A stretch of DNA of 64,000 bases from an uncultured delta proteobacterium (GCA_963792945.1 CAWBYM010000001.1:137244-201243), one strand, 5' to 3'. Numbered from the stretch's first letter, positions 1 to 64,000 are shown. Notes: a model not told the origin generated them from the sequence alone. Made by a program: numbers and translations.

Positions 1-514
1 CTGTACTCTCAACTTCACGTTTGAGACGCCTCAGAGTGTCATCCAATGTCGGAGGTCGCTTTTCTTCGACCTCCTTGGCCAGTTTTGTAACCGATTCCTT
101 TACAACAGTGGAGGGTTTGAACGTTTTGTGTTTCAGGGACTCCTTGGGCGTTTTCGATACCTTGGGAACGGGCTCGATCGACACCTTCTCAACGGGTTTT
201 GGCGGTGGCGGCGGCGGTTCTACCGGCTCCGGTTTCACTTCCACTTTTTCCGCGGGGGGTTCCTGAACTTCCTGTTTTTCCGGCCCAGCGGTTTCCACCG
301 TCGGATTTCCCAGCGCCGGTAGCGAAACCAGGCTGACGTTCACTACCGTCGGTATATATCTTTTCGCTGGTGCCAGCGCCGGTGCCAGGATAATGCCTGC
401 CATGAACACAATATGGAGAACCGCCGATATCGCAATGAAATAGATCAGTTTGCGCGTTTCCGGATTCGAACCGGAGATCCCGCGGGCGGAAGTTTGTACC
501 GCTTCCTTTTTCAT
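1..514 (-). CDS. tolA: TolA/TonB-family energy transducer, N-terminal part (runs off window start)
   Basis: Manual translation from ATG at 514: MKKEAVQ...LIYFIAISAVLHIVFMAGIIL (TM helix with SxxxH motif), then Pro/Glu/Lys-rich linker (EPVEPPPPPPKPVEK); directly downstream of tolQ-tolR. Confidence 0.8.
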   Translation of the reverse strand, partial: MKKEAVQTSARGISGSNPETRKLIYFIAISAVLHIVFMAGIILAPALAPAKRYIPTVVNVSLVSLPALGNPTVETAGPEKQEVQEPPAEKVEVKPEPVEPPPPPPKPVEKVSIEPVPKVSKTPKESLKHKTFKPSTVVKESVTKLAKEVEEKRPPTLDDTLRRLKREVEST

Positions 515-522
515 TGTCGTGG

Positions 523-951
523 TTACTGTTTTTTGTTGCTCTTATTGTCGGTAGGCGGCAGGGTCACCATACCCAACTTCTCCACACCCGCCAGTTTAAT
601 TTCGGACATGATCCGGACGACAGTCCCATAAGAGATGTCCTTGTCCGCTTTCAAGTATACTTGGCGGTCATCTCGACCGCTCAAAATTCTTCTCAATTTG
701 TCATTGAGTTCATCGACGGACACCTGAACATCGTTTATGAAAATCCGTTCCTGGTTATCGACCGAAACCATCAGCTGCTCGGTTTCAGACGGCAATGCCT
801 CGGATGTCGCTTCCGGCAGTGACACGTCGACCCCTTGGGTCATCATCGGCGCCGTTACCATGAATATGATCAGCAGCACCAGCATGACATCGACAAACGG
901 GGTCACGTTGATCTCGGATAAGAAGTTGTTGCGGTTGTCACCGGATGTCAA
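523..951 (-). CDS. tolR: TolR/ExbD biopolymer transport protein
   Basis: SEINVTPFVDVMLVLLIIFMVTAP signature; KAD...YGTVV; TTG start overlaps tolQ stop. Confidence 0.93.
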   Translation of the reverse strand: MTSGDNRNNFLSEINVTPFVDVMLVLLIIFMVTAPMMTQGVDVSLPEATSEALPSETEQLMVSVDNQERIFINDVQVSVDELNDKLRRILSGRDDRQVYLKADKDISYGTVVRIMSEIKLAGVEKLGMVTLPPTDNKSNKKQ

Positions 952-1682
952 CGCTTTCTCCTTTCGATCCGCAGGATATCCCTTTCGACAATATTCAGAA
1001 AATCTGCGGAAAAGCTCAACAATTCGGTTTCAATCACCCTGATCTTCTGGTTGAAATAGTTGAAGGCAATGACGGAAGGGATTGCCACAGCCAGACCAGC
1101 CGCGGTGGCGATAAGCGCCTCTGATATCCCCGGGGCGACGACGGCGAGATTGGCGGACCCCTTGAGCCCGATACTTCGAAACGAGTTCATAATGCCCCAG
1201 ACGGTACCGAACAAACCGATGAACGGGGTCGTATTGCCCGTGGTAGCCAGGAAGGGCACCATCTGTGTGAGGCGTGTCATTTCTGTGTTCATTGCTCGGC
1301 GCAAGGCGCGTTTGATGTTGTCCATACCCGAGAATTGGCTTCTCAGTGACTCTGAATCGGCAGGGGAGGCGGAACCCGTCGAATCAGAGAGCCCGGCTTG
1401 GCTGACTTTTTTAAGTTCCAGATACCCCATGCGGAATATTCGCGCGATCGGACTGGTTTCCAATTGTTTGGCCTTAACGAATGCATTAGACAAGTCCCTG
1501 CTTTTCCAGAAAAAATCTATAAATTGGGCCGATTCTTTAAAAGCCCGGCCGATGGTGCGGGCTTTGATGAGAATTATCGCCCAGGAAGTAATCGAGAAAA
1601 ACAGAAGCAAGACCAGAACCAGCTGGACCACCAGGCCGGCATTCAGAAAAATGTGGATGATATTAATATCGGAGTGTGCCAT
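948..1682 (-). CDS. tolQ: TolQ (MotA/TolQ/ExbB proton channel)
   Basis: LATTGNTTPFIGLFGTVWGIM and VAPGISEALIATAAGLAVAIP motifs; start moved to ATG 1682 (MAHSD), which has GGAGA upstream. Confidence 0.93.
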   Translation of the reverse strand: MAHSDINIIHIFLNAGLVVQLVLVLLLFFSITSWAIILIKARTIGRAFKESAQFIDFFWKSRDLSNAFVKAKQLETSPIARIFRMGYLELKKVSQAGLSDSTGSASPADSESLRSQFSGMDNIKRALRRAMNTEMTRLTQMVPFLATTGNTTPFIGLFGTVWGIMNSFRSIGLKGSANLAVVAPGISEALIATAAGLAVAIPSVIAFNYFNQKIRVIETELLSFSADFLNIVERDILRIERRKR

Positions 1683-1774
1683 AGGGAATCTCCGCGGGTG
1701 TGGGCTAACGGTGACGGATGAGAGAGCATTGCATCGGCAGCATCTGCGGGATGTGTATATCAAAAAATTTAACC

Positions 1775-1803
1775 ACTCTAAATTGTTATCTCGTAAGTGT
1801 CAA
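1775..1803 (-). promoter_or_regulatory. Putative sigma70 promoter of tolQRA
   Basis: Minus strand TTGACA-17 nt-TAGAGT. Confidence 0.55.
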
Positions 1804-1993
1804 GATTATTTGAGTTCTCGAAAAGTATAGATGTCATGGACACAGATAGGGCTGGGCGGTGATGGCAGGGTCACCGGCGCCGCTGGTCCGCCGACATTTG
1901 AGTTGCTTTTTCACCCCCATTTTTTTAAGAGGGATACCGTTTCTCTGCTCATTTTGGTGAACCGAAGGGTTCAGGAAGGATAAGGAGATCTTT

Positions 1994-2542
1994 ATGGGCC
2001 AAATTGCGGATTTGCTGTTTCAGGCCAGATTGTTGAAAGACATTCCCCGGTCAGGGTTTCATTTTCTCGGCGCGGGCAATGAGTCGGTGGCGGCGCATTC
2101 GTTCAGTACGGCCTTCATCGCTTTCGTTCTGGGTCAAACCGTTCCCGACATTGACGGTTGTCGGCTGATCTGCATGTGCCTGGTGCATGACTTGAACGAA
2201 TCACGCATCGGCGATCTGAACACGGTCCACAAGGAATATGTGGCCGCAGATGCCGAAAAAGCCCTCATGGACACAGTCGCAGAGCTGCCCTTTGAAGGGG
2301 CACTAAAAGATCTAATCCGTGAATTCGAGGCCAATAAAACGCCTGAGGCGAAACTTGCCCGGGATGCGGATCAACTGGCATTGATCATTGATCTCAAGGC
2401 GCTGGCCGACATCGGATATGACCCCCCGCGAAAATGGCTTCCGCCAATCATCGGCCGGCTTCAAACGGACGCGGCCCGGGTGCTGGCCGCTGATATTCTG
2501 AAGACATCCTATGACAACTGGTGGTTGAAAAAAATGGGTTGA
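1994..2542 (+). CDS. HD-domain hydrolase (YfbR-like 5'-deoxynucleotidase family)
   Basis: LKDIPRSG, ESVAAHS, HDLNE, DAD motifs; AAGGAG RBS. Confidence 0.85.
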   Translation: MGQIADLLFQARLLKDIPRSGFHFLGAGNESVAAHSFSTAFIAFVLGQTVPDIDGCRLICMCLVHDLNESRIGDLNTVHKEYVAADAEKALMDTVAELPFEGALKDLIREFEANKTPEAKLARDADQLALIIDLKALADIGYDPPRKWLPPIIGRLQTDAARVLAADILKTSYDNWWLKKMG

Positions 2543-2567
2543 CAGAAACAGTGGCAGATTTTAAATA
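2539..2567 (+). promoter_or_regulatory. Putative sigma70 promoter of sdhCAB
   Basis: TTGACA-17 nt-TAAATA. Confidence 0.5.
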
Positions 2568-2614
2568 AACTCCTTTGCTTTGATGCAAAATGAATGTTTG
2601 AAACGGAGGAGTGC

Positions 2615-3253
2615 ATGAACGGGTTTGGCCAGACATTTACGTCTTCGATCGGCAAGAAATGGATGATGGCCGTCACTGGCCTCGGATTTTGTGTCTTTCT
2701 GACAGCCCACCTTGCCGGTAATCTTTTCATATACGGCGGCAGAGACGCTTTTAATTCCTACGCCGAGCATCTCCACGACCTCGGGCCTCTGGTCAAGATC
2801 TCGGAGTTGGGCCTTTTGGCGTTTGCCGTTCTGCATATCGCCACCGGACTGGTTCTGTTCTATCAGAATTTCGCTTCCCGCCCAGAACGTTATATTGTCA
2901 ACAAAACCGGCGGAGGCCGCACGATCGGATCCCGCACCATGCCGTACTCGGGCCTGATCATACTGGTATTCGTCGTCTTCCACCTCATCAATTTCCACTT
3001 TGTCGACAAGTCCGGTACCACTATCTACGACATCGTCTCCCAGGCTTTTGCCGATCCTGTCTATGTCCTGCTGTATGTCCTGGCGATGGCTGTCGTGGCC
3101 CTGCATGTCAGCCACGGTTTTTGGAGCGCGTTTCAGACTATCGGGGCCTATCACCCGAAGTACATGCCGATTATCTGGGTGGTTGGCATCGCCTTCAGTC
3201 TGGTTGTCGGGCTGGGCTTCGGATTTCTGCCAATATACATGGCCATGGTCTAA
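2615..3253 (+). CDS. sdhC: Succinate dehydrogenase/fumarate reductase cytochrome b558 subunit
   Basis: [18 protein letters not shown], about 5 TM helices, [12 protein letters not shown]; ATG 2615 follows GGAGGAG. Confidence 0.9.
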
Positions 3254-3264
3254 GGAGGCAACGC

Positions 3265-5174
<1,910 letters not shown>

Positions 5175-5178
<4 letters not shown>

Positions 5179-5939
5179 CCAATGTCCTTAATTTAACGTT
5201 AAAAATATGGCGCCAAAAAAGTCCGGGAACCGCTGGTAAACTGGAAACCATCGAGGCCCGGGACATATCGACCGATATGTCTTTTCTGGAAATGCTCGAT
5301 GTCGTCAATGAAAAGTTGACCCTGGAGGGCAAGGAGCCGATCGCCTTCGATCACGATTGCCGGGAAGGGATCTGCGGTATGTGCGGCGCCGTGGTCAACG
5401 GCCGCCCCCATGGCCCCCAGAAGGGGACGACCCTCTGCCAGCTGCACATGCGCCATTTTTCGAACGGAGATACCGTCGTCATCGAGCCCTGGCGGGCACG
5501 GGCGTTCAAGGTCGTCAAAGACCTCGTGGTGGACCGCAGCGCGCTTGACAAGATGATCCAGGCCGGCGGATACATTTCAGTGAACACCGGTGGGGCTCAG
5601 GATGCCAATGCCATTTTAGTTCCTCAGGAAACCGCTGAACTGGCAATGGATGCCGCCGCCTGCATCGGTTGCGGTGCCTGCGTGGCCGCCTGCCCGAATG
5701 CCTCGGCCATGCTGTTCGTCGGTGCCAAGGTTTCTCATCTGGCTTTGTTGCCCCAGGGCAAACCGGAAGCCGCCAAACGTGCCACGGCCATGGTGCGTGA
5801 AATGGACCAGCTGGGCTTCGGCAATTGTACCAACGAGAGGGAGTGCGAGGCCGAGTGCCCTAAAGAAATTTCCATCGTCAACATCGCCCGCTTGAACCGT
5901 GAGTATTTGAAATCCAGATTTTTCTCGACCGAAAAATAA
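5175..5939 (+). CDS. sdhB: Succinate dehydrogenase/fumarate reductase iron-sulfur subunit
   Basis: [21 protein letters not shown] and [12 protein letters not shown] cluster motifs. Confidence 0.95.
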
Positions 5940-5977
5940 CGGGTGTCCTTGAGGGGTGCACCCGCTGCGGGCAAGGT

Positions 5978-5997
5978 TTGTCTTGTCTTGTCTTGTC
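5978..5997 (+). repeat. (TTGTC)4 microsatellite
   Basis: Four perfect copies in the loop and 3' arm of a GCTGCGGGCAAG...CTTGTCCGCAGC hairpin. Confidence 0.7.
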
Positions 5998-6006
5998 CGC
6001 AGCCAG

Positions 6007-6045
6007 ACGGGAGGTGCCGCCGAATGCGGTGGTTTCCCGTTTTTT
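6007..6045 (+). terminator. Intrinsic terminator after sdhB
   Basis: ACGGGA..GCCGC/GCGGT..TCCCGT stem followed by TTTTT. Confidence 0.65.
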
Positions 6046-6243
6046 GTTGTTGGGGGATCTGCCGGTTGAAATAATCTGCCGAAAGGTTACATTGCCGGGA
6101 CTTCGCTACCGCCTGACCGGCGCACGGATTCAGCCTGTAGGCGCGGCGCAAGGCTGCCGCGGATTCCCCGCTGATATCGGCCGGCCGCCGATATCCTGGC
6201 CTCTTGCCACCTCATCGCATCGATTCATAAAAGACGAAAGGAG

Positions 6244-6537
6244 ATGACCATGCACACCCATGGACACGGCGCTGGGCCGTCCATGAATCAGGCCATATTC
6301 GACATCGGTCTTTCCGTTGAAACCATATCCGTGTACCTACTGGCATGTGGACTGACCGATGCCGGCCGCAGCGTCACCACCAAGAACCTCAGCGAAGTCT
6401 GGAACGGGACCGAGACGGCTCTGGATAATGGGCTGAAAGATCTCGAAAGCCGACATATCATCAGCCAAATCCTTTCAGACGGGGAGGAGAATGTGGTTTA
6501 CAAGGTCGTGGATGTTCAGCGCTGGAAGTTGAAATAA
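6244..6537 (+). CDS. Hypothetical protein, possible winged-helix fold
   Basis: Strong AAAGGAG RBS; 97 aa; helix-helix-LxxLExxxII-beta hairpin pattern. Confidence 0.65.
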   Translation: MTMHTHGHGAGPSMNQAIFDIGLSVETISVYLLACGLTDAGRSVTTKNLSEVWNGTETALDNGLKDLESRHIISQILSDGEENVVYKVVDVQRWKLK

Positions 6538-6593
6538 GAGGAAGGCCCAATGATCGCCTTTGCTTTGATCGAACGGGGCCGTCCGGTTGGCAT

Positions 6594-7010
6594 TTACTCA
6601 TTCTGTCTGGATTTGCCCTGAAGTTCTCTGACCACGCATTGTTTGACAGCTTCTGCCGGTGCATCGGCTTCCATGCCGGGGCACATGGACGCCATCGCCC
6701 TCCAGTTTTCAATTGCCTTCAACACGCTCGTTATATAAGGCCACTGGCGGCACATGCGGGGTTTGACCGGATGGATGGTGCAGAGCCGGTCCCAGAAGGC
6801 GCAATACCCATCATTTTTTTGCGCCAGCAGCGGCTTTCCGCCCGACATTCGGCAGTGGGTCGTCATGAAGGCGTCGGGGGACATACCGATATAGTCGGCG
6901 ATTCTGACGATGTCCGTCTTTGAAAGATAGGTTCCGCCGTAGCCCTTGCAACAATCGCCGCACTGGGTACAATTGAATATAGGGCTCGAGTTCGGATCAT
7001 CTGATGGCAT
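6594..7010 (-). CDS. YkgJ-family cysteine cluster protein
   Basis: FNCTQCGDCC, CAF...CTIHPVKPRMCRQWP, CPG. Confidence 0.85.
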   Translation of the reverse strand: MPSDDPNSSPIFNCTQCGDCCKGYGGTYLSKTDIVRIADYIGMSPDAFMTTHCRMSGGKPLLAQKNDGYCAFWDRLCTIHPVKPRMCRQWPYITSVLKAIENWRAMASMCPGMEADAPAEAVKQCVVRELQGKSRQNE

Positions 7011-7599
7011 GGCGACCTTCCAGAGCGCGTTTCAGGGTGACCTGGTCGATGTATTTCAGGTCGCCTCCGATGGGGACTCCCGAGGCTATGCGTGTGATTT
7101 TAACCGGCATATGCCCCATGCGGTCGGCGATATAAGCGGCGGTCGATTCGCCTTCGACCGTTGTGCTGGTGGCCAGTATGACCTCCTGAACCTTTTCCGT
7201 TGACATCCTGGACAGCAGTTCTCCAACCCGGATATCTCCGGGCCCAATGCCATTGATGGGAGAGAGGGTGCCGCCGAGAATATGGTAACACCCCTTAAAT
7301 GCTCCTGATTTCTCGATCGAGACCATGTCGCCCGGATGTTCGACGACGCACAGCAGATGTTGGTCCCGGCTCGGGTCGTTGCAGACACCGCACAATTCGG
7401 CATCGCTCAACCCAAAGCATTGCCTGCACAACCGCACGCTCGCCTTGAGCTCCAGGATACTGCGGGCCAGCTGTTCGACCTCGATGCGCGGCGTGCGCAA
7501 CAGGTGCATGGTCAACCGTTCGGCTGTTTTCTCGCCAATGCCCGGCAGCTTGGAAATGTGTCCGATGACCTTGCGAATGGTTTTAGGGTAATAGTTCAT
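6997..7599 (-). CDS. recR: Recombination mediator RecR
   Basis: [12 protein letters not shown] HhH, CxxC..CxxC zinc finger, Toprim [16 protein letters not shown]. Confidence 0.96.
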
Positions 7600-7907
7600 G
7601 ACAATCCCGGTATGTTTATGCCGCCGGTCAGCTTGGCCATCTCGCTCGATACCATCTCCTGGGATTGGGTCAAGGCATCATTGACGGCCGCCAGGATGAG
7701 GTCCTGCAGCATCTCCACGTCCTCGGGATCGACCACTTCCTTTTCGATCTGAATGGCCACAACCTGCTGTTTTCCGTTGGCGACGACCTTGACCATGCCG
7801 CCGCCGGCAGCTGATTCCACTGTCTTTTCACCCAGCTCTTCCTGAAGGCGCATCATCTTTGCCTGCAGTTTCTGGGCTTGTTTCATCATGTTCCCCATAC
7901 CTTTCAT
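7596..7907 (-). CDS. ybaB: YbaB/EbfC nucleoid-associated protein
   Basis: MMKQAQKLQ...GGGMVKV...[14 protein letters not shown]; sits between dnaX and recR. Confidence 0.95.
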
Positions 7908-9583
7908 GAATCATCCTCCTTTAGAATTCTAACGCCGACTATCTTGCCATCGAAGATATCCAGTGCTTCGGCGACCAGCGGATGGCTCAGGGCGTCGCTC
8001 TTGAGCTTATTGGTCTCTTTTTTTGAGGCCGCATTGTCCAACGGGTGCTCCGAGGTGGCGCGAACGTCGACTTCCATCTCCCTGCCGAAAACATCTTTGC
8101 ACACCCGGCGGATAATTTCCAGATTCTTGTCTTTCTGGATCATGGACAGATTGAATGCGTTGCCGGTAACCTCTATGAGAAGGTGGTTTTTATCCGGCTG
8201 TTTCAACCGGCATTTCGACAGGATGGCGGCCAGGAGAGACTGCTCGGCCGGAATTCCAGATTGGACCGCTTCCCATGCGGATCGGAGATTTTCCTGCACG
8301 CCGGCGCTGCGGGTGTCTGCACTTTCCGCTCGCGAAGACCCGGCTTTCCGAGAGCGGTTTTCGGGTGTGGCCGTGCCTGTGCTCGATGGCGGGCCTTGTC
8401 GCTCAACCGCTGGCGCCGGCCCAGCTGGGGGCGTATCGGCCAATTCGCCTCTCAAAGCAGAAAGTTGACCGATCAGGGTTTCGATGCTCAAGGCTTGCTT
8501 GGCCTCCAATAACCTGAAGCACGCCATTTCAAGCGCGATCCTTGTCTGAAAAGACAATTTAACAGCGGGCTCCTCCCTGAACAGCATGTCGAAAAGCTGG
8601 CTGAGGTGGGTGGCACTCACCGGCGCCGCTTGATCGGTCATGCGCTGGATTTCATGAGTCGGCAGATCGACCAGGCGCTCCGGTTGATCGCTCATTTTGA
8701 CAACCAGGAGGTTCCTGAAATGCGCCACCAGATCGTAATAAAATCGCTTCAAGTCACGGCCCCGTTGATGAAGTTCGTCCACAATCTGCAGGACAAGGTG
8801 CGCGTCGCCATCGAGAAGCGCCCCTGAAAAATTGAAGATCGTTTCCCGGTCTATGACGCCGAGCAGTTCCACGACTTCCGGATCCGACGCTTCGCTTCTC
8901 GTGCAGGCCATTACCTGGTCCAGCAGGCTGAGCGCATCGCGCATACTTCCTCCGGCTTCACCGGCAATCAGTGTCAGACTGTCATCGGATATGTGGAACC
9001 CTTCCAGCCGACAGAGCTCACGCATGTGTTTTGCGATCGATTGCCACTTGATCCGTTTGAAATCATGACGCTGGCAGCGGGAAAGGATCGTCAACGGGAT
9101 TTTGTGGGGTTCGGTGGTGGCAAAGATGAACATGACGTGGCTGGGCGGCTCTTCGAGGGTCTTCAGCAGCGCATTGAATGCCGGCGTGCTGAGCATGTGC
9201 ACTTCATCGATGATATAGATTTTGTAGGCGCTGTGGGCCGGCATGTATTTGACATTATCTCTCAACTCCCGAACCTGGTCGACGCTGTTGTTGGAAGCAC
9301 CGTCGATCTCAAAAACGTCAACGGCCCTGCCTTCCGTAACCTCACGGCAGGACTGGCACACCTCGCAGGGAGCCGGGGTCGGTCCTTCGGTGCAGTTCAT
9401 CGATTTGGCCAGGATACGGGCCACTGTCGTTTTGCCCGTGCCCCGGGGCCCGGTAAACAGGATCGCGTGAGCCACGCGGCCGCCCAAGATCGCATTGGAC
9501 AGGGTTCTAGTGATATGGTCCTGGTCGACAACCGTATCGAATCTCTGAGGGCGGTATTTGCGTGCAAGCACCAGATAGGACAT
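7904..9583 (-). CDS. dnaX: DNA polymerase III subunit gamma/tau
   Basis: [12 protein letters not shown] start, GPRGTGKT Walker [23 protein letters not shown]. Confidence 0.96.
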
Positions 9584-9928
9584 GACATCCCTCGACGAGT
9601 CGCAACAGAGGCCTTCGGTTTCCCGGCATTCATCCCCGGCGGTGGTTCGAGCCGCGAGATCCGCCCGACATGGCGCGAAACCATCGCCCAAAGCCGGTGA
9701 GGTCCTTACCTGATCGACAATCGTCAGTTAGTTGTTCCTGCGATTTCGGTGGATAAGTGAAGCCAATTGCCCAATTAAACCTCGACAATATGTCCTCTGC
9801 GTCCTGAGCTGAAAACACTGCACGAGATCGTTGGGGTTGCTGGTCGTTTACATCCCGAAATGTATCTTCTCAGTGCCAGTCAATGGTGGATTGACTGATT
9901 CAATCGGCCAGGGTTTTCGAGCGATTGA

Positions 9929-10022
9929 TGGCGGAGAGAGAGGGATTCGAACCCTCGGTGCCGCTATTAACAGCACACACGATTTCCAGTCGTGCTCCTT
10001 CGGCCAACTCGGACATCTCTCC
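9929..10022 (-). tRNA. tRNA-Ser(GGA)
   Basis: GGAGAGATGTCCGAGTTGG...CACGA-CTGGAAA-TCGTG...long variable arm...GGTTCGAATCC...CCGCCA. Confidence 0.96.
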
Positions 10023-10134
10023 GCAAATCAGCGGGATAGCAAATCGCGACAATCATGGGGCTTGGGGGGTCTCGAAAGCATTTTCAGCAGCTCGTGCCAG
10101 GAGGTTGCGGCCTATTGGGGGAGCTCCTGCATAA

Positions 10135-10227
10135 TGGCGGAGAGGGTGGGATTCGAACCCACGATCCCGTTTTTGACAGGATACCGCTTTTCGAGAGCGG
10201 GGCCTTCAACCGCTCGGCCACCTCTCC
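10135..10227 (-). tRNA. tRNA-Ser(CGA)
   Basis: GGAGAGGTGGCCGAGCGG...CCGCT-CTCGAAA-AGCGG...long variable arm...GGTTCGAATCC...CCGCCA. Confidence 0.96.
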
Positions 10228-10258
10228 GGATCCCTCCATCAACCGTACGCGGATGCCC

Positions 10259-10287
10259 TGAATAACTTTTTTGTGGTATTCTGTCAA
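10259..10287 (-). promoter_or_regulatory. Putative sigma70 promoter of tRNA-Ser pair
   Basis: TTGACA-17 nt-TATTCA about 30 nt upstream of tRNA-Ser(CGA). Confidence 0.6.
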
Positions 10288-10468
10288 CCGCCTTCTTTTA
10301 CCTTGAACTCCGACGGGCTTTTTAGTATCAGACTGGCAAACAGAAGACAAACTTCATCAAATCGTAACGGTGGCCACACAGTCAGCTGCGCTTCAAATCC
10401 ACGAGACAGTTTCCGGGGTCTCCAAGCGCCTCGGCACCACCGGACGCTTTAATTGGAATATCACTTAT

Positions 10469-11803
10469 ATGGCGGAAGTGCTTCCCTTCAGAGGCCTGCT
10501 CTACAATCCGGAAAAGGTGGATCGTCTGTCCGATGTCATTACGCCACCTTTCGACGTTATTTCGAACAGGGAACAGGATCTATTTTACGAGCAAAGCCCC
10601 TTCAACATGATCCGGCTCATTCTGGGCAAGCCGACCCCCTATGACACTCGCACGAACAATCCCCACAGCCGTGCCGCCAGTGACTTGGCAAATTGGCTCA
10701 CAGAAGGCATCTTGGTTCGAGACGATGCGGCGGCGTTCTACCTGACGGCGCTGGATTTCAGGGCCGACGGAGGCGCCTACAGGCGCTACGGGCTGATTTC
10801 CCTGGTGCGGCTGAGTTCATACGAAAGCGGTGTCATACTGCCCCATGAACGGACTTTCACCAAAGTCAAATCGGAGCGGTTGGCGCTGATGCAGGCCTGT
10901 CACGCCAATTTCAGCCCCATTTTTTCGATGGTACCCGACGATGACGGCGCGCTATTCGACTACATGCGGCATTGGTCCGAAAAACACGAGCCGGATATCG
11001 ATTTCACGGCCGCCGACGGCTGTCGTCACCAGCTCTGGCGGATTGTCGACGCCACAAAGGCGAAGGTTCTGAGCGACACCTTTCGGTCTAAAAAACTCTA
11101 TATCGCCGACGGTCACCACCGCTACGAAACCGCGCTGAAATACTGTACCTGGATGCATGAAACCCATCCCGGTCTCACCAGCGACCATCCCGCTAATTTT
11201 GTGATGATGTATCTGAGCAGCATGGCCGACCCCGGGCTGATCATCCGACCGGCCCACCGCCTGCTCAGGGAAGTCCCTGCGGCGGACCTTGATCTCCTCC
11301 TGCAAAAAGCCCAGGCATTGTTCAAGATAGAAGCGGTTTCCTTTCAGGAAGACGAACGCGAGGCCGCGCTGCAGCGTTTTGTCGACGCCATGCACGACCA
11401 TGGCGATCGAATTTTGATCGGCATGGTCGTAAAAGGACGCCGAATATTTTATCGGTTGACCATGAACGATACCGTTTCAGTGGACGATATCTTCGGCTCG
11501 GATCTGTCAGGCCCACTGCGGCGGTTGGATGTCATGGTTCTGACCCGGTTGCTGTTTACCGAGTATTTGGGCTTTGATCAGTCCCGGCTCGACAACGAGA
11601 CGCTCATCGCTTATACAACCGATGCCCAAACCGCTGTGGCACGCGTGACGAACGAAGATTTCAATGTCTGTTTCCTGCTGAATCCCACCAGTGTGCAGCA
11701 GGTGCGGGAAGTGGCCGACAGCGGCCTGGTCATGCCCAGAAAGGCGACTTATTTTTATCCGAAGGTCACCACGGGACTCGTCATCAATCCCCTTAGGCCG
11801 TAG
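10469..11803 (+). CDS. DUF1015 family protein
   Basis: MAEVLPFRG, PPFDVIS, PHERT, YIADGHHRY, MPRKATYFYPK motifs. Confidence 0.9.
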   Translation: MAEVLPFRGLLYNPEKVDRLSDVITPPFDVISNREQDLFYEQSPFNMIRLILGKPTPYDTRTNNPHSRAASDLANWLTEGILVRDDAAAFYLTALDFRADGGAYRRYGLISLVRLSSYESGVILPHERTFTKVKSERLALMQACHANFSPIFSMVPDDDGALFDYMRHWSEKHEPDIDFTAADGCRHQLWRIVDATKAKVLSDTFRSKKLYIADGHHRYETALKYCTWMHETHPGLTSDHPANFVMMYLSSMADPGLIIRPAHRLLREVPAADLDLLLQKAQALFKIEAVSFQEDEREAALQRFVDAMHDHGDRILIGMVVKGRRIFYRLTMNDTVSVDDIFGSDLSGPLRRLDVMVLTRLLFTEYLGFDQSRLDNETLIAYTTDAQTAVARVTNEDFNVCFLLNPTSVQQVREVADSGLVMPRKATYFYPKVTTGLVINPLRP

Positions 11804-11839
11804 CGGAACGGCCGCAAACGCCGCAGCCTGAGTCTAAAC

Positions 11840-12562
11840 TTAGGCGCGAAACATTTTGCTGATTTCCTCGGTGTAGTCACCGCTTTCGCTATAGATCGTC
11901 AAGGGCGGGGCGATAACGACTCCCGGACGCGCACCCTTGATGCCTTCGATCAAGACCATTTTGGCATTCGATGCAGGACCGGCGTGAATCATCCGGCAGT
12001 ATTTGGGTTCGAGGCCAGCCGCGTGCATGCGAAACATGGCCTCAACCGATCGATCCGCCGTATAGACCGTGAGAAATCTGCCGCCGGTGCGCAGCCAGCG
12101 GACGGCCGCGTCGACGATGTCTTCAAACGTCACTTCGATTTCGTGCCGGGCCACCGCTTTTTGTCGATTCGGGTTCAACCGGCCGCTGCTGTTTTTGTGA
12201 TAAGGCGGATTGGACACGACCCAGTCCGCCGGGTTGGGAAGGTCGGCTGCGGTCATCTCTTTCAGATCGCGGCACAGAATCCGGACCTGGCTCTCCATCC
12301 GGTTGGCGGTGACATTGTAGCGCGCGAGATCGGCCAGGTCGTGCTGGATTTCAACACCGATGACGCGTGAACCCGGGTTGCGATACGCCAGTATCAGGGC
12401 CACAATGCCGCAACCCGTACCCAGATCGAGAACGGTTTCAGCCGGACGTAGACGAGCGTGGTCGGCCAGGATGATGGAATCGATCGAGAAACGGTAGCCG
12501 TTGCGGAACTGCCGGACCAAGAGGCGCCCAGTGAAAAAAGTGTCTGAGGTATAGGTTTCCAT
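11840..12562 (-). CDS. tRNA1(Val) adenine-37 N6-methyltransferase family (YfiC/TrmM)
   Basis: GYRFSIDS, LDLGTGCG, NPPY, ARHE. Confidence 0.85.
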   Translation of the reverse strand: METYTSDTFFTGRLLVRQFRNGYRFSIDSIILADHARLRPAETVLDLGTGCGIVALILAYRNPGSRVIGVEIQHDLADLARYNVTANRMESQVRILCRDLKEMTAADLPNPADWVVSNPPYHKNSSGRLNPNRQKAVARHEIEVTFEDIVDAAVRWLRTGGRFLTVYTADRSVEAMFRMHAAGLEPKYCRMIHAGPASNAKMVLIEGIKGARPGVVIAPPLTIYSESGDYTEEISKMFRA

Positions 12563-12657
12563 ATGCGGTATCTTCCGCAGCCCCGACCGCGCACCGGCGC
12601 CCGTTCAAATTGATCCCGCCAAACGGTTCGGCTTTCGGGGGACAACACCGAGCCCCC

Positions 12658-12978
12658 TTAAGAGAGCGGGCCGACCTTGAACTTGATGTCTTCGATCGAT
12701 TCATCCTGCAAAGCGGCGTTGACCTTCTTTATGATATCTTCTTTCAGGAACTGGAGTTGGTGCAGCCAGGGAGAGCTGTTGACATGCACCAGAAGGAGTT
12801 TGTCTTTGAACGCCGCCGGCCTGGCGTTTGCGGCAATGACCTCGCCGACCGCCCGCTCCCAAAGTTGAAAAACACGTGCCACCCCTGCGGCGGCTTTCGG
12901 CTTCCGCTCGCTCAGGATCTTCTCGATGACGCTGCCGATGGGAACCGGTGCGGCGATTTTCTCCCTTTTTTCACTCAT
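12658..12978 (-). CDS. DUF721 / DciA family protein
   Basis: WERAVGEVIAANARP...LLVHVNSSPWLHQL...IIKKVN pattern. Confidence 0.85.
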   Translation of the reverse strand: MSEKREKIAAPVPIGSVIEKILSERKPKAAAGVARVFQLWERAVGEVIAANARPAAFKDKLLLVHVNSSPWLHQLQFLKEDIIKKVNAALQDESIEDIKFKVGPLS

Positions 12979-13255
12979 TGGAGCTGTTCACCCGTGTTCC
13001 GCCTGGGCGGTCGTATGGGTTTGAAGGGCCGTGCGGGCGGGCAGATTTTCATGGTCGAAGAATCATCATGGAATCTATGGAGCCGGCCCCTCGAATCGAT
13101 TCATACGGCCACTGTCAAACGCTTGGTCGACAGACGGCCGGAACCTGTTATATCGTTCATTCGTGCCCGACGCAACCCTGATTGGCGGTGGGGGGGCATC
13201 CGGCCGCCGTGCCGCGATAGATCTATTCATCAATCAACGGCGTACCGCTTTTTGC

Positions 13256-13283
13256 TTGACTTAAAGGGATACGGTTTTATACT
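13256..13283 (+). promoter_or_regulatory. Putative sigma70 promoter of hflKC
   Basis: TTGACT-16 nt-TATACT. Confidence 0.6.
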
Positions 13284-13431
13284 AAGGCCTTATCTTGATC
13301 GTACCATACAGAGTGTTTGGCCATGGACCAGCTGACCGGAGAGCCGAATGGCGGATCTAAAGCACGTTATAGAGACAAACGGGATGCGGGAGTTCCGATT
13401 AACTTGCAACATCTGACAACAGGATAACAAT

Positions 13432-14469
13432 ATGAGTTGGGACTGGGATCGTTTGAAAGAGCAGCAGCGTAAAACGGGCGGCGGCGTGCCTCCGAACGTG
13501 GACGAGCTGGTGAAAAAGGTCAAAAGTGTCAAGCTGCCGGGCGGCCCGATCGTCATCCTGATCGCCTTGGTCGTTGTGGCCGTATACTCGTCGGTTTTCA
13601 CCGTCAAACAAGACGAGGTCGGCATTGTTCAACTGTTTGGTCGGTATGTGCGAACCGCCCAGCCGGGATTGAACTTCAAGATGCCTCTCGGGATCGAACG
13701 GGTGACCAAAGTCAACGTCAAAGGTATTCGCACCGAAGAATTCGGTTTCACCTCCGAAAGTTTGTCCAATCGGTCACGGTTCAGCGCCGGCGATACCGAA
13801 AACGTATCGTTGATGCTGACGGGCGACCTCAATGTCGCCGTGGTTCCCTGGATCGTCCAATATCGGGTCAAAGACCCGTTCAACTACCTCTTTAAAGTGC
13901 GCGACGTTCGCCGGCTTCTGGTGGACATGTCGGAAGCGGCGATGCGTCTGGTTGTCGGCGACAGCAGTATCAACGAGGTGATCAATAAACGGGGTGAAAT
14001 TGCCATTGCCGCCAGAGAGATATTGCAGCAAGAGATTGATCTGGCCGAATCCGGATTACACATCGTCACCATCGAAATGAAGAAAACCAACGTTCCGGGG
14101 CCGGTGCAGCCGTCCTTCAACGAGGTCAATCAAGCGACCCAAGAGAAGGAGCAGTTGATCTACCAAGCCCGGGAGGACTACAATAAAGCCATACCGGCGG
14201 CCCGCGGTGAAGCGGAGCGGACCATCCGAACTGCCGAAGGATATGCCGTCGACCGTGTCAACCGCGCCAAGGGCGACGCCTCCCGATTTACCGCCCTTTT
14301 TACCGAATACGTCAAAGCCAAGGATGTGACCAAAAGAAGACTCTACCTCGAGGCATTGAGTGATGTCTGGCCAAAAATCGGGGACAAATTCATCGTCGAT
14401 TCCGATCAGAAGAACCTGCTGCCTCTTCTTAACCTTGGCCAACCGAAACAGGACGGTATCGTAAAATGA
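13432..14469 (+). CDS. hflK: FtsH modulator HflK
   Basis: SPFH domain, MLTGDLN, N-terminal TM, coiled coil, RRLYLE. Confidence 0.93.
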   Translation: MSWDWDRLKEQQRKTGGGVPPNVDELVKKVKSVKLPGGPIVILIALVVVAVYSSVFTVKQDEVGIVQLFGRYVRTAQPGLNFKMPLGIERVTKVNVKGIRTEEFGFTSESLSNRSRFSAGDTENVSLMLTGDLNVAVVPWIVQYRVKDPFNYLFKVRDVRRLLVDMSEAAMRLVVGDSSINEVINKRGEIAIAAREILQQEIDLAESGLHIVTIEMKKTNVPGPVQPSFNEVNQATQEKEQLIYQAREDYNKAIPAARGEAERTIRTAEGYAVDRVNRAKGDASRFTALFTEYVKAKDVTKRRLYLEALSDVWPKIGDKFIVDSDQKNLLPLLNLGQPKQDGIVK

Positions 14470-15410
14470 AAACCAAAGGACCAGTCATAATCGTTATCCT
14501 GCTGGCAGTGGCCGTACTGATCTACCAGTCGGCCTATATCGTCGACGAAACCGAGCAGGTGGTAGTGACCCAGTTCGGCCGAATTGTTGGCAATCCGGTC
14601 ACGTCGCCCGGGTTGAAGTTCAAGCTGCCCTTTATTCAGAATGCTAATTTTTTCCCCAAAAACCTGCTGACCTGGGACGGCGATCCGGGTCAAGTACCAA
14701 CCCTGGATAAAACATTCATCTGGGTCGATACCTTTGCCCGCTGGAAGATCAGCGATCCGGTCAAGTTTTTCCAGACCGTCAACAACCCGTTCAATGCCAT
14801 CGGCCGACTCAATGACATTATCGATCCAGCGGTGAGGGATTACATCACCTCCAACCGGCTCATCGAAGTGGTCCGCAACAGCAACCGGGAGTTGGACACT
14901 TTTGAAATTGGTCGTGAGGATGAAAAAGCCCAGCAGCGACCATCGCTCAGGGTTTACATCGGGCGGCAGCAAATAACGGAAGGCATATTGAAGCAGTCGC
15001 AGCCCAAACTCGAGAAATTCGGGATCGAATTGGTGGATGTCAAAATAAAACGGATCAACTACGTTGAAGAAGTCCGTCAATCAGTTTACAACCGCATGAT
15101 CGCAGAGCGGAGGCAGATTGCAGAAAAATTTCGATCGGAAGGGAAGGGGGAAGCCCAGAAAATATTGGGCGAAAAGGAGCGTCTCCTGAAGGAAATTACT
15201 TCAGAGGCGTATCGTCGGGCCCAGGAAATTAAAGGGCAAGCCGATGCGGAGGCGACAAGTCTATATGCCAGTTCTTTCGGCGTCGACCCGGAGTTTTATT
15301 CTTTCGTGCGAACCCTCGAGATCTATCGCGAGGATCTGGACGACAAAAACACCTTGGTCTTGTCCACTGATTCCGAATTTTTGAAGTACTTTAAGGCACT
15401 GCCTGAATGA
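14466..15410 (+). CDS. hflC: FtsH modulator HflC
   Basis: SPFH domain, RMIAER, FRSEG, DPEFYSFVRTLE; ATGA overlap with hflK. Confidence 0.93.
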   Translation: MKTKGPVIIVILLAVAVLIYQSAYIVDETEQVVVTQFGRIVGNPVTSPGLKFKLPFIQNANFFPKNLLTWDGDPGQVPTLDKTFIWVDTFARWKISDPVKFFQTVNNPFNAIGRLNDIIDPAVRDYITSNRLIEVVRNSNRELDTFEIGREDEKAQQRPSLRVYIGRQQITEGILKQSQPKLEKFGIELVDVKIKRINYVEEVRQSVYNRMIAERRQIAEKFRSEGKGEAQKILGEKERLLKEITSEAYRRAQEIKGQADAEATSLYASSFGVDPEFYSFVRTLEIYREDLDDKNTLVLSTDSEFLKYFKALPE

Positions 15411-15429
15411 TTTAGCGGAAATCGCTGAG

Positions 15430-15471
15430 AAACGCCACCGGACGCCATGTCGAGCGGCCGGTGGCGTTTTT
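15430..15471 (+). terminator. Intrinsic terminator after hflC
   Basis: AAACGCCACCGG...CCGGTGGCGTTTTT. Confidence 0.75.
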
Positions 15472-15731
15472 GTGATCAGAGAGGATAGTGAGCGGTGATG
15501 GGCACATTATTTACCCTTTCTTCTCTGATGGCGTGTCTTGGCCAGCAGCTTGCGATGTTTGTGCTTTCTCATTTTTTTTCTTCGTTTTTTGACGACGCTG
15601 CCCAACAGACCACCCCCTTTCAGCTGATATGAATTCGTATAACAGCCACAACTAACATGCCGTTAAACGACTTGTCTACCATTTTTTTAAGTATGCCGAT
15701 CAGGGTTGGGGACAAAAAAGGTAAAATATGC

Positions 15732-15760
15732 TTGACACCATAAAGAATATTATCTAAAAA
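15732..15760 (+). promoter_or_regulatory. Putative sigma70 promoter of rplM-rpsI
   Basis: TTGACA-17 nt-TAAAAA. Confidence 0.5.
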
Positions 15761-15789
15761 GGGCGATTCTTCAAAACAGGAGAGATGAC

Positions 15790-16224
15790 GTGGATAAGTA
15801 TACCTATAGTGCGAAAAGTTCCGACAACGAAGGCCAATGGTGGGTTGTCGATGCCCAGGATGCCGTGCTCGGGAGGCTGGCTTCACAGGTGGCAGCACGA
15901 CTCAGGGGCAAACACAAACCGCTTTTTACACCCCATGTGGACACCGGCGACTGGGTGATCGTCGTCAATGCCGACAAAATCAAGCTTTCCGGGCGGAAAT
16001 GGGACCAGAAAACCTACTACCGCCACAGCGGTTACATCGGCGGGCTCAAAGCCATTACAGCCAAGAAGCTTCTCGAGAAACGTCCGGAGGATATCGTCCG
16101 CTCTGCTGTCAAAGGGATGCTGCCGAAGAACCGCCTCGGACGACAGTTGTTCAAGAAATTAAAGGTATACACCGGTGCTGATCATCCCCATGAGGCCCAG
16201 CAACCCGATGTATGGACGCTCTAG
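15790..16224 (+). CDS. rplM: 50S ribosomal protein L13
   Basis: [37 protein letters not shown]. Confidence 0.98.
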
Positions 16225-16304
16225 CCTACCGAGCAGGGATACCATTTCCGGCGGTTAACCGGCTCCGGGCAAGATAAACGCACTGATGCAGCAAGAGGAC
16301 ATTC

Positions 16305-16700
16305 ATGGTACAAGAAAACGTATACTACGCAACTGGAAAACGAAAGACAGCCATTGCCCGGACGTGGTTGACGCCCGGCAGCGGTAATGTCATCATCAAT
16401 GAACGGCCGATCGACGACTACTTCAAGATCGAGTCCGCCAAGACCGACTTGCTTCAGCCCTTTGTCATCACGAATACCGCCGGCAAATACGATGTGAGGA
16501 TAAGGGTCCTCGGCGGCGGGGTCAATGGACAATCGGGCGCGATTCGCCATGGTATTACCAAGGCGCTGATCCAGATCAACCAGGAGTTTCGGCAACCATT
16601 GAAACGGGCCGGTTTCGTCAAACGCGACCCGCGGGCCAAGGAGCGGAAGAAGTACGGTCAGCGCGGCGCCAGGGCGCGATTCCAATTTTCCAAACGGTAA
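16305..16700 (+). CDS. rpsI: 30S ribosomal protein S9
   Basis: TGKRKTAIAR, GGGVNGQ, ERKKYG, QFSKR. Confidence 0.98.
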   Translation: MVQENVYYATGKRKTAIARTWLTPGSGNVIINERPIDDYFKIESAKTDLLQPFVITNTAGKYDVRIRVLGGGVNGQSGAIRHGITKALIQINQEFRQPLKRAGFVKRDPRAKERKKYGQRGARARFQFSKR

Positions 16701-16736
16701 AACGGCTGCAGCATACCGCACACCGCCGTTTCGCAT

Positions 16737-16773
16737 ATGGGGGCCGGGATACTTCCCGTCCCCCATTGTTTTT
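16737..16773 (+). terminator. Intrinsic terminator after rpsI
   Basis: ATGGGGG.CGGGA-TACT-TCCCG.CCCCCAT then TGTTTTT. Confidence 0.7.
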
Positions 16774-16817
16774 GATAATGAGACCATTCAGTATGAATAT
16801 CCGAAAGGAATACAAAG

Positions 16818-17600
16818 TTGAAGGCCCATCGAATCGATCTAAACTCGGACGTCGGTGAGAGTTTTGGCAACTATAAACTGGGACTCGACGAAGAGGTCAT
16901 CCCGCTGATCAGCTCTGCCAACATCGCCTGTGGGTTTCATGCCGGCGACCCGACAGTTCTGCGACGGACCGTCGCCTTGGCCCGCGACAACCAGGTGGCG
17001 GTGGGCGCCCATCCCGGACTGCCGGATCTGATGGGTTTTGGCCGACGGGCCATGGATGTCACGCTCTCAGAGATAAAAGACTACGTCACCTACCAGGTCG
17101 GCGCCATTCGAGCTTTTGCGGCGGCAGAGGGGGTGAAGGTTCAGCATGTCAAACCGCACGGGGCCCTCTACAACATGGCGGTTCAAAATCCGGCGATTTG
17201 GGATACCGTCGCCTCCGCCATCGCCGAATTGGATAAGGATCTGGTTCTGTTTGTGCTCGGCGGTGCCAATAAAGGCGATTTGCGCGCCATGGGCGCAAAG
17301 TACGGGGTCCGGGTCGCATTCGAGTTCTTTGCCGACCGGGCCTATAATCCGGACGGCACCCTTGTTTCCCGCAAGCTTCCCGGTGCCGTTATCAAGGACC
17401 ACGACCTGGCGGCCCGCCGCGTTCTAAAAATGGCGACCGAAGGCAAGGTCACGTGCGTCGACGGAACCGAAATCGAACTTCCGGCCGATACCGTTTGCGT
17501 TCATGGCGACAACCCGGCGGCTTTGCAATTGGTCAGAAACATCAGGCAGGCCCTGACGGGTGCAGGGGTCGACATCCGGTCACCACAAACATTCCTTTAA
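16818..17600 (+). CDS. pxpA: 5-oxoprolinase subunit A (LamB/YcsF)
   Basis: DLNSDVGESFG, ANIACGFHAGD, HVKPHGALYN, CVHGD. Confidence 0.92.
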   Translation: MKAHRIDLNSDVGESFGNYKLGLDEEVIPLISSANIACGFHAGDPTVLRRTVALARDNQVAVGAHPGLPDLMGFGRRAMDVTLSEIKDYVTYQVGAIRAFAAAEGVKVQHVKPHGALYNMAVQNPAIWDTVASAIAELDKDLVLFVLGGANKGDLRAMGAKYGVRVAFEFFADRAYNPDGTLVSRKLPGAVIKDHDLAARRVLKMATEGKVTCVDGTEIELPADTVCVHGDNPAALQLVRNIRQALTGAGVDIRSPQTFL

Positions 17601-17612
17601 CCTTCGATACCA

Positions 17613-18296
17613 ATGATTTACGATCATCCGATATTTTCTTCCATGGGCGATCGGTCGTTCCTGGTGGAACTGGGAGACGAGATCAGCCCCGAGTTGAATC
17701 GGCGAATCCGATCGCTGGCCTACGGCTTAAACCGCCGGAGGCTCGGTGGTGTCCTTGAATTGCTGCCCGGATACACATCTTTGCTCGTCGTTTTCGACCC
17801 CTTGGCGCTGTCGCTTTCAGCTCTGCGGACCCTTGTCACGCAATTGGCCCAAAACCCTGACGAGGACCGCATACCGGAGGCCAAAACGATCAACGTACCG
17901 GTGGTATATGGCGGTGAATACGGACCGGACCTCCAATGGGTTGCAGGCTACCACCGGTTGACGCCGAACGAAGTGGTACGTCATCACACCGCCGCTGTTT
18001 ATCAGGTATACATGATCGGATTTACACCCGGATACCCTTATATGGGCGAGGTGGCGCCCGAAATCGTCACCCCGCGAAGGGACACTCCCCGAACGCATGT
18101 TCCCAAAGGGTCGGTGGGGATCGCCCAGAAACAGACCGGCATCTACCCCGTGGAAAGCCCCGGGGGATGGCAGATTATCGGCCGCACGCCTTTGGTGCTG
18201 TTCGACCCGCAGGCCCAGCCGCCGACGCTTCTCGAGGCCGGCGATCGGGTAACCTTCTATTCCATCGAGCCGGAGGAGTTTCACAAGTGGCGGTAA
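17613..18296 (+). CDS. pxpB: 5-oxoprolinase subunit B (KipI/AHS1)
   Basis: PVVYGGEYGPDL, GFTPGYPY, GIYPVESPGGWQIIGRT. Confidence 0.92.
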   Translation: MIYDHPIFSSMGDRSFLVELGDEISPELNRRIRSLAYGLNRRRLGGVLELLPGYTSLLVVFDPLALSLSALRTLVTQLAQNPDEDRIPEAKTINVPVVYGGEYGPDLQWVAGYHRLTPNEVVRHHTAAVYQVYMIGFTPGYPYMGEVAPEIVTPRRDTPRTHVPKGSVGIAQKQTGIYPVESPGGWQIIGRTPLVLFDPQAQPPTLLEAGDRVTFYSIEPEEFHKWR

Positions 18297-19246
18297 TAAA
18301 GGTGTTCGAGGTCGAGGCTCCGGGTTTGTTGACGACGGTTCAGGACCGCGGACGCGCCGGATACGGCCGTTTCGGCGTTGCGCCGAGCGGCGCACTGGAC
18401 AGCGTGGCCATGCGGATCGGAAACCTGCTGGTGGACAACCCGGAATCGGAGGCCGTGCTCGAAATCACCCTTCCGGGATTCAAGGCCGGCATCTTAGCGG
18501 ACGTTGTCGTAGCTCTGACCGGCGCCGATCTCGGATTGCACATCAACGGTCAACCGTCTGGACACTGGTGCTCGCATAAACTCCGGGCGGGAGATTTGCT
18601 GTCGCTCGAGGTACTGAACAGTGGATGCCGTGCTTACCTGGCGGTGGGCGGAGGAGTGCAGGTGCCGGAAGTCCTCGGCAGCCGGTCCACCAACCTCACC
18701 TCTGGATTCGGCGGCCTGGACGGCCGTCCGCTGCAACGCGGAGATATCCTATCGGCGGATTCGCCGGTACAATTTCTCCATGCCGCGGGGCGAAAGTACG
18801 ACCTAAATGCCGTTCCGGCCTATCGCGGAGACTGGATCCTGCGGGTCGTCATGGGCCCCCAGGATTCCCACTTTCCGGAGGAGACCTGCCAGCGTTTTCT
18901 CAGCGCCGTCTATCAGATATCCCCTAAGTCCGATCGTACCGGTATCAGGCTGCAGGGTCCGGGGCTCAAGGTCAAAGAAGGACATGCAGAGTCGATCATA
19001 TCGGAAGGGATCATCGCCGGGGCGATACAGGTCCCGGGCGATGGGCAACCGATCATCGTTCTTGGCGAGACGGTGAGTGGCGGATACCGCAAGATTGCCA
19101 CGGTGATATCGGCGGATCTGCATCTGCTGGCCCAGATTTTGCCGGGTGACCGGGTGCGATTCCAGGCTGTCGACTCCCGAGAAGCACGCCAAGCATTGTG
19201 GCGCCAAGAGGAGACGATCGGACGGTTCCGTGACCGTATGATATAG
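18287..19246 (+). CDS. pxpC: 5-oxoprolinase subunit C (KipA/AHS2)
   Basis: PGLLTTVQDRGR, GCRAYLAVGGG, SDRTGIRL, GAIQVPGDGQPI, GGYRKIATV; GTG start at 18287. Confidence 0.9.
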   Translation: MAVIKVFEVEAPGLLTTVQDRGRAGYGRFGVAPSGALDSVAMRIGNLLVDNPESEAVLEITLPGFKAGILADVVVALTGADLGLHINGQPSGHWCSHKLRAGDLLSLEVLNSGCRAYLAVGGGVQVPEVLGSRSTNLTSGFGGLDGRPLQRGDILSADSPVQFLHAAGRKYDLNAVPAYRGDWILRVVMGPQDSHFPEETCQRFLSAVYQISPKSDRTGIRLQGPGLKVKEGHAESIISEGIIAGAIQVPGDGQPIIVLGETVSGGYRKIATVISADLHLLAQILPGDRVRFQAVDSREARQALWRQEETIGRFRDRMI

Positions 19247-19448
19247 GGCAATGGGTTGACAAGCGGGCCGGAAGGCCGATTGTTTCCAGGCGGAAACCGG
19301 CATATTTGTCGGTCGCTTTCAAACCGGGTGCTTATCTGTGCCCGGTGGCAACCGCAACGATGAGCGCCCTGACGAGCTGTTGACTCTTGAGCACGATAAC
19401 ATCGAGCGCTGCTGCAATCAAATACCCTGAGGGTATCGAAAACCAACC

Positions 19449-19859
19449 ATGTCGAAGAGCTGTGACATCAAACTGCGTGTGCCCTTTCACGACCTGGATC
19501 CCCTCCAGATCGTTTGGCATGGCAACTACATGAAATATTTTGACCAGGCCCGCTTCGGCCTTTTTAAACAGGCCGGTCTGGATCTTTACCGGTACTTCGT
19601 TGACCAGCGGATTGTCTTTCCCGTGACCCGGTTTTCTTCCAAACATATCGTCCCTCTCCGGTACGACGATGAGTTCATTTGCAAAGCAACTGTCGTCGAA
19701 GCCGTTTACAAGATCGGCATCTCATTTGAGATTCGGCTGGCCGACAGCGGGCTGCTCTGCACCCGGGGGGCCAGTGAGCAGGTCGCCGTGACGATGCCGG
19801 AAATGGAGATGCAGTTTGAAATACCGCGCGATATTACTGCGGCGCTGGGCTTCGCCTGA
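19449..19859 (+). CDS. Acyl-CoA/ACP thioesterase (4HBT/YbgC hotdog; ApeK-like)
   Basis: VPFHDLDPLQIVWHGNYMKYF motif. Confidence 0.88.
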   Translation: MSKSCDIKLRVPFHDLDPLQIVWHGNYMKYFDQARFGLFKQAGLDLYRYFVDQRIVFPVTRFSSKHIVPLRYDDEFICKATVVEAVYKIGISFEIRLADSGLLCTRGASEQVAVTMPEMEMQFEIPRDITAALGFA

Positions 19860-21589
19860 TGGATCGTCATCAGCGAGACGCTTTTGTCACCGGGTATGAA
19901 CGGCTTGCGGCATGGGCGGATCTGCTGGACGCCATCAACCTCTTCCCGGTTGCCGACCGGGATACCGGCCGCAACCTGCTGATCAGCCTCGCGCCGCTGC
20001 ACCGGTTGGGCTCCTGCCCGGTCGATACCGCACGCCAACTTCTCGTGGGTGCCACCGGAAATTCTGGCAACATCGCTGCGTGTTTTTTTGCGGGCTTTAT
20101 TCGGGAGAACCCGTTTTCGGACATGGTGCAGGCGGTAAGGATCGGACGTGATGACGCATGGCAGTCGATCGCCGACCCCCAAGCCGGAACCATGCTGGCC
20201 GTATTCGATGAATTGTTGAAGCGTGTGGAAAGCTCCCGGCCGCAACAATGGCTCGAAGATTTTCCGGCCTTTATTGCCCATTTGGAAAGAGCCGTTCAAG
20301 CCACGTCGGAAATTCTGCCACGGCTCAAATCCGCCGGCGTAGTCGATGCCGGCGCTCTGGGAATGTACATATTTCTGGAAGGTTTTTTCGGCCACCTTGC
20401 CGGCAAAACCGACCAGCTTCGATCGATTGCCATAACATTTCAGGGCAAACTCAAGCCCCAGGCCAGTGATGTGGCGACCGAAGAAAAAGGGTATTGCATC
20501 GACACCGTTATCAAGTTGGCGCAAAATTCCGATTCGTCACTCGCGGGGTTGGCGCCATACGGACAAAGCATCGTCGTTCATCGCGACAGCGGGCATATCA
20601 AGGTTCACCTGCACACCGAAGACCGTCAAGCCGTGCGTCAACGCTTGGAGGCTTTCGGCACGGTCGAGCGGTGGGCGGAAGAGGATATGGGAGCCCAAGG
20701 CAGAAAACGGCCGATCCCTAAGACGCAGCCGGCGCTTCACATCGTTACCGATGCCGCCGGGTCCGTTACGCGGGACGATGCCGCGCGATACGGGATGACC
20801 CTGCTTGACAGCTACATCGTTTGCGAGGGGCGATCGTTGCCGGAAACGCTGATGGCGCCGGAAACGCTCTATGGGCTGATGCGGAAGAACATCCGGGTGA
20901 CCACGGCCCAGGCCTCGGTCTTCGAACGGCACCAGCAGTACCAAAGTATTATCAGCCGTTTTGGATCGGCCCTCTATCTATGCGTCGGGTCGTTTTACAC
21001 CGGCAATTATCGGACCGTCGTCGACTGGCGGAAAAAAAACGATAATGCGAGCCGCTTGAGCGTCATCGACACCGGTATGGCATCCGGCCGTCTGGGGATT
21101 GTCGCGCTGGCTACCGCGCGCTTTTCGTGCCGAACCGGCGACCCCCGGGCGGTTGTCGATTATGCCAAGCGTGCCCTTGGATGTAGCGAAGAATTCATTT
21201 TCATCGACCGGCTTCAGTACCTCGCGTCCGGCGGTCGATTATCCAAGACCAAGGGATTTTTCGGAGATTTGCTGGGGGTCAAGCCGGTGGTCACCCCCAC
21301 GGCCCGCGGAGCGGTAAAGGTCGAGGCGGTCAGAAACCGGAACGGTCAACTCACTTTCGCCCTGGACTCGCTGCAACGGGGCCTGGGCGAGGACATCGCA
21401 TCGATTATCATGCTGGAGTATACCGATAATCTCAGGTGGGTGAGAGACACTGTTCTCCGAGAAATCAGCCAGCGCTACCCGAAGGCCGAAATTCTCCTTC
21501 AACCCCTTTCCCTAACCTCAGGAGTCCATATGGGTCCGGGGACCTGGGCTGTGGCATTCCTGCCTTCCGTTTCCCGGCCAGAAAGCTGA
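19859..21589 (+). CDS. DAK2 (FakA-like)-DegV (FakB-like) fusion protein
   Basis: N-term INLFPVADRDTGRNL, GNSG, GVVDAG, KVHLHT; C-term IVTDA, LASGGRL, VHMGPG. Confidence 0.85.
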   Translation: MDRHQRDAFVTGYERLAAWADLLDAINLFPVADRDTGRNLLISLAPLHRLGSCPVDTARQLLVGATGNSGNIAACFFAGFIRENPFSDMVQAVRIGRDDAWQSIADPQAGTMLAVFDELLKRVESSRPQQWLEDFPAFIAHLERAVQATSEILPRLKSAGVVDAGALGMYIFLEGFFGHLAGKTDQLRSIAITFQGKLKPQASDVATEEKGYCIDTVIKLAQNSDSSLAGLAPYGQSIVVHRDSGHIKVHLHTEDRQAVRQRLEAFGTVERWAEEDMGAQGRKRPIPKTQPALHIVTDAAGSVTRDDAARYGMTLLDSYIVCEGRSLPETLMAPETLYGLMRKNIRVTTAQASVFERHQQYQSIISRFGSALYLCVGSFYTGNYRTVVDWRKKNDNASRLSVIDTGMASGRLGIVALATARFSCRTGDPRAVVDYAKRALGCSEEFIFIDRLQYLASGGRLSKTKGFFGDLLGVKPVVTPTARGAVKVEAVRNRNGQLTFALDSLQRGLGEDIASIIMLEYTDNLRWVRDTVLREISQRYPKAEILLQPLSLTSGVHMGPGTWAVAFLPSVSRPES

Positions 21590-21647
21590 ACGGTCGCGCG
21601 AAACGCAGCCGCAATAGGTTTACCCGGGACTTTCAGAGCAGGCATTG

Positions 21648-22391
21648 ATGCCGTATACTGTTGACACATACGCCTGTGGGTCTATCCGAAACAGGTTTGC
21701 CGTCGTCATACCCGTTTACAACCATGGTCGAACGGTGGCCGGCGTGGTTCATAAAACACTCGCCCTGGGCCTGCCGGTAATCGTGGTGGATGATGGATCA
21801 ACCGATTCGACGTTTCGTGAAATCAGCGCCATCGAGGGGGTGCAGATTCTGCGTCATCGTCACAACAGGGGCAAGGGCGCCGCTATTTTAACCGGTTTTT
21901 CTGAGGCCGTAAAACACTCAGGCTGGGCGATCACCCTCGATGCGGACGGACAGCACGATCCGGTCGATGCCCGGCTTCTTATGGGGGCCATATCAGAAAC
22001 CGGGCCGCGGCCGATCGTGATCGGAAACCGTCAAGACATGTCCCGGCCCCACGTGCCCTGGACGAGCCGTTTCGGTCGCGAGTTTTCGAATTTTTGGGTC
22101 CGCGCTTCCGGTGGTCCGAAAGTACACGATTCTCAGAGCGGCTTCCGGGCGTATCCACTGCCCGATTGCTTGAAACTGGACGTTCGGTCCCGGCGGTTCC
22201 AGTTTGAAATCGAGGTTCTGGTCAAGGCGGGGTGGAATCGCATTCCAGTTTCAGAGGTCCCGGTGAGCGTCTCCTACCGGCCCGGTAGTTCCCGAATATC
22301 GCATTTCCGTCCGGTTGTCGATTTTTTACGGAACTTCGGCCTCTTCAGCCGGCTGATCAGTTTTCGGATTTTGACCCTGCGCTTCCTGTAG
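21648..22391 (+). CDS. Glycosyltransferase family 2
   Basis: VIPVYNH, VDDGSTD, NRGKGAA, LDADGQH, DSQSGFRAYP. Confidence 0.9.
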   Translation: MPYTVDTYACGSIRNRFAVVIPVYNHGRTVAGVVHKTLALGLPVIVVDDGSTDSTFREISAIEGVQILRHRHNRGKGAAILTGFSEAVKHSGWAITLDADGQHDPVDARLLMGAISETGPRPIVIGNRQDMSRPHVPWTSRFGREFSNFWVRASGGPKVHDSQSGFRAYPLPDCLKLDVRSRRFQFEIEVLVKAGWNRIPVSEVPVSVSYRPGSSRISHFRPVVDFLRNFGLFSRLISFRILTLRFL

Positions 22392-22760
22392 GACTGAGAG
22401 ACGAGCGTCAAGCCTCCAGGCTTGTTGATGCCGCCGAGATGGTTATATGGAGTCATGCTATGAAAAAGGTCCGCCACGCAACACGAACATCAAAATTCCA
22501 GGCCATTTCAAAATCCAGCTGACCGGTTTTTGCAAAACAATTTTTGCTCAAAAGCGCAAGTAGGGTCAGCGCCAGCAATGTTTGGGCTGCGCTGCCGGCT
22601 CTATTTAGGGTGACCATTCCGATGGATTCGGAAATCTCGTTTGCCGAAATTCCGAGCGAAAGCGGTGCGCGCTTTCCAGGTCGAATGTATACCCCAAACC
22701 TTATTGCCTCTCTTTCGGGGAGACTCCTGATGCCTCCCGCCGCGCGGAAGGAGTAGACCC

Positions 22761-23648
22761 ATGGCCGGCATTTTTTACCGGGTATTGATCTTGCTGTCCC
22801 GAATTTTCGGACAATGGTTGTTTGACATCGTTGCCAGGGGGATCGCTGCCGGTTACTTTTTTCTGTCGCCCCGCAAGGTGAGCACCGGGGCGGCGTTCTA
22901 CCGGGCGCTTTTTCCGGCACAAAGCCGGCTGACTCACCTCTGGTGTACCTGGAAGCAGTTTCAGAACTTTACCAGTGTCTACATTGACCGACTTTTGGCC
23001 AAAGCAACCGATGAGATTGCCTGCACCCACACGGGATGGGAGCATATCGAAGATGCCGTCCGGCGCCATACCGGCGCTATCATCGTCATGTCCCACTTGG
23101 GCAACTGGGAGATCGCCGCGCATTTAATGGTTCGAAAATCCGAACAAATTAGAATCATGCTGTACATGGGCGCTCGGGCCAAAGCGGAAATCGAGCGTAT
23201 CCAAAAAGAGGACCTTGAGAAAAGGGGGGTCAAAATCGTTGCCGTCGAAAAAGGATGGGGTACACCCTTCGACCTAATGGAAGGATGGCGGTTTATCCAG
23301 TCGGGGGGGCTGGTGTCGATGACCGGCGACCTGGTGCGCGACTCCGGCCAGAGGACCGTGCCGGCCGTTTTTCTGGGACACGAGGTCCATCTGCCCGAGA
23401 CGCCCCACTTGTTGGCCATGCTTTCCGGGGCGCCGATTTTTTTCTTTTTTTCCCGTCGCACGGGCAACAAACGCTATCATGTCACCTTGTCGGAACCCCA
23501 TGCCATCGGTTCCGTACCTCGGTCTGAAAGATCCGCAGCCATGCGCCGATCGGCTCAAAAGTATGCCGATCTTTTAGAGGAAAACCTCCGCCGCAATCCG
23601 TTTGAGTGGTATCATTTTGAATCTTTTCTCGGAACGAAGCTGAGATGA
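22761..23648 (+). CDS. LpxL-like lipid A/lysophospholipid acyltransferase
   Basis: SHLGNWE catalytic motif, C-terminal PFEWYHF; AAGGAG RBS. Confidence 0.85.
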   Translation: MAGIFYRVLILLSRIFGQWLFDIVARGIAAGYFFLSPRKVSTGAAFYRALFPAQSRLTHLWCTWKQFQNFTSVYIDRLLAKATDEIACTHTGWEHIEDAVRRHTGAIIVMSHLGNWEIAAHLMVRKSEQIRIMLYMGARAKAEIERIQKEDLEKRGVKIVAVEKGWGTPFDLMEGWRFIQSGGLVSMTGDLVRDSGQRTVPAVFLGHEVHLPETPHLLAMLSGAPIFFFFSRRTGNKRYHVTLSEPHAIGSVPRSERSAAMRRSAQKYADLLEENLRRNPFEWYHFESFLGTKLR

Positions 23649-23747
23649 TGCGGATCATTTGGTGGGCCTATCGATAGTTTTTGAATTCGGTATTGAATTG
23701 GTGTATGAATGACCCTCGTGTTTAAAATCCGGCGATGAGACGATGCT

Positions 23748-24050
23748 ATGAAACGCGATGAGATCCAAGCGGCTATCTTAAAAATATTCAGTGAAAATTT
23801 CGAAATCGACGCCCCCGGCATGGATGAGGATTTGAGGGATACTTACGAATTCGACAGCATAGATGCCATCGAACTGCTGCGCGAGATCGAGATTCTTCTC
23901 GACACCCGCCTGACTCGACCGGAAAAAAAGAGTGCCATGGAGATTCGGACGATCAGCCAGATCGTCGACTACGTAGAGACGCTATATTTGGCCAGAGCGT
24001 CCGCCGGGTCCTTCGAATTCGAGGGACGTCAAAGACCGGCGGGAAAATGA
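23748..24050 (+). CDS. Acyl carrier protein 1
   Basis: Acidic small protein with FDSIDAIEL phosphopantetheine site. Confidence 0.88.
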   Translation: MKRDEIQAAILKIFSENFEIDAPGMDEDLRDTYEFDSIDAIELLREIEILLDTRLTRPEKKSAMEIRTISQIVDYVETLYLARASAGSFEFEGRQRPAGK

Positions 24051-25288
24051 CGGCAAGAAGAGTTGTAATAACCGGCCGCGGTGCGATAACGCCCATCGGA
24101 CGCACCCGGGCTGACATCCTGCACCATCTGACCGAAGGAATATCCGGAGTCAAAAAGCTGCGTTCCGACGGGCTTCTCACCGACCATATCCACTCCGGCG
24201 TCTACGGGACGGTAGACTATCCTATCGAATACGACTTCAAGCGCAGTCACAGTAAAACAATGGGACCGGTATCCTACTATGCCTGCCAGGTGGCCAAGGA
24301 GGCGCTGGAATCCTCGGGTGTCGACGCGGAATTTATCACTTCGGGGCGTCTCGGAGTCGCGTTCGGGTCGACCCATGGCAGTCCATCGGTTCAACGGAGT
24401 ATATACAAAACGTTTTTCAGTGAATCGAAGCAGCAATTTTCTTCCATCGGTGCAGTCGATTATCTCAAATCCATGGTCCACACAACGGCCGTGAACATCA
24501 CCAAGATGTTCGGTATCACCGGCAGGGTCATATCCTCGTCGACAGCCTGCACCACCAGCAGCCAATCCATCGGTTTCGGGTATGAAACGGTAAAGTACGG
24601 TATGCAGGACGCCATGCTGTGCGGCGGGGCCGACGAGTACGATACGACCACCGTGGCCGTATTCGACAACCTGCTGGCCTGCTCCACGGAATTTAACCAG
24701 ACACCGCATATGACCCCCCGGCCCTTTGATGTCCGGCGGGACGGTTTGGTCGTCGGTGAAGGCGCCGGAGCCGTATTGCTCGAAGAATATGAACACGCCA
24801 AGAACCGCGGGGCCGATATCCTCGGTGAAGTGATCGGGTTCTCCTGCAATAACAACGGCGGGGATCTGATTCTGCCCAACAGCCGGGGGATAACCGATAC
24901 GATCAAACTGGCCCTGCAGGATGCCGCCATCGATCCAGCCAGGGTCGATTTTATCAGCGCCCATGCCACCGCGACCAAAATGGGTGACGTGATCGAGGCT
25001 CAGGCCATCGGAAGCATATACGGAGACGGGCCGTTGGTCGCCGGATTGAAGAGTTACATGGGACATACCATGGGGTCCTGCGGTGTAATAGAGGCCATCA
25101 TCACCCTGTTTATGATGGAGGAGGGCCTGGTGCCCCCGACGCTGAACTTGGACGAAATCGATCGGCGCTGTGCCATGATTCGGCACCCCGGCAGCATTGT
25201 CGAGAAGAAGATTCGGATTGCGGCGGTCCAGAATTTTGCCTTCGGCGGTGTTAACACCTGCCTGCTCCTCAAAAATTTCGGCGTGTAA
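24047..25288 (+). CDS. Beta-ketoacyl-ACP synthase (FabF/ApeR-like)
   Basis: SSTAC (Cys), SAHAT (His), GHTMG (His), NFAFGG; HTTAVN..FGITGR pattern resembles aryl-polyene KS. Confidence 0.9.
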   Translation: MTARRVVITGRGAITPIGRTRADILHHLTEGISGVKKLRSDGLLTDHIHSGVYGTVDYPIEYDFKRSHSKTMGPVSYYACQVAKEALESSGVDAEFITSGRLGVAFGSTHGSPSVQRSIYKTFFSESKQQFSSIGAVDYLKSMVHTTAVNITKMFGITGRVISSSTACTTSSQSIGFGYETVKYGMQDAMLCGGADEYDTTTVAVFDNLLACSTEFNQTPHMTPRPFDVRRDGLVVGEGAGAVLLEEYEHAKNRGADILGEVIGFSCNNNGGDLILPNSRGITDTIKLALQDAAIDPARVDFISAHATATKMGDVIEAQAIGSIYGDGPLVAGLKSYMGHTMGSCGVIEAIITLFMMEEGLVPPTLNLDEIDRRCAMIRHPGSIVEKKIRIAAVQNFAFGGVNTCLLLKNFGV

Positions 25289-25305
25289 ACATCCGGGCGG
25301 TATAA

Positions 25306-26112
25306 ATGGAAGGCGGAGAAGAACCCAGGAAGGATCGACGATTTCAATCGACTGTCGATTTCGGCGTCACCTTGCTGCTGTGGTCATATTTTACAGCCGG
25401 GTTTCTTTTCTTCTTCTCTCCGTTCTATTTGTGCGCTTTTTTCTTCTCCGCAAACCGTGAGCGGTCTTTCCAGCGGCTCAACAGCCGATTCTACAGAGTT
25501 TTTTTTGCCCTAACGCGTTTGCTTTTACCGGGGCACCGTTGGCGGGTTTCCCCTGCTGTGGCGGGTATTCGGTCGTCGGTTGTCGTGTGCAACCACCGGT
25601 CCTATCTCGACTCGATCTTCCTGATCTCCTTGTACGAGAAGCACAATACGATCGTTAAGAGCCGCTTGATGGACATTCCGGTCTTCGGGAGGATGCTGCA
25701 GTTGTCCGGGTACTTACCCTCTTCCGCTGAGGGGCGGTTCGGCGAAATGATGTTCGAGCGGATCGAAGGGATGGATAGATTCCTGAACGAGGGAGGGAAC
25801 CTGATTATTTTTCCCGAGGGGACCCGCACCAAAACGGGAAGGATCGGCAGGCTCAACAAGGGGGCCTTCAAGCTGGCCCGGCGTTGCCGGGTGCCGATCG
25901 CCGTTCTTTTCATCCGCAACACCGAAAAAATGTTTCGTCCCGGGTCTTTTTCTTTCGATACCCGGGGTCCCAACACCATCCATCTCGAATTGATCGGCCG
26001 TATCGACGCGGAGGAGGTGAGGGCGGTCGGGGATATGAAAGCGGTGATGGCCAGGGTCCGCACAATGCTCGAAAACGAGAACGATAAAAAACGGTTGGAC
26101 ACCGGGTTATAG
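25306..26112 (+). CDS. PlsC-family lysophospholipid acyltransferase
   Basis: NHRSYLD and FPEGTR motifs, N-terminal TM segment. Confidence 0.9.
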   Translation: MEGGEEPRKDRRFQSTVDFGVTLLLWSYFTAGFLFFFSPFYLCAFFFSANRERSFQRLNSRFYRVFFALTRLLLPGHRWRVSPAVAGIRSSVVVCNHRSYLDSIFLISLYEKHNTIVKSRLMDIPVFGRMLQLSGYLPSSAEGRFGEMMFERIEGMDRFLNEGGNLIIFPEGTRTKTGRIGRLNKGAFKLARRCRVPIAVLFIRNTEKMFRPGSFSFDTRGPNTIHLELIGRIDAEEVRAVGDMKAVMARVRTMLENENDKKRLDTGL

Positions 26113-26337
26113 TTCGGACATCTTCAACCCGGCAGGAGGCCGCTGACGATCGTCGAGGACACCTTGGCTTGATAAAACATCACCCCACAGACCGGCTGCT
26201 CCATAAATCCTCATGGAAAACCGCTTTGGTGATTCACTAACCATTCCTCCGGCTTTGACGGAGACCGTAGACTCAAGGTCGATTTTTGTCGCAGCGCGGT
26301 GCAAATGCGACGGACCTTGCTTTAGTCGAGGGAGATT

Positions 26338-27837
26338 ATGAAAATCCTATTAATGTCAATGCCGGATGTGGCACCGGTCATTATGCACGAGAGTGCCTTT
26401 CACATGCCGAACCACGGCATAGCGAGCATCGGTGGTAATATCGATGACGGACACCATGTCTATATTGCCGATTTGATCCGCAAACGGCGGCACGTGGGTC
26501 AATATGTGGCCCGGCTGATGGAAAAAATACAGCCGGATCTGGTCGGCCTGTCGGCCATGGCCTGGCAGTTCAAAACATGCATCAAACTGATCAAGCTGAT
26601 CCGGCGTTCAATGCCGGAAGTTAAAATAGTCATCGGTGGATATCATGCGACTTTGATGTACGAGGAGATTGCCGATTCGGACGAGTCGTTGCTGATCGAT
26701 TTCATTGTTCGGGGGGAAGGCGAGGACGCTTTTCGGCGGCTTGTCAATGCGCTGACTGGCAGAGACAGGCTCGCTGACATTCCCTCGCTTTCATTCAAGG
26801 AGGGTCATCGATTCATCCACAACCCGAGAGCCGATCTCCTCGATCTGGCCAAATTGAAACCGCCCATCCGGGACAAGCGCCGGCTGACCTGGGGGTATCA
26901 CATCCTGAACAACAAAGTCGAATTGATCGAAACCTCCCGAGGTTGTACACGGGCGTGCAGTTTTTGCAGCATGAAGCACATGTACGGCCGCACTTTCCGT
27001 CCCTTTCCGCTGGAGCGGATTCTGAAAGACATCGATGACATCGTCTTCAATCGCAAAACCCACTGGGTATTTGTGGTTGACGACAATCTCGTTCTGGTAC
27101 CGGACAGGGTTGTGGAGCTATGCGATGCCATTATCGCTCGCCGATACCGCAACCTGAACTTCGTCGTTCAGGCGGATTGTGTGACCATGTCCAGGAACGA
27201 GGCGATGGTAAAAAAAATGGCGCAAGCAGGATTCAAGACCGTTTTTCTTGGAATCGAAAACGTCTCGAGCAAAAACCTGAAAACGGCGGGGAAAGGCGAT
27301 ATTGTCGAAGCCTCCCGCAAGGCCGTCGCCCTCTGCCACAGTTACGGTATCATGGTCGTGGGCGGTATGATATTCGGATTTCCAGACGATGACGAGCAAG
27401 ACATCATCGAGAATTACCGTTTTCTCCAATCGATCCAGGCGGATACGTCTTACTGTCAGATTCTGACCCCTTACCCCAAAACGGCCATGCGCCGGCAGTT
27501 GATCGAACAGCAACTGGTGACAAACAAGGACGATTTCTCCCGGTACAACGGGATGTGGGCCAACGTGAAAACCCGCCATCTCAGTTCGGAGCAGCTTCAG
27601 TACTTGGTCTGGTACCACCGGCAGAAGGTTCTGGGGTGGTGGGAACCATCGGAGAGGGTCCGGCGGAGAGGCCGTCTGTGGACGTCGATCTGGATCTATG
27701 GTTTTAAACCGTTTCTGAAAATTTACCTCGGTCGAAGACAGCGAAAATTGGGCTGGAAAGGGCGGTACGATATGGAACTGAAGCGGCTGCCGGAGATCAA
27801 CAGGTTTCCCGATTTGGAACAGGTACAGCGCGGATAG
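26338..27837 (+). CDS. Cobalamin-binding radical SAM protein 1
   Basis: B12 domain (PDLVGLS, GGYHAT, GEGE); TSRGCTRACSFC; GIE; LTPYPKT. Confidence 0.9.
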   Translation: MKILLMSMPDVAPVIMHESAFHMPNHGIASIGGNIDDGHHVYIADLIRKRRHVGQYVARLMEKIQPDLVGLSAMAWQFKTCIKLIKLIRRSMPEVKIVIGGYHATLMYEEIADSDESLLIDFIVRGEGEDAFRRLVNALTGRDRLADIPSLSFKEGHRFIHNPRADLLDLAKLKPPIRDKRRLTWGYHILNNKVELIETSRGCTRACSFCSMKHMYGRTFRPFPLERILKDIDDIVFNRKTHWVFVVDDNLVLVPDRVVELCDAIIARRYRNLNFVVQADCVTMSRNEAMVKKMAQAGFKTVFLGIENVSSKNLKTAGKGDIVEASRKAVALCHSYGIMVVGGMIFGFPDDDEQDIIENYRFLQSIQADTSYCQILTPYPKTAMRRQLIEQQLVTNKDDFSRYNGMWANVKTRHLSSEQLQYLVWYHRQKVLGWWEPSERVRRRGRLWTSIWIYGFKPFLKIYLGRRQRKLGWKGRYDMELKRLPEINRFPDLEQVQRG

Positions 27838-27846
27838 AGATTTTCC

Positions 27847-28968
27847 ATGCACGATGCCTACATCGTCAAACACGACATTGTGACCGGTCTAGGTGACAGC
27901 CTGGCGGAGAATTGGGCCAAGTTGCTGACCGGGTCCAGTGCCATAGATGATGTCAAACGGTTTCCCGTCGCGGGGTTCAGCGGCCGCAAGGCGTCCTGCA
28001 CGGCCCATCCGCCTGCTGCAGGAGAGAACCGGGTGTGCGCCCTGACCCGCCTGGCGCTTGACCGGGTGAAACCGGTCCCGCCTGGAACGGGCATCGTTTG
28101 GGCGGGGATCAAAGGCGGTGCGGAATTTATCGAAGCCGGCGGGAAGACAGACATGCCCTACCTGCCGGCGCACTACCGCAAATGGGTGGCGGAGAAGCTG
28201 GGCATCGCTGACCGCGGGCTGGAAGTCAATGCCGCCTGTGCCTCCTCCACCGTCGGAATGATCGTTGCGGCGCAGAAAATTGCCCGGGGGGAATTCGGGT
28301 CGATCCTGGTGTGTGCGGCGGATGTCGTCACCGGTTTCGTTTTCAGCGGGTTTTCGGCCCTGAGGGCTCTTTCATCGACGTCGTGCCGTCCATTCGACCG
28401 ACGCCGGGACGGCATGTGCATCGGGGACGGTGCCGTGGCGATCTTATTGGCCGATGCCGCCACTGCACGGAAATACCGCCTGGATAGATTGGCACGCATG
28501 GCCGGGTGGGGTGTCTCCAACGACGCCAATCACATCACCGGGCCTGCCCGGGATGGCGGTGGATTGATCAAGGCCATCGAGACGGCCTTGATTCGGGCCG
28601 GCTTGCAGCCGGCCGAGGTTCAAGCCTACTGCGCTCATGGCACGGGAACCGTTTTCAACGATGCCATGGAACTGGCGGCCATCGAAACGGTTTTCGGCGA
28701 CCGTCGTTTCCCGGTCTTTTCGGTCAAGGGCGCGGTCGGGCACACATTGGGGGCTGCCGGCGGCATCGATGCATCGATTTGCGTGAAGGCCCTGCACAAC
28801 AGGCGAGTTCCGCCCACCGCTGGCGTGGAGATACCGGAGACAGATGCTGTCGGACGGGTGTCGGACCAGGCCCAGTCGTTCGGCGGACAGACGATATTAA
28901 CAACCAATTCCGGTTTCGGTGGTGTCAATGCCGCTGTCTTGCTCAGCACGACGGGGTCATCGGGATAG
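27847..28968 (+). CDS. Beta-ketoacyl-ACP synthase (short KS)
   Basis: NAACASS, AHGTGT, GHTLGAAG, NSGFGG. Confidence 0.88.
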   Translation: MHDAYIVKHDIVTGLGDSLAENWAKLLTGSSAIDDVKRFPVAGFSGRKASCTAHPPAAGENRVCALTRLALDRVKPVPPGTGIVWAGIKGGAEFIEAGGKTDMPYLPAHYRKWVAEKLGIADRGLEVNAACASSTVGMIVAAQKIARGEFGSILVCAADVVTGFVFSGFSALRALSSTSCRPFDRRRDGMCIGDGAVAILLADAATARKYRLDRLARMAGWGVSNDANHITGPARDGGGLIKAIETALIRAGLQPAEVQAYCAHGTGTVFNDAMELAAIETVFGDRRFPVFSVKGAVGHTLGAAGGIDASICVKALHNRRVPPTAGVEIPETDAVGRVSDQAQSFGGQTILTTNSGFGGVNAAVLLSTTGSSG

Positions 28969-29006
28969 GGTCGCTAACACCTGCCATCGGATCCAGGCAC
29001 ACAATC

Positions 29007-29711
29007 ATGGAAGTCAACGTTGTCGGCGGTGGTTGGGTGACAGCCGTCAATTTCGGTAGAATGAGGGAAGTGACCGGTCGAAGCAGGCCGGTACTGAGGG
29101 CTGGGGATCCGGTGATTCCGCCAGCCAGCGTCATCTATGCGCAACGGCCGGCTCGGTACCGGCGGTTTGACGCCTATTCGCGGACCGGCTGCGCAGCCAT
29201 CGCACTGGCTCTGAAAGATGCGGGTTTGGACCGGAGCGGTAGCCGGCAGCCCATCGGCATCGTTGCCGCCACGCGCTACGGGTGTTTCGATACAGACCAG
29301 GCGTTTCACGACACCGCCAAAGAGGGCGGCGGCATCTTTGCCAGTCCGAACCTTTTTTCCTTCACGCTTCCGGGTATCGCCCTGGGCGAGGCGGCGATCC
29401 ATTTCCAACTCACGGGTCCGGTGTTTACCGTAGGCGATACGGCCGAGAACAGGGGGTGCTCGGCACTCGGCGTCGCCGCCGATCTGCTGGCATGCGGTCC
29501 ATGGCATACCGTTATCGCCGGTTGGCTCGATGTCTGGAAACAGCCGTTTGAAGAAAAACCGGCCCAGGGAGACATGCTCCAGGGCGGTATCTTTGTGGTC
29601 TTGTCGACGGTGGACCGGAAAAGATGCGCCCGGAGGATCCGGCAGGTGGGGCCCCGAATGGTTACGACGTCCGGCGCCGCTGTGCGCAACATTGCGGACC
29701 TTTTCGCCTGA
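29007..29711 (+). CDS. KS N-terminal-only protein, chain-length-factor-like
   Basis: RYRRFD, ASPNLFSFTLP; no catalytic His pair; follows a KS. Confidence 0.75.
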   Translation: MEVNVVGGGWVTAVNFGRMREVTGRSRPVLRAGDPVIPPASVIYAQRPARYRRFDAYSRTGCAAIALALKDAGLDRSGSRQPIGIVAATRYGCFDTDQAFHDTAKEGGGIFASPNLFSFTLPGIALGEAAIHFQLTGPVFTVGDTAENRGCSALGVAADLLACGPWHTVIAGWLDVWKQPFEEKPAQGDMLQGGIFVVLSTVDRKRCARRIRQVGPRMVTTSGAAVRNIADLFA

Positions 29712-29733
29712 TGACGGGATCACGCCCCGGGCG

Positions 29734-30999
29734 CTATCCGGCAATCGGCTTGCCGAACGCTTTCTTGGCCAGGCTGCGGTTCCGAGGCGTGAACGTGTTG
29801 TCTTCCAATTCCTTGCGGACGACCTGCTGAAAAAGCCGGAACATTTTGATCTGCTGCGGTTGGTCGCGGTAGAATACATCCCAGGCATACGCGAGAAGTT
29901 CCTGCAGTCTTTCGGGTGACATGTGCCTGGGTCGATAGACGACCTTGTCGGCCGAGTAGTCATTCCAGTCGTGGGAGATAATCCGGTTCTGGCGCGCCAG
30001 ATCATCAAACACCCGCGTGTGCGGAAACGGGGTCAGTACCGTGAATTCGGCCAGATCGAGTTCTATGTCCAGCAGAAAATCGATCAGAGTCTTGATGCCG
30101 TCTTCGGTGTGCTCGTCCAACCCGAGCAGGATCGTGCCCTCGACGGCGATACCGTGGTCGTGATAGCGTTTGATCCGCTCGCGAATATAATCCGAGGTAT
30201 CGAATACCGCTTGGTAAACATACCATGCGCCGGCGCGGGCCGCCAAATCGAGGACCTCGGGTTTGTCTTCTATCGGGTGGCTGCACCATTTTTTCTTCAA
30301 GGGGATCATCTCCCGGAAGAGATCCATTTCCCAACGGGTATCCTGGGCCAGGGAATTGTCGACCAGAAACAAACGGTTGTTGTCGATAGCGGCCATCTCC
30401 GTGATTGTTTTCTCGATCGGCCGGGGTCGGAATTCTCTTCCGCCCAGGTAGGCAACCGCGCACGGATAGCAGTTGTAGCGGCATCCGCGTGAAGCATGCA
30501 CCAGATCGACCATCTGGATGCCACGGTAATTGTAGAATTCTTTTTTCAGCAGCTCGCGCCGGGCCGGGCCCACCGTCTCGATCGGTGGGCGCTGGTCGAG
30601 ATAATCGTAAACTTTTTTCAATTCGCCCTTGCGCCAGTCTGAAATTACCATGGCCATTCGCCCCTCGGCTTCCCCGAGAAAAACGGCGTCGGCGTGAAGT
30701 TGGGTTTCCTCGGCATGGAGCATGGCGGCAATGCCGCCGCAAATAACCTGCAGTCCTCTTGCACGATAAGTGTCGGCAATCTCCCAGCCCCGTTTGACCT
30801 GCACCGTCAACATCATGGAGATGCCGACAAAATCGACCGGATCATCAAAATCGATTCTTTCCACGTTTTCGTCGATAAACTCGACCGCCACATCGTCCGG
30901 CAACGCAGCGGCAAACACTACCGGGCCATGAGGCGGCAGGTGAAATTCGGTTTGCCGGTCCAGCTTCGGCCATTTTGGGTAGATCAAACGAAACTTCAT
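29734..30999 (-). CDS. Cobalamin-binding radical SAM protein 2
   Basis: DFVGIS, GEAEG, ASRGCRYNCYPC, LTPFPHT. Confidence 0.88.
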   Translation of the reverse strand: MKFRLIYPKWPKLDRQTEFHLPPHGPVVFAAALPDDVAVEFIDENVERIDFDDPVDFVGISMMLTVQVKRGWEIADTYRARGLQVICGGIAAMLHAEETQLHADAVFLGEAEGRMAMVISDWRKGELKKVYDYLDQRPPIETVGPARRELLKKEFYNYRGIQMVDLVHASRGCRYNCYPCAVAYLGGREFRPRPIEKTITEMAAIDNNRLFLVDNSLAQDTRWEMDLFREMIPLKKKWCSHPIEDKPEVLDLAARAGAWYVYQAVFDTSDYIRERIKRYHDHGIAVEGTILLGLDEHTEDGIKTLIDFLLDIELDLAEFTVLTPFPHTRVFDDLARQNRIISHDWNDYSADKVVYRPRHMSPERLQELLAYAWDVFYRDQPQQIKMFRLFQQVVRKELEDNTFTPRNRSLAKKAFGKPIAG

Positions 31000-31067
31000 G
31001 AGGCCACTCTCGGGTGATTTACCGGACTCTCGGGGCCTTTTCAGTCACGGTGTCATATGGATGGGCT

Positions 31068-31730
31068 TCAGGGCCCCGTAGCCACGGCTTCCACCAATGT
31101 CATTCTGAGGGTGTAGTTTTGGCGCCCGTGGGCGGTCAGTGTGATGGTTTTCGGAAAAGCAGAGTCGTTCCATTTGCCGGCCGAACCGTTGACCGTGCGT
31201 TTCAGGCGCCGTTCACGGCCGTAGCGCCTCAGTTCCCAGGCGTCATCCCGGCGGCGGGCGACGTCGACGATGCCTCCGTCGGTGACCCGGTGACGGCACA
31301 CCAGGGATCCGTCGCCCGACGCGCCGAACTCGCTCATCGGTCCCTCGGGTTTGAAGAAGATCAGACGGATGTCATCCAAGAGGCCCGCTGGAAAATCGGC
31401 CGAGTCAAAGGGTGGAAACGCCCGGTGCACCTTGAGCTGTCCATCATATTCGGCGTCAAAAACCACCAGGCCTTCGACGGTCATGATCATGCTGCGGACC
31501 GTACGTTGCCGGGACGCGATGACAGTCAGTCCCATGGCGACAAATTGTCCGCCCCCAGACCGTTCGGCGGTGACGGTGTGTAAAAACTGCCAATTGCCAT
31601 CCGGAAAAACGCGGCCGCAACCCGCCGCCGGGCCGGATGGTGACATCGGGTTCAACGGCGTTATCACCGGAAGGTCGGCGCAGGACACCAGATAAAAGAA
31701 TGCTGCGGTCGCCAGCAAGGCGCGCTTCAC
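31068..31730 (-). CDS. Lipoprotein (DUF3261/ApeN-like)
   Basis: Signal peptide with LVSC lipobox; adjacent to LolA as in aryl-polyene-type clusters. Confidence 0.65.
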   Translation of the reverse strand: MKRALLATAAFFYLVSCADLPVITPLNPMSPSGPAAGCGRVFPDGNWQFLHTVTAERSGGGQFVAMGLTVIASRQRTVRSMIMTVEGLVVFDAEYDGQLKVHRAFPPFDSADFPAGLLDDIRLIFFKPEGPMSEFGASGDGSLVCRHRVTDGGIVDVARRRDDAWELRRYGRERRLKRTVNGSAGKWNDSAFPKTITLTAHGRQNYTLRMTLVEAVATGP

Positions 31731-32347
31731 GATTTTGTCCTGAACATCGCCTCGTCGATGGGCCGGTTGAGAACCGTATTCCTGAAGACGAGTCTGGTAA
31801 ACGATTCATCGGATTCATGAATAGTGACGGTATCGATGACTCCGGCGCGCGCGGACAGGGAGAGTTCGATTCGCTGAATCATTTTGGAAAAAGCCGCTTC
31901 CTTCGGAATCAGGACGATCTTCGAGTCGGGCTGCAGGGTGGCCGTGAACATGGGATTTTCATCGAATCGTCCACCGAGCCATTGGGAGATCTGCTCCAGG
32001 ACCATTTGCATGGCTTGGGGGTTGGCAGCGGCATCATTGACCATACCCTCGTCTGTTTCGACGAAGCGCGCCATACGGTTTCCGTGCATAATGAGAATAT
32101 TCTTCAGGGGCGCGCGGTATTCCCAGCGCAGGGACGCCGGTGCTTGAAAATAGAAAGCGCCGGACGAGACAAGCGGCCGAACGAGAATCCGCATATGCTT
32201 TTCCTGAACGAACTCAGCGCTGACCGAAGTCACCGTGCCGGCGGCGGACTTCAGCTCATCCCAGCTCGATCCCCAGCCGATGGAGAACCAGGCCGCCGTC
32301 AGCACCGCTGCGGTCCGCAACCCCTTGTTCCATCTCCGCGTCGTCAT
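31727..32347 (-). CDS. LolA-family lipoprotein carrier protein
   Basis: AEFVQEK, SSGAFYFQAPASLRWEY, C-terminal F..TVLNRPIDEAMF. Confidence 0.85.
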   Translation of the reverse strand: MTTRRWNKGLRTAAVLTAAWFSIGWGSSWDELKSAAGTVTSVSAEFVQEKHMRILVRPLVSSGAFYFQAPASLRWEYRAPLKNILIMHGNRMARFVETDEGMVNDAAANPQAMQMVLEQISQWLGGRFDENPMFTATLQPDSKIVLIPKEAAFSKMIQRIELSLSARAGVIDTVTIHESDESFTRLVFRNTVLNRPIDEAMFRTKS

Positions 32348-32367
32348 CGCTAATTCGGCTCCCTCGA

Positions 32368-33111
32368 TCAAAACATGCCCCCGTTGACCGAGATGACCTG
32401 ACCGGTGATGTATGACGCGTCATCCGAGCAGAGAAACCTCACGGTTTTGGCGACTTCCTCCGGCCGGCCGATCCGGGCCATAGGAATCATTGACTTGATG
32501 TTTTTCAGGGGGATGTCCTTTATCATATCCGTATCGATGAGGCCCGGGGCGACGACATTGATCCGGACGCCCAGACGGGCGACCTCGGAGGCGACCGCTC
32601 GGCTGGCACCGATGAGACCGGACTTCGCCGCTGAATAATTGGCCTGGCCTCTGTTGCCGACCAGGGCGGAGACGGAGGCCATGGAGACGATGGCCCCCCT
32701 CTTTCTGACCACCATGTTTTCGAGCACCGGTCGGGTGACATTGAAAAATCCGTTGAGGCTCGTATCGATGACCGAATGCCATTTTCTCCGCGAAAGCATG
32801 ACAAACAGCTCGTCAGCCGTGTTTCCGGCATTGTTGACCAAGATCTCGATCGGTCCATGATCGTCGATGATGCGACCGACGGCCGTTTGGGTGGCATCGT
32901 AATCGGTGACGTCGAACGGCATCAGCTCACCGCTTCCGCCCTGGTCTTCGACCAAGGCCAGCGTTTCCGCGGCGGCAGGGGTGCCGGACCGGTAATTGAC
33001 AATCACAAAATAACCGCAGCGCGCCAATTCCACGCATACGGCCCGGCCGATGCCTCTGCTTCCACCGGTGACGATGGCCGTTTTCTTGTCCGAATTTTCC
33101 GTCATTCCCAT
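32368..33111 (-). CDS. fabG: 3-oxoacyl-ACP reductase
   Basis: TGGSRGIG, NNAG, YSAAK, VAPGLIDTDM, ITGQVISVNGG. Confidence 0.92.
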   Translation of the reverse strand: MGMTENSDKKTAIVTGGSRGIGRAVCVELARCGYFVIVNYRSGTPAAAETLALVEDQGGSGELMPFDVTDYDATQTAVGRIIDDHGPIEILVNNAGNTADELFVMLSRRKWHSVIDTSLNGFFNVTRPVLENMVVRKRGAIVSMASVSALVGNRGQANYSAAKSGLIGASRAVASEVARLGVRINVVAPGLIDTDMIKDIPLKNIKSMIPMARIGRPEEVAKTVRFLCSDDASYITGQVISVNGGMF

Positions 33112-33188
33112 CCTCGCAACTGGTGATCAACCGTCGCCAAGTCAGCCGAGTGGGACCGATGCGGTATCAACGAATCCCTGACAGGCGG

Positions 33189-33626
33189 TCATTCTCCGAT
33201 ATCGGCGCGCAGCAGCTGCAGCGTTATTTCGCCGACGGTTTTTTTCTGGTGGTCTACGGTACCGTATATTTCGCGAAAATCCTCGAACGCCATACGGTTT
33301 TCGGCCCGGGAGATGAGTTCGGCGCCGATCGGCAGGGTGTCCACCGTCAGTCTGGCCTGCCGAATACCCACAATCCATCCCCTTTTATCGGATCCGGGAC
33401 CGTGTTGTATTTCCCTGATCCAGCCATTGAGAACGCCGGCCGTTTGGGCCACCAACTCGATCAGCACGAGGGTCTGGACGTCACGGCCGGAGCAAAAGGG
33501 CCAGCCGGCTGAAACCACCGATCGGGTGACGGCACGATTGTCGTCGACATGGAGAATCTTTTCGATCAACAACATGCGCCCCCGGTGGGGCAGAATTTTT
33601 TCGGGGGTCATCTCTGTTGGGTGCAT
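33189..33626 (-). CDS. Hotdog dehydratase (ApeP/FabZ-like)
   Basis: LPHRGRMLLI and IELVAQT motifs. Confidence 0.82.
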   Translation of the reverse strand: MHPTEMTPEKILPHRGRMLLIEKILHVDDNRAVTRSVVSAGWPFCSGRDVQTLVLIELVAQTAGVLNGWIREIQHGPGSDKRGWIVGIRQARLTVDTLPIGAELISRAENRMAFEDFREIYGTVDHQKKTVGEITLQLLRADIGE

Positions 33627-33867
33627 GGACGCCCGGCGATCAGGAAAAAAAGATTGAAAAGAGGACATTTATTCAATAAGCTAATTAATTCCAGCACGTG
33701 GTGAATTTAGCATAACAAATTGTAATAATTAGTAAAAAATCCACAGATTGTCAGCAAGGCGCAATGATACAACAAATTTTCGGTGGTGTAAAGCAAGGCC
33801 GGTACTGGAGATCGGCCTTAATCGACAATGACGTGCACACAGGGAAGGGTGACAGGCGGCGCACCGA

Positions 33868-34134
33868 ATGGAACAGCTGATCAACGAACTCAAGACGAAA
33901 ATAATCCATATCCTGGATCTGTCCGATATTGAGCCCGACATGATTGATGCCGACGGTCCGTTGGTGGGTGGTGAGTTGGAACTCGATTCGATCGATGTAT
34001 TGGAAATGGTTATCATGGTCGAGAAGGATTACGGGATTCGCATTGAAAACCGCGAGATCGGAGAGAAGGTCTTTGCGAGCGTGAGGGCCCTGGCGGAATA
34101 CCTGTCTGAAAATGCACCGGGGATTCATAAATGA
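33868..34134 (+). CDS. Acyl carrier protein 2
   Basis: LELDSIDVLE motif. Confidence 0.9.
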   Translation: MEQLINELKTKIIHILDLSDIEPDMIDADGPLVGGELELDSIDVLEMVIMVEKDYGIRIENREIGEKVFASVRALAEYLSENAPGIHK

Positions 34135-36296
34135 CCGGAGTGAGGGTGTTCATTGCCGGAATGGGAATTATCGGTCCTCTCGGTTCCGGCCTTTCGGCAA
34201 CCCAAACAGCCCTTGCCGCAGGAACCAGGGGCATACGGCCGTTGAGCCTCTTTAAGACGACAGGTCAGACGCCGCTTCCTGTTGGTCAAGTTCCGTCCTC
34301 TCTGGAGGGGTCTTCTCTACCCCGAACCCACCAGTTGGCCCGTATCGCTGCCGACCAGGCCATGGCGGATTGCCGCTGCACACCCGATGCGGTGGTGGTG
34401 GGTACGACAACCGGAGGGATGCACACCACCGAACGCCTTTTGAAATCAAACGAGGCCGATCCGAACGCCTACCGCTGGCATGCTGCCGGCTCAGTGGCAG
34501 AAGACCTGGCAAACCGATTTGGCTGCTACGGTGCCGTACTGACCGTTTCGACCGCCTGCTCCTCGGGGGCGGTGGCCATCACGGTCGCCATGGAAATGCT
34601 CCGGTCCGGGCAAGCTCGAAACGTGCTTGCGGGCGGGGCCGATTCCCTCTGCCTCCTGACCTATCACGGCTTCAAAACCCTCCAGCTTATCGACCCTTTG
34701 GGCGCCCGTCCCCTGCACAAGAACCGGCGCGGCATGTCCGTCGCCGAAGGGGCGGCGATGCTCTTGCTTACCGCCGATGAACCCCGCCATGCCGTTGCTG
34801 AAATCCTCGGCGCCGGCCTCTCGTGTGACGCTTACCACCCGACGGCTCCCCAACCTGAGGGCATGGGGGCCTATCGAGCGATGAAGTCCGCACTGGCGGA
34901 TGCCGGCCTGACGGCGGGGACGATCGACTATATCAGTCTGCATGGAACCGGCACTCCGGATAACGACCTTGCAGAAGCCAGAGCCGTCAATCGTCTGTTC
35001 GCGGATTGCCCTCCACCGGTATCATCGGTCAAAGGCACCACCGGGCATCCGCTGGCTGCCGCCGGCGCGGTCGGGGCGGTGATTGCGGGAATCTGTATCA
35101 GCGGGCAGATGATTCCCGCCAACACCGGTACGGATGAGCCGGATCCGGCATTGGGGTTGACGCCGGTGATGACCCCGCGGCAGGCGCCTGTCGGCGCCGT
35201 ACTGTCCAACTCGTTCGGGTTCGGCGGCAACAACGCCTGCATCGTGATCGGATCCCCGGATATATACGGCCGCTCCACCGTCACGACGACCGGCCCCATG
35301 CCGGTGGAGGCCAGCACGTGTATCACCGGCGCTGGCGCCACCGCGGACACCCTGCGACGCTTGAAATCGGGTGAATCCTGCGCCGGCGTCATCGACGCCG
35401 GTCATTTATCCGGCCGGCTGCCCGGCCGTGTCGTCAGGCGGTTGAAATACCTGCCGCGGCTTGCAATGGCGCTCTCGGACGATGCTCATCGCCGATGGGG
35501 GGCCGCCGAGTCGCCGCGTGACATCTTCTTTGGTACCGGGTGGGGCGCACTCTCGGAGACCCACGGGTTTCTCGAAGAGCTGTTTAATACCAAGGAGATG
35601 TTTTCAAGTCCGACCGATTTCATCGGCTCGGTGCACAACGCACCTGCCGGGCAGGTGGCCATGATGTTCGGAGCCACGGGATTGAACATCACTATGACCG
35701 GCGGGGACTACTCGTTTGAACAGGCGCTGGCGACGGCCAGTCTTTTGCGGTCGCGTTCGGATCATACGGCTTTGGTTGTCGGTGCGGATGAATACCATGA
35801 GAAACTCTCCGTCCTATTCGACTCCTCCGTAAGGGCCTCCGGTCTGCCGGCCTCCGGTGGCGGGGCGCTCCTTCTTGGATCCAAATTTTCGACTGCGGCC
35901 GTTACCATTTGGCCGTCTCATTTTGCCAGGGCCGACAACCGAGACGATATTGTGGATGAATTGATACAACGACTCGGCGGCCCGGAGAGGATCAGGGCCG
36001 CATTTGGTGTTTTGCTGGCCGGTATGCCCGCGGCGACCAAAACTTCCGGGACCGATCAGCTGGCGTCCTTTCTGTCCCAAACGGGATTCAAACAAGCAGT
36101 GGTCGACTATCGAAAAATCACGGGGGAGTTTGCCAGTGCATCGGCTGTGGCGGCCTGTATGGCCGTAGAGTGGGCCAAGGTCGGTGAGATTCCCGGTCCT
36201 CTGCGTGGCGGCCGAAAAGCCGAGTTGGCTGGCAAGGGGTGCCTCGTTTTGGGCTTCGGCCGGAACATCACGGCCATGGAAGTGATGCGCCGATGA
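34131..36296 (+). CDS. KS-chain-length-factor fusion
   Basis: N-half STACSSG/LHGTGT/GHPLAA/SNSFGFGG; C-half SPTDFIGSVHNAPAG without a catalytic triad. Confidence 0.88.
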   Translation: MTGVRVFIAGMGIIGPLGSGLSATQTALAAGTRGIRPLSLFKTTGQTPLPVGQVPSSLEGSSLPRTHQLARIAADQAMADCRCTPDAVVVGTTTGGMHTTERLLKSNEADPNAYRWHAAGSVAEDLANRFGCYGAVLTVSTACSSGAVAITVAMEMLRSGQARNVLAGGADSLCLLTYHGFKTLQLIDPLGARPLHKNRRGMSVAEGAAMLLLTADEPRHAVAEILGAGLSCDAYHPTAPQPEGMGAYRAMKSALADAGLTAGTIDYISLHGTGTPDNDLAEARAVNRLFADCPPPVSSVKGTTGHPLAAAGAVGAVIAGICISGQMIPANTGTDEPDPALGLTPVMTPRQAPVGAVLSNSFGFGGNNACIVIGSPDIYGRSTVTTTGPMPVEASTCITGAGATADTLRRLKSGESCAGVIDAGHLSGRLPGRVVRRLKYLPRLAMALSDDAHRRWGAAESPRDIFFGTGWGALSETHGFLEELFNTKEMFSSPTDFIGSVHNAPAGQVAMMFGATGLNITMTGGDYSFEQALATASLLRSRSDHTALVVGADEYHEKLSVLFDSSVRASGLPASGGGALLLGSKFSTAAVTIWPSHFARADNRDDIVDELIQRLGGPERIRAAFGVLLAGMPAATKTSGTDQLASFLSQTGFKQAVVDYRKITGEFASASAVAACMAVEWAKVGEIPGPLRGGRKAELAGKGCLVLGFGRNITAMEVMRR

Positions 36297-37642
36297 AGGT
36301 GCTCCTGGTATCGGCCAATACCCATGAACAGCCCTATCCGGTTTATCCGTTGGGGCTCGATTATGTCGCCGGTGCATTAGAAGACAGTCATCAGGTCCAA
36401 ATCGTCGACATGAATGCCCTCGATGACCCGGGAGCCCTACCCGAGCGCATCGACCGGTTTTCGCCCGATGTCATCGGGCTGTCGATTCGCAATGTCGACA
36501 ATACCGACACGTCGAGGCCTCACGGTTTTTTGGCCGACCATCGCAAGCTGGCCGAAGCGATCCGCTCCTGCTCCAAAGCACCCCTGATTCTCGGTGGGAG
36601 TGGATTCACCATTTTTCCCCTTGAGACGCTTCACGCGCTGGGAGCCGATTACGGTATTGTCGGCGAAGGCGAAAGGCTATCCCTGCTGCTGGCCGCCATC
36701 GAGAACCGGCAGGATGTTTCTGCAATGCCGGGGATCGTGACGCCGCATTCTCCGGCGGTGACACCCGCACCTTGGGAAAGTGGGATCCGGAGGAAATTCG
36801 ACCCCGATCAGACTCACGTCGCCTATTACCTGAAAAAGGGCGGCATGCTCAACCTCCAGAGCAAACGGGGGTGCCGATTCAACTGTATCTACTGCACTTA
36901 TCCGCATATCGAGGGACGATCTGCGCGACTGTTTGAACCGGACGAGGTCGCGCTGACCGCACGCCGGCTGCAGGATGCCGGGGCGAAATACTTTTTCGTG
37001 ACCGACTCCGCTTTCAATTCCAGTGCCAATCATAGCCTGGCCGTGGCGCGAGCCTTCAAAAAAGCCGGTATATCGATACCCTGGGGTGCTTTTTTCGCCC
37101 CGGTGGCCCCGGAGGAGGACTATTTTCGGGTCTTGGCCGATGCCGGCCTAAGCCACGTCGAGTTCGGGACCGAATCTTTGTCCGAGGGGGTGATCCGCGC
37201 CTACCGCAAGCCTTTTGGGGTCGGGGATGTGTTCAAGGCGCATGCGGCGGCGATAGATGCCGGTCTTAACGTCGCCCATTACTTCCTGTTGGGCGGGCCC
37301 GGTGAAAGCCCAAAAACCGTAGATCGAACGCTGGAGCGGATTGCAACCCTTGATGGTTGTGTGCTGTTTTTTTTCTGCGGGATGCGGATCTATCCCCAAA
37401 CCCGGTTGTTTGATATGGCTCGAAAAGAAGGCCAGCTGGCCGGAAAGGGATCGCTGCTGGAACCGGTCTTCTACCGGTCCGTATCGATAAACGACCGGGC
37501 GATCATGGCGATGGTTCAGGAGCGGGCCGCAGGGCGTCCCAACTGGGTCATCGGCGACGGCGGAGAACGCACCACCGCAGTGATTTCCCGGTTGTATGCG
37601 CGCGGACATACCGGCCCGTTATGGGAACACCTTATCCGTTGA
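36293..37642 (+). CDS. Lipid biosynthesis B12-binding radical SAM protein 3 (TIGR04072-like)
   Basis: MKVLLVSAN...PYPVYPLG, SIRNVDN, KRGCRFNCIYCTYP, GGPGE, GMRIYP; ATGA overlap with the KS fusion. Confidence 0.88.
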   Translation: MKVLLVSANTHEQPYPVYPLGLDYVAGALEDSHQVQIVDMNALDDPGALPERIDRFSPDVIGLSIRNVDNTDTSRPHGFLADHRKLAEAIRSCSKAPLILGGSGFTIFPLETLHALGADYGIVGEGERLSLLLAAIENRQDVSAMPGIVTPHSPAVTPAPWESGIRRKFDPDQTHVAYYLKKGGMLNLQSKRGCRFNCIYCTYPHIEGRSARLFEPDEVALTARRLQDAGAKYFFVTDSAFNSSANHSLAVARAFKKAGISIPWGAFFAPVAPEEDYFRVLADAGLSHVEFGTESLSEGVIRAYRKPFGVGDVFKAHAAAIDAGLNVAHYFLLGGPGESPKTVDRTLERIATLDGCVLFFFCGMRIYPQTRLFDMARKEGQLAGKGSLLEPVFYRSVSINDRAIMAMVQERAAGRPNWVIGDGGERTTAVISRLYARGHTGPLWEHLIR

Positions 37643-37737
37643 GATTTCGACCGCAGGCTTTCTCATACCGACATCCTGTACTTTGCCGGGTTTGAGGGTT
37701 GAACTTTTATTCATTTTCGACTAATTTAGCGGTTTCC

Positions 37738-38103
37738 ATGTGGCATGAGATCGATAAAATTGAAGTGTCCGATTCGGGCGAGCTGTCCACCGAGCTTCGT
37801 GTGCCCGCCGCCTCTTTTTGGTTTTCCGGCCATTTCCCCGGCGATCCGATCCTGCCGGGGATCGCTCAACTCGGGATCGTGCACGAGACCATACGCAGGG
37901 TTGTCGGACCTGATTGCCGGCTGGCCGAGGTCAGACGCGTAAAATTCAGGAAGATCATCAGGCCTGATGATGAGCTGAAAATCTTCATATCGAAAAAGAC
38001 GGGCAGGGAAGGGACCTACACCTTTCGAATCGTCGCGGACGACGGACCGGCCTGCAGCGGAAATTTCATTCTGGAAAAGGGCCGTCGGGGACCGAAGGCC
38101 TGA
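37738..38103 (+). CDS. Hotdog dehydratase (FabA/FabZ, ApeI-like)
   Basis: WFSGHFPGDPILPGIAQL, VKFRKIIRP. Confidence 0.85.
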   Translation: MWHEIDKIEVSDSGELSTELRVPAASFWFSGHFPGDPILPGIAQLGIVHETIRRVVGPDCRLAEVRRVKFRKIIRPDDELKIFISKKTGREGTYTFRIVADDGPACSGNFILEKGRRGPKA

Positions 38104-38139
38104 CGGATCCATTTCCTAGCGCACAAGGAGCACGCAGCA

Positions 38140-38430
38140 ATGACCACGGAGATCAACATCGATAAAATCATTCTTCGAGTGGCCGAGATCACCATTCAAG
38201 AGCTGAAGCTCGAAGACGTGACCCCCGAGACATTTGACCCGCTGATCGACCTTGTCGACGAGGTCGGCGTCGACAGTATGGATTTGGCCACAGTGGCTCT
38301 GGTTATCCGTGATGAATACGCCATCAGAATCGACGAGGATGACTACCCCAAACTGACCAACATTAAACTGATTTCGGAATATATCGAACGCAAGTTGAAG
38401 GAAAAGGCCGCCGAGGGGACTGCTGCGTGA
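38140..38430 (+). CDS. Acyl carrier protein 3
   Basis: VGVDSMDL motif, acidic, AAGGAG RBS. Confidence 0.88.
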   Translation: MTTEINIDKIILRVAEITIQELKLEDVTPETFDPLIDLVDEVGVDSMDLATVALVIRDEYAIRIDEDDYPKLTNIKLISEYIERKLKEKAAEGTAA

Positions 38431-39536
38431 ATCCGGAGGATCTCTTGACCATTGAATCCGAAACAAATGGCGCCAAGGGAAGCCCAATGACCGGAAAAGA
38501 TTGGAAGTTTTCGGATATATTGGCCGATCCTTTGATTGGCGAGCGTTGGCGGAAAGTCAAAGAGTGGTTCTTCCTGAGAGAATCAACCTATGACATGACC
38601 AATCGCTGTAATATCCGCTGCAACGGTTGCTACTATTACGAGGGGGAGAAGCAGTTTGCACCGGAAAACCGGGACCCGCAGGCCTGGCGGCACTTGATGC
38701 AGGCGGAGAAGAAACGTGGAATCACCTATGCCGTTCTGGCCGGTGCGGAACCGGCCCTGGTGCCCGAACTCTGCGAAGTCTGCTACCAGGAGATACCCCT
38801 GGGGACCATTGCCACCAACGGGTTGCGGTCCCTTCCGGAATCGATTCAGTATCGCATTCACATCTCCGTATGGGGGACCGACGATACCAGCCTGAAAATT
38901 CGCGGGGCGAAAAACATGCTCAGGCAGCAGCTCGATAATTACCGCCATGATCCCAGGGCTGTATTTGTCTATACGTTCACTCGCTCGAACATCGAACAGG
39001 CCCGCGAGGTGGCGGATATTCTCGCCGGCAACGGGTGCCGGCTGACTTTCAACATGTTCTCGGCCCCCGTAGCCTATAACGGCGACTTGCGCCATACGGC
39101 CGCTTCGCTGAGAGAATGCCGCCAGACGATGGCCGCGCTCTTGGATAAATTTCCGCAGGCGGTTATTTTTTCCCATTACAACGCCGTTGTCCACACCCAG
39201 GAGTCGGGGCTGCATCACCTGTTCAGCTGCCCCTATCCGCGCATGAACCCGTCGAAGGCTCTCGGGCTCGGTCGGTCATTCCGCCAGTACCGGGCCGATC
39301 TGTCGTGGAACCGAAATGCGGCCTGCTGCGTGCCGGATACCGATTGCGGCGACTGCCGTCACTATGCATCGGGAAGCGCCGTCGTTACGGCCCGGATGTT
39401 CCGCCACGCGACGGACCCGGACACCTTTAAAGCCTGGCTCGACTACGTTGATGCCTACCTGGCGGTATGGGTGATGGGGTATGAGAAGGGATCCAACCTG
39501 TCAGAGTCTCTGATCATGCCCCCCGGGCAGGGATAA
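38427..39536 (+). CDS. Radical SAM protein A (no B12 domain, Cys-rich C-terminus); alternative start at 38487
   Basis: TNRCNIRCNGCYY, GAEP, ATNG; C-term CP...CCVPDTDCGDC. Confidence 0.88.
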   Translation: MNPEDLLTIESETNGAKGSPMTGKDWKFSDILADPLIGERWRKVKEWFFLRESTYDMTNRCNIRCNGCYYYEGEKQFAPENRDPQAWRHLMQAEKKRGITYAVLAGAEPALVPELCEVCYQEIPLGTIATNGLRSLPESIQYRIHISVWGTDDTSLKIRGAKNMLRQQLDNYRHDPRAVFVYTFTRSNIEQAREVADILAGNGCRLTFNMFSAPVAYNGDLRHTAASLRECRQTMAALLDKFPQAVIFSHYNAVVHTQESGLHHLFSCPYPRMNPSKALGLGRSFRQYRADLSWNRNAACCVPDTDCGDCRHYASGSAVVTARMFRHATDPDTFKAWLDYVDAYLAVWVMGYEKGSNLSESLIMPPGQG

Positions 39537-39742
39537 ACCTGTCGCAGTTTCCAAAGATGTTATGTTTCACGGCCAGGATGGCGGCGGCGACACGGGCGCC
39601 TTTCCGACCGGCGGGCATATGTTTTCGGCACAGGCGGGATACATTGCCCATCTAACCGGGTGCCGCCGCGGTGGTCGGGCCCAGCGACATTCAATCCATT
39701 GACACTCCGCAGACGTGACGCCGTCGCACAGGGAGTTATCGC

Positions 39743-40741
39743 ATGAAGACCGTCAGCTCGTTGCTGAATCCAGAATGGTATGAGCGGTACAAGAGAATCT
39801 CGAAACTGAACATCAGGAGCTCCATCTACGATGTCACCAACCGGTGCAACCTGCGCTGCAAGGGCTGTTTTTTCTTTTCTTCCGGTGAACACGAAGTCGC
39901 CCCGGAGGAGATGGATATCAAAAAGTGGGAAGCGTTCATTGAAAATGAGAAGACGCGGGGAGTAAATCTGGCCATTCTCATCGGCGGTGAACCGACGCTT
40001 TGCCTCGACAGGGTCGAGGCCTTCTACAAGCGCCTGCCCACCTTCTGCGCCACCAATGGCGTAATCAAGGTCCCGCGGGACCGATTCCCGGACATGATGA
40101 TCGGCATCTCCCTGTGGGGGGACGAAGAAGACGAAAAAACCCTGCGCGGCAAAGACACCTTCCGTATCTCGAGCACCAACTATGCCGGCGACCCTTATGT
40201 CTACTATCTTTACACCATTACACCCAACCAGATCGGCAAAACAGAGAGGATTATCCGCAAAATAAAAGATGCGGGGCTCAAGGTGCATCTGCAGCTGCTT
40301 TCGAACGACGAGGGAGTCAGTGGGTTTTCCTGGACCCCGAGCCAGCTCGAGGCCATCCGCCTGGAAATGGACGCTATGCTGGATTCCTATCCGGAAACCA
40401 TGATATCCTCCAAATATTACCATGAGATCATTACCACCGGAACCATGCTGGGCCGCCGTTTCGGATGGGCGGAGTGCCCTTCGGTGACACTGCCGCTGGA
40501 CTACCGCGAACCACGTCCCAAGCGTTTGATTGAATTCATCCGCTGGGCGTCGGATCTCAACACCATGCATCGCTGCTGTACCTCGGAGACCCGGGATTGC
40601 TCCACCTGCAAGGACGGCGCGGCGCACATGAGCTGGGTGATGGTCAACAAACGGGCCCACATTCGGTCGACCAAGGACCTCCAGAACTGGATAGAGGTCT
40701 ATGAGATGTTTGCTAAGCTCTATCAGTTTATTCCCTGGTAA
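39743..40741 (+). CDS. Radical SAM protein B (paralog of A)
   Basis: TNRCNLRCKGCFF, GGEP, ATNG; C-term CP...CCTSETRDCSTC. Confidence 0.88.
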   Translation: MKTVSSLLNPEWYERYKRISKLNIRSSIYDVTNRCNLRCKGCFFFSSGEHEVAPEEMDIKKWEAFIENEKTRGVNLAILIGGEPTLCLDRVEAFYKRLPTFCATNGVIKVPRDRFPDMMIGISLWGDEEDEKTLRGKDTFRISSTNYAGDPYVYYLYTITPNQIGKTERIIRKIKDAGLKVHLQLLSNDEGVSGFSWTPSQLEAIRLEMDAMLDSYPETMISSKYYHEIITTGTMLGRRFGWAECPSVTLPLDYREPRPKRLIEFIRWASDLNTMHRCCTSETRDCSTCKDGAAHMSWVMVNKRAHIRSTKDLQNWIEVYEMFAKLYQFIPW

Positions 40742-40826
40742 TCTCGATGGCCCCGTTATGAAACGAATTCCTTGCGCGCCGACCGTTCGAAGGGACGGTC
40801 GTGCGCGGTTGCTAAAACCGTGATGT

Positions 40827-42077
40827 ATGTCGACGAAGAATGCCGTCATTGTCGGTTATGATGCCATATCGGCCCTGGGGACCGATCTCGACAGCCAATG
40901 GAATCGGGCCGTTGCCGGGCAGAGCGGCATCGGTCGCTTGAGCCGCTTTTCCTATCCCGATGATTTTCCAGTGCAAATCGCCGGAGAGGTGGCAGAAATC
41001 GATACCTCCCCCTATCCCTTTCTCAGCGCACGCAGTCTGGCCCTGTGGCCATCTCCGATTTTCAAGTATGCCATGCTCGTTGTCCACCGGGCGCTTACCG
41101 CAAGCGGCGTGGTGGTCACCCCGGAAATCGCCCCTCGAGTCGCCGTGACGTTCAGTTCGGCCGTCGGCGGGCAGGATGCCGTGCTGGCAGCCGACCGGCA
41201 GATGATTGCTGAAGGCCGGCTGCCGCCACCCTATGCCAACCCGAACACCTGTATCAACATGGTCGGCGGCAAAATATCAATTCTGACCGGGGCGACGGGA
41301 CCGATCACCGCCGCCATTGCGGCCTGCGCCACCGGATTGACTTCGATGATCGTCGGCACGATGCTGCTCGAGGCCGGTCGCGCCGATGTGGCCATTTGCG
41401 GTGCGGTTGATTTCGCGTTGGTCGAGCCCATTGTCGCCGGTTTTGCGACCATGAACGGCGCCTTTCAGGACCATCCCGGCCGTCCGAAGGAACCTCCGGC
41501 CAGGGCGAGCCGGCCATTTTCGATCGACAGGCGCGGTTTTGTCATCTCCGAAGGGGCCGGTTGCATCATCTTGGCCACCAAAGCCTTTGCCGATACCCAT
41601 AGCCTGGCCTACGATACCCGGATCGCCGGGTGGAGCATGACCTCGGATGCCTACCATTTCGTGGCCCCCCGGCTCGATACCGTTGCCCGCTGTATGGCTG
41701 AAAGCATTGACATGGCCGGAATATCCATACATGATGTCGCTTCCGTAAATGCCCACGCGGCCTCCACCAAAATCGGCGACAGGGCGGAATACCAGGCCCT
41801 GAAAACGATATTCGGCCGGAACATCCCGCCGGTGACGGCCAATAAATCCTTGATCGGTCATGCCATGGGCGCATCCAGCGCCATCGAGTCGATCTTTGCC
41901 GTGGAAGGGATGCGCAGAGGCCTTCTCCTGCCGACGATAAATTATACACCCGACCCGGAACTGAGCCTCGACTGTGTTCCGGAAGGATCGCGCCGCCTCG
42001 AACAGGAATTCGTGCTGAAGAATTCATTCGGTTTCGGCGGCTGCAATGCTTGCCTGGTCTTGCACAGGATCGCCTGA
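40827..42077 (+). CDS. Beta-ketoacyl-ACP synthase (FabF-like)
   Basis: AACATG, NAHAAST, GHAMGA, NSFGFGG. Confidence 0.9.
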   Translation: MSTKNAVIVGYDAISALGTDLDSQWNRAVAGQSGIGRLSRFSYPDDFPVQIAGEVAEIDTSPYPFLSARSLALWPSPIFKYAMLVVHRALTASGVVVTPEIAPRVAVTFSSAVGGQDAVLAADRQMIAEGRLPPPYANPNTCINMVGGKISILTGATGPITAAIAACATGLTSMIVGTMLLEAGRADVAICGAVDFALVEPIVAGFATMNGAFQDHPGRPKEPPARASRPFSIDRRGFVISEGAGCIILATKAFADTHSLAYDTRIAGWSMTSDAYHFVAPRLDTVARCMAESIDMAGISIHDVASVNAHAASTKIGDRAEYQALKTIFGRNIPPVTANKSLIGHAMGASSAIESIFAVEGMRRGLLLPTINYTPDPELSLDCVPEGSRRLEQEFVLKNSFGFGGCNACLVLHRIA

Positions 42078-42078
42078 G

Positions 42079-43344
42079 ATGAAAGCATCCCTTAATAGAC
42101 GCGTATTTGTTGTGGGTTACGCAGCAGCGACGCCTCTGGGCCGGACCTTTGAGGCAACCTGGCAGAAAGCCGTGGCAGGAGAAGCGGGTTTCCGGAGACT
42201 GACCCGCCACAAGATGGAGCCGGATACGCCCATCGTGGGCGAGATTCCGGATTTCGATCCGGCCGACCTCGATTTCGTGCCGCCCAGAGAGGCCTATAAC
42301 TGGAATGCCGGCTACGTCTTTTTGACAATGGCCGTGTGCCGCGAGGCCCTATGGCACGCCGGCCTGGAGATCAATCAGGAAACCGGACCGCGTACGGCCT
42401 GTCTTATCGGGTCCGCGCTCAACGGGACGGATGCGTTCCGGGTGGCCGCGGACAATTACCTGAATCGCGGCCCGCTGAAAGTGAGCCCCTATCTTCTGCC
42501 CAACCTGTGCGCCAATCTCCCTTCCGGCAAAGTCGGCATGCTGCTGGGTTTTACCGGTCCGATTTTTTCGCCCCAAGGGGCCTGTGCTTCCGGGAACCAC
42601 GCCATCGGTATCGGCGCTCGGATGATCAGGGACGGTGATTGCGATTTCGTGCTTGCCGGAGGGGTGGATACCTGCCTGATTCCAGAAATCATCCAGGGAT
42701 TCGCCAACATGCTGGCCACGATCTACGTCACACCGCAGGACCGGGCTTACGACGACCCGCGCCAGGCTTCACGCCCTTTCAGCATCGACCGCAAAGGGAT
42801 TGTTCTTTCCGAAGGGGCCGGGGTGGTCGTATTGGCCGCAGAGGATAAACTGGCGCACTGGGGCTTGAGAGCCAGGGCGGAGGTGGCGGGAGTCGGTTGG
42901 ACCTCCGATGCCTTTCACTTCACCTTGCCCAACGCGGCCACGATCGTCAGGGCCATCCGTGATGCCGTCGACGATGCGGGAGTCGCGACGGGCGACATCG
43001 CCTATGTCAGTGCCCACGGCACTTCGACCCAAAAGGGCGACAAGGTCGAAATCGAGTGCCTGCGGGAGGTGTTTGGCCGCAAACTGGCAGCGATTCCGGT
43101 CTCGTCGAACAAATCGCAGATCGGCCATACTCTCGGTGCCTCAGCGGCCATCGAGGCCGCCCTGGGCATCGAGGCGATGCAGCAGGGGCTGGTCCTGCCC
43201 ACGGTCAACCATATCCCCGATCCGGAACTCGCCGATGTGGATGTCGTACCGCAAGCGGCCCGCCGGCACGCCCATGAATTCTTCCTGTCCAACGCCTTCG
43301 GTTTTGGCGGGACCAACTGCTGTATCGTTTTCAGAGGAGTTTGA
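42079..43344 (+). CDS. Beta-ketoacyl-ACP synthase (FabF-like)
   Basis: GACASG, SAHGTST, GHTLGA, NAFGFGG; ATG at 42079. Confidence 0.9.
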   Translation: MKASLNRRVFVVGYAAATPLGRTFEATWQKAVAGEAGFRRLTRHKMEPDTPIVGEIPDFDPADLDFVPPREAYNWNAGYVFLTMAVCREALWHAGLEINQETGPRTACLIGSALNGTDAFRVAADNYLNRGPLKVSPYLLPNLCANLPSGKVGMLLGFTGPIFSPQGACASGNHAIGIGARMIRDGDCDFVLAGGVDTCLIPEIIQGFANMLATIYVTPQDRAYDDPRQASRPFSIDRKGIVLSEGAGVVVLAAEDKLAHWGLRARAEVAGVGWTSDAFHFTLPNAATIVRAIRDAVDDAGVATGDIAYVSAHGTSTQKGDKVEIECLREVFGRKLAAIPVSSNKSQIGHTLGASAAIEAALGIEAMQQGLVLPTVNHIPDPELADVDVVPQAARRHAHEFFLSNAFGFGGTNCCIVFRGV

Positions 43345-43345
43345 G

Positions 43346-43825
43346 TTGAAGCCGAAACCTTTCGTCCCCATCGCCCTGAACGGAGACAATGGCTACTACC
43401 GCGATCAAACCGACGGGTTGACCTGGCACATCAGTCGGCTGAGGACGTTGTACGCGGATACCGACCGCTCACAGGTCGTCTACCATGCCAATTTTCTGCG
43501 TTACTTCGAATTCGGACGGGCCTCTCTGATGCGCGAAACCGGTTATACCTACAAGGAAATCGAAGACAGCGGCACCATTTATCCGATCATAGAAATTGGT
43601 GTCAACTATTACAACCCCGTCTACTATGACGATTCGATGTGCATTTACACCCGGCCGTCACTCCTCGAAAGGGTCAAGCTTCGCTTCGATTACATCATCA
43701 CCAAGGACCTCACCGGCGAAATCGCCTGCAAGGGCTTCACCCGGCACTGTGCGATCAATACCAAGGGCATCCCGGTCGAAGTGGACGCTAAAACGGCCTG
43801 TCTTTGGCAGAGATTTCCGGAATGA
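43346..43825 (+). CDS. Acyl-CoA/ACP thioesterase (YbgC-like)
   Basis: YADTDRSQVVYHANFLRYFE; TTG start after GAGGAG. Confidence 0.85.
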   Translation: MKPKPFVPIALNGDNGYYRDQTDGLTWHISRLRTLYADTDRSQVVYHANFLRYFEFGRASLMRETGYTYKEIEDSGTIYPIIEIGVNYYNPVYYDDSMCIYTRPSLLERVKLRFDYIITKDLTGEIACKGFTRHCAINTKGIPVEVDAKTACLWQRFPE

Positions 43826-45334
43826 TCCACACCGTTCGCCAGCCTATCGCCTGGCCTTCTCAACCCTATCTTGACGACCACCGATTCCAAAATCGTCCGG
43901 TTCTGCCTGCCGTGGAGGCCGTCGAGATCTTGGCCCGGGCGGTTAAAGAGTACCAGACGGCTAAGGATGTAACCGCTATCGGAAGGCAGCAGTTCGATAG
44001 GTTTATGTATCTCGATCCTGCGGTCGGAAATACACAAGGGGCATTCTGCGAAATATCTATCGATGAAAACGGGGATGTCCGTGTCGCGCTGATGACCCGG
44101 TTAACCTCCAAGGCGGCCGGTCTATCGAGGCTTCAAACCCATGCAGCCGTGTCGTTTCCCCACAGAAAATCCAGCCAGCCGGCACTGCGTTTTGGATGTG
44201 GCGTCCGCTTTGGAGGGCGCCTGCTTTTCGGTGCCCAAAGAAAAGTTATACGGTGACCTTGTGCCCTTCGGACCGTCTTTCCAGAACGTCGACACGCTGC
44301 ATCTGACACCCGAGGGGGCGATCGCCGAAATCCGCGCACCGCATGAGCAGGCGCCGGCGGGACGACCATGGCTGCTGGGCTCACCGTTCGTCCTGGATGC
44401 CGCTTTCCATGCCGCATGCGTATGGGGACAGCGATTCGCCGCCAGGGTCGCTTTCCCGGTGGGGATCGACTGCCGGCGGGTATACGAACCGGCCCAGCCA
44501 GGGGAGGTCTTTTTCGCCCGTGTTCTTCCCCAGCGCACCACCCAGAGCCTGTTGACATTCGATCTGCGGATATATGATTCAACGGGACGCCTCCGTGAGG
44601 CCGCCGACGGCGTTCGCATGCGGGACGTCAGCGGTGGGACGTTGAAGCCGCCGGGGTGGATCGACGCAGGAAAGGGGAAGCCTCCGGCCTCAAGGATCGC
44701 GGCCCGCTGCAAAGCCGTTTCGGTCATCGACATGAGGGGCGTAGCCCCGTTTGCCGAGCAGGTCTTGTCAGTCGAGGAAAGAGAACGCTACGATAAGATG
44801 GGGGACAGACGCCGCAAGAGCTTCCTCGCCGGTCGGCTGGCGTGCAAACGGATATCCCGGCAGCTTTCAGGCAATGACCTTGTCACCGATGCCCGGTCAA
44901 TCAACACCGTGGCCGCCGACAGTCCCGGGCCCCGCTGCCCGTCAACCGACGGCGGATCCGCCGCTTCCTGTTCCATGGCCCATGACAGCCGGTTTGCCGT
45001 GGCCGTGGCTGCAGAAAACCGGGTGGGGGTGGATGTCGAGGAGGTCGCCGCCCGGGTGATGAGATCGCGGCGTTTGTATATGAACCCAACCGAAATAACC
45101 TTGGCGGACAGGGACGCCCTGGTGGATAAGATTGGTGCCGCTGTCAGAATCTGGACCATCAAGGAGGCGGTCACCAAGGCGCTCGACATCCCGCTGCCCG
45201 ATGCCTGGCATCGGGTGGCCGTCGAGCGCATCGGCCTCCATGAGAGCCAGTTTCGAATCGACGATGATTGCCCACAATTAGCATCTCATGAATTGATTGA
45301 AAAACATATTGTTACTATCGTTTTATTAAAGTAA
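43822..45334 (+). pseudogene. PKS-type dehydratase (double hotdog)-4'-phosphopantetheinyl transferase fusion, split by a frameshift at ~44190 (pseudogene or sequencing error)
   Basis: Frame 1 LDDHRFQNRPVLPA; frame 2 LY..PFGPSFQ, LDAAFH, then GVDVE and WTIKEAVTKA; the frames join if one T is removed from CGTTTTGG. Confidence 0.75.
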
Positions 45335-45438
45335 ATATTTAATAAAATTACCGGGGCCGGCTGCCGAGATGGAGCTTGCCTCCCGTCCAGCCCATGAGCC
45401 GATAAACAATGCCGAAGCGAAGATGCCGAGAAGCGGAA

Positions 45439-45720
45439 ATGCCATGCAGCACAAGCATTTCCCGGAGATTGACCGGGATCGTTCTTGTGACTGTTTGCCT
45501 GGTGTTGATCGCTTGTTCAGCCAGTTTGCCGGGGTACCCGCCCCGTGGCCTCGAAAACCCATAAACAAACCGTTGACATCCATATCAACGGATTTAGACG
45601 CACTTCCCGGATCCACGTCCCACCCGGTTACCATCCGGCAGCGAAGTTGCCCTTGGTTGTCGCTAATCACGGGGCTTTCGATACGGCCGAAATCATCTGG
45701 GAATTTTTCCAGCCGCTCCG
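45439..45720 (+). pseudogene. Remnant of a lipoprotein esterase (PHB-depolymerase/LpqC-like), frameshifted and internally deleted
   Basis: MPCSTSISRRLTGIVLVTVCLVLIAC lipobox, frameshift, then RR..IHVPPGY..LPLVVANHG joined directly to C-terminal-type DTAEIIWEFF. Confidence 0.6.
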
Positions 45721-45764
45721 TCGTTGGGCCAAAGGGGTATTCCAGTGGGTGGGGCGGTGGTCAT

Positions 45765-46133
45765 CTATACGGATGGCCGGTGTTTGAGCACGAATTTTTC
45801 GACGGCCATCCGGGTGGCCCACCGTAGAAAGATCCGGGTGTATTCGGCTCCGGCCAGAACCATTCCCGCCAGAAAAACGAGGTGGGACAAACCGTAGGTC
45901 AGGGGGCCGCCGATCACCGCCACCAGCGGTTGGCCCAGATAAACGGCCAACGCGGCCAATGCGCTGACAGCCGGCCAACCGATGATGTAGCTCAAGGCGA
46001 TGAGGGATAGGCCAAGAACGACCCTGGCGGACGGGCGCTGCTTGAAGGCCTCCAGATCAGCCTTCTCCTCGACCGCTTGACGCACGAATTCGGATTCCGT
46101 GATTCTCTTGATGACTCCCGTTGTCAATCCCAA
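45765..46133 (-). CDS. Hypothetical membrane protein
   Basis: 122 aa, hydrophobic segments, SYIIGWPA and YGLSHLVF; GGAG upstream. Confidence 0.7.
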   Translation of the reverse strand: MGLTTGVIKRITESEFVRQAVEEKADLEAFKQRPSARVVLGLSLIALSYIIGWPAVSALAALAVYLGQPLVAVIGGPLTYGLSHLVFLAGMVLAGAEYTRIFLRWATRMAVEKFVLKHRPSV

Positions 46134-46539
46134 TGGTCCGCTCCGTCAACCCCTGATTTGCTTTAACGCGCTTAGATGATAGCCGGTGGTCGATCATATG
46201 CCAACCGACAGTCTGTAATCAAGCCTTTTGCCTATAACTCGCCCTGTGTCAGGTATCCCCTTGAAACCATGGCGGTTCATAGTCTGGTTCCGGCACAGGA
46301 AAGATGAAGGGCCACGACGGACCCTCGGTCGGATTTTAGTTAGCGTTGCACATTGAAAGTGGTCCTTCAACCTGTTATTAAGCCTCACGGTGAAACAGGG
46401 GCCACCCGCAAGTGTTTTGGAAACTAGGTAGGACCGGGGTTGATTGGCGAAACCCTGTAGCGGCCACCGCACGCGTTCGAATGCGGGTGGCCATATCCCG
46501 GTCATCCTGTTGACGATCGAGGAAAGGTTGTCTTTTTTC

Positions 46540-47280
46540 GTGGACCATACCACAACTCCGTCACCGACCGCCGACCTATGGGCTTTTTTCGACCGCATCT
46601 TCTGCATTTCGCTGGAGGAGCGTGTCGACAGGCGGCTTGCGGCGGCGGATCAATTCCGCAAGGTCGGTCTGGCGGGCCGGGTCGAGTTCGTCATCGTCCA
46701 AAAACACCCGGCTGACAGCGAACAGGGAATATTTGAATCCCACCTGGATTGCTTCAGGGCCGGACTGAAGGACGATGCCGAGACCATGCTCATTTTCGAG
46801 GATGACGTCGTCTTTGACCGGTTCGACCCGCACGTACTGGCGGAGTGCACGCGGTTCCTGTCTTCGGATACTTCATGGACGGTTTTTTTCTTCGGGTGTC
46901 TTGCCAGCAGCAGTCGACAAACCGAACACCGGTCCGTGGTGAAAGTGCGATACCGCAGTCTGGCGCATGCATACGCCATTCAACGCCGGTTCGCGGAGAC
47001 CTTGATCGCTTGCCGGTGGCGTGGCACGCCCTTCGACACGATGTTGCGGGATGTCGGTCCCTACTATTTTGCAGCCTACCCGGCCTTTGCCTTTCAGGAC
47101 AATTCACGCACAGACAACATGAGCTTTCTGAAACGTGACAGATGGCGGCGGATGTGCGGAGGGTTGCGAAGAATCCAGAAAGTCAATGAATGGTACCTGC
47201 GCCACCGGCCGGTTGTGATCGGCTTTCACCTTGTCGCCATCGTGATTCTGATGATATGGGCGGCTCGGTTGCTGAGGTAG
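46540..47280 (+). CDS. Glycosyltransferase family 25
   Basis: IFCISLEERVDRR, GIFESH, FEDDV, AHAY; C-terminal TM anchor. Confidence 0.78.
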   Translation: MDHTTTPSPTADLWAFFDRIFCISLEERVDRRLAAADQFRKVGLAGRVEFVIVQKHPADSEQGIFESHLDCFRAGLKDDAETMLIFEDDVVFDRFDPHVLAECTRFLSSDTSWTVFFFGCLASSSRQTEHRSVVKVRYRSLAHAYAIQRRFAETLIACRWRGTPFDTMLRDVGPYYFAAYPAFAFQDNSRTDNMSFLKRDRWRRMCGGLRRIQKVNEWYLRHRPVVIGFHLVAIVILMIWAARLLR

Positions 47281-47295
47281 GGAGCGCTGTCCAAT

Positions 47296-50200
47296 ATGAA
47301 AAAACAATCGATTAACTGGCTTTTTTTGGCCGCGACCATCGCGGCCGTGACCACCCTGTTCGGGATTGGGTGGCATCGGATCCAGATCGATACGGATATC
47401 GTCGGCACCCTTCCGAATGCGGATCCGGTCATAGCCGATGCCGCCTATCTCTTCCGTCATCACCCGATGCAGGGCCAGGTGGTTGTCGACGTCTTTGTAG
47501 AACCGGCCGATATAGACGCCCTGATCGACAGTGCCCGTCGCGTTCAGACCCGGCTGAAGTCCAGCGGGCTTTTCAAGGAGGTCGGACTGGAAGACACTGG
47601 AAGCCTGATGCCGGACCTGCTGGGTTATGTATCCGCCAACCTGTCGGTGCTCTTTACGGCCGACGAATTGAAGCGGCAGATTCTACCGCTGCTGCAGCCG
47701 GCAACAATCGATCGGCAACTCGAGCAGGTTCGTGCGCGCCTGCTGGGTCTCGAAAGCATCGGCCAGTCGGCGCTTATCGCCGATGATCCGTTGGATTTTC
47801 GGCACCTGGTCCTCTCACGGTTGTCGCATCTGATTCCCGCGACCGGCGCCCGCATCTACCAGGGACAGCTCGTATCCGCCGACGACCGCCACATTTTGAT
47901 CGTTGCCCGGCCGGCGGCATCGGGTACGGACACCGTATATGCCCGCCGACTGAGTGAACTGATGGACGACCTGTCAGTCGAGATCAACCGTTCGCCTGAT
48001 ATCGCTGGTCGTCGGGTGATCCTCACCCCGGTGGGCGCTTACCGGGCCGCCCTCGACAATGAGCAAATTATCAGGAAAGACGTCACCTCTGCCATCTTAT
48101 TGGCCACCCTTGGCATTGCCCTGCTGCTATTAATGGCCTTTCCGCGCCCGGCCATCGGTCTGTTCTCGCTTCTGCCGGCTATTGCCGGAACCATGCTGGC
48201 TTTTTTCGTGTTCTCCCTGATGCATAAAACCCTGTCGGTAATGGTTCTCGGTTTTGGGGGCGCGATCATATCGATCACCGTCGATCAAGGGATTGCCTAC
48301 CTTCTGTTTCTTGACCGACCCCACGAAACCAGAGGCCAGGAGGCTTCCGAAGAGGTGTGGAACATCGGCCTGTTGGCCGTATTGACGAGCATCGGGGCTT
48401 TTGGGGCCCTTTGTTTCAGTGGTTTCTCCGTGTTCGCCCAGTTAGGACAATTTTCAATGCTCGGGATCGGGTTGTCCTTTATTTTTGTCCATGTCGTTTT
48501 TCCGCGTGTTTTTCCAGCCATGCCGGCAGGCCGGCAGCGATCGCTGTTCCTGCAGAAAGTAGTGGATGCCTCGGCTGGAACCGGAAAGATGGGTGTGGGG
48601 GTGCTGGTTCTGTTTGCAGCCGTTATGCTGATCTTTGCCAAACCGGAATTTAACGTGACCATGCGGACGATGAACACCGTCGGGGCCGATACCTCGGCTG
48701 CAGAAAAACGGGTTGCCGAGACATGGGGCGATATTTTTTCCAAGGTTTATATGTTGGCCGAAGGCCGGAGCGTTGAAGAGCTTCAGATCAAAGACGACGG
48801 GCTCCTCGATAAATTGGAACGTGACTTGGATTCCGGGCGACTCTCGGCGGCGTTTGTGCCGTCTATGCTTTTTCCCAGCCGGGAGCGGCGCGCGAAGAAT
48901 TTTGCTGCCTGGAAGCAATTCTGGAAGAGAGAGAGGGTTGAGAGCATCCAGCGCATTATTGGAGAACGCTCCGAATCACTGGGATTCGCTCCTGACGCAT
49001 TCGCGCCTTTTTATGACCGGCTGACCGCGGAGAGGCCAACGGAGGGTGATGAAGGGGTCCCGGCAAGGTTCCTCGACTTTTTGGGTATCGCGCAACTTGC
49101 AGACCAATCGAAATGGATCCAGGTATCCACCTTCACGACCGGGCCCGCCTACGATGCCGAACAGTTTCATCAATCGTATGCGCCGTCCGGCAGGCTTTTC
49201 GATCCGACATTTTTCTCGCAGCGCCTCGGCAAGCTTCTGTTCGAAACCTTTGCGAAGCTGTTTCTCATCATCGCCGGCGGCGTGGTTGTTATTCTCATAT
49301 TTTTCTTCCTCGATGCGGCGCTCGTATTGGTTTCTCTGTTACCGGTGGCCTTTGCCCTCATCGCCACACTAGGGACGTTGAATGTCATCGGGCATCCCCT
49401 GGACATTCCCGGCCTAATGCTGGCCATTGTCGTTCTGGGCATGGGAATCGATTATTCGCTCTTTTTTGTAAGGTCCTACCAACGCTACGGCACAATGTCC
49501 CACCCATCGTTCGGCCTGATTCGATTGGCTGTGTTCATGTCGGCCGTCTCCACTATGATCGGTTTTGGTGTCTTGTGCGGTGCCGATCACTCGTTGCTGA
49601 AAAGTGCGGGGCTTACATCATTGCTGGGGATCACCTACTCGGTGATCGGCGCCTATGTTATTTTGCCGCCAGCCCTCGACTATATACAAATGGCGCGCCG
49701 ATCGAAGGCGATTGTCTGCGGCAGCCTGCACGACCGGGTCCTGGCTCGATACAGGGGGCTGGAAGCCTATCCGAGGCTGTTTGCCCGGTTTAAAATGAGG
49801 CTTGACCCCATGTTCTCCGAAATGGAGCAGATCTTCAAAACCGGCGGTGCCGTCAAGACCATCGTCGATATCGGCTGCGGTTACGGCGTGCCGTCCTGCT
49901 GGCTGATTGAATGGTACCCGGAAGCGAGAGTGTTCGGGATCGAACCCGCTGTCGGCCGCGTCCGTGTGGCCGCTGTCGCGCTGGGTGAAAGAGGGGAGAT
50001 CTCTCGGGGCTCGGCGCCGGATATCCCCGCGGTTTCACGGCCTGTCGACCTGGCCGTTATGCTCGATATGGTGCACTACCTGGCGGATGACCATCTGCTT
50101 CTGACCCTGCAGAGGCTCAATGAAAAATTGCGGCCAGGCGGCCGTCTGGTTGTGCGGGCGGCCATCCCGCCGCATAGGCGTTTTCCGTGGTCCTGGTGGG

Positions 50201-50394
50201 TGGAAAATCTCAAACTGCGCTTTTCGAACACCCCTTTCACCTATAGAACGCCGGAACGATTGGGGACATTGATCACTCAGTCGGGATTCAGCGTCGAACG
50301 CACGCTACCGTCGGGGAACAATCAGGAACTGCTTTGGCTCATCGTTAGGCGGGTTGGCGGTAGCGACTCTCACCGGTTGACGGACCCATGTTGA
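47296..50394 (+). CDS. MMPL/RND-family exporter fused to a C-terminal class I SAM methyltransferase
   Basis: Two TM bundles (ITVDQG, GMGIDYS) with periplasmic loops; C-term IVDIGCGYG, DMVHY, LRPGGRL. Confidence 0.85.
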   Translation: MKKQSINWLFLAATIAAVTTLFGIGWHRIQIDTDIVGTLPNADPVIADAAYLFRHHPMQGQVVVDVFVEPADIDALIDSARRVQTRLKSSGLFKEVGLEDTGSLMPDLLGYVSANLSVLFTADELKRQILPLLQPATIDRQLEQVRARLLGLESIGQSALIADDPLDFRHLVLSRLSHLIPATGARIYQGQLVSADDRHILIVARPAASGTDTVYARRLSELMDDLSVEINRSPDIAGRRVILTPVGAYRAALDNEQIIRKDVTSAILLATLGIALLLLMAFPRPAIGLFSLLPAIAGTMLAFFVFSLMHKTLSVMVLGFGGAIISITVDQGIAYLLFLDRPHETRGQEASEEVWNIGLLAVLTSIGAFGALCFSGFSVFAQLGQFSMLGIGLSFIFVHVVFPRVFPAMPAGRQRSLFLQKVVDASAGTGKMGVGVLVLFAAVMLIFAKPEFNVTMRTMNTVGADTSAAEKRVAETWGDIFSKVYMLAEGRSVEELQIKDDGLLDKLERDLDSGRLSAAFVPSMLFPSRERRAKNFAAWKQFWKRERVESIQRIIGERSESLGFAPDAFAPFYDRLTAERPTEGDEGVPARFLDFLGIAQLADQSKWIQVSTFTTGPAYDAEQFHQSYAPSGRLFDPTFFSQRLGKLLFETFAKLFLIIAGGVVVILIFFFLDAALVLVSLLPVAFALIATLGTLNVIGHPLDIPGLMLAIVVLGMGIDYSLFFVRSYQRYGTMSHPSFGLIRLAVFMSAVSTMIGFGVLCGADHSLLKSAGLTSLLGITYSVIGAYVILPPALDYIQMARRSKAIVCGSLHDRVLARYRGLEAYPRLFARFKMRLDPMFSEMEQIFKTGGAVKTIVDIGCGYGVPSCWLIEWYPEARVFGIEPAVGRVRVAAVALGERGEISRGSAPDIPAVSRPVDLAVMLDMVHYLADDHLLLTLQRLNEKLRPGGRLVVRAAIPPHRRFPWSWWVENLKLRFSNTPFTYRTPERLGTLITQSGFSVERTLPSGNNQELLWLIVRRVGGSDSHRLTDPC

Positions 50395-51296
50395 AGGCCG
50401 CTTTAAAGACGTTGCGGTGTCGGAAGGCACTCTCCAAGGGAGTGCAGATGGGGTGCGGTGCCTTTGCTGCCGCCGGGCTGATTGCTTTCGTCGATTTACG
50501 CCTGGCGGCGATTCCCCTGGCAGGGTTTGTCATTCTGTGCTTCACAGCACCATTTCTGCCGGGATTCAGTTTCTTCCTGCCGGTTATCAGCCGCGGGTCA
50601 TCCGGCCGCAGGGCTGTGGCCCTGACTTTCGACGACGGGCCCGACCCTCTGACCACACCGGTGCTTCTAAGGCTTCTCCGCAAGCACAAGGCCCCGGTAA
50701 CGTTTTTCGTCACTGGCCGCAAGGCATTTCATCACCCCGACCTGATAAAAAAAATCCTCGCCGACGGGCACTGCGTGGGCAACCATTCATTCGATCACGA
50801 TGTCCTTATCGCCTTCAAGAGCAACCATACCGTGAGGAGCGACATAGCGGCCGTTCAGGAAGTGTTGGGCGGGCACGGCATCGCACCGCTGGTGTTTCGT
50901 CCGCCGGCCGGGATCACGGGTCCGAGCCTTCCAAGGGCTTTGCGGGCGGTGGGGTTGTCGGTGGTGAATTTCAGCTGCCGGGCGCGGGACGGAGGCAACC
51001 GTCGATTGAAGCATCTGGCGAAAAGAATTCTCCGGCGTGTGCGACCGGACGACATCGTCCTGCTGCATGACATCGCCCCGCCTTGCGCCGCACAACTGCC
51101 CTTTTGGGTCGCAGAGATCGATTGCATTCTGGAGGGGATCCGCAGGAAAGACCTGGCCGTTATCCCTCTCGCCGAGCTTATCGGTAGACCGGTGATGACA
51201 AAGGCGTCACCGGCCGGTGCCTACCCCGACGGGCAGCATGCCTCCGACGGCCGCCTCGGATCGTCTGCGATAGAAAGCGACGGGCGCTGTGCCTGA
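50388..51296 (+). CDS. Polysaccharide deacetylase (CE4/NodB) with N-terminal TM segment
   Basis: TFDDGP, NHSFDH, FRPP, LLHD. Confidence 0.88.
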   Translation: MLKAALKTLRCRKALSKGVQMGCGAFAAAGLIAFVDLRLAAIPLAGFVILCFTAPFLPGFSFFLPVISRGSSGRRAVALTFDDGPDPLTTPVLLRLLRKHKAPVTFFVTGRKAFHHPDLIKKILADGHCVGNHSFDHDVLIAFKSNHTVRSDIAAVQEVLGGHGIAPLVFRPPAGITGPSLPRALRAVGLSVVNFSCRARDGGNRRLKHLAKRILRRVRPDDIVLLHDIAPPCAAQLPFWVAEIDCILEGIRRKDLAVIPLAELIGRPVMTKASPAGAYPDGQHASDGRLGSSAIESDGRCA

Positions 51297-51351
51297 AGCG
51301 GTCTCCAGTGGTCGGTTTCTCCGAAACGACCGGCGACTTCCATCCCGCCCC

Positions 51352-52686
51352 TCAAGGGCGGCGGTGGTTTCTGAAAAGCGCCCGGCTCAGCAGGAGGGTG
51401 CCGGCAAAAAAGGCCAGCAGCAAAGCCGTTTCTGGAAATACGCTTTGGATCGTACCGTCTCGGGCAAACAGATCGACGAGGGCGTTCAGGCCCCAGGCCA
51501 GCGGCGATATTTGACTGATCTGCTGCATCATCCTCGGCATGGCATATACCGGAACCATGATGCCGCCGATTGCGGCCGCGATCACCACCGACACGGCGCC
51601 GAACATCGAGGCCTGCTCATAGGTTCGGGCGATGGTGCCCAGAAGAACGCCGTATCCCGCGGCGGCCAAAGCGGCACTGCAGACGACGATGACGATGGCC
51701 AAGGGCGACGATCCGATTTCGAGAACCGGCGTACCCAGCAGCGGCAGCGCGTATTTTCCTACGGCCAGGATGGCGCCAAACTGAAGGCAACAGACCAGTA
51801 CATAAGCGCACAGTTTGCCGGCCAGAATGGTCAGGTAGGATACCGGAAGGCTCATCTGGCGCAACAGGGTGCCCTCCTGTCGTTCCCTGATCAATGAGCC
51901 GCCCATTGGAACTACGATAAAAAACATGCCGAAAAGGGCCCAGGCCGGCACATTCTGCTGAACCGACGAGGGCCGTTCGTGGTTGTCCCCTCGAGACGCC
52001 AGCTGGGATTCGACGCCGAGCAGCCGCTGGCGGCCCCAATCCGCGTTCAACTGCGGCAAGGGGGGAGCGGAGCCGTCCGGCGCATGGCGGTGCATACCAT
52101 TTTGCATCACCCGCGCCGCTTGCCGCGGAAAGATCTCCGAGACCGCCCGAGCTTTCATCTCCAACTCCAGGGCAAGCAGTATGCTGTGCAGGGCATTGGC
52201 CACGGAGGCGCGGAAAGCGCCCTGCACCAGTGGATCGAACAGAATTTTCACGCGCGGCAGATCGCCGTTTTCTTCCACCGCTGAGCCTTTGTCGGCGTCG
52301 AACGCCGACAGGATCTGCCGGTTGAGACGGGATTGTGCGGCTTCGGTGGCACCGGCGGGGATGACCATTCCGAATTGAAAATCGCCGTCTTCCACGGCGG
52401 CTCTGGCGGTCGGCTCGTCCAGCGGTTTTCCGTTCAACTCTTTTATGATTTCAATGGCGCCGGATTGCTGCAGCCGGTTTTCGATGACCGGGCCCAGCAG
52501 TTGACGGTCATGGTCGACAAAAAGAATGCGCACACTGGTTTCGCCGGTCACTTTGAGAATGTTTTCCTGAACCAGCGAAACGATGACAACGAGCACGGCC
52601 GGCATGAGAAACAGGACAAGCATGCCGGCTTTGTCCCGGCTGAGAATTAAAAGGTCCTTGACTATCGTGGCCAACAATCGCGTCAT
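51352..52686 (-). CDS. ABC-2 type transporter permease
   Basis: KDLLILSRD, QQNVPAWALFGMFF, ERQEGTL, GGIMVP, SPLAW. Confidence 0.88.
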   Translation of the reverse strand: MTRLLATIVKDLLILSRDKAGMLVLFLMPAVLVVIVSLVQENILKVTGETSVRILFVDHDRQLLGPVIENRLQQSGAIEIIKELNGKPLDEPTARAAVEDGDFQFGMVIPAGATEAAQSRLNRQILSAFDADKGSAVEENGDLPRVKILFDPLVQGAFRASVANALHSILLALELEMKARAVSEIFPRQAARVMQNGMHRHAPDGSAPPLPQLNADWGRQRLLGVESQLASRGDNHERPSSVQQNVPAWALFGMFFIVVPMGGSLIRERQEGTLLRQMSLPVSYLTILAGKLCAYVLVCCLQFGAILAVGKYALPLLGTPVLEIGSSPLAIVIVVCSAALAAAGYGVLLGTIARTYEQASMFGAVSVVIAAAIGGIMVPVYAMPRMMQQISQISPLAWGLNALVDLFARDGTIQSVFPETALLLAFFAGTLLLSRALFRNHRRP

Positions 52687-52692
52687 AGCGTA

Positions 52693-53454
52693 TCAGTCCC
52701 TCAGCTGTTTGCCGGTGAGTAGCAGAAACAGTTCACCCAAGTCGGCACAATCCGGATGTTGGTCGATCAATTCCAGCGGCGGTCCTTTGACGAGGATCTT
52801 TCCCTGATCGATGACCGCCACCTGTGAGCACAGGGCCTGGGCTTCCTCCATGTAGTGGGTGGTGTAAATCATGCCGGTTCCCTGCTGTTTGAGTCCGGCA
52901 ATCATTTCCAGGATCATGTTGCGCGACTGGGCATCGATGCCGACCGTCGGTTCGTCCAGGAACAGCAGTTCGGGGCTGTGCAATATGCCGGCAGCGATGT
53001 TGGCGCGCCGTTTCATACCGCTGGAGAAGGCGGCTATCCGCTTGTCGGCATTGACAGTCAAGCCGACGAGGCTTAAGCATTCCTCAGTGCGGTTTTTGAG
53101 GCTGGGGCCTCTCAACCCCGCCAATCGACCGAAAAAATGCAGGTTTTCACGACAAGTCAAGCTCGGATACAGGGCGATCTCCTGGGGCACCAGACCAAAG
53201 TGTTTTTTGGCCTCACCGTTGCGCCTGGAAATGTCGATGCCACAGATCGTTACCTCTCCGCTGTCGGGTTCCATCAGCGTACTCATGATGGATATCGCCG
53301 TCGTTTTGCCCGCACCGTTGGGCCCCAGCAGACCCAAGACTTCCCCCGCCTGGACCTGCAGATCCACATCGCGCAGGGCTGGAATGCTGTCTCCCGGATA
53401 GGTTTTGCACAACTGCTTCACCACAAGTGGCGGATCTGCTCCGATCTTACTCAT
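52693..53454 (-). CDS. ABC transporter ATP-binding protein
   Basis: GPNGAGKT, FSSGMKRR, LDEPT, TTHYMEE. Confidence 0.93.
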   Translation of the reverse strand: MSKIGADPPLVVKQLCKTYPGDSIPALRDVDLQVQAGEVLGLLGPNGAGKTTAISIMSTLMEPDSGEVTICGIDISRRNGEAKKHFGLVPQEIALYPSLTCRENLHFFGRLAGLRGPSLKNRTEECLSLVGLTVNADKRIAAFSSGMKRRANIAAGILHSPELLFLDEPTVGIDAQSRNMILEMIAGLKQQGTGMIYTTHYMEEAQALCSQVAVIDQGKILVKGPPLELIDQHPDCADLGELFLLLTGKQLRD

Positions 53455-53625
53455 TCAGGCGGCTTTCATTGAGGTTGATTTTTTGGACCGGCTTGTATAA
53501 AAAGAGACTCCTTTTAAGGTATGTATATCCTAAACTGTACCAATATCGAAGTAGAAAATAGACGAATATCTCAACCGCCGTCGGCCAACAGATACCGGCC
53601 GGCGTTTTAATTTTCTGCCGAACCG

Positions 53626-54939
53626 ATGAAAATACTGCTCGTCAATCCACCCAACAGCGGCAAGAGTATCCCGGAAGAAGATTACGGGATCGGCAATATC
53701 AAGATGATCTTCAGGGGGGAGCCTCTGGCGCTTGAGGTCATTGCCGGAAACCTGGGGGAGCACGACGTCCGCATCGCCGACATGAAGGCCGATCCCCAAT
53801 CGCTCTCAGCCGGCCTGGCCGATTACGAGCCGGATCTGGTGGGGATCACCGGAGTGACATGTGAAGCCAATGCCGTGCTGAAGATCGCGACGGAAATGAA
53901 GCAGCGCTCCAATCCGATTGTCGTCGTCGGCGGCCACCATGCCTCGTGCGATCCGGGATACTTTAACCGCCCGGAGGTCGATTTCATCGTCGTAGGGCTC
54001 GGCAAACTGAGTTTCCGCGAACTGGTGGACGCCCTGGAGCGCGGCGATAGGGACGTGGACAAGGCCGGCGTGGCCAAAACCGTGCCCGGACGGCCGCTTT
54101 CGTTTCGGCCGCGTCGCTATACGACAGCCGATCTGGTCGACGATGCCGCCCCCCGCTACGACCTGGTTGAACATTACCGGGACACCTATGTCATGAGCGG
54201 GGTCGGCGGAAAAGCAGGCTATGTAGCGACGGCTTTCGGGTGCACCCATCGCTGTCATTTCTGTTCGATACCCCATATGACCGGTGGCCGTTACCTGTCC
54301 CACGGCGTCGATGCGGTTCTGCGCGACATGCGCATGTTGGAAGCCGTGCCTCTTATCCGTCTGGTGGACGCCAACACCTTCGGAGATGTGGCTGTCGCGG
54401 AGGCCCTGGCCCGGCGGATCATCGCGGCCGGTATGGAAAAACCCATCGTGGCGGATGTGCGTGCGGATACGGTCGTTCGGCACCCCGAAATTTTCAAGAC
54501 CTGGCGGCAGGCCGGGATGGCGGCAGCGGTTATCGGGTTCGAGGAAATCAGCGATGCGCGCCTCCAGGGGTTGAACAAACGTTCCGATGTGGCCGCCAAT
54601 ATTGCGGCGACCGCGATTCTCAAGAGGCTCGGCATCAGGATCATCGGTGATTTCATTATTTCACCGGATTATGAGGCGGCCGATTTCGACCGCCTCGAAC
54701 AGTTTGTCAGGGCCCAGGGTATCGACCTGCCCCTTCCGGCCGTGCTGACGCCGCTTCCCGGAACGGCTTTGTACAAGAGATGGCGGACGAAAATCACCGT
54801 TCATGACCTGGACTACTATACATTCACCAATGCCGTGATGCCGACCCGGATGCCGGAAAGAGAATTTTATCAAGCGTATGCAGAGCTGCTGGAAAAATTT
54901 CTCGGGCATTTAAATCAAGGAGAAAAGAAAGTACCGTAA
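53626..54939 (+). CDS. Cobalamin-binding radical SAM protein 4
   Basis: EPLALE, PDLVGIT, GGHHAS, FGCTHRCHFC, GFE, LTPLPGT. Confidence 0.9.
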   Translation: MKILLVNPPNSGKSIPEEDYGIGNIKMIFRGEPLALEVIAGNLGEHDVRIADMKADPQSLSAGLADYEPDLVGITGVTCEANAVLKIATEMKQRSNPIVVVGGHHASCDPGYFNRPEVDFIVVGLGKLSFRELVDALERGDRDVDKAGVAKTVPGRPLSFRPRRYTTADLVDDAAPRYDLVEHYRDTYVMSGVGGKAGYVATAFGCTHRCHFCSIPHMTGGRYLSHGVDAVLRDMRMLEAVPLIRLVDANTFGDVAVAEALARRIIAAGMEKPIVADVRADTVVRHPEIFKTWRQAGMAAAVIGFEEISDARLQGLNKRSDVAANIAATAILKRLGIRIIGDFIISPDYEAADFDRLEQFVRAQGIDLPLPAVLTPLPGTALYKRWRTKITVHDLDYYTFTNAVMPTRMPEREFYQAYAELLEKFLGHLNQGEKKVP

Positions 54940-56087
54940 TGGACGTGTTTATCAACGACATCGCCGCATTCCTGCCCAACGATCCGGTCGACAACGAGGC
55001 CATCGAGACGGTTCTGGGCCGGATCAACAATATACCCTCCAAGGCCAAACGGATCGTATTGAAAAACAACAAAATCGAGCGGCGCTATTATGCGCTCGAT
55101 GCGTCAACCCGACGCTTGACCCACAACAACGCCCAATTGACGGCGGCCGCCATCCGTGATCTCAGGCCGTACGCCGGTTTCAGCCTGCAAGATATCGAGT
55201 GTCTCTGCTGCGGTTCGACCAGCCCCGACTTCCTGTTTCCGGGGCATGCCTTGATGGTTTTGGGAGAGCTGGGACTCGATGAGTGCGAAGCCGTGACGAC
55301 CGCCGGCATCTGTATCAGCGGTATGACGGCCCTAAAGTTCGCCTTCATGAACGTTGCCGCCGGTTTTTCCTCCAATGCGGTAGCGACCGGTTCCGAACTG
55401 GCCTCCTCTTTCCTGAGGGCCGATTTCATGGCCCCTTATCTCAGCGAAGGCGAGGCGACCGATGTGGGCCGGCAGCCTGTGCGGGCCTTCGATGCCGATT
55501 TCCTGCGCTGGATGCTTTCGGATGGCGCCGGAGCCGTGTTCTTGTCCCATCGACCGAATCATGACCGGCCCTCACTCAAAATAGAATGGATCGATCACAG
55601 CTCCTATGCGGGGCAACTGGATACCTGCATGTATTCGGGCGGGATCAAATCAGAGGACGGCCGGGCCGTCGGCTGGCGCGAAAGGGAGGCGATCGATCCG
55701 GAATCCCGACCTTATCTCTTCGCCGTGCGGCAAGACATCAAGCTGCTCGATAGGCACATCGTCGATACGATGGGCAGGGCGCTGTCAACGGTGGTGAAAA
55801 AACGCCGGATAAGGCCGGAGGAGATGGACTGGTTCTTGCCCCATTATTCCTCGGCCTATTTCAGGCCAAAGTTTTACGACGAAATGAAACGGATCGGGTT
55901 CGAGATTCCCTACCATAAGTGGTTCACCAATCTGGCATCGAAGGGCAACACGGGTAGTGCGGCTATCTTCATCATTCTGGAAGAGATATTCCATTCCGGC
56001 AACCTGCAGAAGGGGCAGCAGCTGCTCTGCTTCATACCGGAAAGCGGTCGTTTTTCACACTGCTTCATGCTGTTGACGGTCGTTTAG
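54939..56087 (+). CDS. darB: DarB/StlD-family KAS III-type condensing enzyme
   Basis: FLPNDPV, AGICISG (Cys), DFLRWMLSDGAGA, FLPHYSS, KWFTNL..GNTGSA, PESGRFS. Confidence 0.85.
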   Translation: MDVFINDIAAFLPNDPVDNEAIETVLGRINNIPSKAKRIVLKNNKIERRYYALDASTRRLTHNNAQLTAAAIRDLRPYAGFSLQDIECLCCGSTSPDFLFPGHALMVLGELGLDECEAVTTAGICISGMTALKFAFMNVAAGFSSNAVATGSELASSFLRADFMAPYLSEGEATDVGRQPVRAFDADFLRWMLSDGAGAVFLSHRPNHDRPSLKIEWIDHSSYAGQLDTCMYSGGIKSEDGRAVGWREREAIDPESRPYLFAVRQDIKLLDRHIVDTMGRALSTVVKKRRIRPEEMDWFLPHYSSAYFRPKFYDEMKRIGFEIPYHKWFTNLASKGNTGSAAIFIILEEIFHSGNLQKGQQLLCFIPESGRFSHCFMLLTVV

Positions 56088-57249
56088 GTGCCGAGGGTTT
56101 GATCAAAAGAGAGGACGTTTTTTCCCTCCGTTGCGCTGTCCCGGCACCACGCCCTGAATCGTATTCCTGGCCGCGTTCCTGCGACAAAACGACCCAACCG
56201 ATGTCTCCCGCGCATCCTGTTGTCAGGCAGCCGATCTCTTGGCGGTCGACTTTTGCAGCGGCATTCGAAGGGGGCGTTCCCCGGCGCTGGTTATCCCCGG
56301 TCCGGGGCCAAGGGGGGTAGAACTTTCCGGTTTTAAGCATGATCGCCGCCATGGCCAAGTCAAAAGCCGGCCCCACCGGCAGTCTGCCATAGAGGTGCTC
56401 GTATGAGGCCATTTCTGGACCGTTACCAGCAAATGCATCAGGGTCGCTGCTCGAATGAATGATCGTAAGGGGCACCGGCGGGCCGGTCCGGTTATAGTCG
56501 GATACAGCCTGCACCCTGGCGGATTTGACACGGGCATAGACCGCTGCCGGCTGATCTTTTACCAGGACGAAAAAGGCACTCCCTTCACCGACCGGCGAAC
56601 GGTGAGACGGTAGCTGGGTCGGCCGGTTGGGTCGTCGTTCAGGCGCCAGGTACTGCCTGTAGTAACCCATGGACCGTGAAAATTCATCCGCACCGCCGAC
56701 CAGAGCGACATCGACGCGATCCTCTTCAATCCACTGGCATGCCGTCAAAAAGGCCAGGGGGACGGACATGTCGAACTGATTGATCGTCAGTGTCGGGCCG
56801 TGTCCGCCGAGAAAGGTTGCGATATGGGCCGCGGTCGCGCTGTGGACTGAATTGACGAAGCGGGTGGGGGACGTGCAGGGATTGTCCTCATCTATGTCGG
56901 TGTTGAGAGAGTCAAAGGTGTCGCAGGTGGAACCGTATCCGGTGGCGAAGACTATCCCCATCCGGCCGTGCCGAATTTTAGCCTGCCCGGCATCATCGAG
57001 GGCCAGAAAGCTCCCCAAAAGCGCCAGCCGCGTGAAATGATCGATTCTGCGCAGGGCCTTGCGTGGGACAAAATCCTCCAGTACGCTGGTGTCGGCTGTA
57101 TATCCGTAAACATCGACCGGACCGTTCGCGGTGTGGGTATTGAACGTTTGGACCGGGGGCGCGGTACCCACCAGTGCCGCCTGCTCGAGGGCCGACACAC
57201 CGCAGCCGAATCCGCCGACGACACCGATGCCGCTTATCGTTGCTTTCAA
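56065..57249 (-). CDS. KS chain-length-factor-like protein
   Basis: LRRIDHF, SPTRFVNSVHS, GGADE; no catalytic triad; follows a KS. Confidence 0.8.
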   Translation of the reverse strand: MKATISGIGVVGGFGCGVSALEQAALVGTAPPVQTFNTHTANGPVDVYGYTADTSVLEDFVPRKALRRIDHFTRLALLGSFLALDDAGQAKIRHGRMGIVFATGYGSTCDTFDSLNTDIDEDNPCTSPTRFVNSVHSATAAHIATFLGGHGPTLTINQFDMSVPLAFLTACQWIEEDRVDVALVGGADEFSRSMGYYRQYLAPERRPNRPTQLPSHRSPVGEGSAFFVLVKDQPAAVYARVKSARVQAVSDYNRTGPPVPLTIIHSSSDPDAFAGNGPEMASYEHLYGRLPVGPAFDLAMAAIMLKTGKFYPPWPRTGDNQRRGTPPSNAAAKVDRQEIGCLTTGCAGDIGWVVLSQERGQEYDSGRGAGTAQRREKTSSLLIKPSAPKRPSTA

Positions 57250-58451
57250 ATTCCGCTTTCCTTTGTTGCCAAGACCAGAGCCGAGTTATTGCCCCCGAAG
57301 GCCAGGGTGTTGGAAATGGCCACATGGCCGCTGACCGGCGTGACTTCAGCGACCGGCGATTCGGGCAGTTCAGGATCGGGCGTTGAAAAACCGGCGCTCC
57401 GTGGGATTTTCGCCTGCTCCAGACAGGCGACGGTGATAACGGCATCGATGGCGCCCGCTGCCCCCAGAGTGTGACCGATGTAGCCCTTGGTCGAGAAAAA
57501 GTTGATCTGCGGGAACATCTCGTGGAACAGGGTCGCCTCGACACGGTCGTTGTCGGGTGTGCCGGTGCCGTGGGCGTTGATAAACGCCATGTCTGCCGGA
57601 GCCAGCCCACCGGCGGTCAAAGCCTCCGTCATCGCCATTCGCAGGCCCTTGCCCTCCGGATGGGGGGCCGTGAAGTGATAGGCGTCGCTGGCCGCTCCGT
57701 ACCCCAATAAGTAGGCCCGAGGGGACTTGCCCCGCTTTCGTACCCTTTCATCGGATTCCAGAATCATCATCGCAGCGCCCTCCCCGAGATTCAAACCGCC
57801 GCGATAGGCATCGAAGGGCTTGCAAGGGGCAAGGTCGCAGTTCATGAGCGAAATGAACCCGTTGTAGGTGACCTGGTACAGTTCGTCGACCCCGCCGGTG
57901 ATAACGGCATCGCAGAGGCCCAGTCGAATCCACGCCGCCGCTAGACCGATTGCATCGGCGCTGGCGGCACACGCATTCACAATCGTCTGACGGGGACCGG
58001 ACAACTGGAACTCCTGGGCTATGTGAACCGCAGGATTGCTCATCAGGAAACGCTGGTTCGGCGTGATAAGGGGATTCTCGGCCGGCGAGACCGATCGGCG
58101 CAGGGCGCGATTGCCGATCGATTGATCGACTGAGGAGCCGATGCAGATGCCGATCCGTTCAGCGCCGGGCACCCGGCGGTCCCATCCGGCATCGGCAATG
58201 GCTTCCGCCACCGCCATCAACGCCATCTGGCTGTTGCGGAGTCGGCAGATGCGCTGAAAGCGGTCAGGGTCGAAAAAAGATTCTGATACTTCGAAGACCG
58301 GATAGGGAGGGGATGCGGCGGCGGTCAGCCGGGAGGGAGGTACTGGGTGGCGTTCTCCTTGAAAAAGAAAATCGATGCAGTTCGGCAAATCGAGTCCCGC
58401 AGCACAAAGGCAACCCATGCCGGTGATGGCGACCGGTTTCAAGCGCTTCAT
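57246..58451 (-). CDS. Beta-ketoacyl-ACP synthase
   Basis: NACAAS, NAHGTGT, GHTLGAAG, NTLAFGG. Confidence 0.9.
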   Translation of the reverse strand: MKRLKPVAITGMGCLCAAGLDLPNCIDFLFQGERHPVPPSRLTAAASPPYPVFEVSESFFDPDRFQRICRLRNSQMALMAVAEAIADAGWDRRVPGAERIGICIGSSVDQSIGNRALRRSVSPAENPLITPNQRFLMSNPAVHIAQEFQLSGPRQTIVNACAASADAIGLAAAWIRLGLCDAVITGGVDELYQVTYNGFISLMNCDLAPCKPFDAYRGGLNLGEGAAMMILESDERVRKRGKSPRAYLLGYGAASDAYHFTAPHPEGKGLRMAMTEALTAGGLAPADMAFINAHGTGTPDNDRVEATLFHEMFPQINFFSTKGYIGHTLGAAGAIDAVITVACLEQAKIPRSAGFSTPDPELPESPVAEVTPVSGHVAISNTLAFGGNNSALVLATKESGI

Positions 58452-58711
58452 GCAGCCCTGCTTTTTAATATAAAGGCCGCCATGGTGTTGATGGACTGGA
58501 GCACCGGGCGCCCCTCCTTCATGTTGCGTATTTCGACACCGAAATTGGCCTTGATCTGAAAGACGATTTCGATCGCATCGACCGAGTCCAGGCCGTATTT
58601 GTCACCGAAAAGAGGCTCGTCGTCGGCAATGTCTGCTGGATCGACATCGATGAGATCGAGTTCGGCGACCAGGATCTCTTTCAGTCTCTGTTTGAGTTCT
58701 GTCGTATTCAC
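58448..58711 (-). CDS. Acyl carrier protein 4
   Basis: YGLDSVDAIE motif. Confidence 0.9.
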   Translation of the reverse strand: MNTTELKQRLKEILVAELDLIDVDPADIADDEPLFGDKYGLDSVDAIEIVFQIKANFGVEIRNMKEGRPVLQSINTMAAFILKSRAA

Positions 58712-58747
58712 TCTGCAGTTCTAATTCGTATAATGATCAAATGAGTT

Positions 58748-59767
58748 TCAGGAAACAACGGTCCTCAATTCCTTGTAGAGCCGCTCCTCTCGGGATGCGC
58801 AGTCTTTCAGGATCTCCGCCATGGCGGGGTAGGTTTCCAATGCAGAGGCGCGGTTTTTACAAATTCGTGATCCGATAAGGGCGAAGTCGCGCCATCGGTC
58901 ACCGACGGTGGTCATCCGCTGTGAGAGGTCCAGCAACCGGTTATCGCCAAGGATGGAGGCGCTTTCCTGCAGAAACGCCGCATAGAGGAATCGGAAGCCG
59001 GCGCCGCCTGTGCCGATCTCTTCCTGCATGCGAATCAGCTGTCCGAGACTCAGTGCCGCCTTCTCTTCGCCCAGTTTTTGGGGCCAGTGTTCCAGTTTGC
59101 CGGCCAGATAGCGCATCCCCCTCACACCGATGAAACACACGGGTGCCCTGGTCATAACATTGCAAACGGCCTTGATTCCCTTGATGATGGCCGCATTCAG
59201 GTCAACATCGGTGGGCACCGAGGTGACGTAGTACATCTTGCCTTTCGGGGCCAAGGGGCCTTGGGCGAAGCGGGCCTTCATCAGATCTTTCTCGGGGCAG
59301 GTGACCGGATCCGGGAACACTGGATCGCTGATCAGGTAATCTCCGTTTCTGCGGCCGTAGGCGACCAGGTTGTGCATGTTGAAATGAAAGCGATAACGCT
59401 TCGGAAAATAAGAGAGCCAGTAAGCGCCTGTTCGGCATCCGACCGGCGTTTGCTGATCGAGTTTACGGTTTAAGGCCGACATGGCGATCTGGGGGTCACG
59501 AAATTTTTCCCACTTGATGTTGACATTCAATCGACGAGCAACGAGGTTGATGATCCGGCCGTTGCCGGCGCGAAAGGTCGTCAACGCTAAATTGTTGAGT
59601 CGGATGAACGGAAAATACCCGAAAAATAGCCCGCTGCCGATTCCGAAGGCCAAAGGTTCACTGATTGTCAGGCCATAGTGCGACAGCAAATTAGACGCGA
59701 CGCCGGACTCACAGTGGGCTGACTGCCGGTGTGTAAAGGGGATGCTCAGGTCGGTGTCAATCTTCAT
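58748..59767 (-). CDS. BtrH N-terminal domain / DUF4872 protein (papain/C39-like fold)
   Basis: HRQSAHCESG, FGIGSGLFF, FHFNMH, ISDP, QEEIGTGGAGFR. Confidence 0.82.
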   Translation of the reverse strand: MKIDTDLSIPFTHRQSAHCESGVASNLLSHYGLTISEPLAFGIGSGLFFGYFPFIRLNNLALTTFRAGNGRIINLVARRLNVNIKWEKFRDPQIAMSALNRKLDQQTPVGCRTGAYWLSYFPKRYRFHFNMHNLVAYGRRNGDYLISDPVFPDPVTCPEKDLMKARFAQGPLAPKGKMYYVTSVPTDVDLNAAIIKGIKAVCNVMTRAPVCFIGVRGMRYLAGKLEHWPQKLGEEKAALSLGQLIRMQEEIGTGGAGFRFLYAAFLQESASILGDNRLLDLSQRMTTVGDRWRDFALIGSRICKNRASALETYPAMAEILKDCASREERLYKELRTVVS

Positions 59768-60179
59768 AAAACGATGTTTCCCTATCGTCGGGTATGTTTG
59801 TGAGAGCTCCGGGAGAAATGCCGAAGACGTCGGCATAGCGTTTCAACAGGGCCTGGTCGAGGCGATTGAATCCGGCGGGCTTCAGATGGCGACGCACCCG
59901 CCAGCGCGACAACCCCATATAGCTGGCCAGCAAACCGACGTTCATCAGGTTTCTGGTCATATGATAGGCTAATGGACTGCGTTTACCGGATCGAATTTGT
60001 TCGATGACGGAAGCGATTTCCTTGCGGATCACCCCCCAGGCCTGCTGATTGGCGATATTCTTCGGTTCCCAACCCAGGCTGGGCACTTGAACATATCTGC
60101 CGTCGTCATCGACCGCATAGGTGATTTCCGACAGGCCTTGATTGAGGCCGACATCTTGAGGGACATCTTTTTTCTGCAT
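59757..60179 (-). CDS. Conserved hypothetical protein of dar/flexirubin-type clusters
   Basis: MQKKDVPQD, YAVD..G.Y...S.GW, SPLAYHM, WRVRRHLKP. Confidence 0.75.
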   Translation of the reverse strand: MQKKDVPQDVGLNQGLSEITYAVDDDGRYVQVPSLGWEPKNIANQQAWGVIRKEIASVIEQIRSGKRSPLAYHMTRNLMNVGLLASYMGLSRWRVRRHLKPAGFNRLDQALLKRYADVFGISPGALTNIPDDRETSFYED

Positions 60180-60230
60180 AGACCCAAAACCGTATCAGTG
60201 ATCAATGTCGAATTCGAACGCGGGGTAGGA

Positions 60231-60259
60231 AATATCGCGGAATTTCGGCCTCTTGTCAA
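60231..60259 (-). promoter_or_regulatory. Putative sigma70 promoter for the hyp-btrH-ACP-KS-CLF operon
   Basis: TTGACA-17 nt-GATATT. Confidence 0.4.
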
Positions 60260-60454
60260 CGCCTATTGTTTTCGATGCCCCGAAGATCAGGGGTTTGCGC
60301 GGGTGATCCTGTTCCGGTTGAGCGCCGAATTTGTGACAGGGGGACTTTTTGCGATAGGCTAACGGTCACAAATGACAAGTGCCTCGGTTGGCCATTGAAT
60401 CACCGGGGGAAGAACCTTCTAAAATGCCGATGGGGTCGGCCTCCTGGTAAAGAA

Positions 60455-60823
60455 TTATTTTTCGCCGTACACGATGACCTTGTCGTGACGCCAGATACCC
60501 AGAATGCTCAACCGCTCGATATCGGCGTAATAAACCGTTTTCAATCCGTGTTTTTTGGCGATCTCCCCCACCGCGTTGGAATTGAATTCGGCATAGATGC
60601 CATAGCCGGAAAAAGGCTCTTTGATGCGGAAGATCTTTCCGCCGCCGCTATCGATGCCGGCAGGGGTCTGGTTGAGATCGGCCGTTAGCGGGTACTTGAC
60701 GCGGGTGACCACTGTACCGATCAGAACGGCATGGCCGTTTTTGACCACAGCGCCGCATCCGAAAAGGGTGAGTCCGATCACCGCAGCCAGTATCGTCGAC
60801 CCGATCATGTTTTTTATGAACAT
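60455..60823 (-). CDS. TRL-like family lipoprotein
   Basis: LFGC lipobox; AKKHGLKTVYYAD...SILG...IVYG; AAGGAG RBS. Confidence 0.7.
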   Translation of the reverse strand: MFIKNMIGSTILAAVIGLTLFGCGAVVKNGHAVLIGTVVTRVKYPLTADLNQTPAGIDSGGGKIFRIKEPFSGYGIYAEFNSNAVGEIAKKHGLKTVYYADIERLSILGIWRHDKVIVYGEK

Positions 60824-60966
60824 TTTCGGCTCCTTCAACGGGTTGTTCCCTGAATAAGCCGGCAGTGAATCTATGAGTCGTTGCCTTTGGCGGGCGACGT
60901 TGGTACCCCTCAACCGGGTTTGCCGCGGGCACCCCCTGTGCGGATGGCGTTCTGCCGACCGTTTGG

Positions 60967-61257
60967 TTAATCCCCGTAAACGACGATGCGCCAGCGGGTA
61001 AAGAGACCGAACAGGACCTGCAGGACTTCCTGGTCTGCATGCCTCATCACCGTGATGTGCCCGTTTTCGGCGGCGGCGGTATAGCTGGCATCGCCCCAAG
61101 CCACCAGCCAAAGGAGGCTGTAGGCTTCCGCGGTGCCGGTTTTGGATCCCAACTCGGTCCGGTTGAGATCGGTATCGTAGGGCGTTCGGACGTTGACGTA
61201 AGCGCAGCCTTGGAACAACAGCAGCGCCAGGATGGTCAACACGACGGTTTTTCTCAT
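60967..61257 (-). CDS. TRL-like family lipoprotein
   Basis: FQGC lipobox; KTGTA...LVAWGDAS..AAA..G.I....AD...VYG. Confidence 0.8.
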   Translation of the reverse strand: MRKTVVLTILALLLFQGCAYVNVRTPYDTDLNRTELGSKTGTAEAYSLLWLVAWGDASYTAAAENGHITVMRHADQEVLQVLFGLFTRWRIVVYGD

Positions 61258-61622
61258 GCTCTCACCGGCCTCCCATTTCGGGTTGCGCATATCAAACGAC
61301 ACCAGAAGCTGTTACGCTTCTCACATATGGGGACCACGGCATCGAAGAACTTCAACTTTGCATCAAAAGCAGTCGCGGTCAAGGGCGATTTGTACGGGCT
61401 GCCGGAGTGAATTGTCTGCCGGTTCGCCACAGTCTGTTGTGAAGCGTCACTCCGCCGCCGGTCTACTCGCACAGGGCAGGCGCAATCGTTCCGTCGGCAA
61501 AAAATTGCTTGAGCGCTTGACCTGCGAATGCTACCTTTTGAATCCAAAGGATGGGTGGGTGCGATCTGACACCGCAACGGCTGCCCGGTGACGGTAATCT
61601 TGCATTCGTTTCGAGGACGGAG

Positions 61623-62297
61623 ATGGATGATATCGTGACTATTGCGTTGTTTCCCCTGGGGGTCGTTATCCTGCCAGGCATGGACCTGCCTCTGCATATT
61701 TTCGAAGAACGATACAAACTGATGATCTCTGAGTGCCTCGCTGAAGATCGGCCCTTTGGGATCGTCCTGTTCGATGGCCAGCATATGCGCTCCACAGGAT
61801 GCACGGCAAGGGTCATTGAGGTGACCCAACGCTACCCAGACGGTCGGATGGATATTCTGACGCGGGGGGAAAAGAAATTCGTCGTTCAAAAGGTCTTCAG
61901 AGACAAACCGTACTTCGAGGCGCATGTGAACTATGTGGAGGACCGGGACGAACCGGACGCCGATAGCCTGGGGAGTGTCATCGAAAGCCTTCGGGGCCTG
62001 CTCAGCGAACTCTACGACCTGGACCGATCGTCCGTTGATGTCGACATCCCGGTGCCATCCGATCCACAGAAACTCTCTTTTGCCATTGCGTCCCTGCAAG
62101 CCTTTACCCCGGTTGAGCGTCAGGTGTTTCTGGAAATGACTTCCGCTGCCGAGAGAATGGAAAAAGGTATCCGGAGCTTAGCCAGGCTCGTTCAGCGCAC
62201 CCGTTTGACCCAGGAAATCCACGATATTATCGGCGGCAACGGCAATCCACCGAAAGACCTTATCGACCTGATGGGCTCGGAAGAACGGAGCCGTTGA
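61623..62297 (+). CDS. Lon N-terminal substrate-binding domain protein
   Basis: ALFPL..VILPG..LPLHIFEERY, GCTA, DGR.DI..RG. Confidence 0.88.
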   Translation: MDDIVTIALFPLGVVILPGMDLPLHIFEERYKLMISECLAEDRPFGIVLFDGQHMRSTGCTARVIEVTQRYPDGRMDILTRGEKKFVVQKVFRDKPYFEAHVNYVEDRDEPDADSLGSVIESLRGLLSELYDLDRSSVDVDIPVPSDPQKLSFAIASLQAFTPVERQVFLEMTSAAERMEKGIRSLARLVQRTRLTQEIHDIIGGNGNPPKDLIDLMGSEERSR

Positions 62298-62740
62298 AGT
62301 GCCGAGAACCGTCAACCGGTTCACAGGGATCTTTCAGGACTTGGACTTTTGTTTCTGGATAAACGCCTCCAATATGGAATGTTCGGAAGGATTGAACCGA
62401 GTCGGTCGGTCAGACAGTGAAACCTTCGGCGGTGTCCCGCCTATTCAGCATATGATAAGGATATTTCCCCACGATTAAAGAGAGTTGTTGTTGCTTCTCA
62501 GTACGACCGAACAGCGAAACTCCGCACAGCGGCTCCGACGGGAGCCGAAAGCTGATACGATACCAGGGATAGGATTCGATAAGGAGGAAGCCCGACGCGG
62601 CGGGTGCAAGGCCCACAGCGTCGGGTCGGCATGGGGACCTGATATGGTGATATTTAATCCAATAGGTTGTAGTGCAAAATTATTTTATTCGATGTCGAAA
62701 AATGATCGGCCGTGTTGACAGCATTCGGTGCCGAATGACG

Positions 62741-63349
62741 TCAACTATTGTCATATATCCTTATGATCTCCCCCGTTCCTTTGCCTTCGACGCTTCTCAC
62801 GTAGCCGTTGACCACTTTTTTCATCGGGATGGGATTGTGACCGGGGAAATAGGCTTCGTATTGGTCCACGGCGTCTTCAACCAGCCCCGATGACACGGCA
62901 TTGATTCGGACGTCATTTTTCAATTCCAGCGACACCGCTTTCACGAAGCTGTGAATCCCGCCGTTGACCATGGCGGCACTTGCGGTTGACAGCACGGGAT
63001 CATCAGCCAATATCCCCGTGGTCAACGTAAACGACCCACCGGCGTTCACGTATTTTCGCCCGATTCTAACAAGATTTACCTGTCCCATCAGCTTGCTTTT
63101 TAATCCGATATGGAAGTCGGCCTCGGTCATGGATTCGAAGGTGGCCCATTTGGCTTCTCCGGCGATGCAGACGACGGCATCGAGGTTCCCGACGGCCTCG
63201 AACATGGCCTCGATCGATGGGCTGCTGACGATGTCGACCGTTACATCGCCGGATTTTCTTCCACCGATGATGATGTCGTGTCTTTTAGCAAAATGATCAC
63301 TGACCTTCTGACCGATGGTGCCTTTTCCACCGATGATGAGAATTCGCAT
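62741..63349 (-). CDS. Short-chain dehydrogenase/reductase (atypical short type)
   Basis: IIGGKGTIG, SKLMGQVNLV, RINAVS. Confidence 0.85.
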   Translation of the reverse strand: MRILIIGGKGTIGQKVSDHFAKRHDIIIGGRKSGDVTVDIVSSPSIEAMFEAVGNLDAVVCIAGEAKWATFESMTEADFHIGLKSKLMGQVNLVRIGRKYVNAGGSFTLTTGILADDPVLSTASAAMVNGGIHSFVKAVSLELKNDVRINAVSSGLVEDAVDQYEAYFPGHNPIPMKKVVNGYVRSVEGKGTGEIIRIYDNS

Positions 63350-63361
63350 ATTGTCTCCGTT

Positions 63362-64000
63362 TCATTTTTTAAAGGGTCGAATATCTTCCTGAATATATCT
63401 GTCAAGTCTCTCGAGGGCCTCGGATAGATTCCTGCGGCCGAAACCGATACGGAACGCGTTGAGCCCGGGGCCAAAGAGGGTTCCGGGAAGCAGGAGGACG
63501 CCGGTTTTTTGAACGAGGCCGGTGCAAAACTCATCGACCGGGCCGCGCAGCAGGATGGGGAACCCGATGGACCCGGCTTTGGGGCGGTGCCAGGTGAACA
63601 GTTCCGGAAGAGTTCCGAAGAAAAGGTCGAGTCGATCGAGGTTGCTGAGGATAATTCGCCGGTTTCTATCGATGATGGCCGCGGAGTGTCGCAACGCCAG
63701 GGCGGCGAGAAATTCGCTCGGAGCGCTGTTGCAGATGGTGGTGTAGTCCTTGAAAGCCGCGAGCTTTCCATAAAGCCGCTCATTGCGGGTCGCGATCCAG
63801 CCAATTCTCAATCCGGCGAGGCCGTAGGTTTTAGACATGACGCCGAGAGATACGGCGCGGTCGTTCAGGTCCGCGAAGGCGGGCAGGCGGTCGGAGGGAT
63901 CGATTTCCAGCCCGCGGTATACCTCGTCCGAGAATACGATAAAACCATGCTCATCGGAGAGCCGGGACAACTCCTTCACCAACCCGGCGCCGGGCAGAAA
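63362..64000 (-). CDS. Class I/II PLP-dependent aminotransferase, C-terminal part (runs off window end)
   Basis: SDEVY, GVMSKTYGLAGLRIGW, FRIGFG. Confidence 0.88.
   Translation of the reverse strand, partial: FLPGAGLVKELSRLSDEHGFIVFSDEVYRGLEIDPSDRLPAFADLNDRAVSLGVMSKTYGLAGLRIGWIATRNERLYGKLAAFKDYTTICNSAPSEFLAALALRHSAAIIDRNRRIILSNLDRLDLFFGTLPELFTWHRPKAGSIGFPILLRGPVDEFCTGLVQKTGVLLLPGTLFGPGLNAFRIGFGRRNLSEALERLDRYIQEDIRPFKK

Follow-up and report, generated by a model that had tools for sequence, protein, structure and literature searches.

In aryl-polyene lipids (APELs), GalNAc-phosphate-glycerol bears an aryl polyene as well as a conjugated fatty acid; this structure, the core genes of the ape clusters, and proposed roles of ApeD, ApeJ, ApeL, ApeM, and ApeN were described previously (bioRxiv 10.1101/2020.12.19.423268). 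In the flexirubin (Bacteroidota) and arcuflavin (Azoarcus sp. BH72) hybrids, as presented in the available portions of the reports, genes for DarB, a BtrH-like protein (NCBIfam DarH), DarG, an ACP, a KS, and an ABC transporter adjoin an ape-like cluster (PMC3949708, PMC3992019), which is also the case in the locus described here; the Azoarcus dar cluster includes the same ABC permease/ATPase pair (g33-g34) (PMC3949708, available portion). [quoted passage not shown] Within a 64,000-nucleotide stretch of DNA of an uncultured delta proteobacterium (hereafter, the window), we are inclined, with modest confidence, to regard positions 19449-60179 as a layered type II PKS/FAS cluster derived from the aryl-polyene-lipid (ape) type, whose three layers act together. 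The locus is a member of a recurrent three-layer cluster family of Desulfobacterota, composed of a cassette, an ape-type set, and a dar module.

ORFs of the whole region 19449-60179 were scanned against Pfam and NCBIfam, which revealed some 40 lipid genes in 41 kb that overlap or run in the same direction. The scans bore out the original prediction of a lipid cluster of this size, with 4 ACPs, 9 KS-family genes, 4 B12-rSAMs, 2 further rSAMs, 2 thioesterases (4HBT), FabG, a PPTase, LpxL-like and PlsC-like acyltransferases, GT2, a weak GT25, and the export-related MMPL/RND, LolA, and ABC-2 genes. The predicted contiguous run held as well, its gene count being corrected from ~38 to ~40, whereas instead of three dehydratase-type proteins four such ORFs were counted, of which two, 43804-44256 and, with its N-terminal portion, 44141-45334, resemble the halves of a single double hot-dog. 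Newly added to the earlier list are the FakA-DegV fusion, DarG, DarH, the NodB-type deacetylase, the SAM-methyltransferase domain on the MMPL protein, and a 122-aa ORF. Start/stop overlaps, which are signs of operons, were found at 19859, 24047/24050, 31727/31730, 32368/32371, 34131/34134, 38427/38430, 54939, 57246/57249, and 58448/58451, while plus-strand ORFs within 31068-33668 and at 51289-51897 are shadow ORFs. Half of the genome's KS N-domain matches (7/14) fall inside the 41 kb and the gene order is kept in relatives, so the clustering is not due to chance. No enoyl reductase and no aryl-starter genes (including TAL/4CL and AMP-ligase) were found in the cluster, and the window has no homologue of phytoene dehydrogenase; the genome has 11 Amino_oxidase matches, all of them outside contig C1. 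The source bacterium is of the sulfate-reducer type, and the cluster looks made for producing and exporting an unusual outer-membrane lipid.

All four ACPs, i.e., ACP1 (g05, 23748-24050; PP-binding 28.8 bits, DSI motif), ACP2 (g16, 33868-34134; PP-binding 32.3 bits), ACP3 (38140-38430), and ACP4 (58448-58711, minus strand), contain a DS[IMV] motif. The nine KS-family genes are located at 24047, 27847, ~28965, 34131, 40827, 42046, 54939 (DarB), 56065, and 57246 (the last two on the minus strand); the Cys-His-His triad is intact in six KS domains, and the active Cys is missing from three CLF-type domains. The stand-alone KS g06 (24047-25288, plus strand, triad intact) is ApeR-like according to its best model PRK09116, with NF006587 scoring 397 bits, under its cut-off of 470. 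A short KS with an intact triad (g09, 27847-28968, plus) is paired with a truncated CLF-type partner (g10, 28965-29711, start approximate, plus; ketoacyl-synt 30 bits) lacking the active-site Cys. The ApeO-ApeC-like KS-CLF fusion g17 (34131-36296, plus) has the active Cys in its N-terminal half only. Its best PDB matches were 9s5h_B (top for the KS half), 1j3n, 6kxd, and 6qsp, and the fusion is present at full length in 7 of the 9 relatives fetched for gene order.

The remaining ape-type assembly and export genes begin with an ApeK-like 4HBT/YbgC-type thioesterase (g01, 19449-19859, plus; PF03061 33.3 bits), which in relatives always adjoins the gene of the fatty-acid-kinase-like FakA(Dak2)-DegV fusion (g02, 19859-21589, plus; DegV 115.5, Dak2 56.2, FakA-like_M 39.2 bits); copies of the latter with 40-65% identity occur beside the cluster in G002, G075, G093, G168, and G308. 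They are followed by a GT2 of the polyprenyl-phosphate-sugar-synthase type, resembling the glycosyl part of ApeJ (g03, 21645-22391, plus; PF00535 70.2 bits; top NCBIfam matches AglJ and PpgS, both under cut-off), an LpxL/PIM-type lipid acyltransferase (g04, 22761-23648, plus; PF03279 46.7 bits), and an ApeD-like PlsC-type glycerolipid acyltransferase (g07, 25306-26112, plus; PF01553 69.4 bits). Four genes at 31068-33668 all lie on the minus strand: the DUF3261-like, ApeN/LolB-like g12 (31068-31730; PF11659 16.6 bits, a marginal assignment below cut-off, position conserved), the ApeL-like LolA carrier g13 (31727-32371; PF03548 55.8 bits), the FabG/ApeQ-type ketoreductase g14 (32368-33111; NF004200 304.6 bits, cut-off 273), and the ApeP-like dehydratase g15 (33189-33668; PF22817 a marginal 28.4 bits, cut-off 27). 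The ApeI-like dehydratase g19 (37699-38103, plus; PF22818 36.6 bits) matched best 3esi and 6qsr in the PDB. Downstream, g27 (44141-45334, start uncertain, plus) fuses a C-terminal hot-dog (PS-DH 60.4 bits) to a 4'-phosphopantetheinyl transferase (ACPS 42 bits), the latter part being found only in G001, G002, and G076 among the fetched relatives. The 122-aa hydrophobic protein g28b (45765-46133, minus) had no family match in the Pfam scan and is conserved in G002, G001, G076, and G168 (82, 61, 53, and 55% identity, respectively). The GT25-like glycosyltransferase g29 (46444-47280, plus; PF01755 33.8 bits) precedes the ApeM-like MMPL/RND-type exporter g30 (47296-50394, plus), whose MMPL assignment is marginal (23.2 bits); it shows partial matches to HAE3 and HpnN and a C-terminal methyltransferase domain (Methyltransf_25, 41 bits, residues 856-949). 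The NodB-type polysaccharide deacetylase g31 (50388-51296, plus) scored 92.7 bits with PF01522.

The CxxxCxxC motif is present in all six rSAMs, i.e., four B12-rSAMs (at 26338, 29734, 36239, and 53626, the second on the minus strand) and two others (at 38427 and 39743). B12-rSAM 1 (g08, 26338-27837, plus; CTRACSFC) is BchE/HpnR-like, under all cut-offs, and among the relatives compared its orthologues occur only in G001, G002, G232, G308, and G142. B12-rSAM 2 (g11, 29734-30999, minus; CRYNCYPC) scored 26.8 bits for B12-binding, below the Pfam cut-off of 32.1, with a weak Radical_SAM match (E 0.0012); it is highly conserved, showing 60-86% identity in 8 of 9 relatives and 58-60% in high-scoring TIGR04072 islands (group I: G089, G032). 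B12-rSAM 3 (g18, 36239-37642, plus) is a TIGR04072 member at 388.5 bits, a marginal 28 bits above the cut-off of 360; it shares 30-32% identity with the high-scoring group of this family, and its nearest solved structure is TsrM (114.6 bits).

Beside g18 lies a cassette of ACP, rSAM, rSAM, KS, KS, thioesterase, and dehydratase, invariant in 9/9 fetched relatives, with the order g20-g25 kept in each. It opens with ACP3 (g20, 38140-38430, plus; 9/9 relatives), followed by two paralogous rSAMs with an extra C-terminal Cys cluster: g21 (38427-39536, plus; 65-79% identity in 9/9) and the SPASM/twitch-like g22 (39743-40741, plus), which is more strongly conserved than any other protein of the cluster (77-93% in 9/9). 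The predicted model of g22 (pLDDT 90.2) has anSMEcpe as its nearest fold (TM 0.52). Two FabF-like KSs with intact Cys-His-His (g23, 40827-42077; g24, 42046-43344; both plus), a YbgC/FadM-type thioesterase (g25, 43345-43825, start approximate, plus; TIGR00051 72.3 bits, cut-off 68.7), and the N-terminal hot-dog of a PKS-type dehydratase (g26, 43804-44256, plus; PF21089 27.8 bits) complete it.

The dar module includes the ABC-2 permease and ATPase of its exporter (g33-g34, 51352-53454, minus), which adjoin dar genes in G071, G076, G090, and G093, and the StlD/DarB-family ketosynthase-cyclase DarB (g36, 54939-56087, plus; NF005293 528 bits, cut-off 450). The DarK/DarJ/DarC-like CLF, KS, and ACP4 (g37-g39, 56065-58711, minus) have the same order in G090, G115, and G118, and are followed by the BtrH-related acyltransferase DarH (g40, 58748-59836, minus; NF053550 454.8 bits, cut-off 300) and a DarG-family protein (g41, 59757-60179, minus; NF053536 144.9 bits, cut-off 70). 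A search for the aromatase DarA in the genome of this locus (95.6% complete) found none, whereas the same query gave E 1e-96 in G093 and G076. The place directly upstream of DarB, held elsewhere by DarA, is taken by B12-rSAM 4 (g35, 53626-54939, plus), whose orthologues, at 61-67% identity, occupy this position in six other genomes, i.e., in 7/7 genomes having the gene. Among the 14 DarB genomes found in 151 genomes of the class, seven carry DarA and seven the g35-type B12-rSAM, with none having both or neither; this mutual exclusion is a new observation. As one change of partner suffices on the DarB tree (branch support 77/83), the 7-vs-7 split may record a single event.

The cassette rSAM g22 was detected in 31/151 genomes of the class and 24/301 genomes of the phylum (73-86% identity), while its neighbors fall to 35-55% identity in relatives; overall, gene order is conserved at protein identities of 35-93%. 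In the class sample, g22 accompanies DarB in 14/14 genomes and DarH in 17/18, vs 31/151 overall, although these co-occurrence counts rest on related genomes and are hence not independent. The merging of two cluster types, proposed originally, was found with regard to both gene sets, but it is not peculiar to this locus, as the family recurs in Desulfobacterota. The aryl-polyene/flexirubin parts (KS/CLF, ApeI-/ApeP-like dehydratases, KR, LolA, DUF3261, MMPL, GT2, and DarB/DarG/DarH above NCBIfam cut-offs) were recovered, and the link to B12-rSAM lipid islands is reflected by g18, TIGR04072 being the "lipid biosynthesis B12/rSAM" family.

The pathway proposed below builds on what was observed of the genes, namely their identities, motifs, conservation of order, and co-occurrence; its chemical steps and the resulting structure we infer throughout by analogy, since no family member has a known product. 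The product is most likely an exported polyene/alkyl-cyclohexanedione lipid, anchored on a hexosamine-glycerolipid, with radical tailoring. In layer 1, the cassette (ACP3, g21/g22, two FabF-like KSs, thioesterase, and split dehydratase) would act with ACP2, the KS-CLF, g18, and the ApeI-like dehydratase to build up a polyunsaturated or alkyl chain on an ACP and to alter it by radical chemistry (C-methylation and/or formation of C-C bonds or oxidation). Because the cluster has no aryl-starter genes, this chain may replace the aryl head group. In layer 2, the KR and ApeP-like dehydratase would finish the chain-building cycle, the thioesterase and FakA-DegV fusion could free and then re-activate the acid, and the PlsC-/LpxL-like acyltransferases, GT2, GT25, and deacetylase would place it on a hexosamine-(phospho)glycerolipid, which the MMPL-methyltransferase, LolA-like, and DUF3261-like proteins would bring to the outer membrane. 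In layer 3, KS/CLF/ACP4 would provide acyl chains for condensation by DarB to a 2,5-dialkylcyclohexane-1,3-dione, g35, in DarA's stead, might aromatize or C-methylate the ring, DarH/DarG would couple it to the lipid as putative acceptor, and the ABC pump would export it. The radical-tailored, glycosylated envelope lipid of the original prediction would be consistent with the genes present and with the lipid structure published for aryl polyenes, and its uncharacterized status agrees with the literature: our searches listed no paper describing a product of such a cluster, and the term-searched portions of a 2026 review name no characterized one.

It is possible, though rather doubtful, that two or three independent clusters lie side by side, i.e., a dar module making free signals or antioxidants of the dialkylresorcinol/cyclohexanedione kind, an ape-like cluster for a lipid, and a cassette whose rSAMs tailor fatty acids, each having its own product. 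The modules do occur apart: in G076, DarA-DarB lie on contig C1, the cassette on C2, and DarG/DarH 1.77 Mb from the cassette; in G093, DarA-DarB are ~445 kb away from it; G001 has the cassette and lacks DarB; and G232 has it without the KS-CLF/LolA/FabG set. As the layers are separable (G076, G001, G232), one joint product is not proven. The presence of the cassette rSAM in every DarB genome of the class sample speaks against independence, as does its flanking on both sides by assembly and dar genes in the window and G002. Distance is no argument for separate products either, since the separate dar and polyene loci of Azoarcus yield one hybrid pigment (PMC3949708, available portion).

Compared with the three-layer lipid pathway that we favor, it appears unlikely that ordinary fatty acids are only C-methylated or decorated for bulk phospholipids as a membrane adaptation, the ape-like genes being used for lipid trafficking in general. 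Most B12-rSAMs are methylases, the relatives of known structure closest to g18 and g35 being the methyltransferases TsrM and TokK, and FakA-DegV and PlsC-like genes tie to phospholipid synthesis; however, the patchy occurrence of g22 suits an accessory trait, three KS/CLF pairs and ApeI/ApeP-type dehydratases without an enoyl reductase favor polyene over saturated chains, and the cluster holds a dedicated LolA/MMPL/ABC export set. Very improbable is the formation of cyclobutane-type or otherwise polycyclized fatty acids by the TIGR04072 B12-rSAM with ACP, KS/CLF, and dehydratase, as proposed for anammox Cluster I, even though g18 exceeds the family cut-off, the sub-block of ACP2, KS-CLF, B12-rSAM, and dehydratase parallels the anammox set, and 9s5h_B is the best match of the g17 KS half. 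The missing phytoene-dehydrogenase homologue, an ApeI-like rather than FabZ-like dehydratase, and the marginal score of g18 with its low identity to the high-scoring group argue against it. Moreover, the available parts of the sources describe the anammox cluster as exclusive to ladderane producers (PMC10139942, bioRxiv 10.64898/2026.05.19.726425) and Desulfotalea as having no detected ladderanes (PMC2649909).

In comparison with the ape clusters of Xenorhabdus doucetiae and E. coli CFT073, all listed core genes and most accessory genes have counterparts here: KS and CLF (apeO/apeC, fused here), an apeR-like second KS, several ACPs, ApeI-/ApeP-like dehydratases, KR, an RND/MMPL exporter, LolA-like and DUF3261 proteins, a PlsC-type acyltransferase, a glycosyltransferase with acyltransferase, a thioesterase, and a methyltransferase (here fused to the exporter). 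Unlike them, this cluster has no aryl-starter activation gene, three KS/CLF pairs where they have one, six rSAMs, and additionally a FabF pair, FakA-DegV, GT25, a NodB-type deacetylase, and the dar module. Flexirubin NCBIfam models were nearly reached (FlxB 307 of 340 bits for g14, LolA2_flexi 102 of 125 bits for g13), and the differences from flexirubin/arcuflavin hybrids consist in the B12-rSAM gene replacing DarA, the missing TAL/4CL or AMP-ligase starter genes, the added rSAM cassette, and an anaerobic host of a different phylum. As in anammox Cluster I (KustE3603-3608, proposed for ladderanes), an ACP, a KS/CLF-like pair, a dehydratase, and a TIGR04072 cobalamin-dependent rSAM stand together; in contrast to the available description of that six-gene cluster, the block lacks a phytoene-dehydrogenase homologue, has an ApeI-type dehydratase and fused KS and CLF, is embedded among ape-like and dar genes, and is accompanied by a second rSAM pair and FabF pair without counterpart there. 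The FAS II clusters of Desulfotalea psychrophila, Geobacter, and Pelobacter are likewise lipid islands of deltaproteobacteria in which several FabF paralogues occur with SAM-radical enzymes, and their description includes phytoene-dehydrogenase-like and phenylacetyl-CoA-ligase-like genes absent here (Rattray et al. 2009, PMC2649909, available portion). The islands with the highest-scoring TIGR04072 proteins may be of the Desulfotalea type, those of Rattray et al. possibly corresponding to G089 and G032; they lack the ACP-rSAM-rSAM-KS-KS cassette, with g22 in 0/19 genomes holding such proteins, and are ape-like themselves, and G089 and G032 share with this locus the g11 orthologue (58-60%) and ape-like genes.

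The locus at 19449-60179 of the window is a cluster of the aryl polyene (ape)/flexirubin type, and what is new in it is a conserved rSAM-rSAM-KS-KS cassette (rSAM, radical SAM), together with a DarA/B12-rSAM exchange in its dialkylresorcinol (dar) module. The long ORFs of 16.8-63.3 kb were translated and then scanned against Pfam and NCBIfam, and the scans returned the gene inventory of the original prediction at its coordinates, except for the dehydratases, of which it had counted three where four dehydratase-type ORFs are present. The four ACPs expected are accounted for by four PP-binding proteins, all of them with the Ser motif; all nine KS-family genes, four B12-rSAMs and two further rSAMs (CxxxCxxC in 6/6) were recovered, as were two 4HBT thioesterases, FabG, the PPTase, LpxL-like and PlsC-like acyltransferases, GT2, GT25, the MMPL/RND protein, LolA and the ABC-2 exporter, several of the family assignments being marginal. 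Six items were absent from the predicted list, i.e., a FakA-DegV fusion, a NodB-type deacetylase, DarG, DarH, an MMPL-fused methyltransferase domain and a 122-aa ORF. According to Pfam, genes of an ApeP-like dehydratase (DH), FabG, LolA, a DUF3261-like protein and a B12-rSAM form a minus-strand operon (29734-33668). Plus-strand ORFs at 29923-30492, 30405-30746, 30694-31017, 31014-31583, 31637-32353, 32776-33126, 33123-33512, 45369-45827 and 51289-51897, and a minus-strand ORF at 39560-40849, gave no family match and were set aside as opposite-strand shadows.

Of the 14 KS N-domain matches in the genome, seven fall inside the 41-kb cluster, a concentration that is not a matter of chance; many neighbouring genes also overlap by their start and stop codons. 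Elsewhere in the source genome (G000), KS domains are located within open frames of 1593-2394 aa (C6:161796-196894 and C20:205698-212791), and therefore this genome also has large multidomain PKS-/PUFA-synthase-like genes outside the cluster. Directly upstream of the cluster lies a 5-oxoprolinase-type trio of LamB/YcsF, CT_C_D and CT_A_B genes (16818-19246, plus strand), whose synteny is confined to the close relative G002, so that it marks the left border. Downstream (60455-62297), and outside the cluster, there are a TRL-like small protein (a weak match), an unassigned 281-aa ORF and a protein with a LON substrate-binding domain.

Three features within the cluster deserve separate mention. 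The 122-aa hydrophobic ORF (45765-46133, minus strand), placed between the DH-PPTase and GT25 genes, has no Pfam match, shows 82, 61, 53 and 55% identity in genomes G002, G001, G076 and G168, respectively, and may correspond to ApeG, a small membrane protein. At 45509-45784 (plus strand) some 50 residues show 59% conservation in G002 and G076, and this segment may be a short gene or the final part of a longer one. The MMPL/RND exporter with a C-terminal SAM methyltransferase fusion (47296-50394) is present at full length also in G002, G076 and G168.

In the KS-domain alignment, the Cys-His-His triad is intact in g06, g09, the N-terminal half of g17, g23, g24 and g38 (cluster genes numbered in window order), and the active Cys is missing from g10, the C-terminal half of g17 and g37. 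These two classes give three KS/CLF pairs (one fused), one stand-alone KS, one FabF-like pair and DarB. As for the B12-rSAMs, g18 belongs to TIGR04072, 'lipid biosynthesis B12-binding/radical SAM protein' (388.5 bits, cut-off 360), and the other three (g08, g11 and g35) are far under every curated NCBIfam cut-off. The closest solved structure is TsrM, a tryptophan C2-methyltransferase, for g18 (114.6 bits), and TokK for g35 (30.6 bits). The further rSAMs, g21 and g22, are paralogues (about 28% identical), both with an extra C-terminal Cys cluster. The predicted structure of g22 (pLDDT 90.2) was matched by SPASM/twitch enzymes at a TM of about 0.5 in the fold search, the matches being anSMEcpe, SkfB, CteB, DesII, BlsE, viperin and GDGT-MAS, and these matches of a modelled fold fix the enzyme class (SPASM/twitch), not the reaction. 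A protein-cluster search with g22 returned only 'radical SAM protein' clusters, mostly of Thermodesulfobacteriota, and sequence searches of the PDB with ACP2 (g16) and ACP3 (g20) gave generic ACP matches only, with no special ACP singled out. Outside the window, G000 carries a weaker TIGR04072-like B12-rSAM (141.5 bits; C25:309160-310236) and about 12 further B12-rSAM paralogues.

Using the KS-CLF fusion (g17) as a query, relatives were found in MAGs labelled delta proteobacterium, Desulfobulbia and Desulfobacteraceae, and nine related regions were retrieved and compared with the window by tblastn. The anatomy is layered. The first layer is the cassette of ACP3 (g20), two rSAMs (g21, g22), two KSs (g23, g24) and a thioesterase (g25), found in the same order in 9/9 regions and adjoined by the DH genes g26/g27 and by g19, g18 and g16; across these regions g22 is 77-93% identical, versus 33-57% for the DHs and the KS-CLF fusion. 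The second layer is the ape-type set, with g11 in 8/9 regions, FabG in 8/9 and a full-length KS-CLF fusion in 7/9. Recurrent in it are LolA, DUF3261, the MMPL-methyltransferase fusion, GT25 and the deacetylase, as well as the group of thioesterase, FakA-DegV, GT2, LpxL-like acyltransferase, ACP1, KS and PlsC; one genome (G232) is devoid of most of this layer. The third layer, the dar module, adjoins the assembly genes as a single block in G075 and G093, is split and flanks the cassette on both sides in the window and G002, and stands away from the cassette in G076, while DarB is absent from G001. Two-piece orthologues of g24, g18 and g09 in G001 (L001) and of g06 in the G093 region may be frameshifts or assembly errors of those MAGs.

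Orthologues of g22 (73-86% identical) were identified in 31/151 genomes of the class sample, including G000, and in 24/301 of the phylum sample; for several of these carriers the assembly consists of one or two contigs, and G076, G040, G168 and G245, with 1-6 contigs each, may be isolates. Against 1.84 billion representative proteins, g22 has 39 matches at E 1e-30 or better, and its full-length orthologues constitute one 50% cluster. In the class sample, g22 is present in 14/14 genomes with DarB and in 17/18 with DarH, co-occurrence counts that are drawn from related genomes. The conservation of g22 (39743-40741), at 73-93% across families and classes, is far above that of its neighbours and unusual in a tailoring enzyme.

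Within the dar module, g36 belongs to the StlD/DarB family (NF005293, 528 bits, cut-off 450), with 447 bits against the narrower resorcinol_DarB model, under its cut-off of 550; g40 is DarH (NF053550, 454.8 bits, cut-off 300), g41 is of the DarG family (NF053536, 144.9 bits, cut-off 70), and ACP4, KS and CLF are also present. Set against the available portion of the Azoarcus dar cluster table (PMC3949708), the window corresponds by DarB, DarH, DarG, ACP4, KS, CLF and the ABC pair, the exception being DarA, which was not found in G000. The DarA query was a 307-aa gene directly upstream of DarB in G075, identified via the names of its homologues ('dialkylresorcinol condensing enzyme DarA' in NCBI), as no NCBIfam model matches it. 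With this query, tblastn and an HMMER-scored genome search detected no DarA in G000 (95.6% complete), nor was it found in G001 or G002; in G093 and G076 this query retrieved DarA, adjacent to DarB. DarB alone yields a dione, which DarA then aromatises. In the window, the end of the B12-rSAM g35 coincides with the start of DarB at 54939.

Among the 14/151 class genomes with DarB, seven have DarA (at least 50% identity), adjoining DarB in six, and the other seven have a g35 orthologue (61-67% identical), which is directly upstream of DarB in 7/7; both partners together, or neither, were found in 0/14. The partner types separate on the DarB tree by one change (branch support 77/83), so that a single historical swap suffices and the genomes do not count as 14 independent trials. 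As an instance of non-orthologous replacement in resorcinol/cyclohexanedione biosynthesis, the DarA/B12-rSAM exchange is specific and can be tested. A DarA-like gene (39% identity) without DarB occurs in three further class genomes. Directly upstream of DarA in G075 there is a SPASM-type rSAM gene (L020:5261-6316) that is absent from the window; its 59%-identical copy lies beside a g08-type B12-rSAM in the G308 region (11715-12731).

When 36239-56238 is divided into 30 bins, short metatranscriptome contigs (95-99% identity) cover 25, 27, 25 and 15 of them in four libraries, which come from two studies, a hint of expression to be read with possible DNA carry-over, no control stretch and uninformative uncovered bins.

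The following scheme is proposed from gene content. The cassette and the B12-rSAMs would build a polyunsaturated or alkyl chain on an ACP and modify it by radical chemistry; mounting of the chain on a hexosamine-glycerolipid and its export would fall to the ape-type set, with the deacetylase perhaps exposing an amine to be N-acylated. DarB would supply a dialkyl-cyclohexanedione, which g35 would then aromatise or C-methylate. It is also conceivable, though we consider it improbable, that in these anaerobes the cassette, together with g11 and the TIGR04072 B12-rSAM, forms C-C bonds by radical chemistry on the growing ACP-bound polyketide, so that the aryl head group gives way to one that is carbocyclic or heavily C-methylated, and that g35 is a radical replacement of DarA. 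If true, radical-SAM tailoring of ketoacyl lipids would gain its first tractable model outside the anammox group; anammox bacteria are without genetics, according to the available portions of PMC10139942 and bioRxiv 10.64898/2026.05.19.726425. In the available portion of a 2026 review (PMC13459092), the only rSAM-modified ketoacyl lipids are ladderanes and the Jaw5 product, and the literature searched (genome-mining surveys and other systems, with supplementary cluster tables outside the scope) yielded no characterised counterpart cluster. The cluster family places six rSAM enzymes within a type II PKS/FAS, occurs in about one-fifth of the sampled class genomes and keeps g22 at 73-86% identity across the phylum; it is therefore another route to radical-SAM lipid chemistry.

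The ape core gene set used for comparison is that of Fig. 1a in bioRxiv 10.1101/2020.12.19.423268. The ape ACPs (apeE/apeF) have their equivalents in the four PP-binding proteins, and both dehydratases are represented, apeI by a protein with PF22818 (36.6 bits, cut-off 28.5; PDB matches 3esi and 6qsr) and apeP by a marginal PF22817 match (28.4 bits, cut-off 27). The ketoreductase apeQ corresponds to FabG (NF004200, 304.6 bits, cut-off 273), and the RND/MMPL transporter apeM to a weak PF03176 match (23.2 bits, cut-off 20.5) in a protein with partial matches to HAE3 and HpnN. The KS-CLF pair (apeO/apeC) is represented by the g17 fusion, with Cys-His-His in its N half and the Cys missing from its C half; g17 matches PDB chain 6qsp_A, 'Beta-ketoacyl synthase', with 166 bits, a chain which we take to be ApeO. 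For the second KS (apeR) there is a candidate in the stand-alone KS g06, which has its triad intact and NF006587 (PRK09116) as its best model (397 bits, under the cut-off of 470), a model presumably linked to ApeR.

Enzymes for aryl-starter supply and activation (ammonia lyase, AMP-ligase/acyl-ACP synthetase), which ape clusters have, were not found in the window, and none of the 16 AMP-binding matches of the genome is on contig C1; this search covered the AMP-binding and aromatic ammonia lyase families. The genome's single aromatic ammonia lyase (C25) was rejected as an aryl-starter enzyme, its neighbours resembling a histidine-utilisation (hut) operon, as judged by ORF N-termini alone. The characterised lipid consists of APE and a conjugated C26:5 fatty acid on GalNAc-phosphate-glycerol, with ApeD and ApeJ proposed for lipid assembly and ApeM, ApeL and ApeN for outer-membrane transport (bioRxiv 10.1101/2020.12.19.423268), and all five proteins have counterparts in the window.

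TIGR04072 exceeds its cut-off in 52/151 class genomes, which fall into two score groups: 19 genomes at 569 bits or more, with g22 in 0/19, and 33 at 360-420 bits or with split matches, with g22 in 29/33; g18 belongs to the lower-scoring group. The islands of two high-scoring genomes (G089 and G032) are also ape-like, with KS, LolA-like, MMPL, GT2, LpxL-like acyltransferase, ACP, KS/CLF and FabG genes and a g11 orthologue (58-60% identical); they are without the g20-g24 cassette, and their TIGR04072 protein has 30-32% identity with g18. These islands may correspond to the Desulfotalea type of cluster that Rattray et al. present in the available portion of PMC2649909.

The proposed ladderane cluster of anammox bacteria (Cluster I, KustE3603-3608) comprises amxACP, amxFabZ, a KS/CLF-like FabF heterodimer, a phytoene-dehydrogenase homologue and a B12-rSAM, as given in the available portions of PMC10139942 and bioRxiv 10.64898/2026.05.19.726425. 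Compared with that description, the window has no amxFabZ-type DH or amxACP, g19 matching ApeI-type structures best in the PDB search (3esi and 6qsr) and FabZ at E 3e-4 or weaker; it also has no phytoene-dehydrogenase homologue, the 11 Amino_oxidase (PF01593) matches of the genome all lying off contig C1. The arrangement of Cluster I, so described, is nevertheless mirrored by the sub-block g16-g19, and its TIGR04072 cobalamin-dependent rSAM has an equivalent in g18. In the available portion of a survey (PMC9902471), antiSMASH 'ladderane' calls in Desulfobacterota are reported with function unknown, and the layered anatomy described here, i.e., cassette, ape-type set and dar module, is the actual content of such calls in genome-mining surveys.
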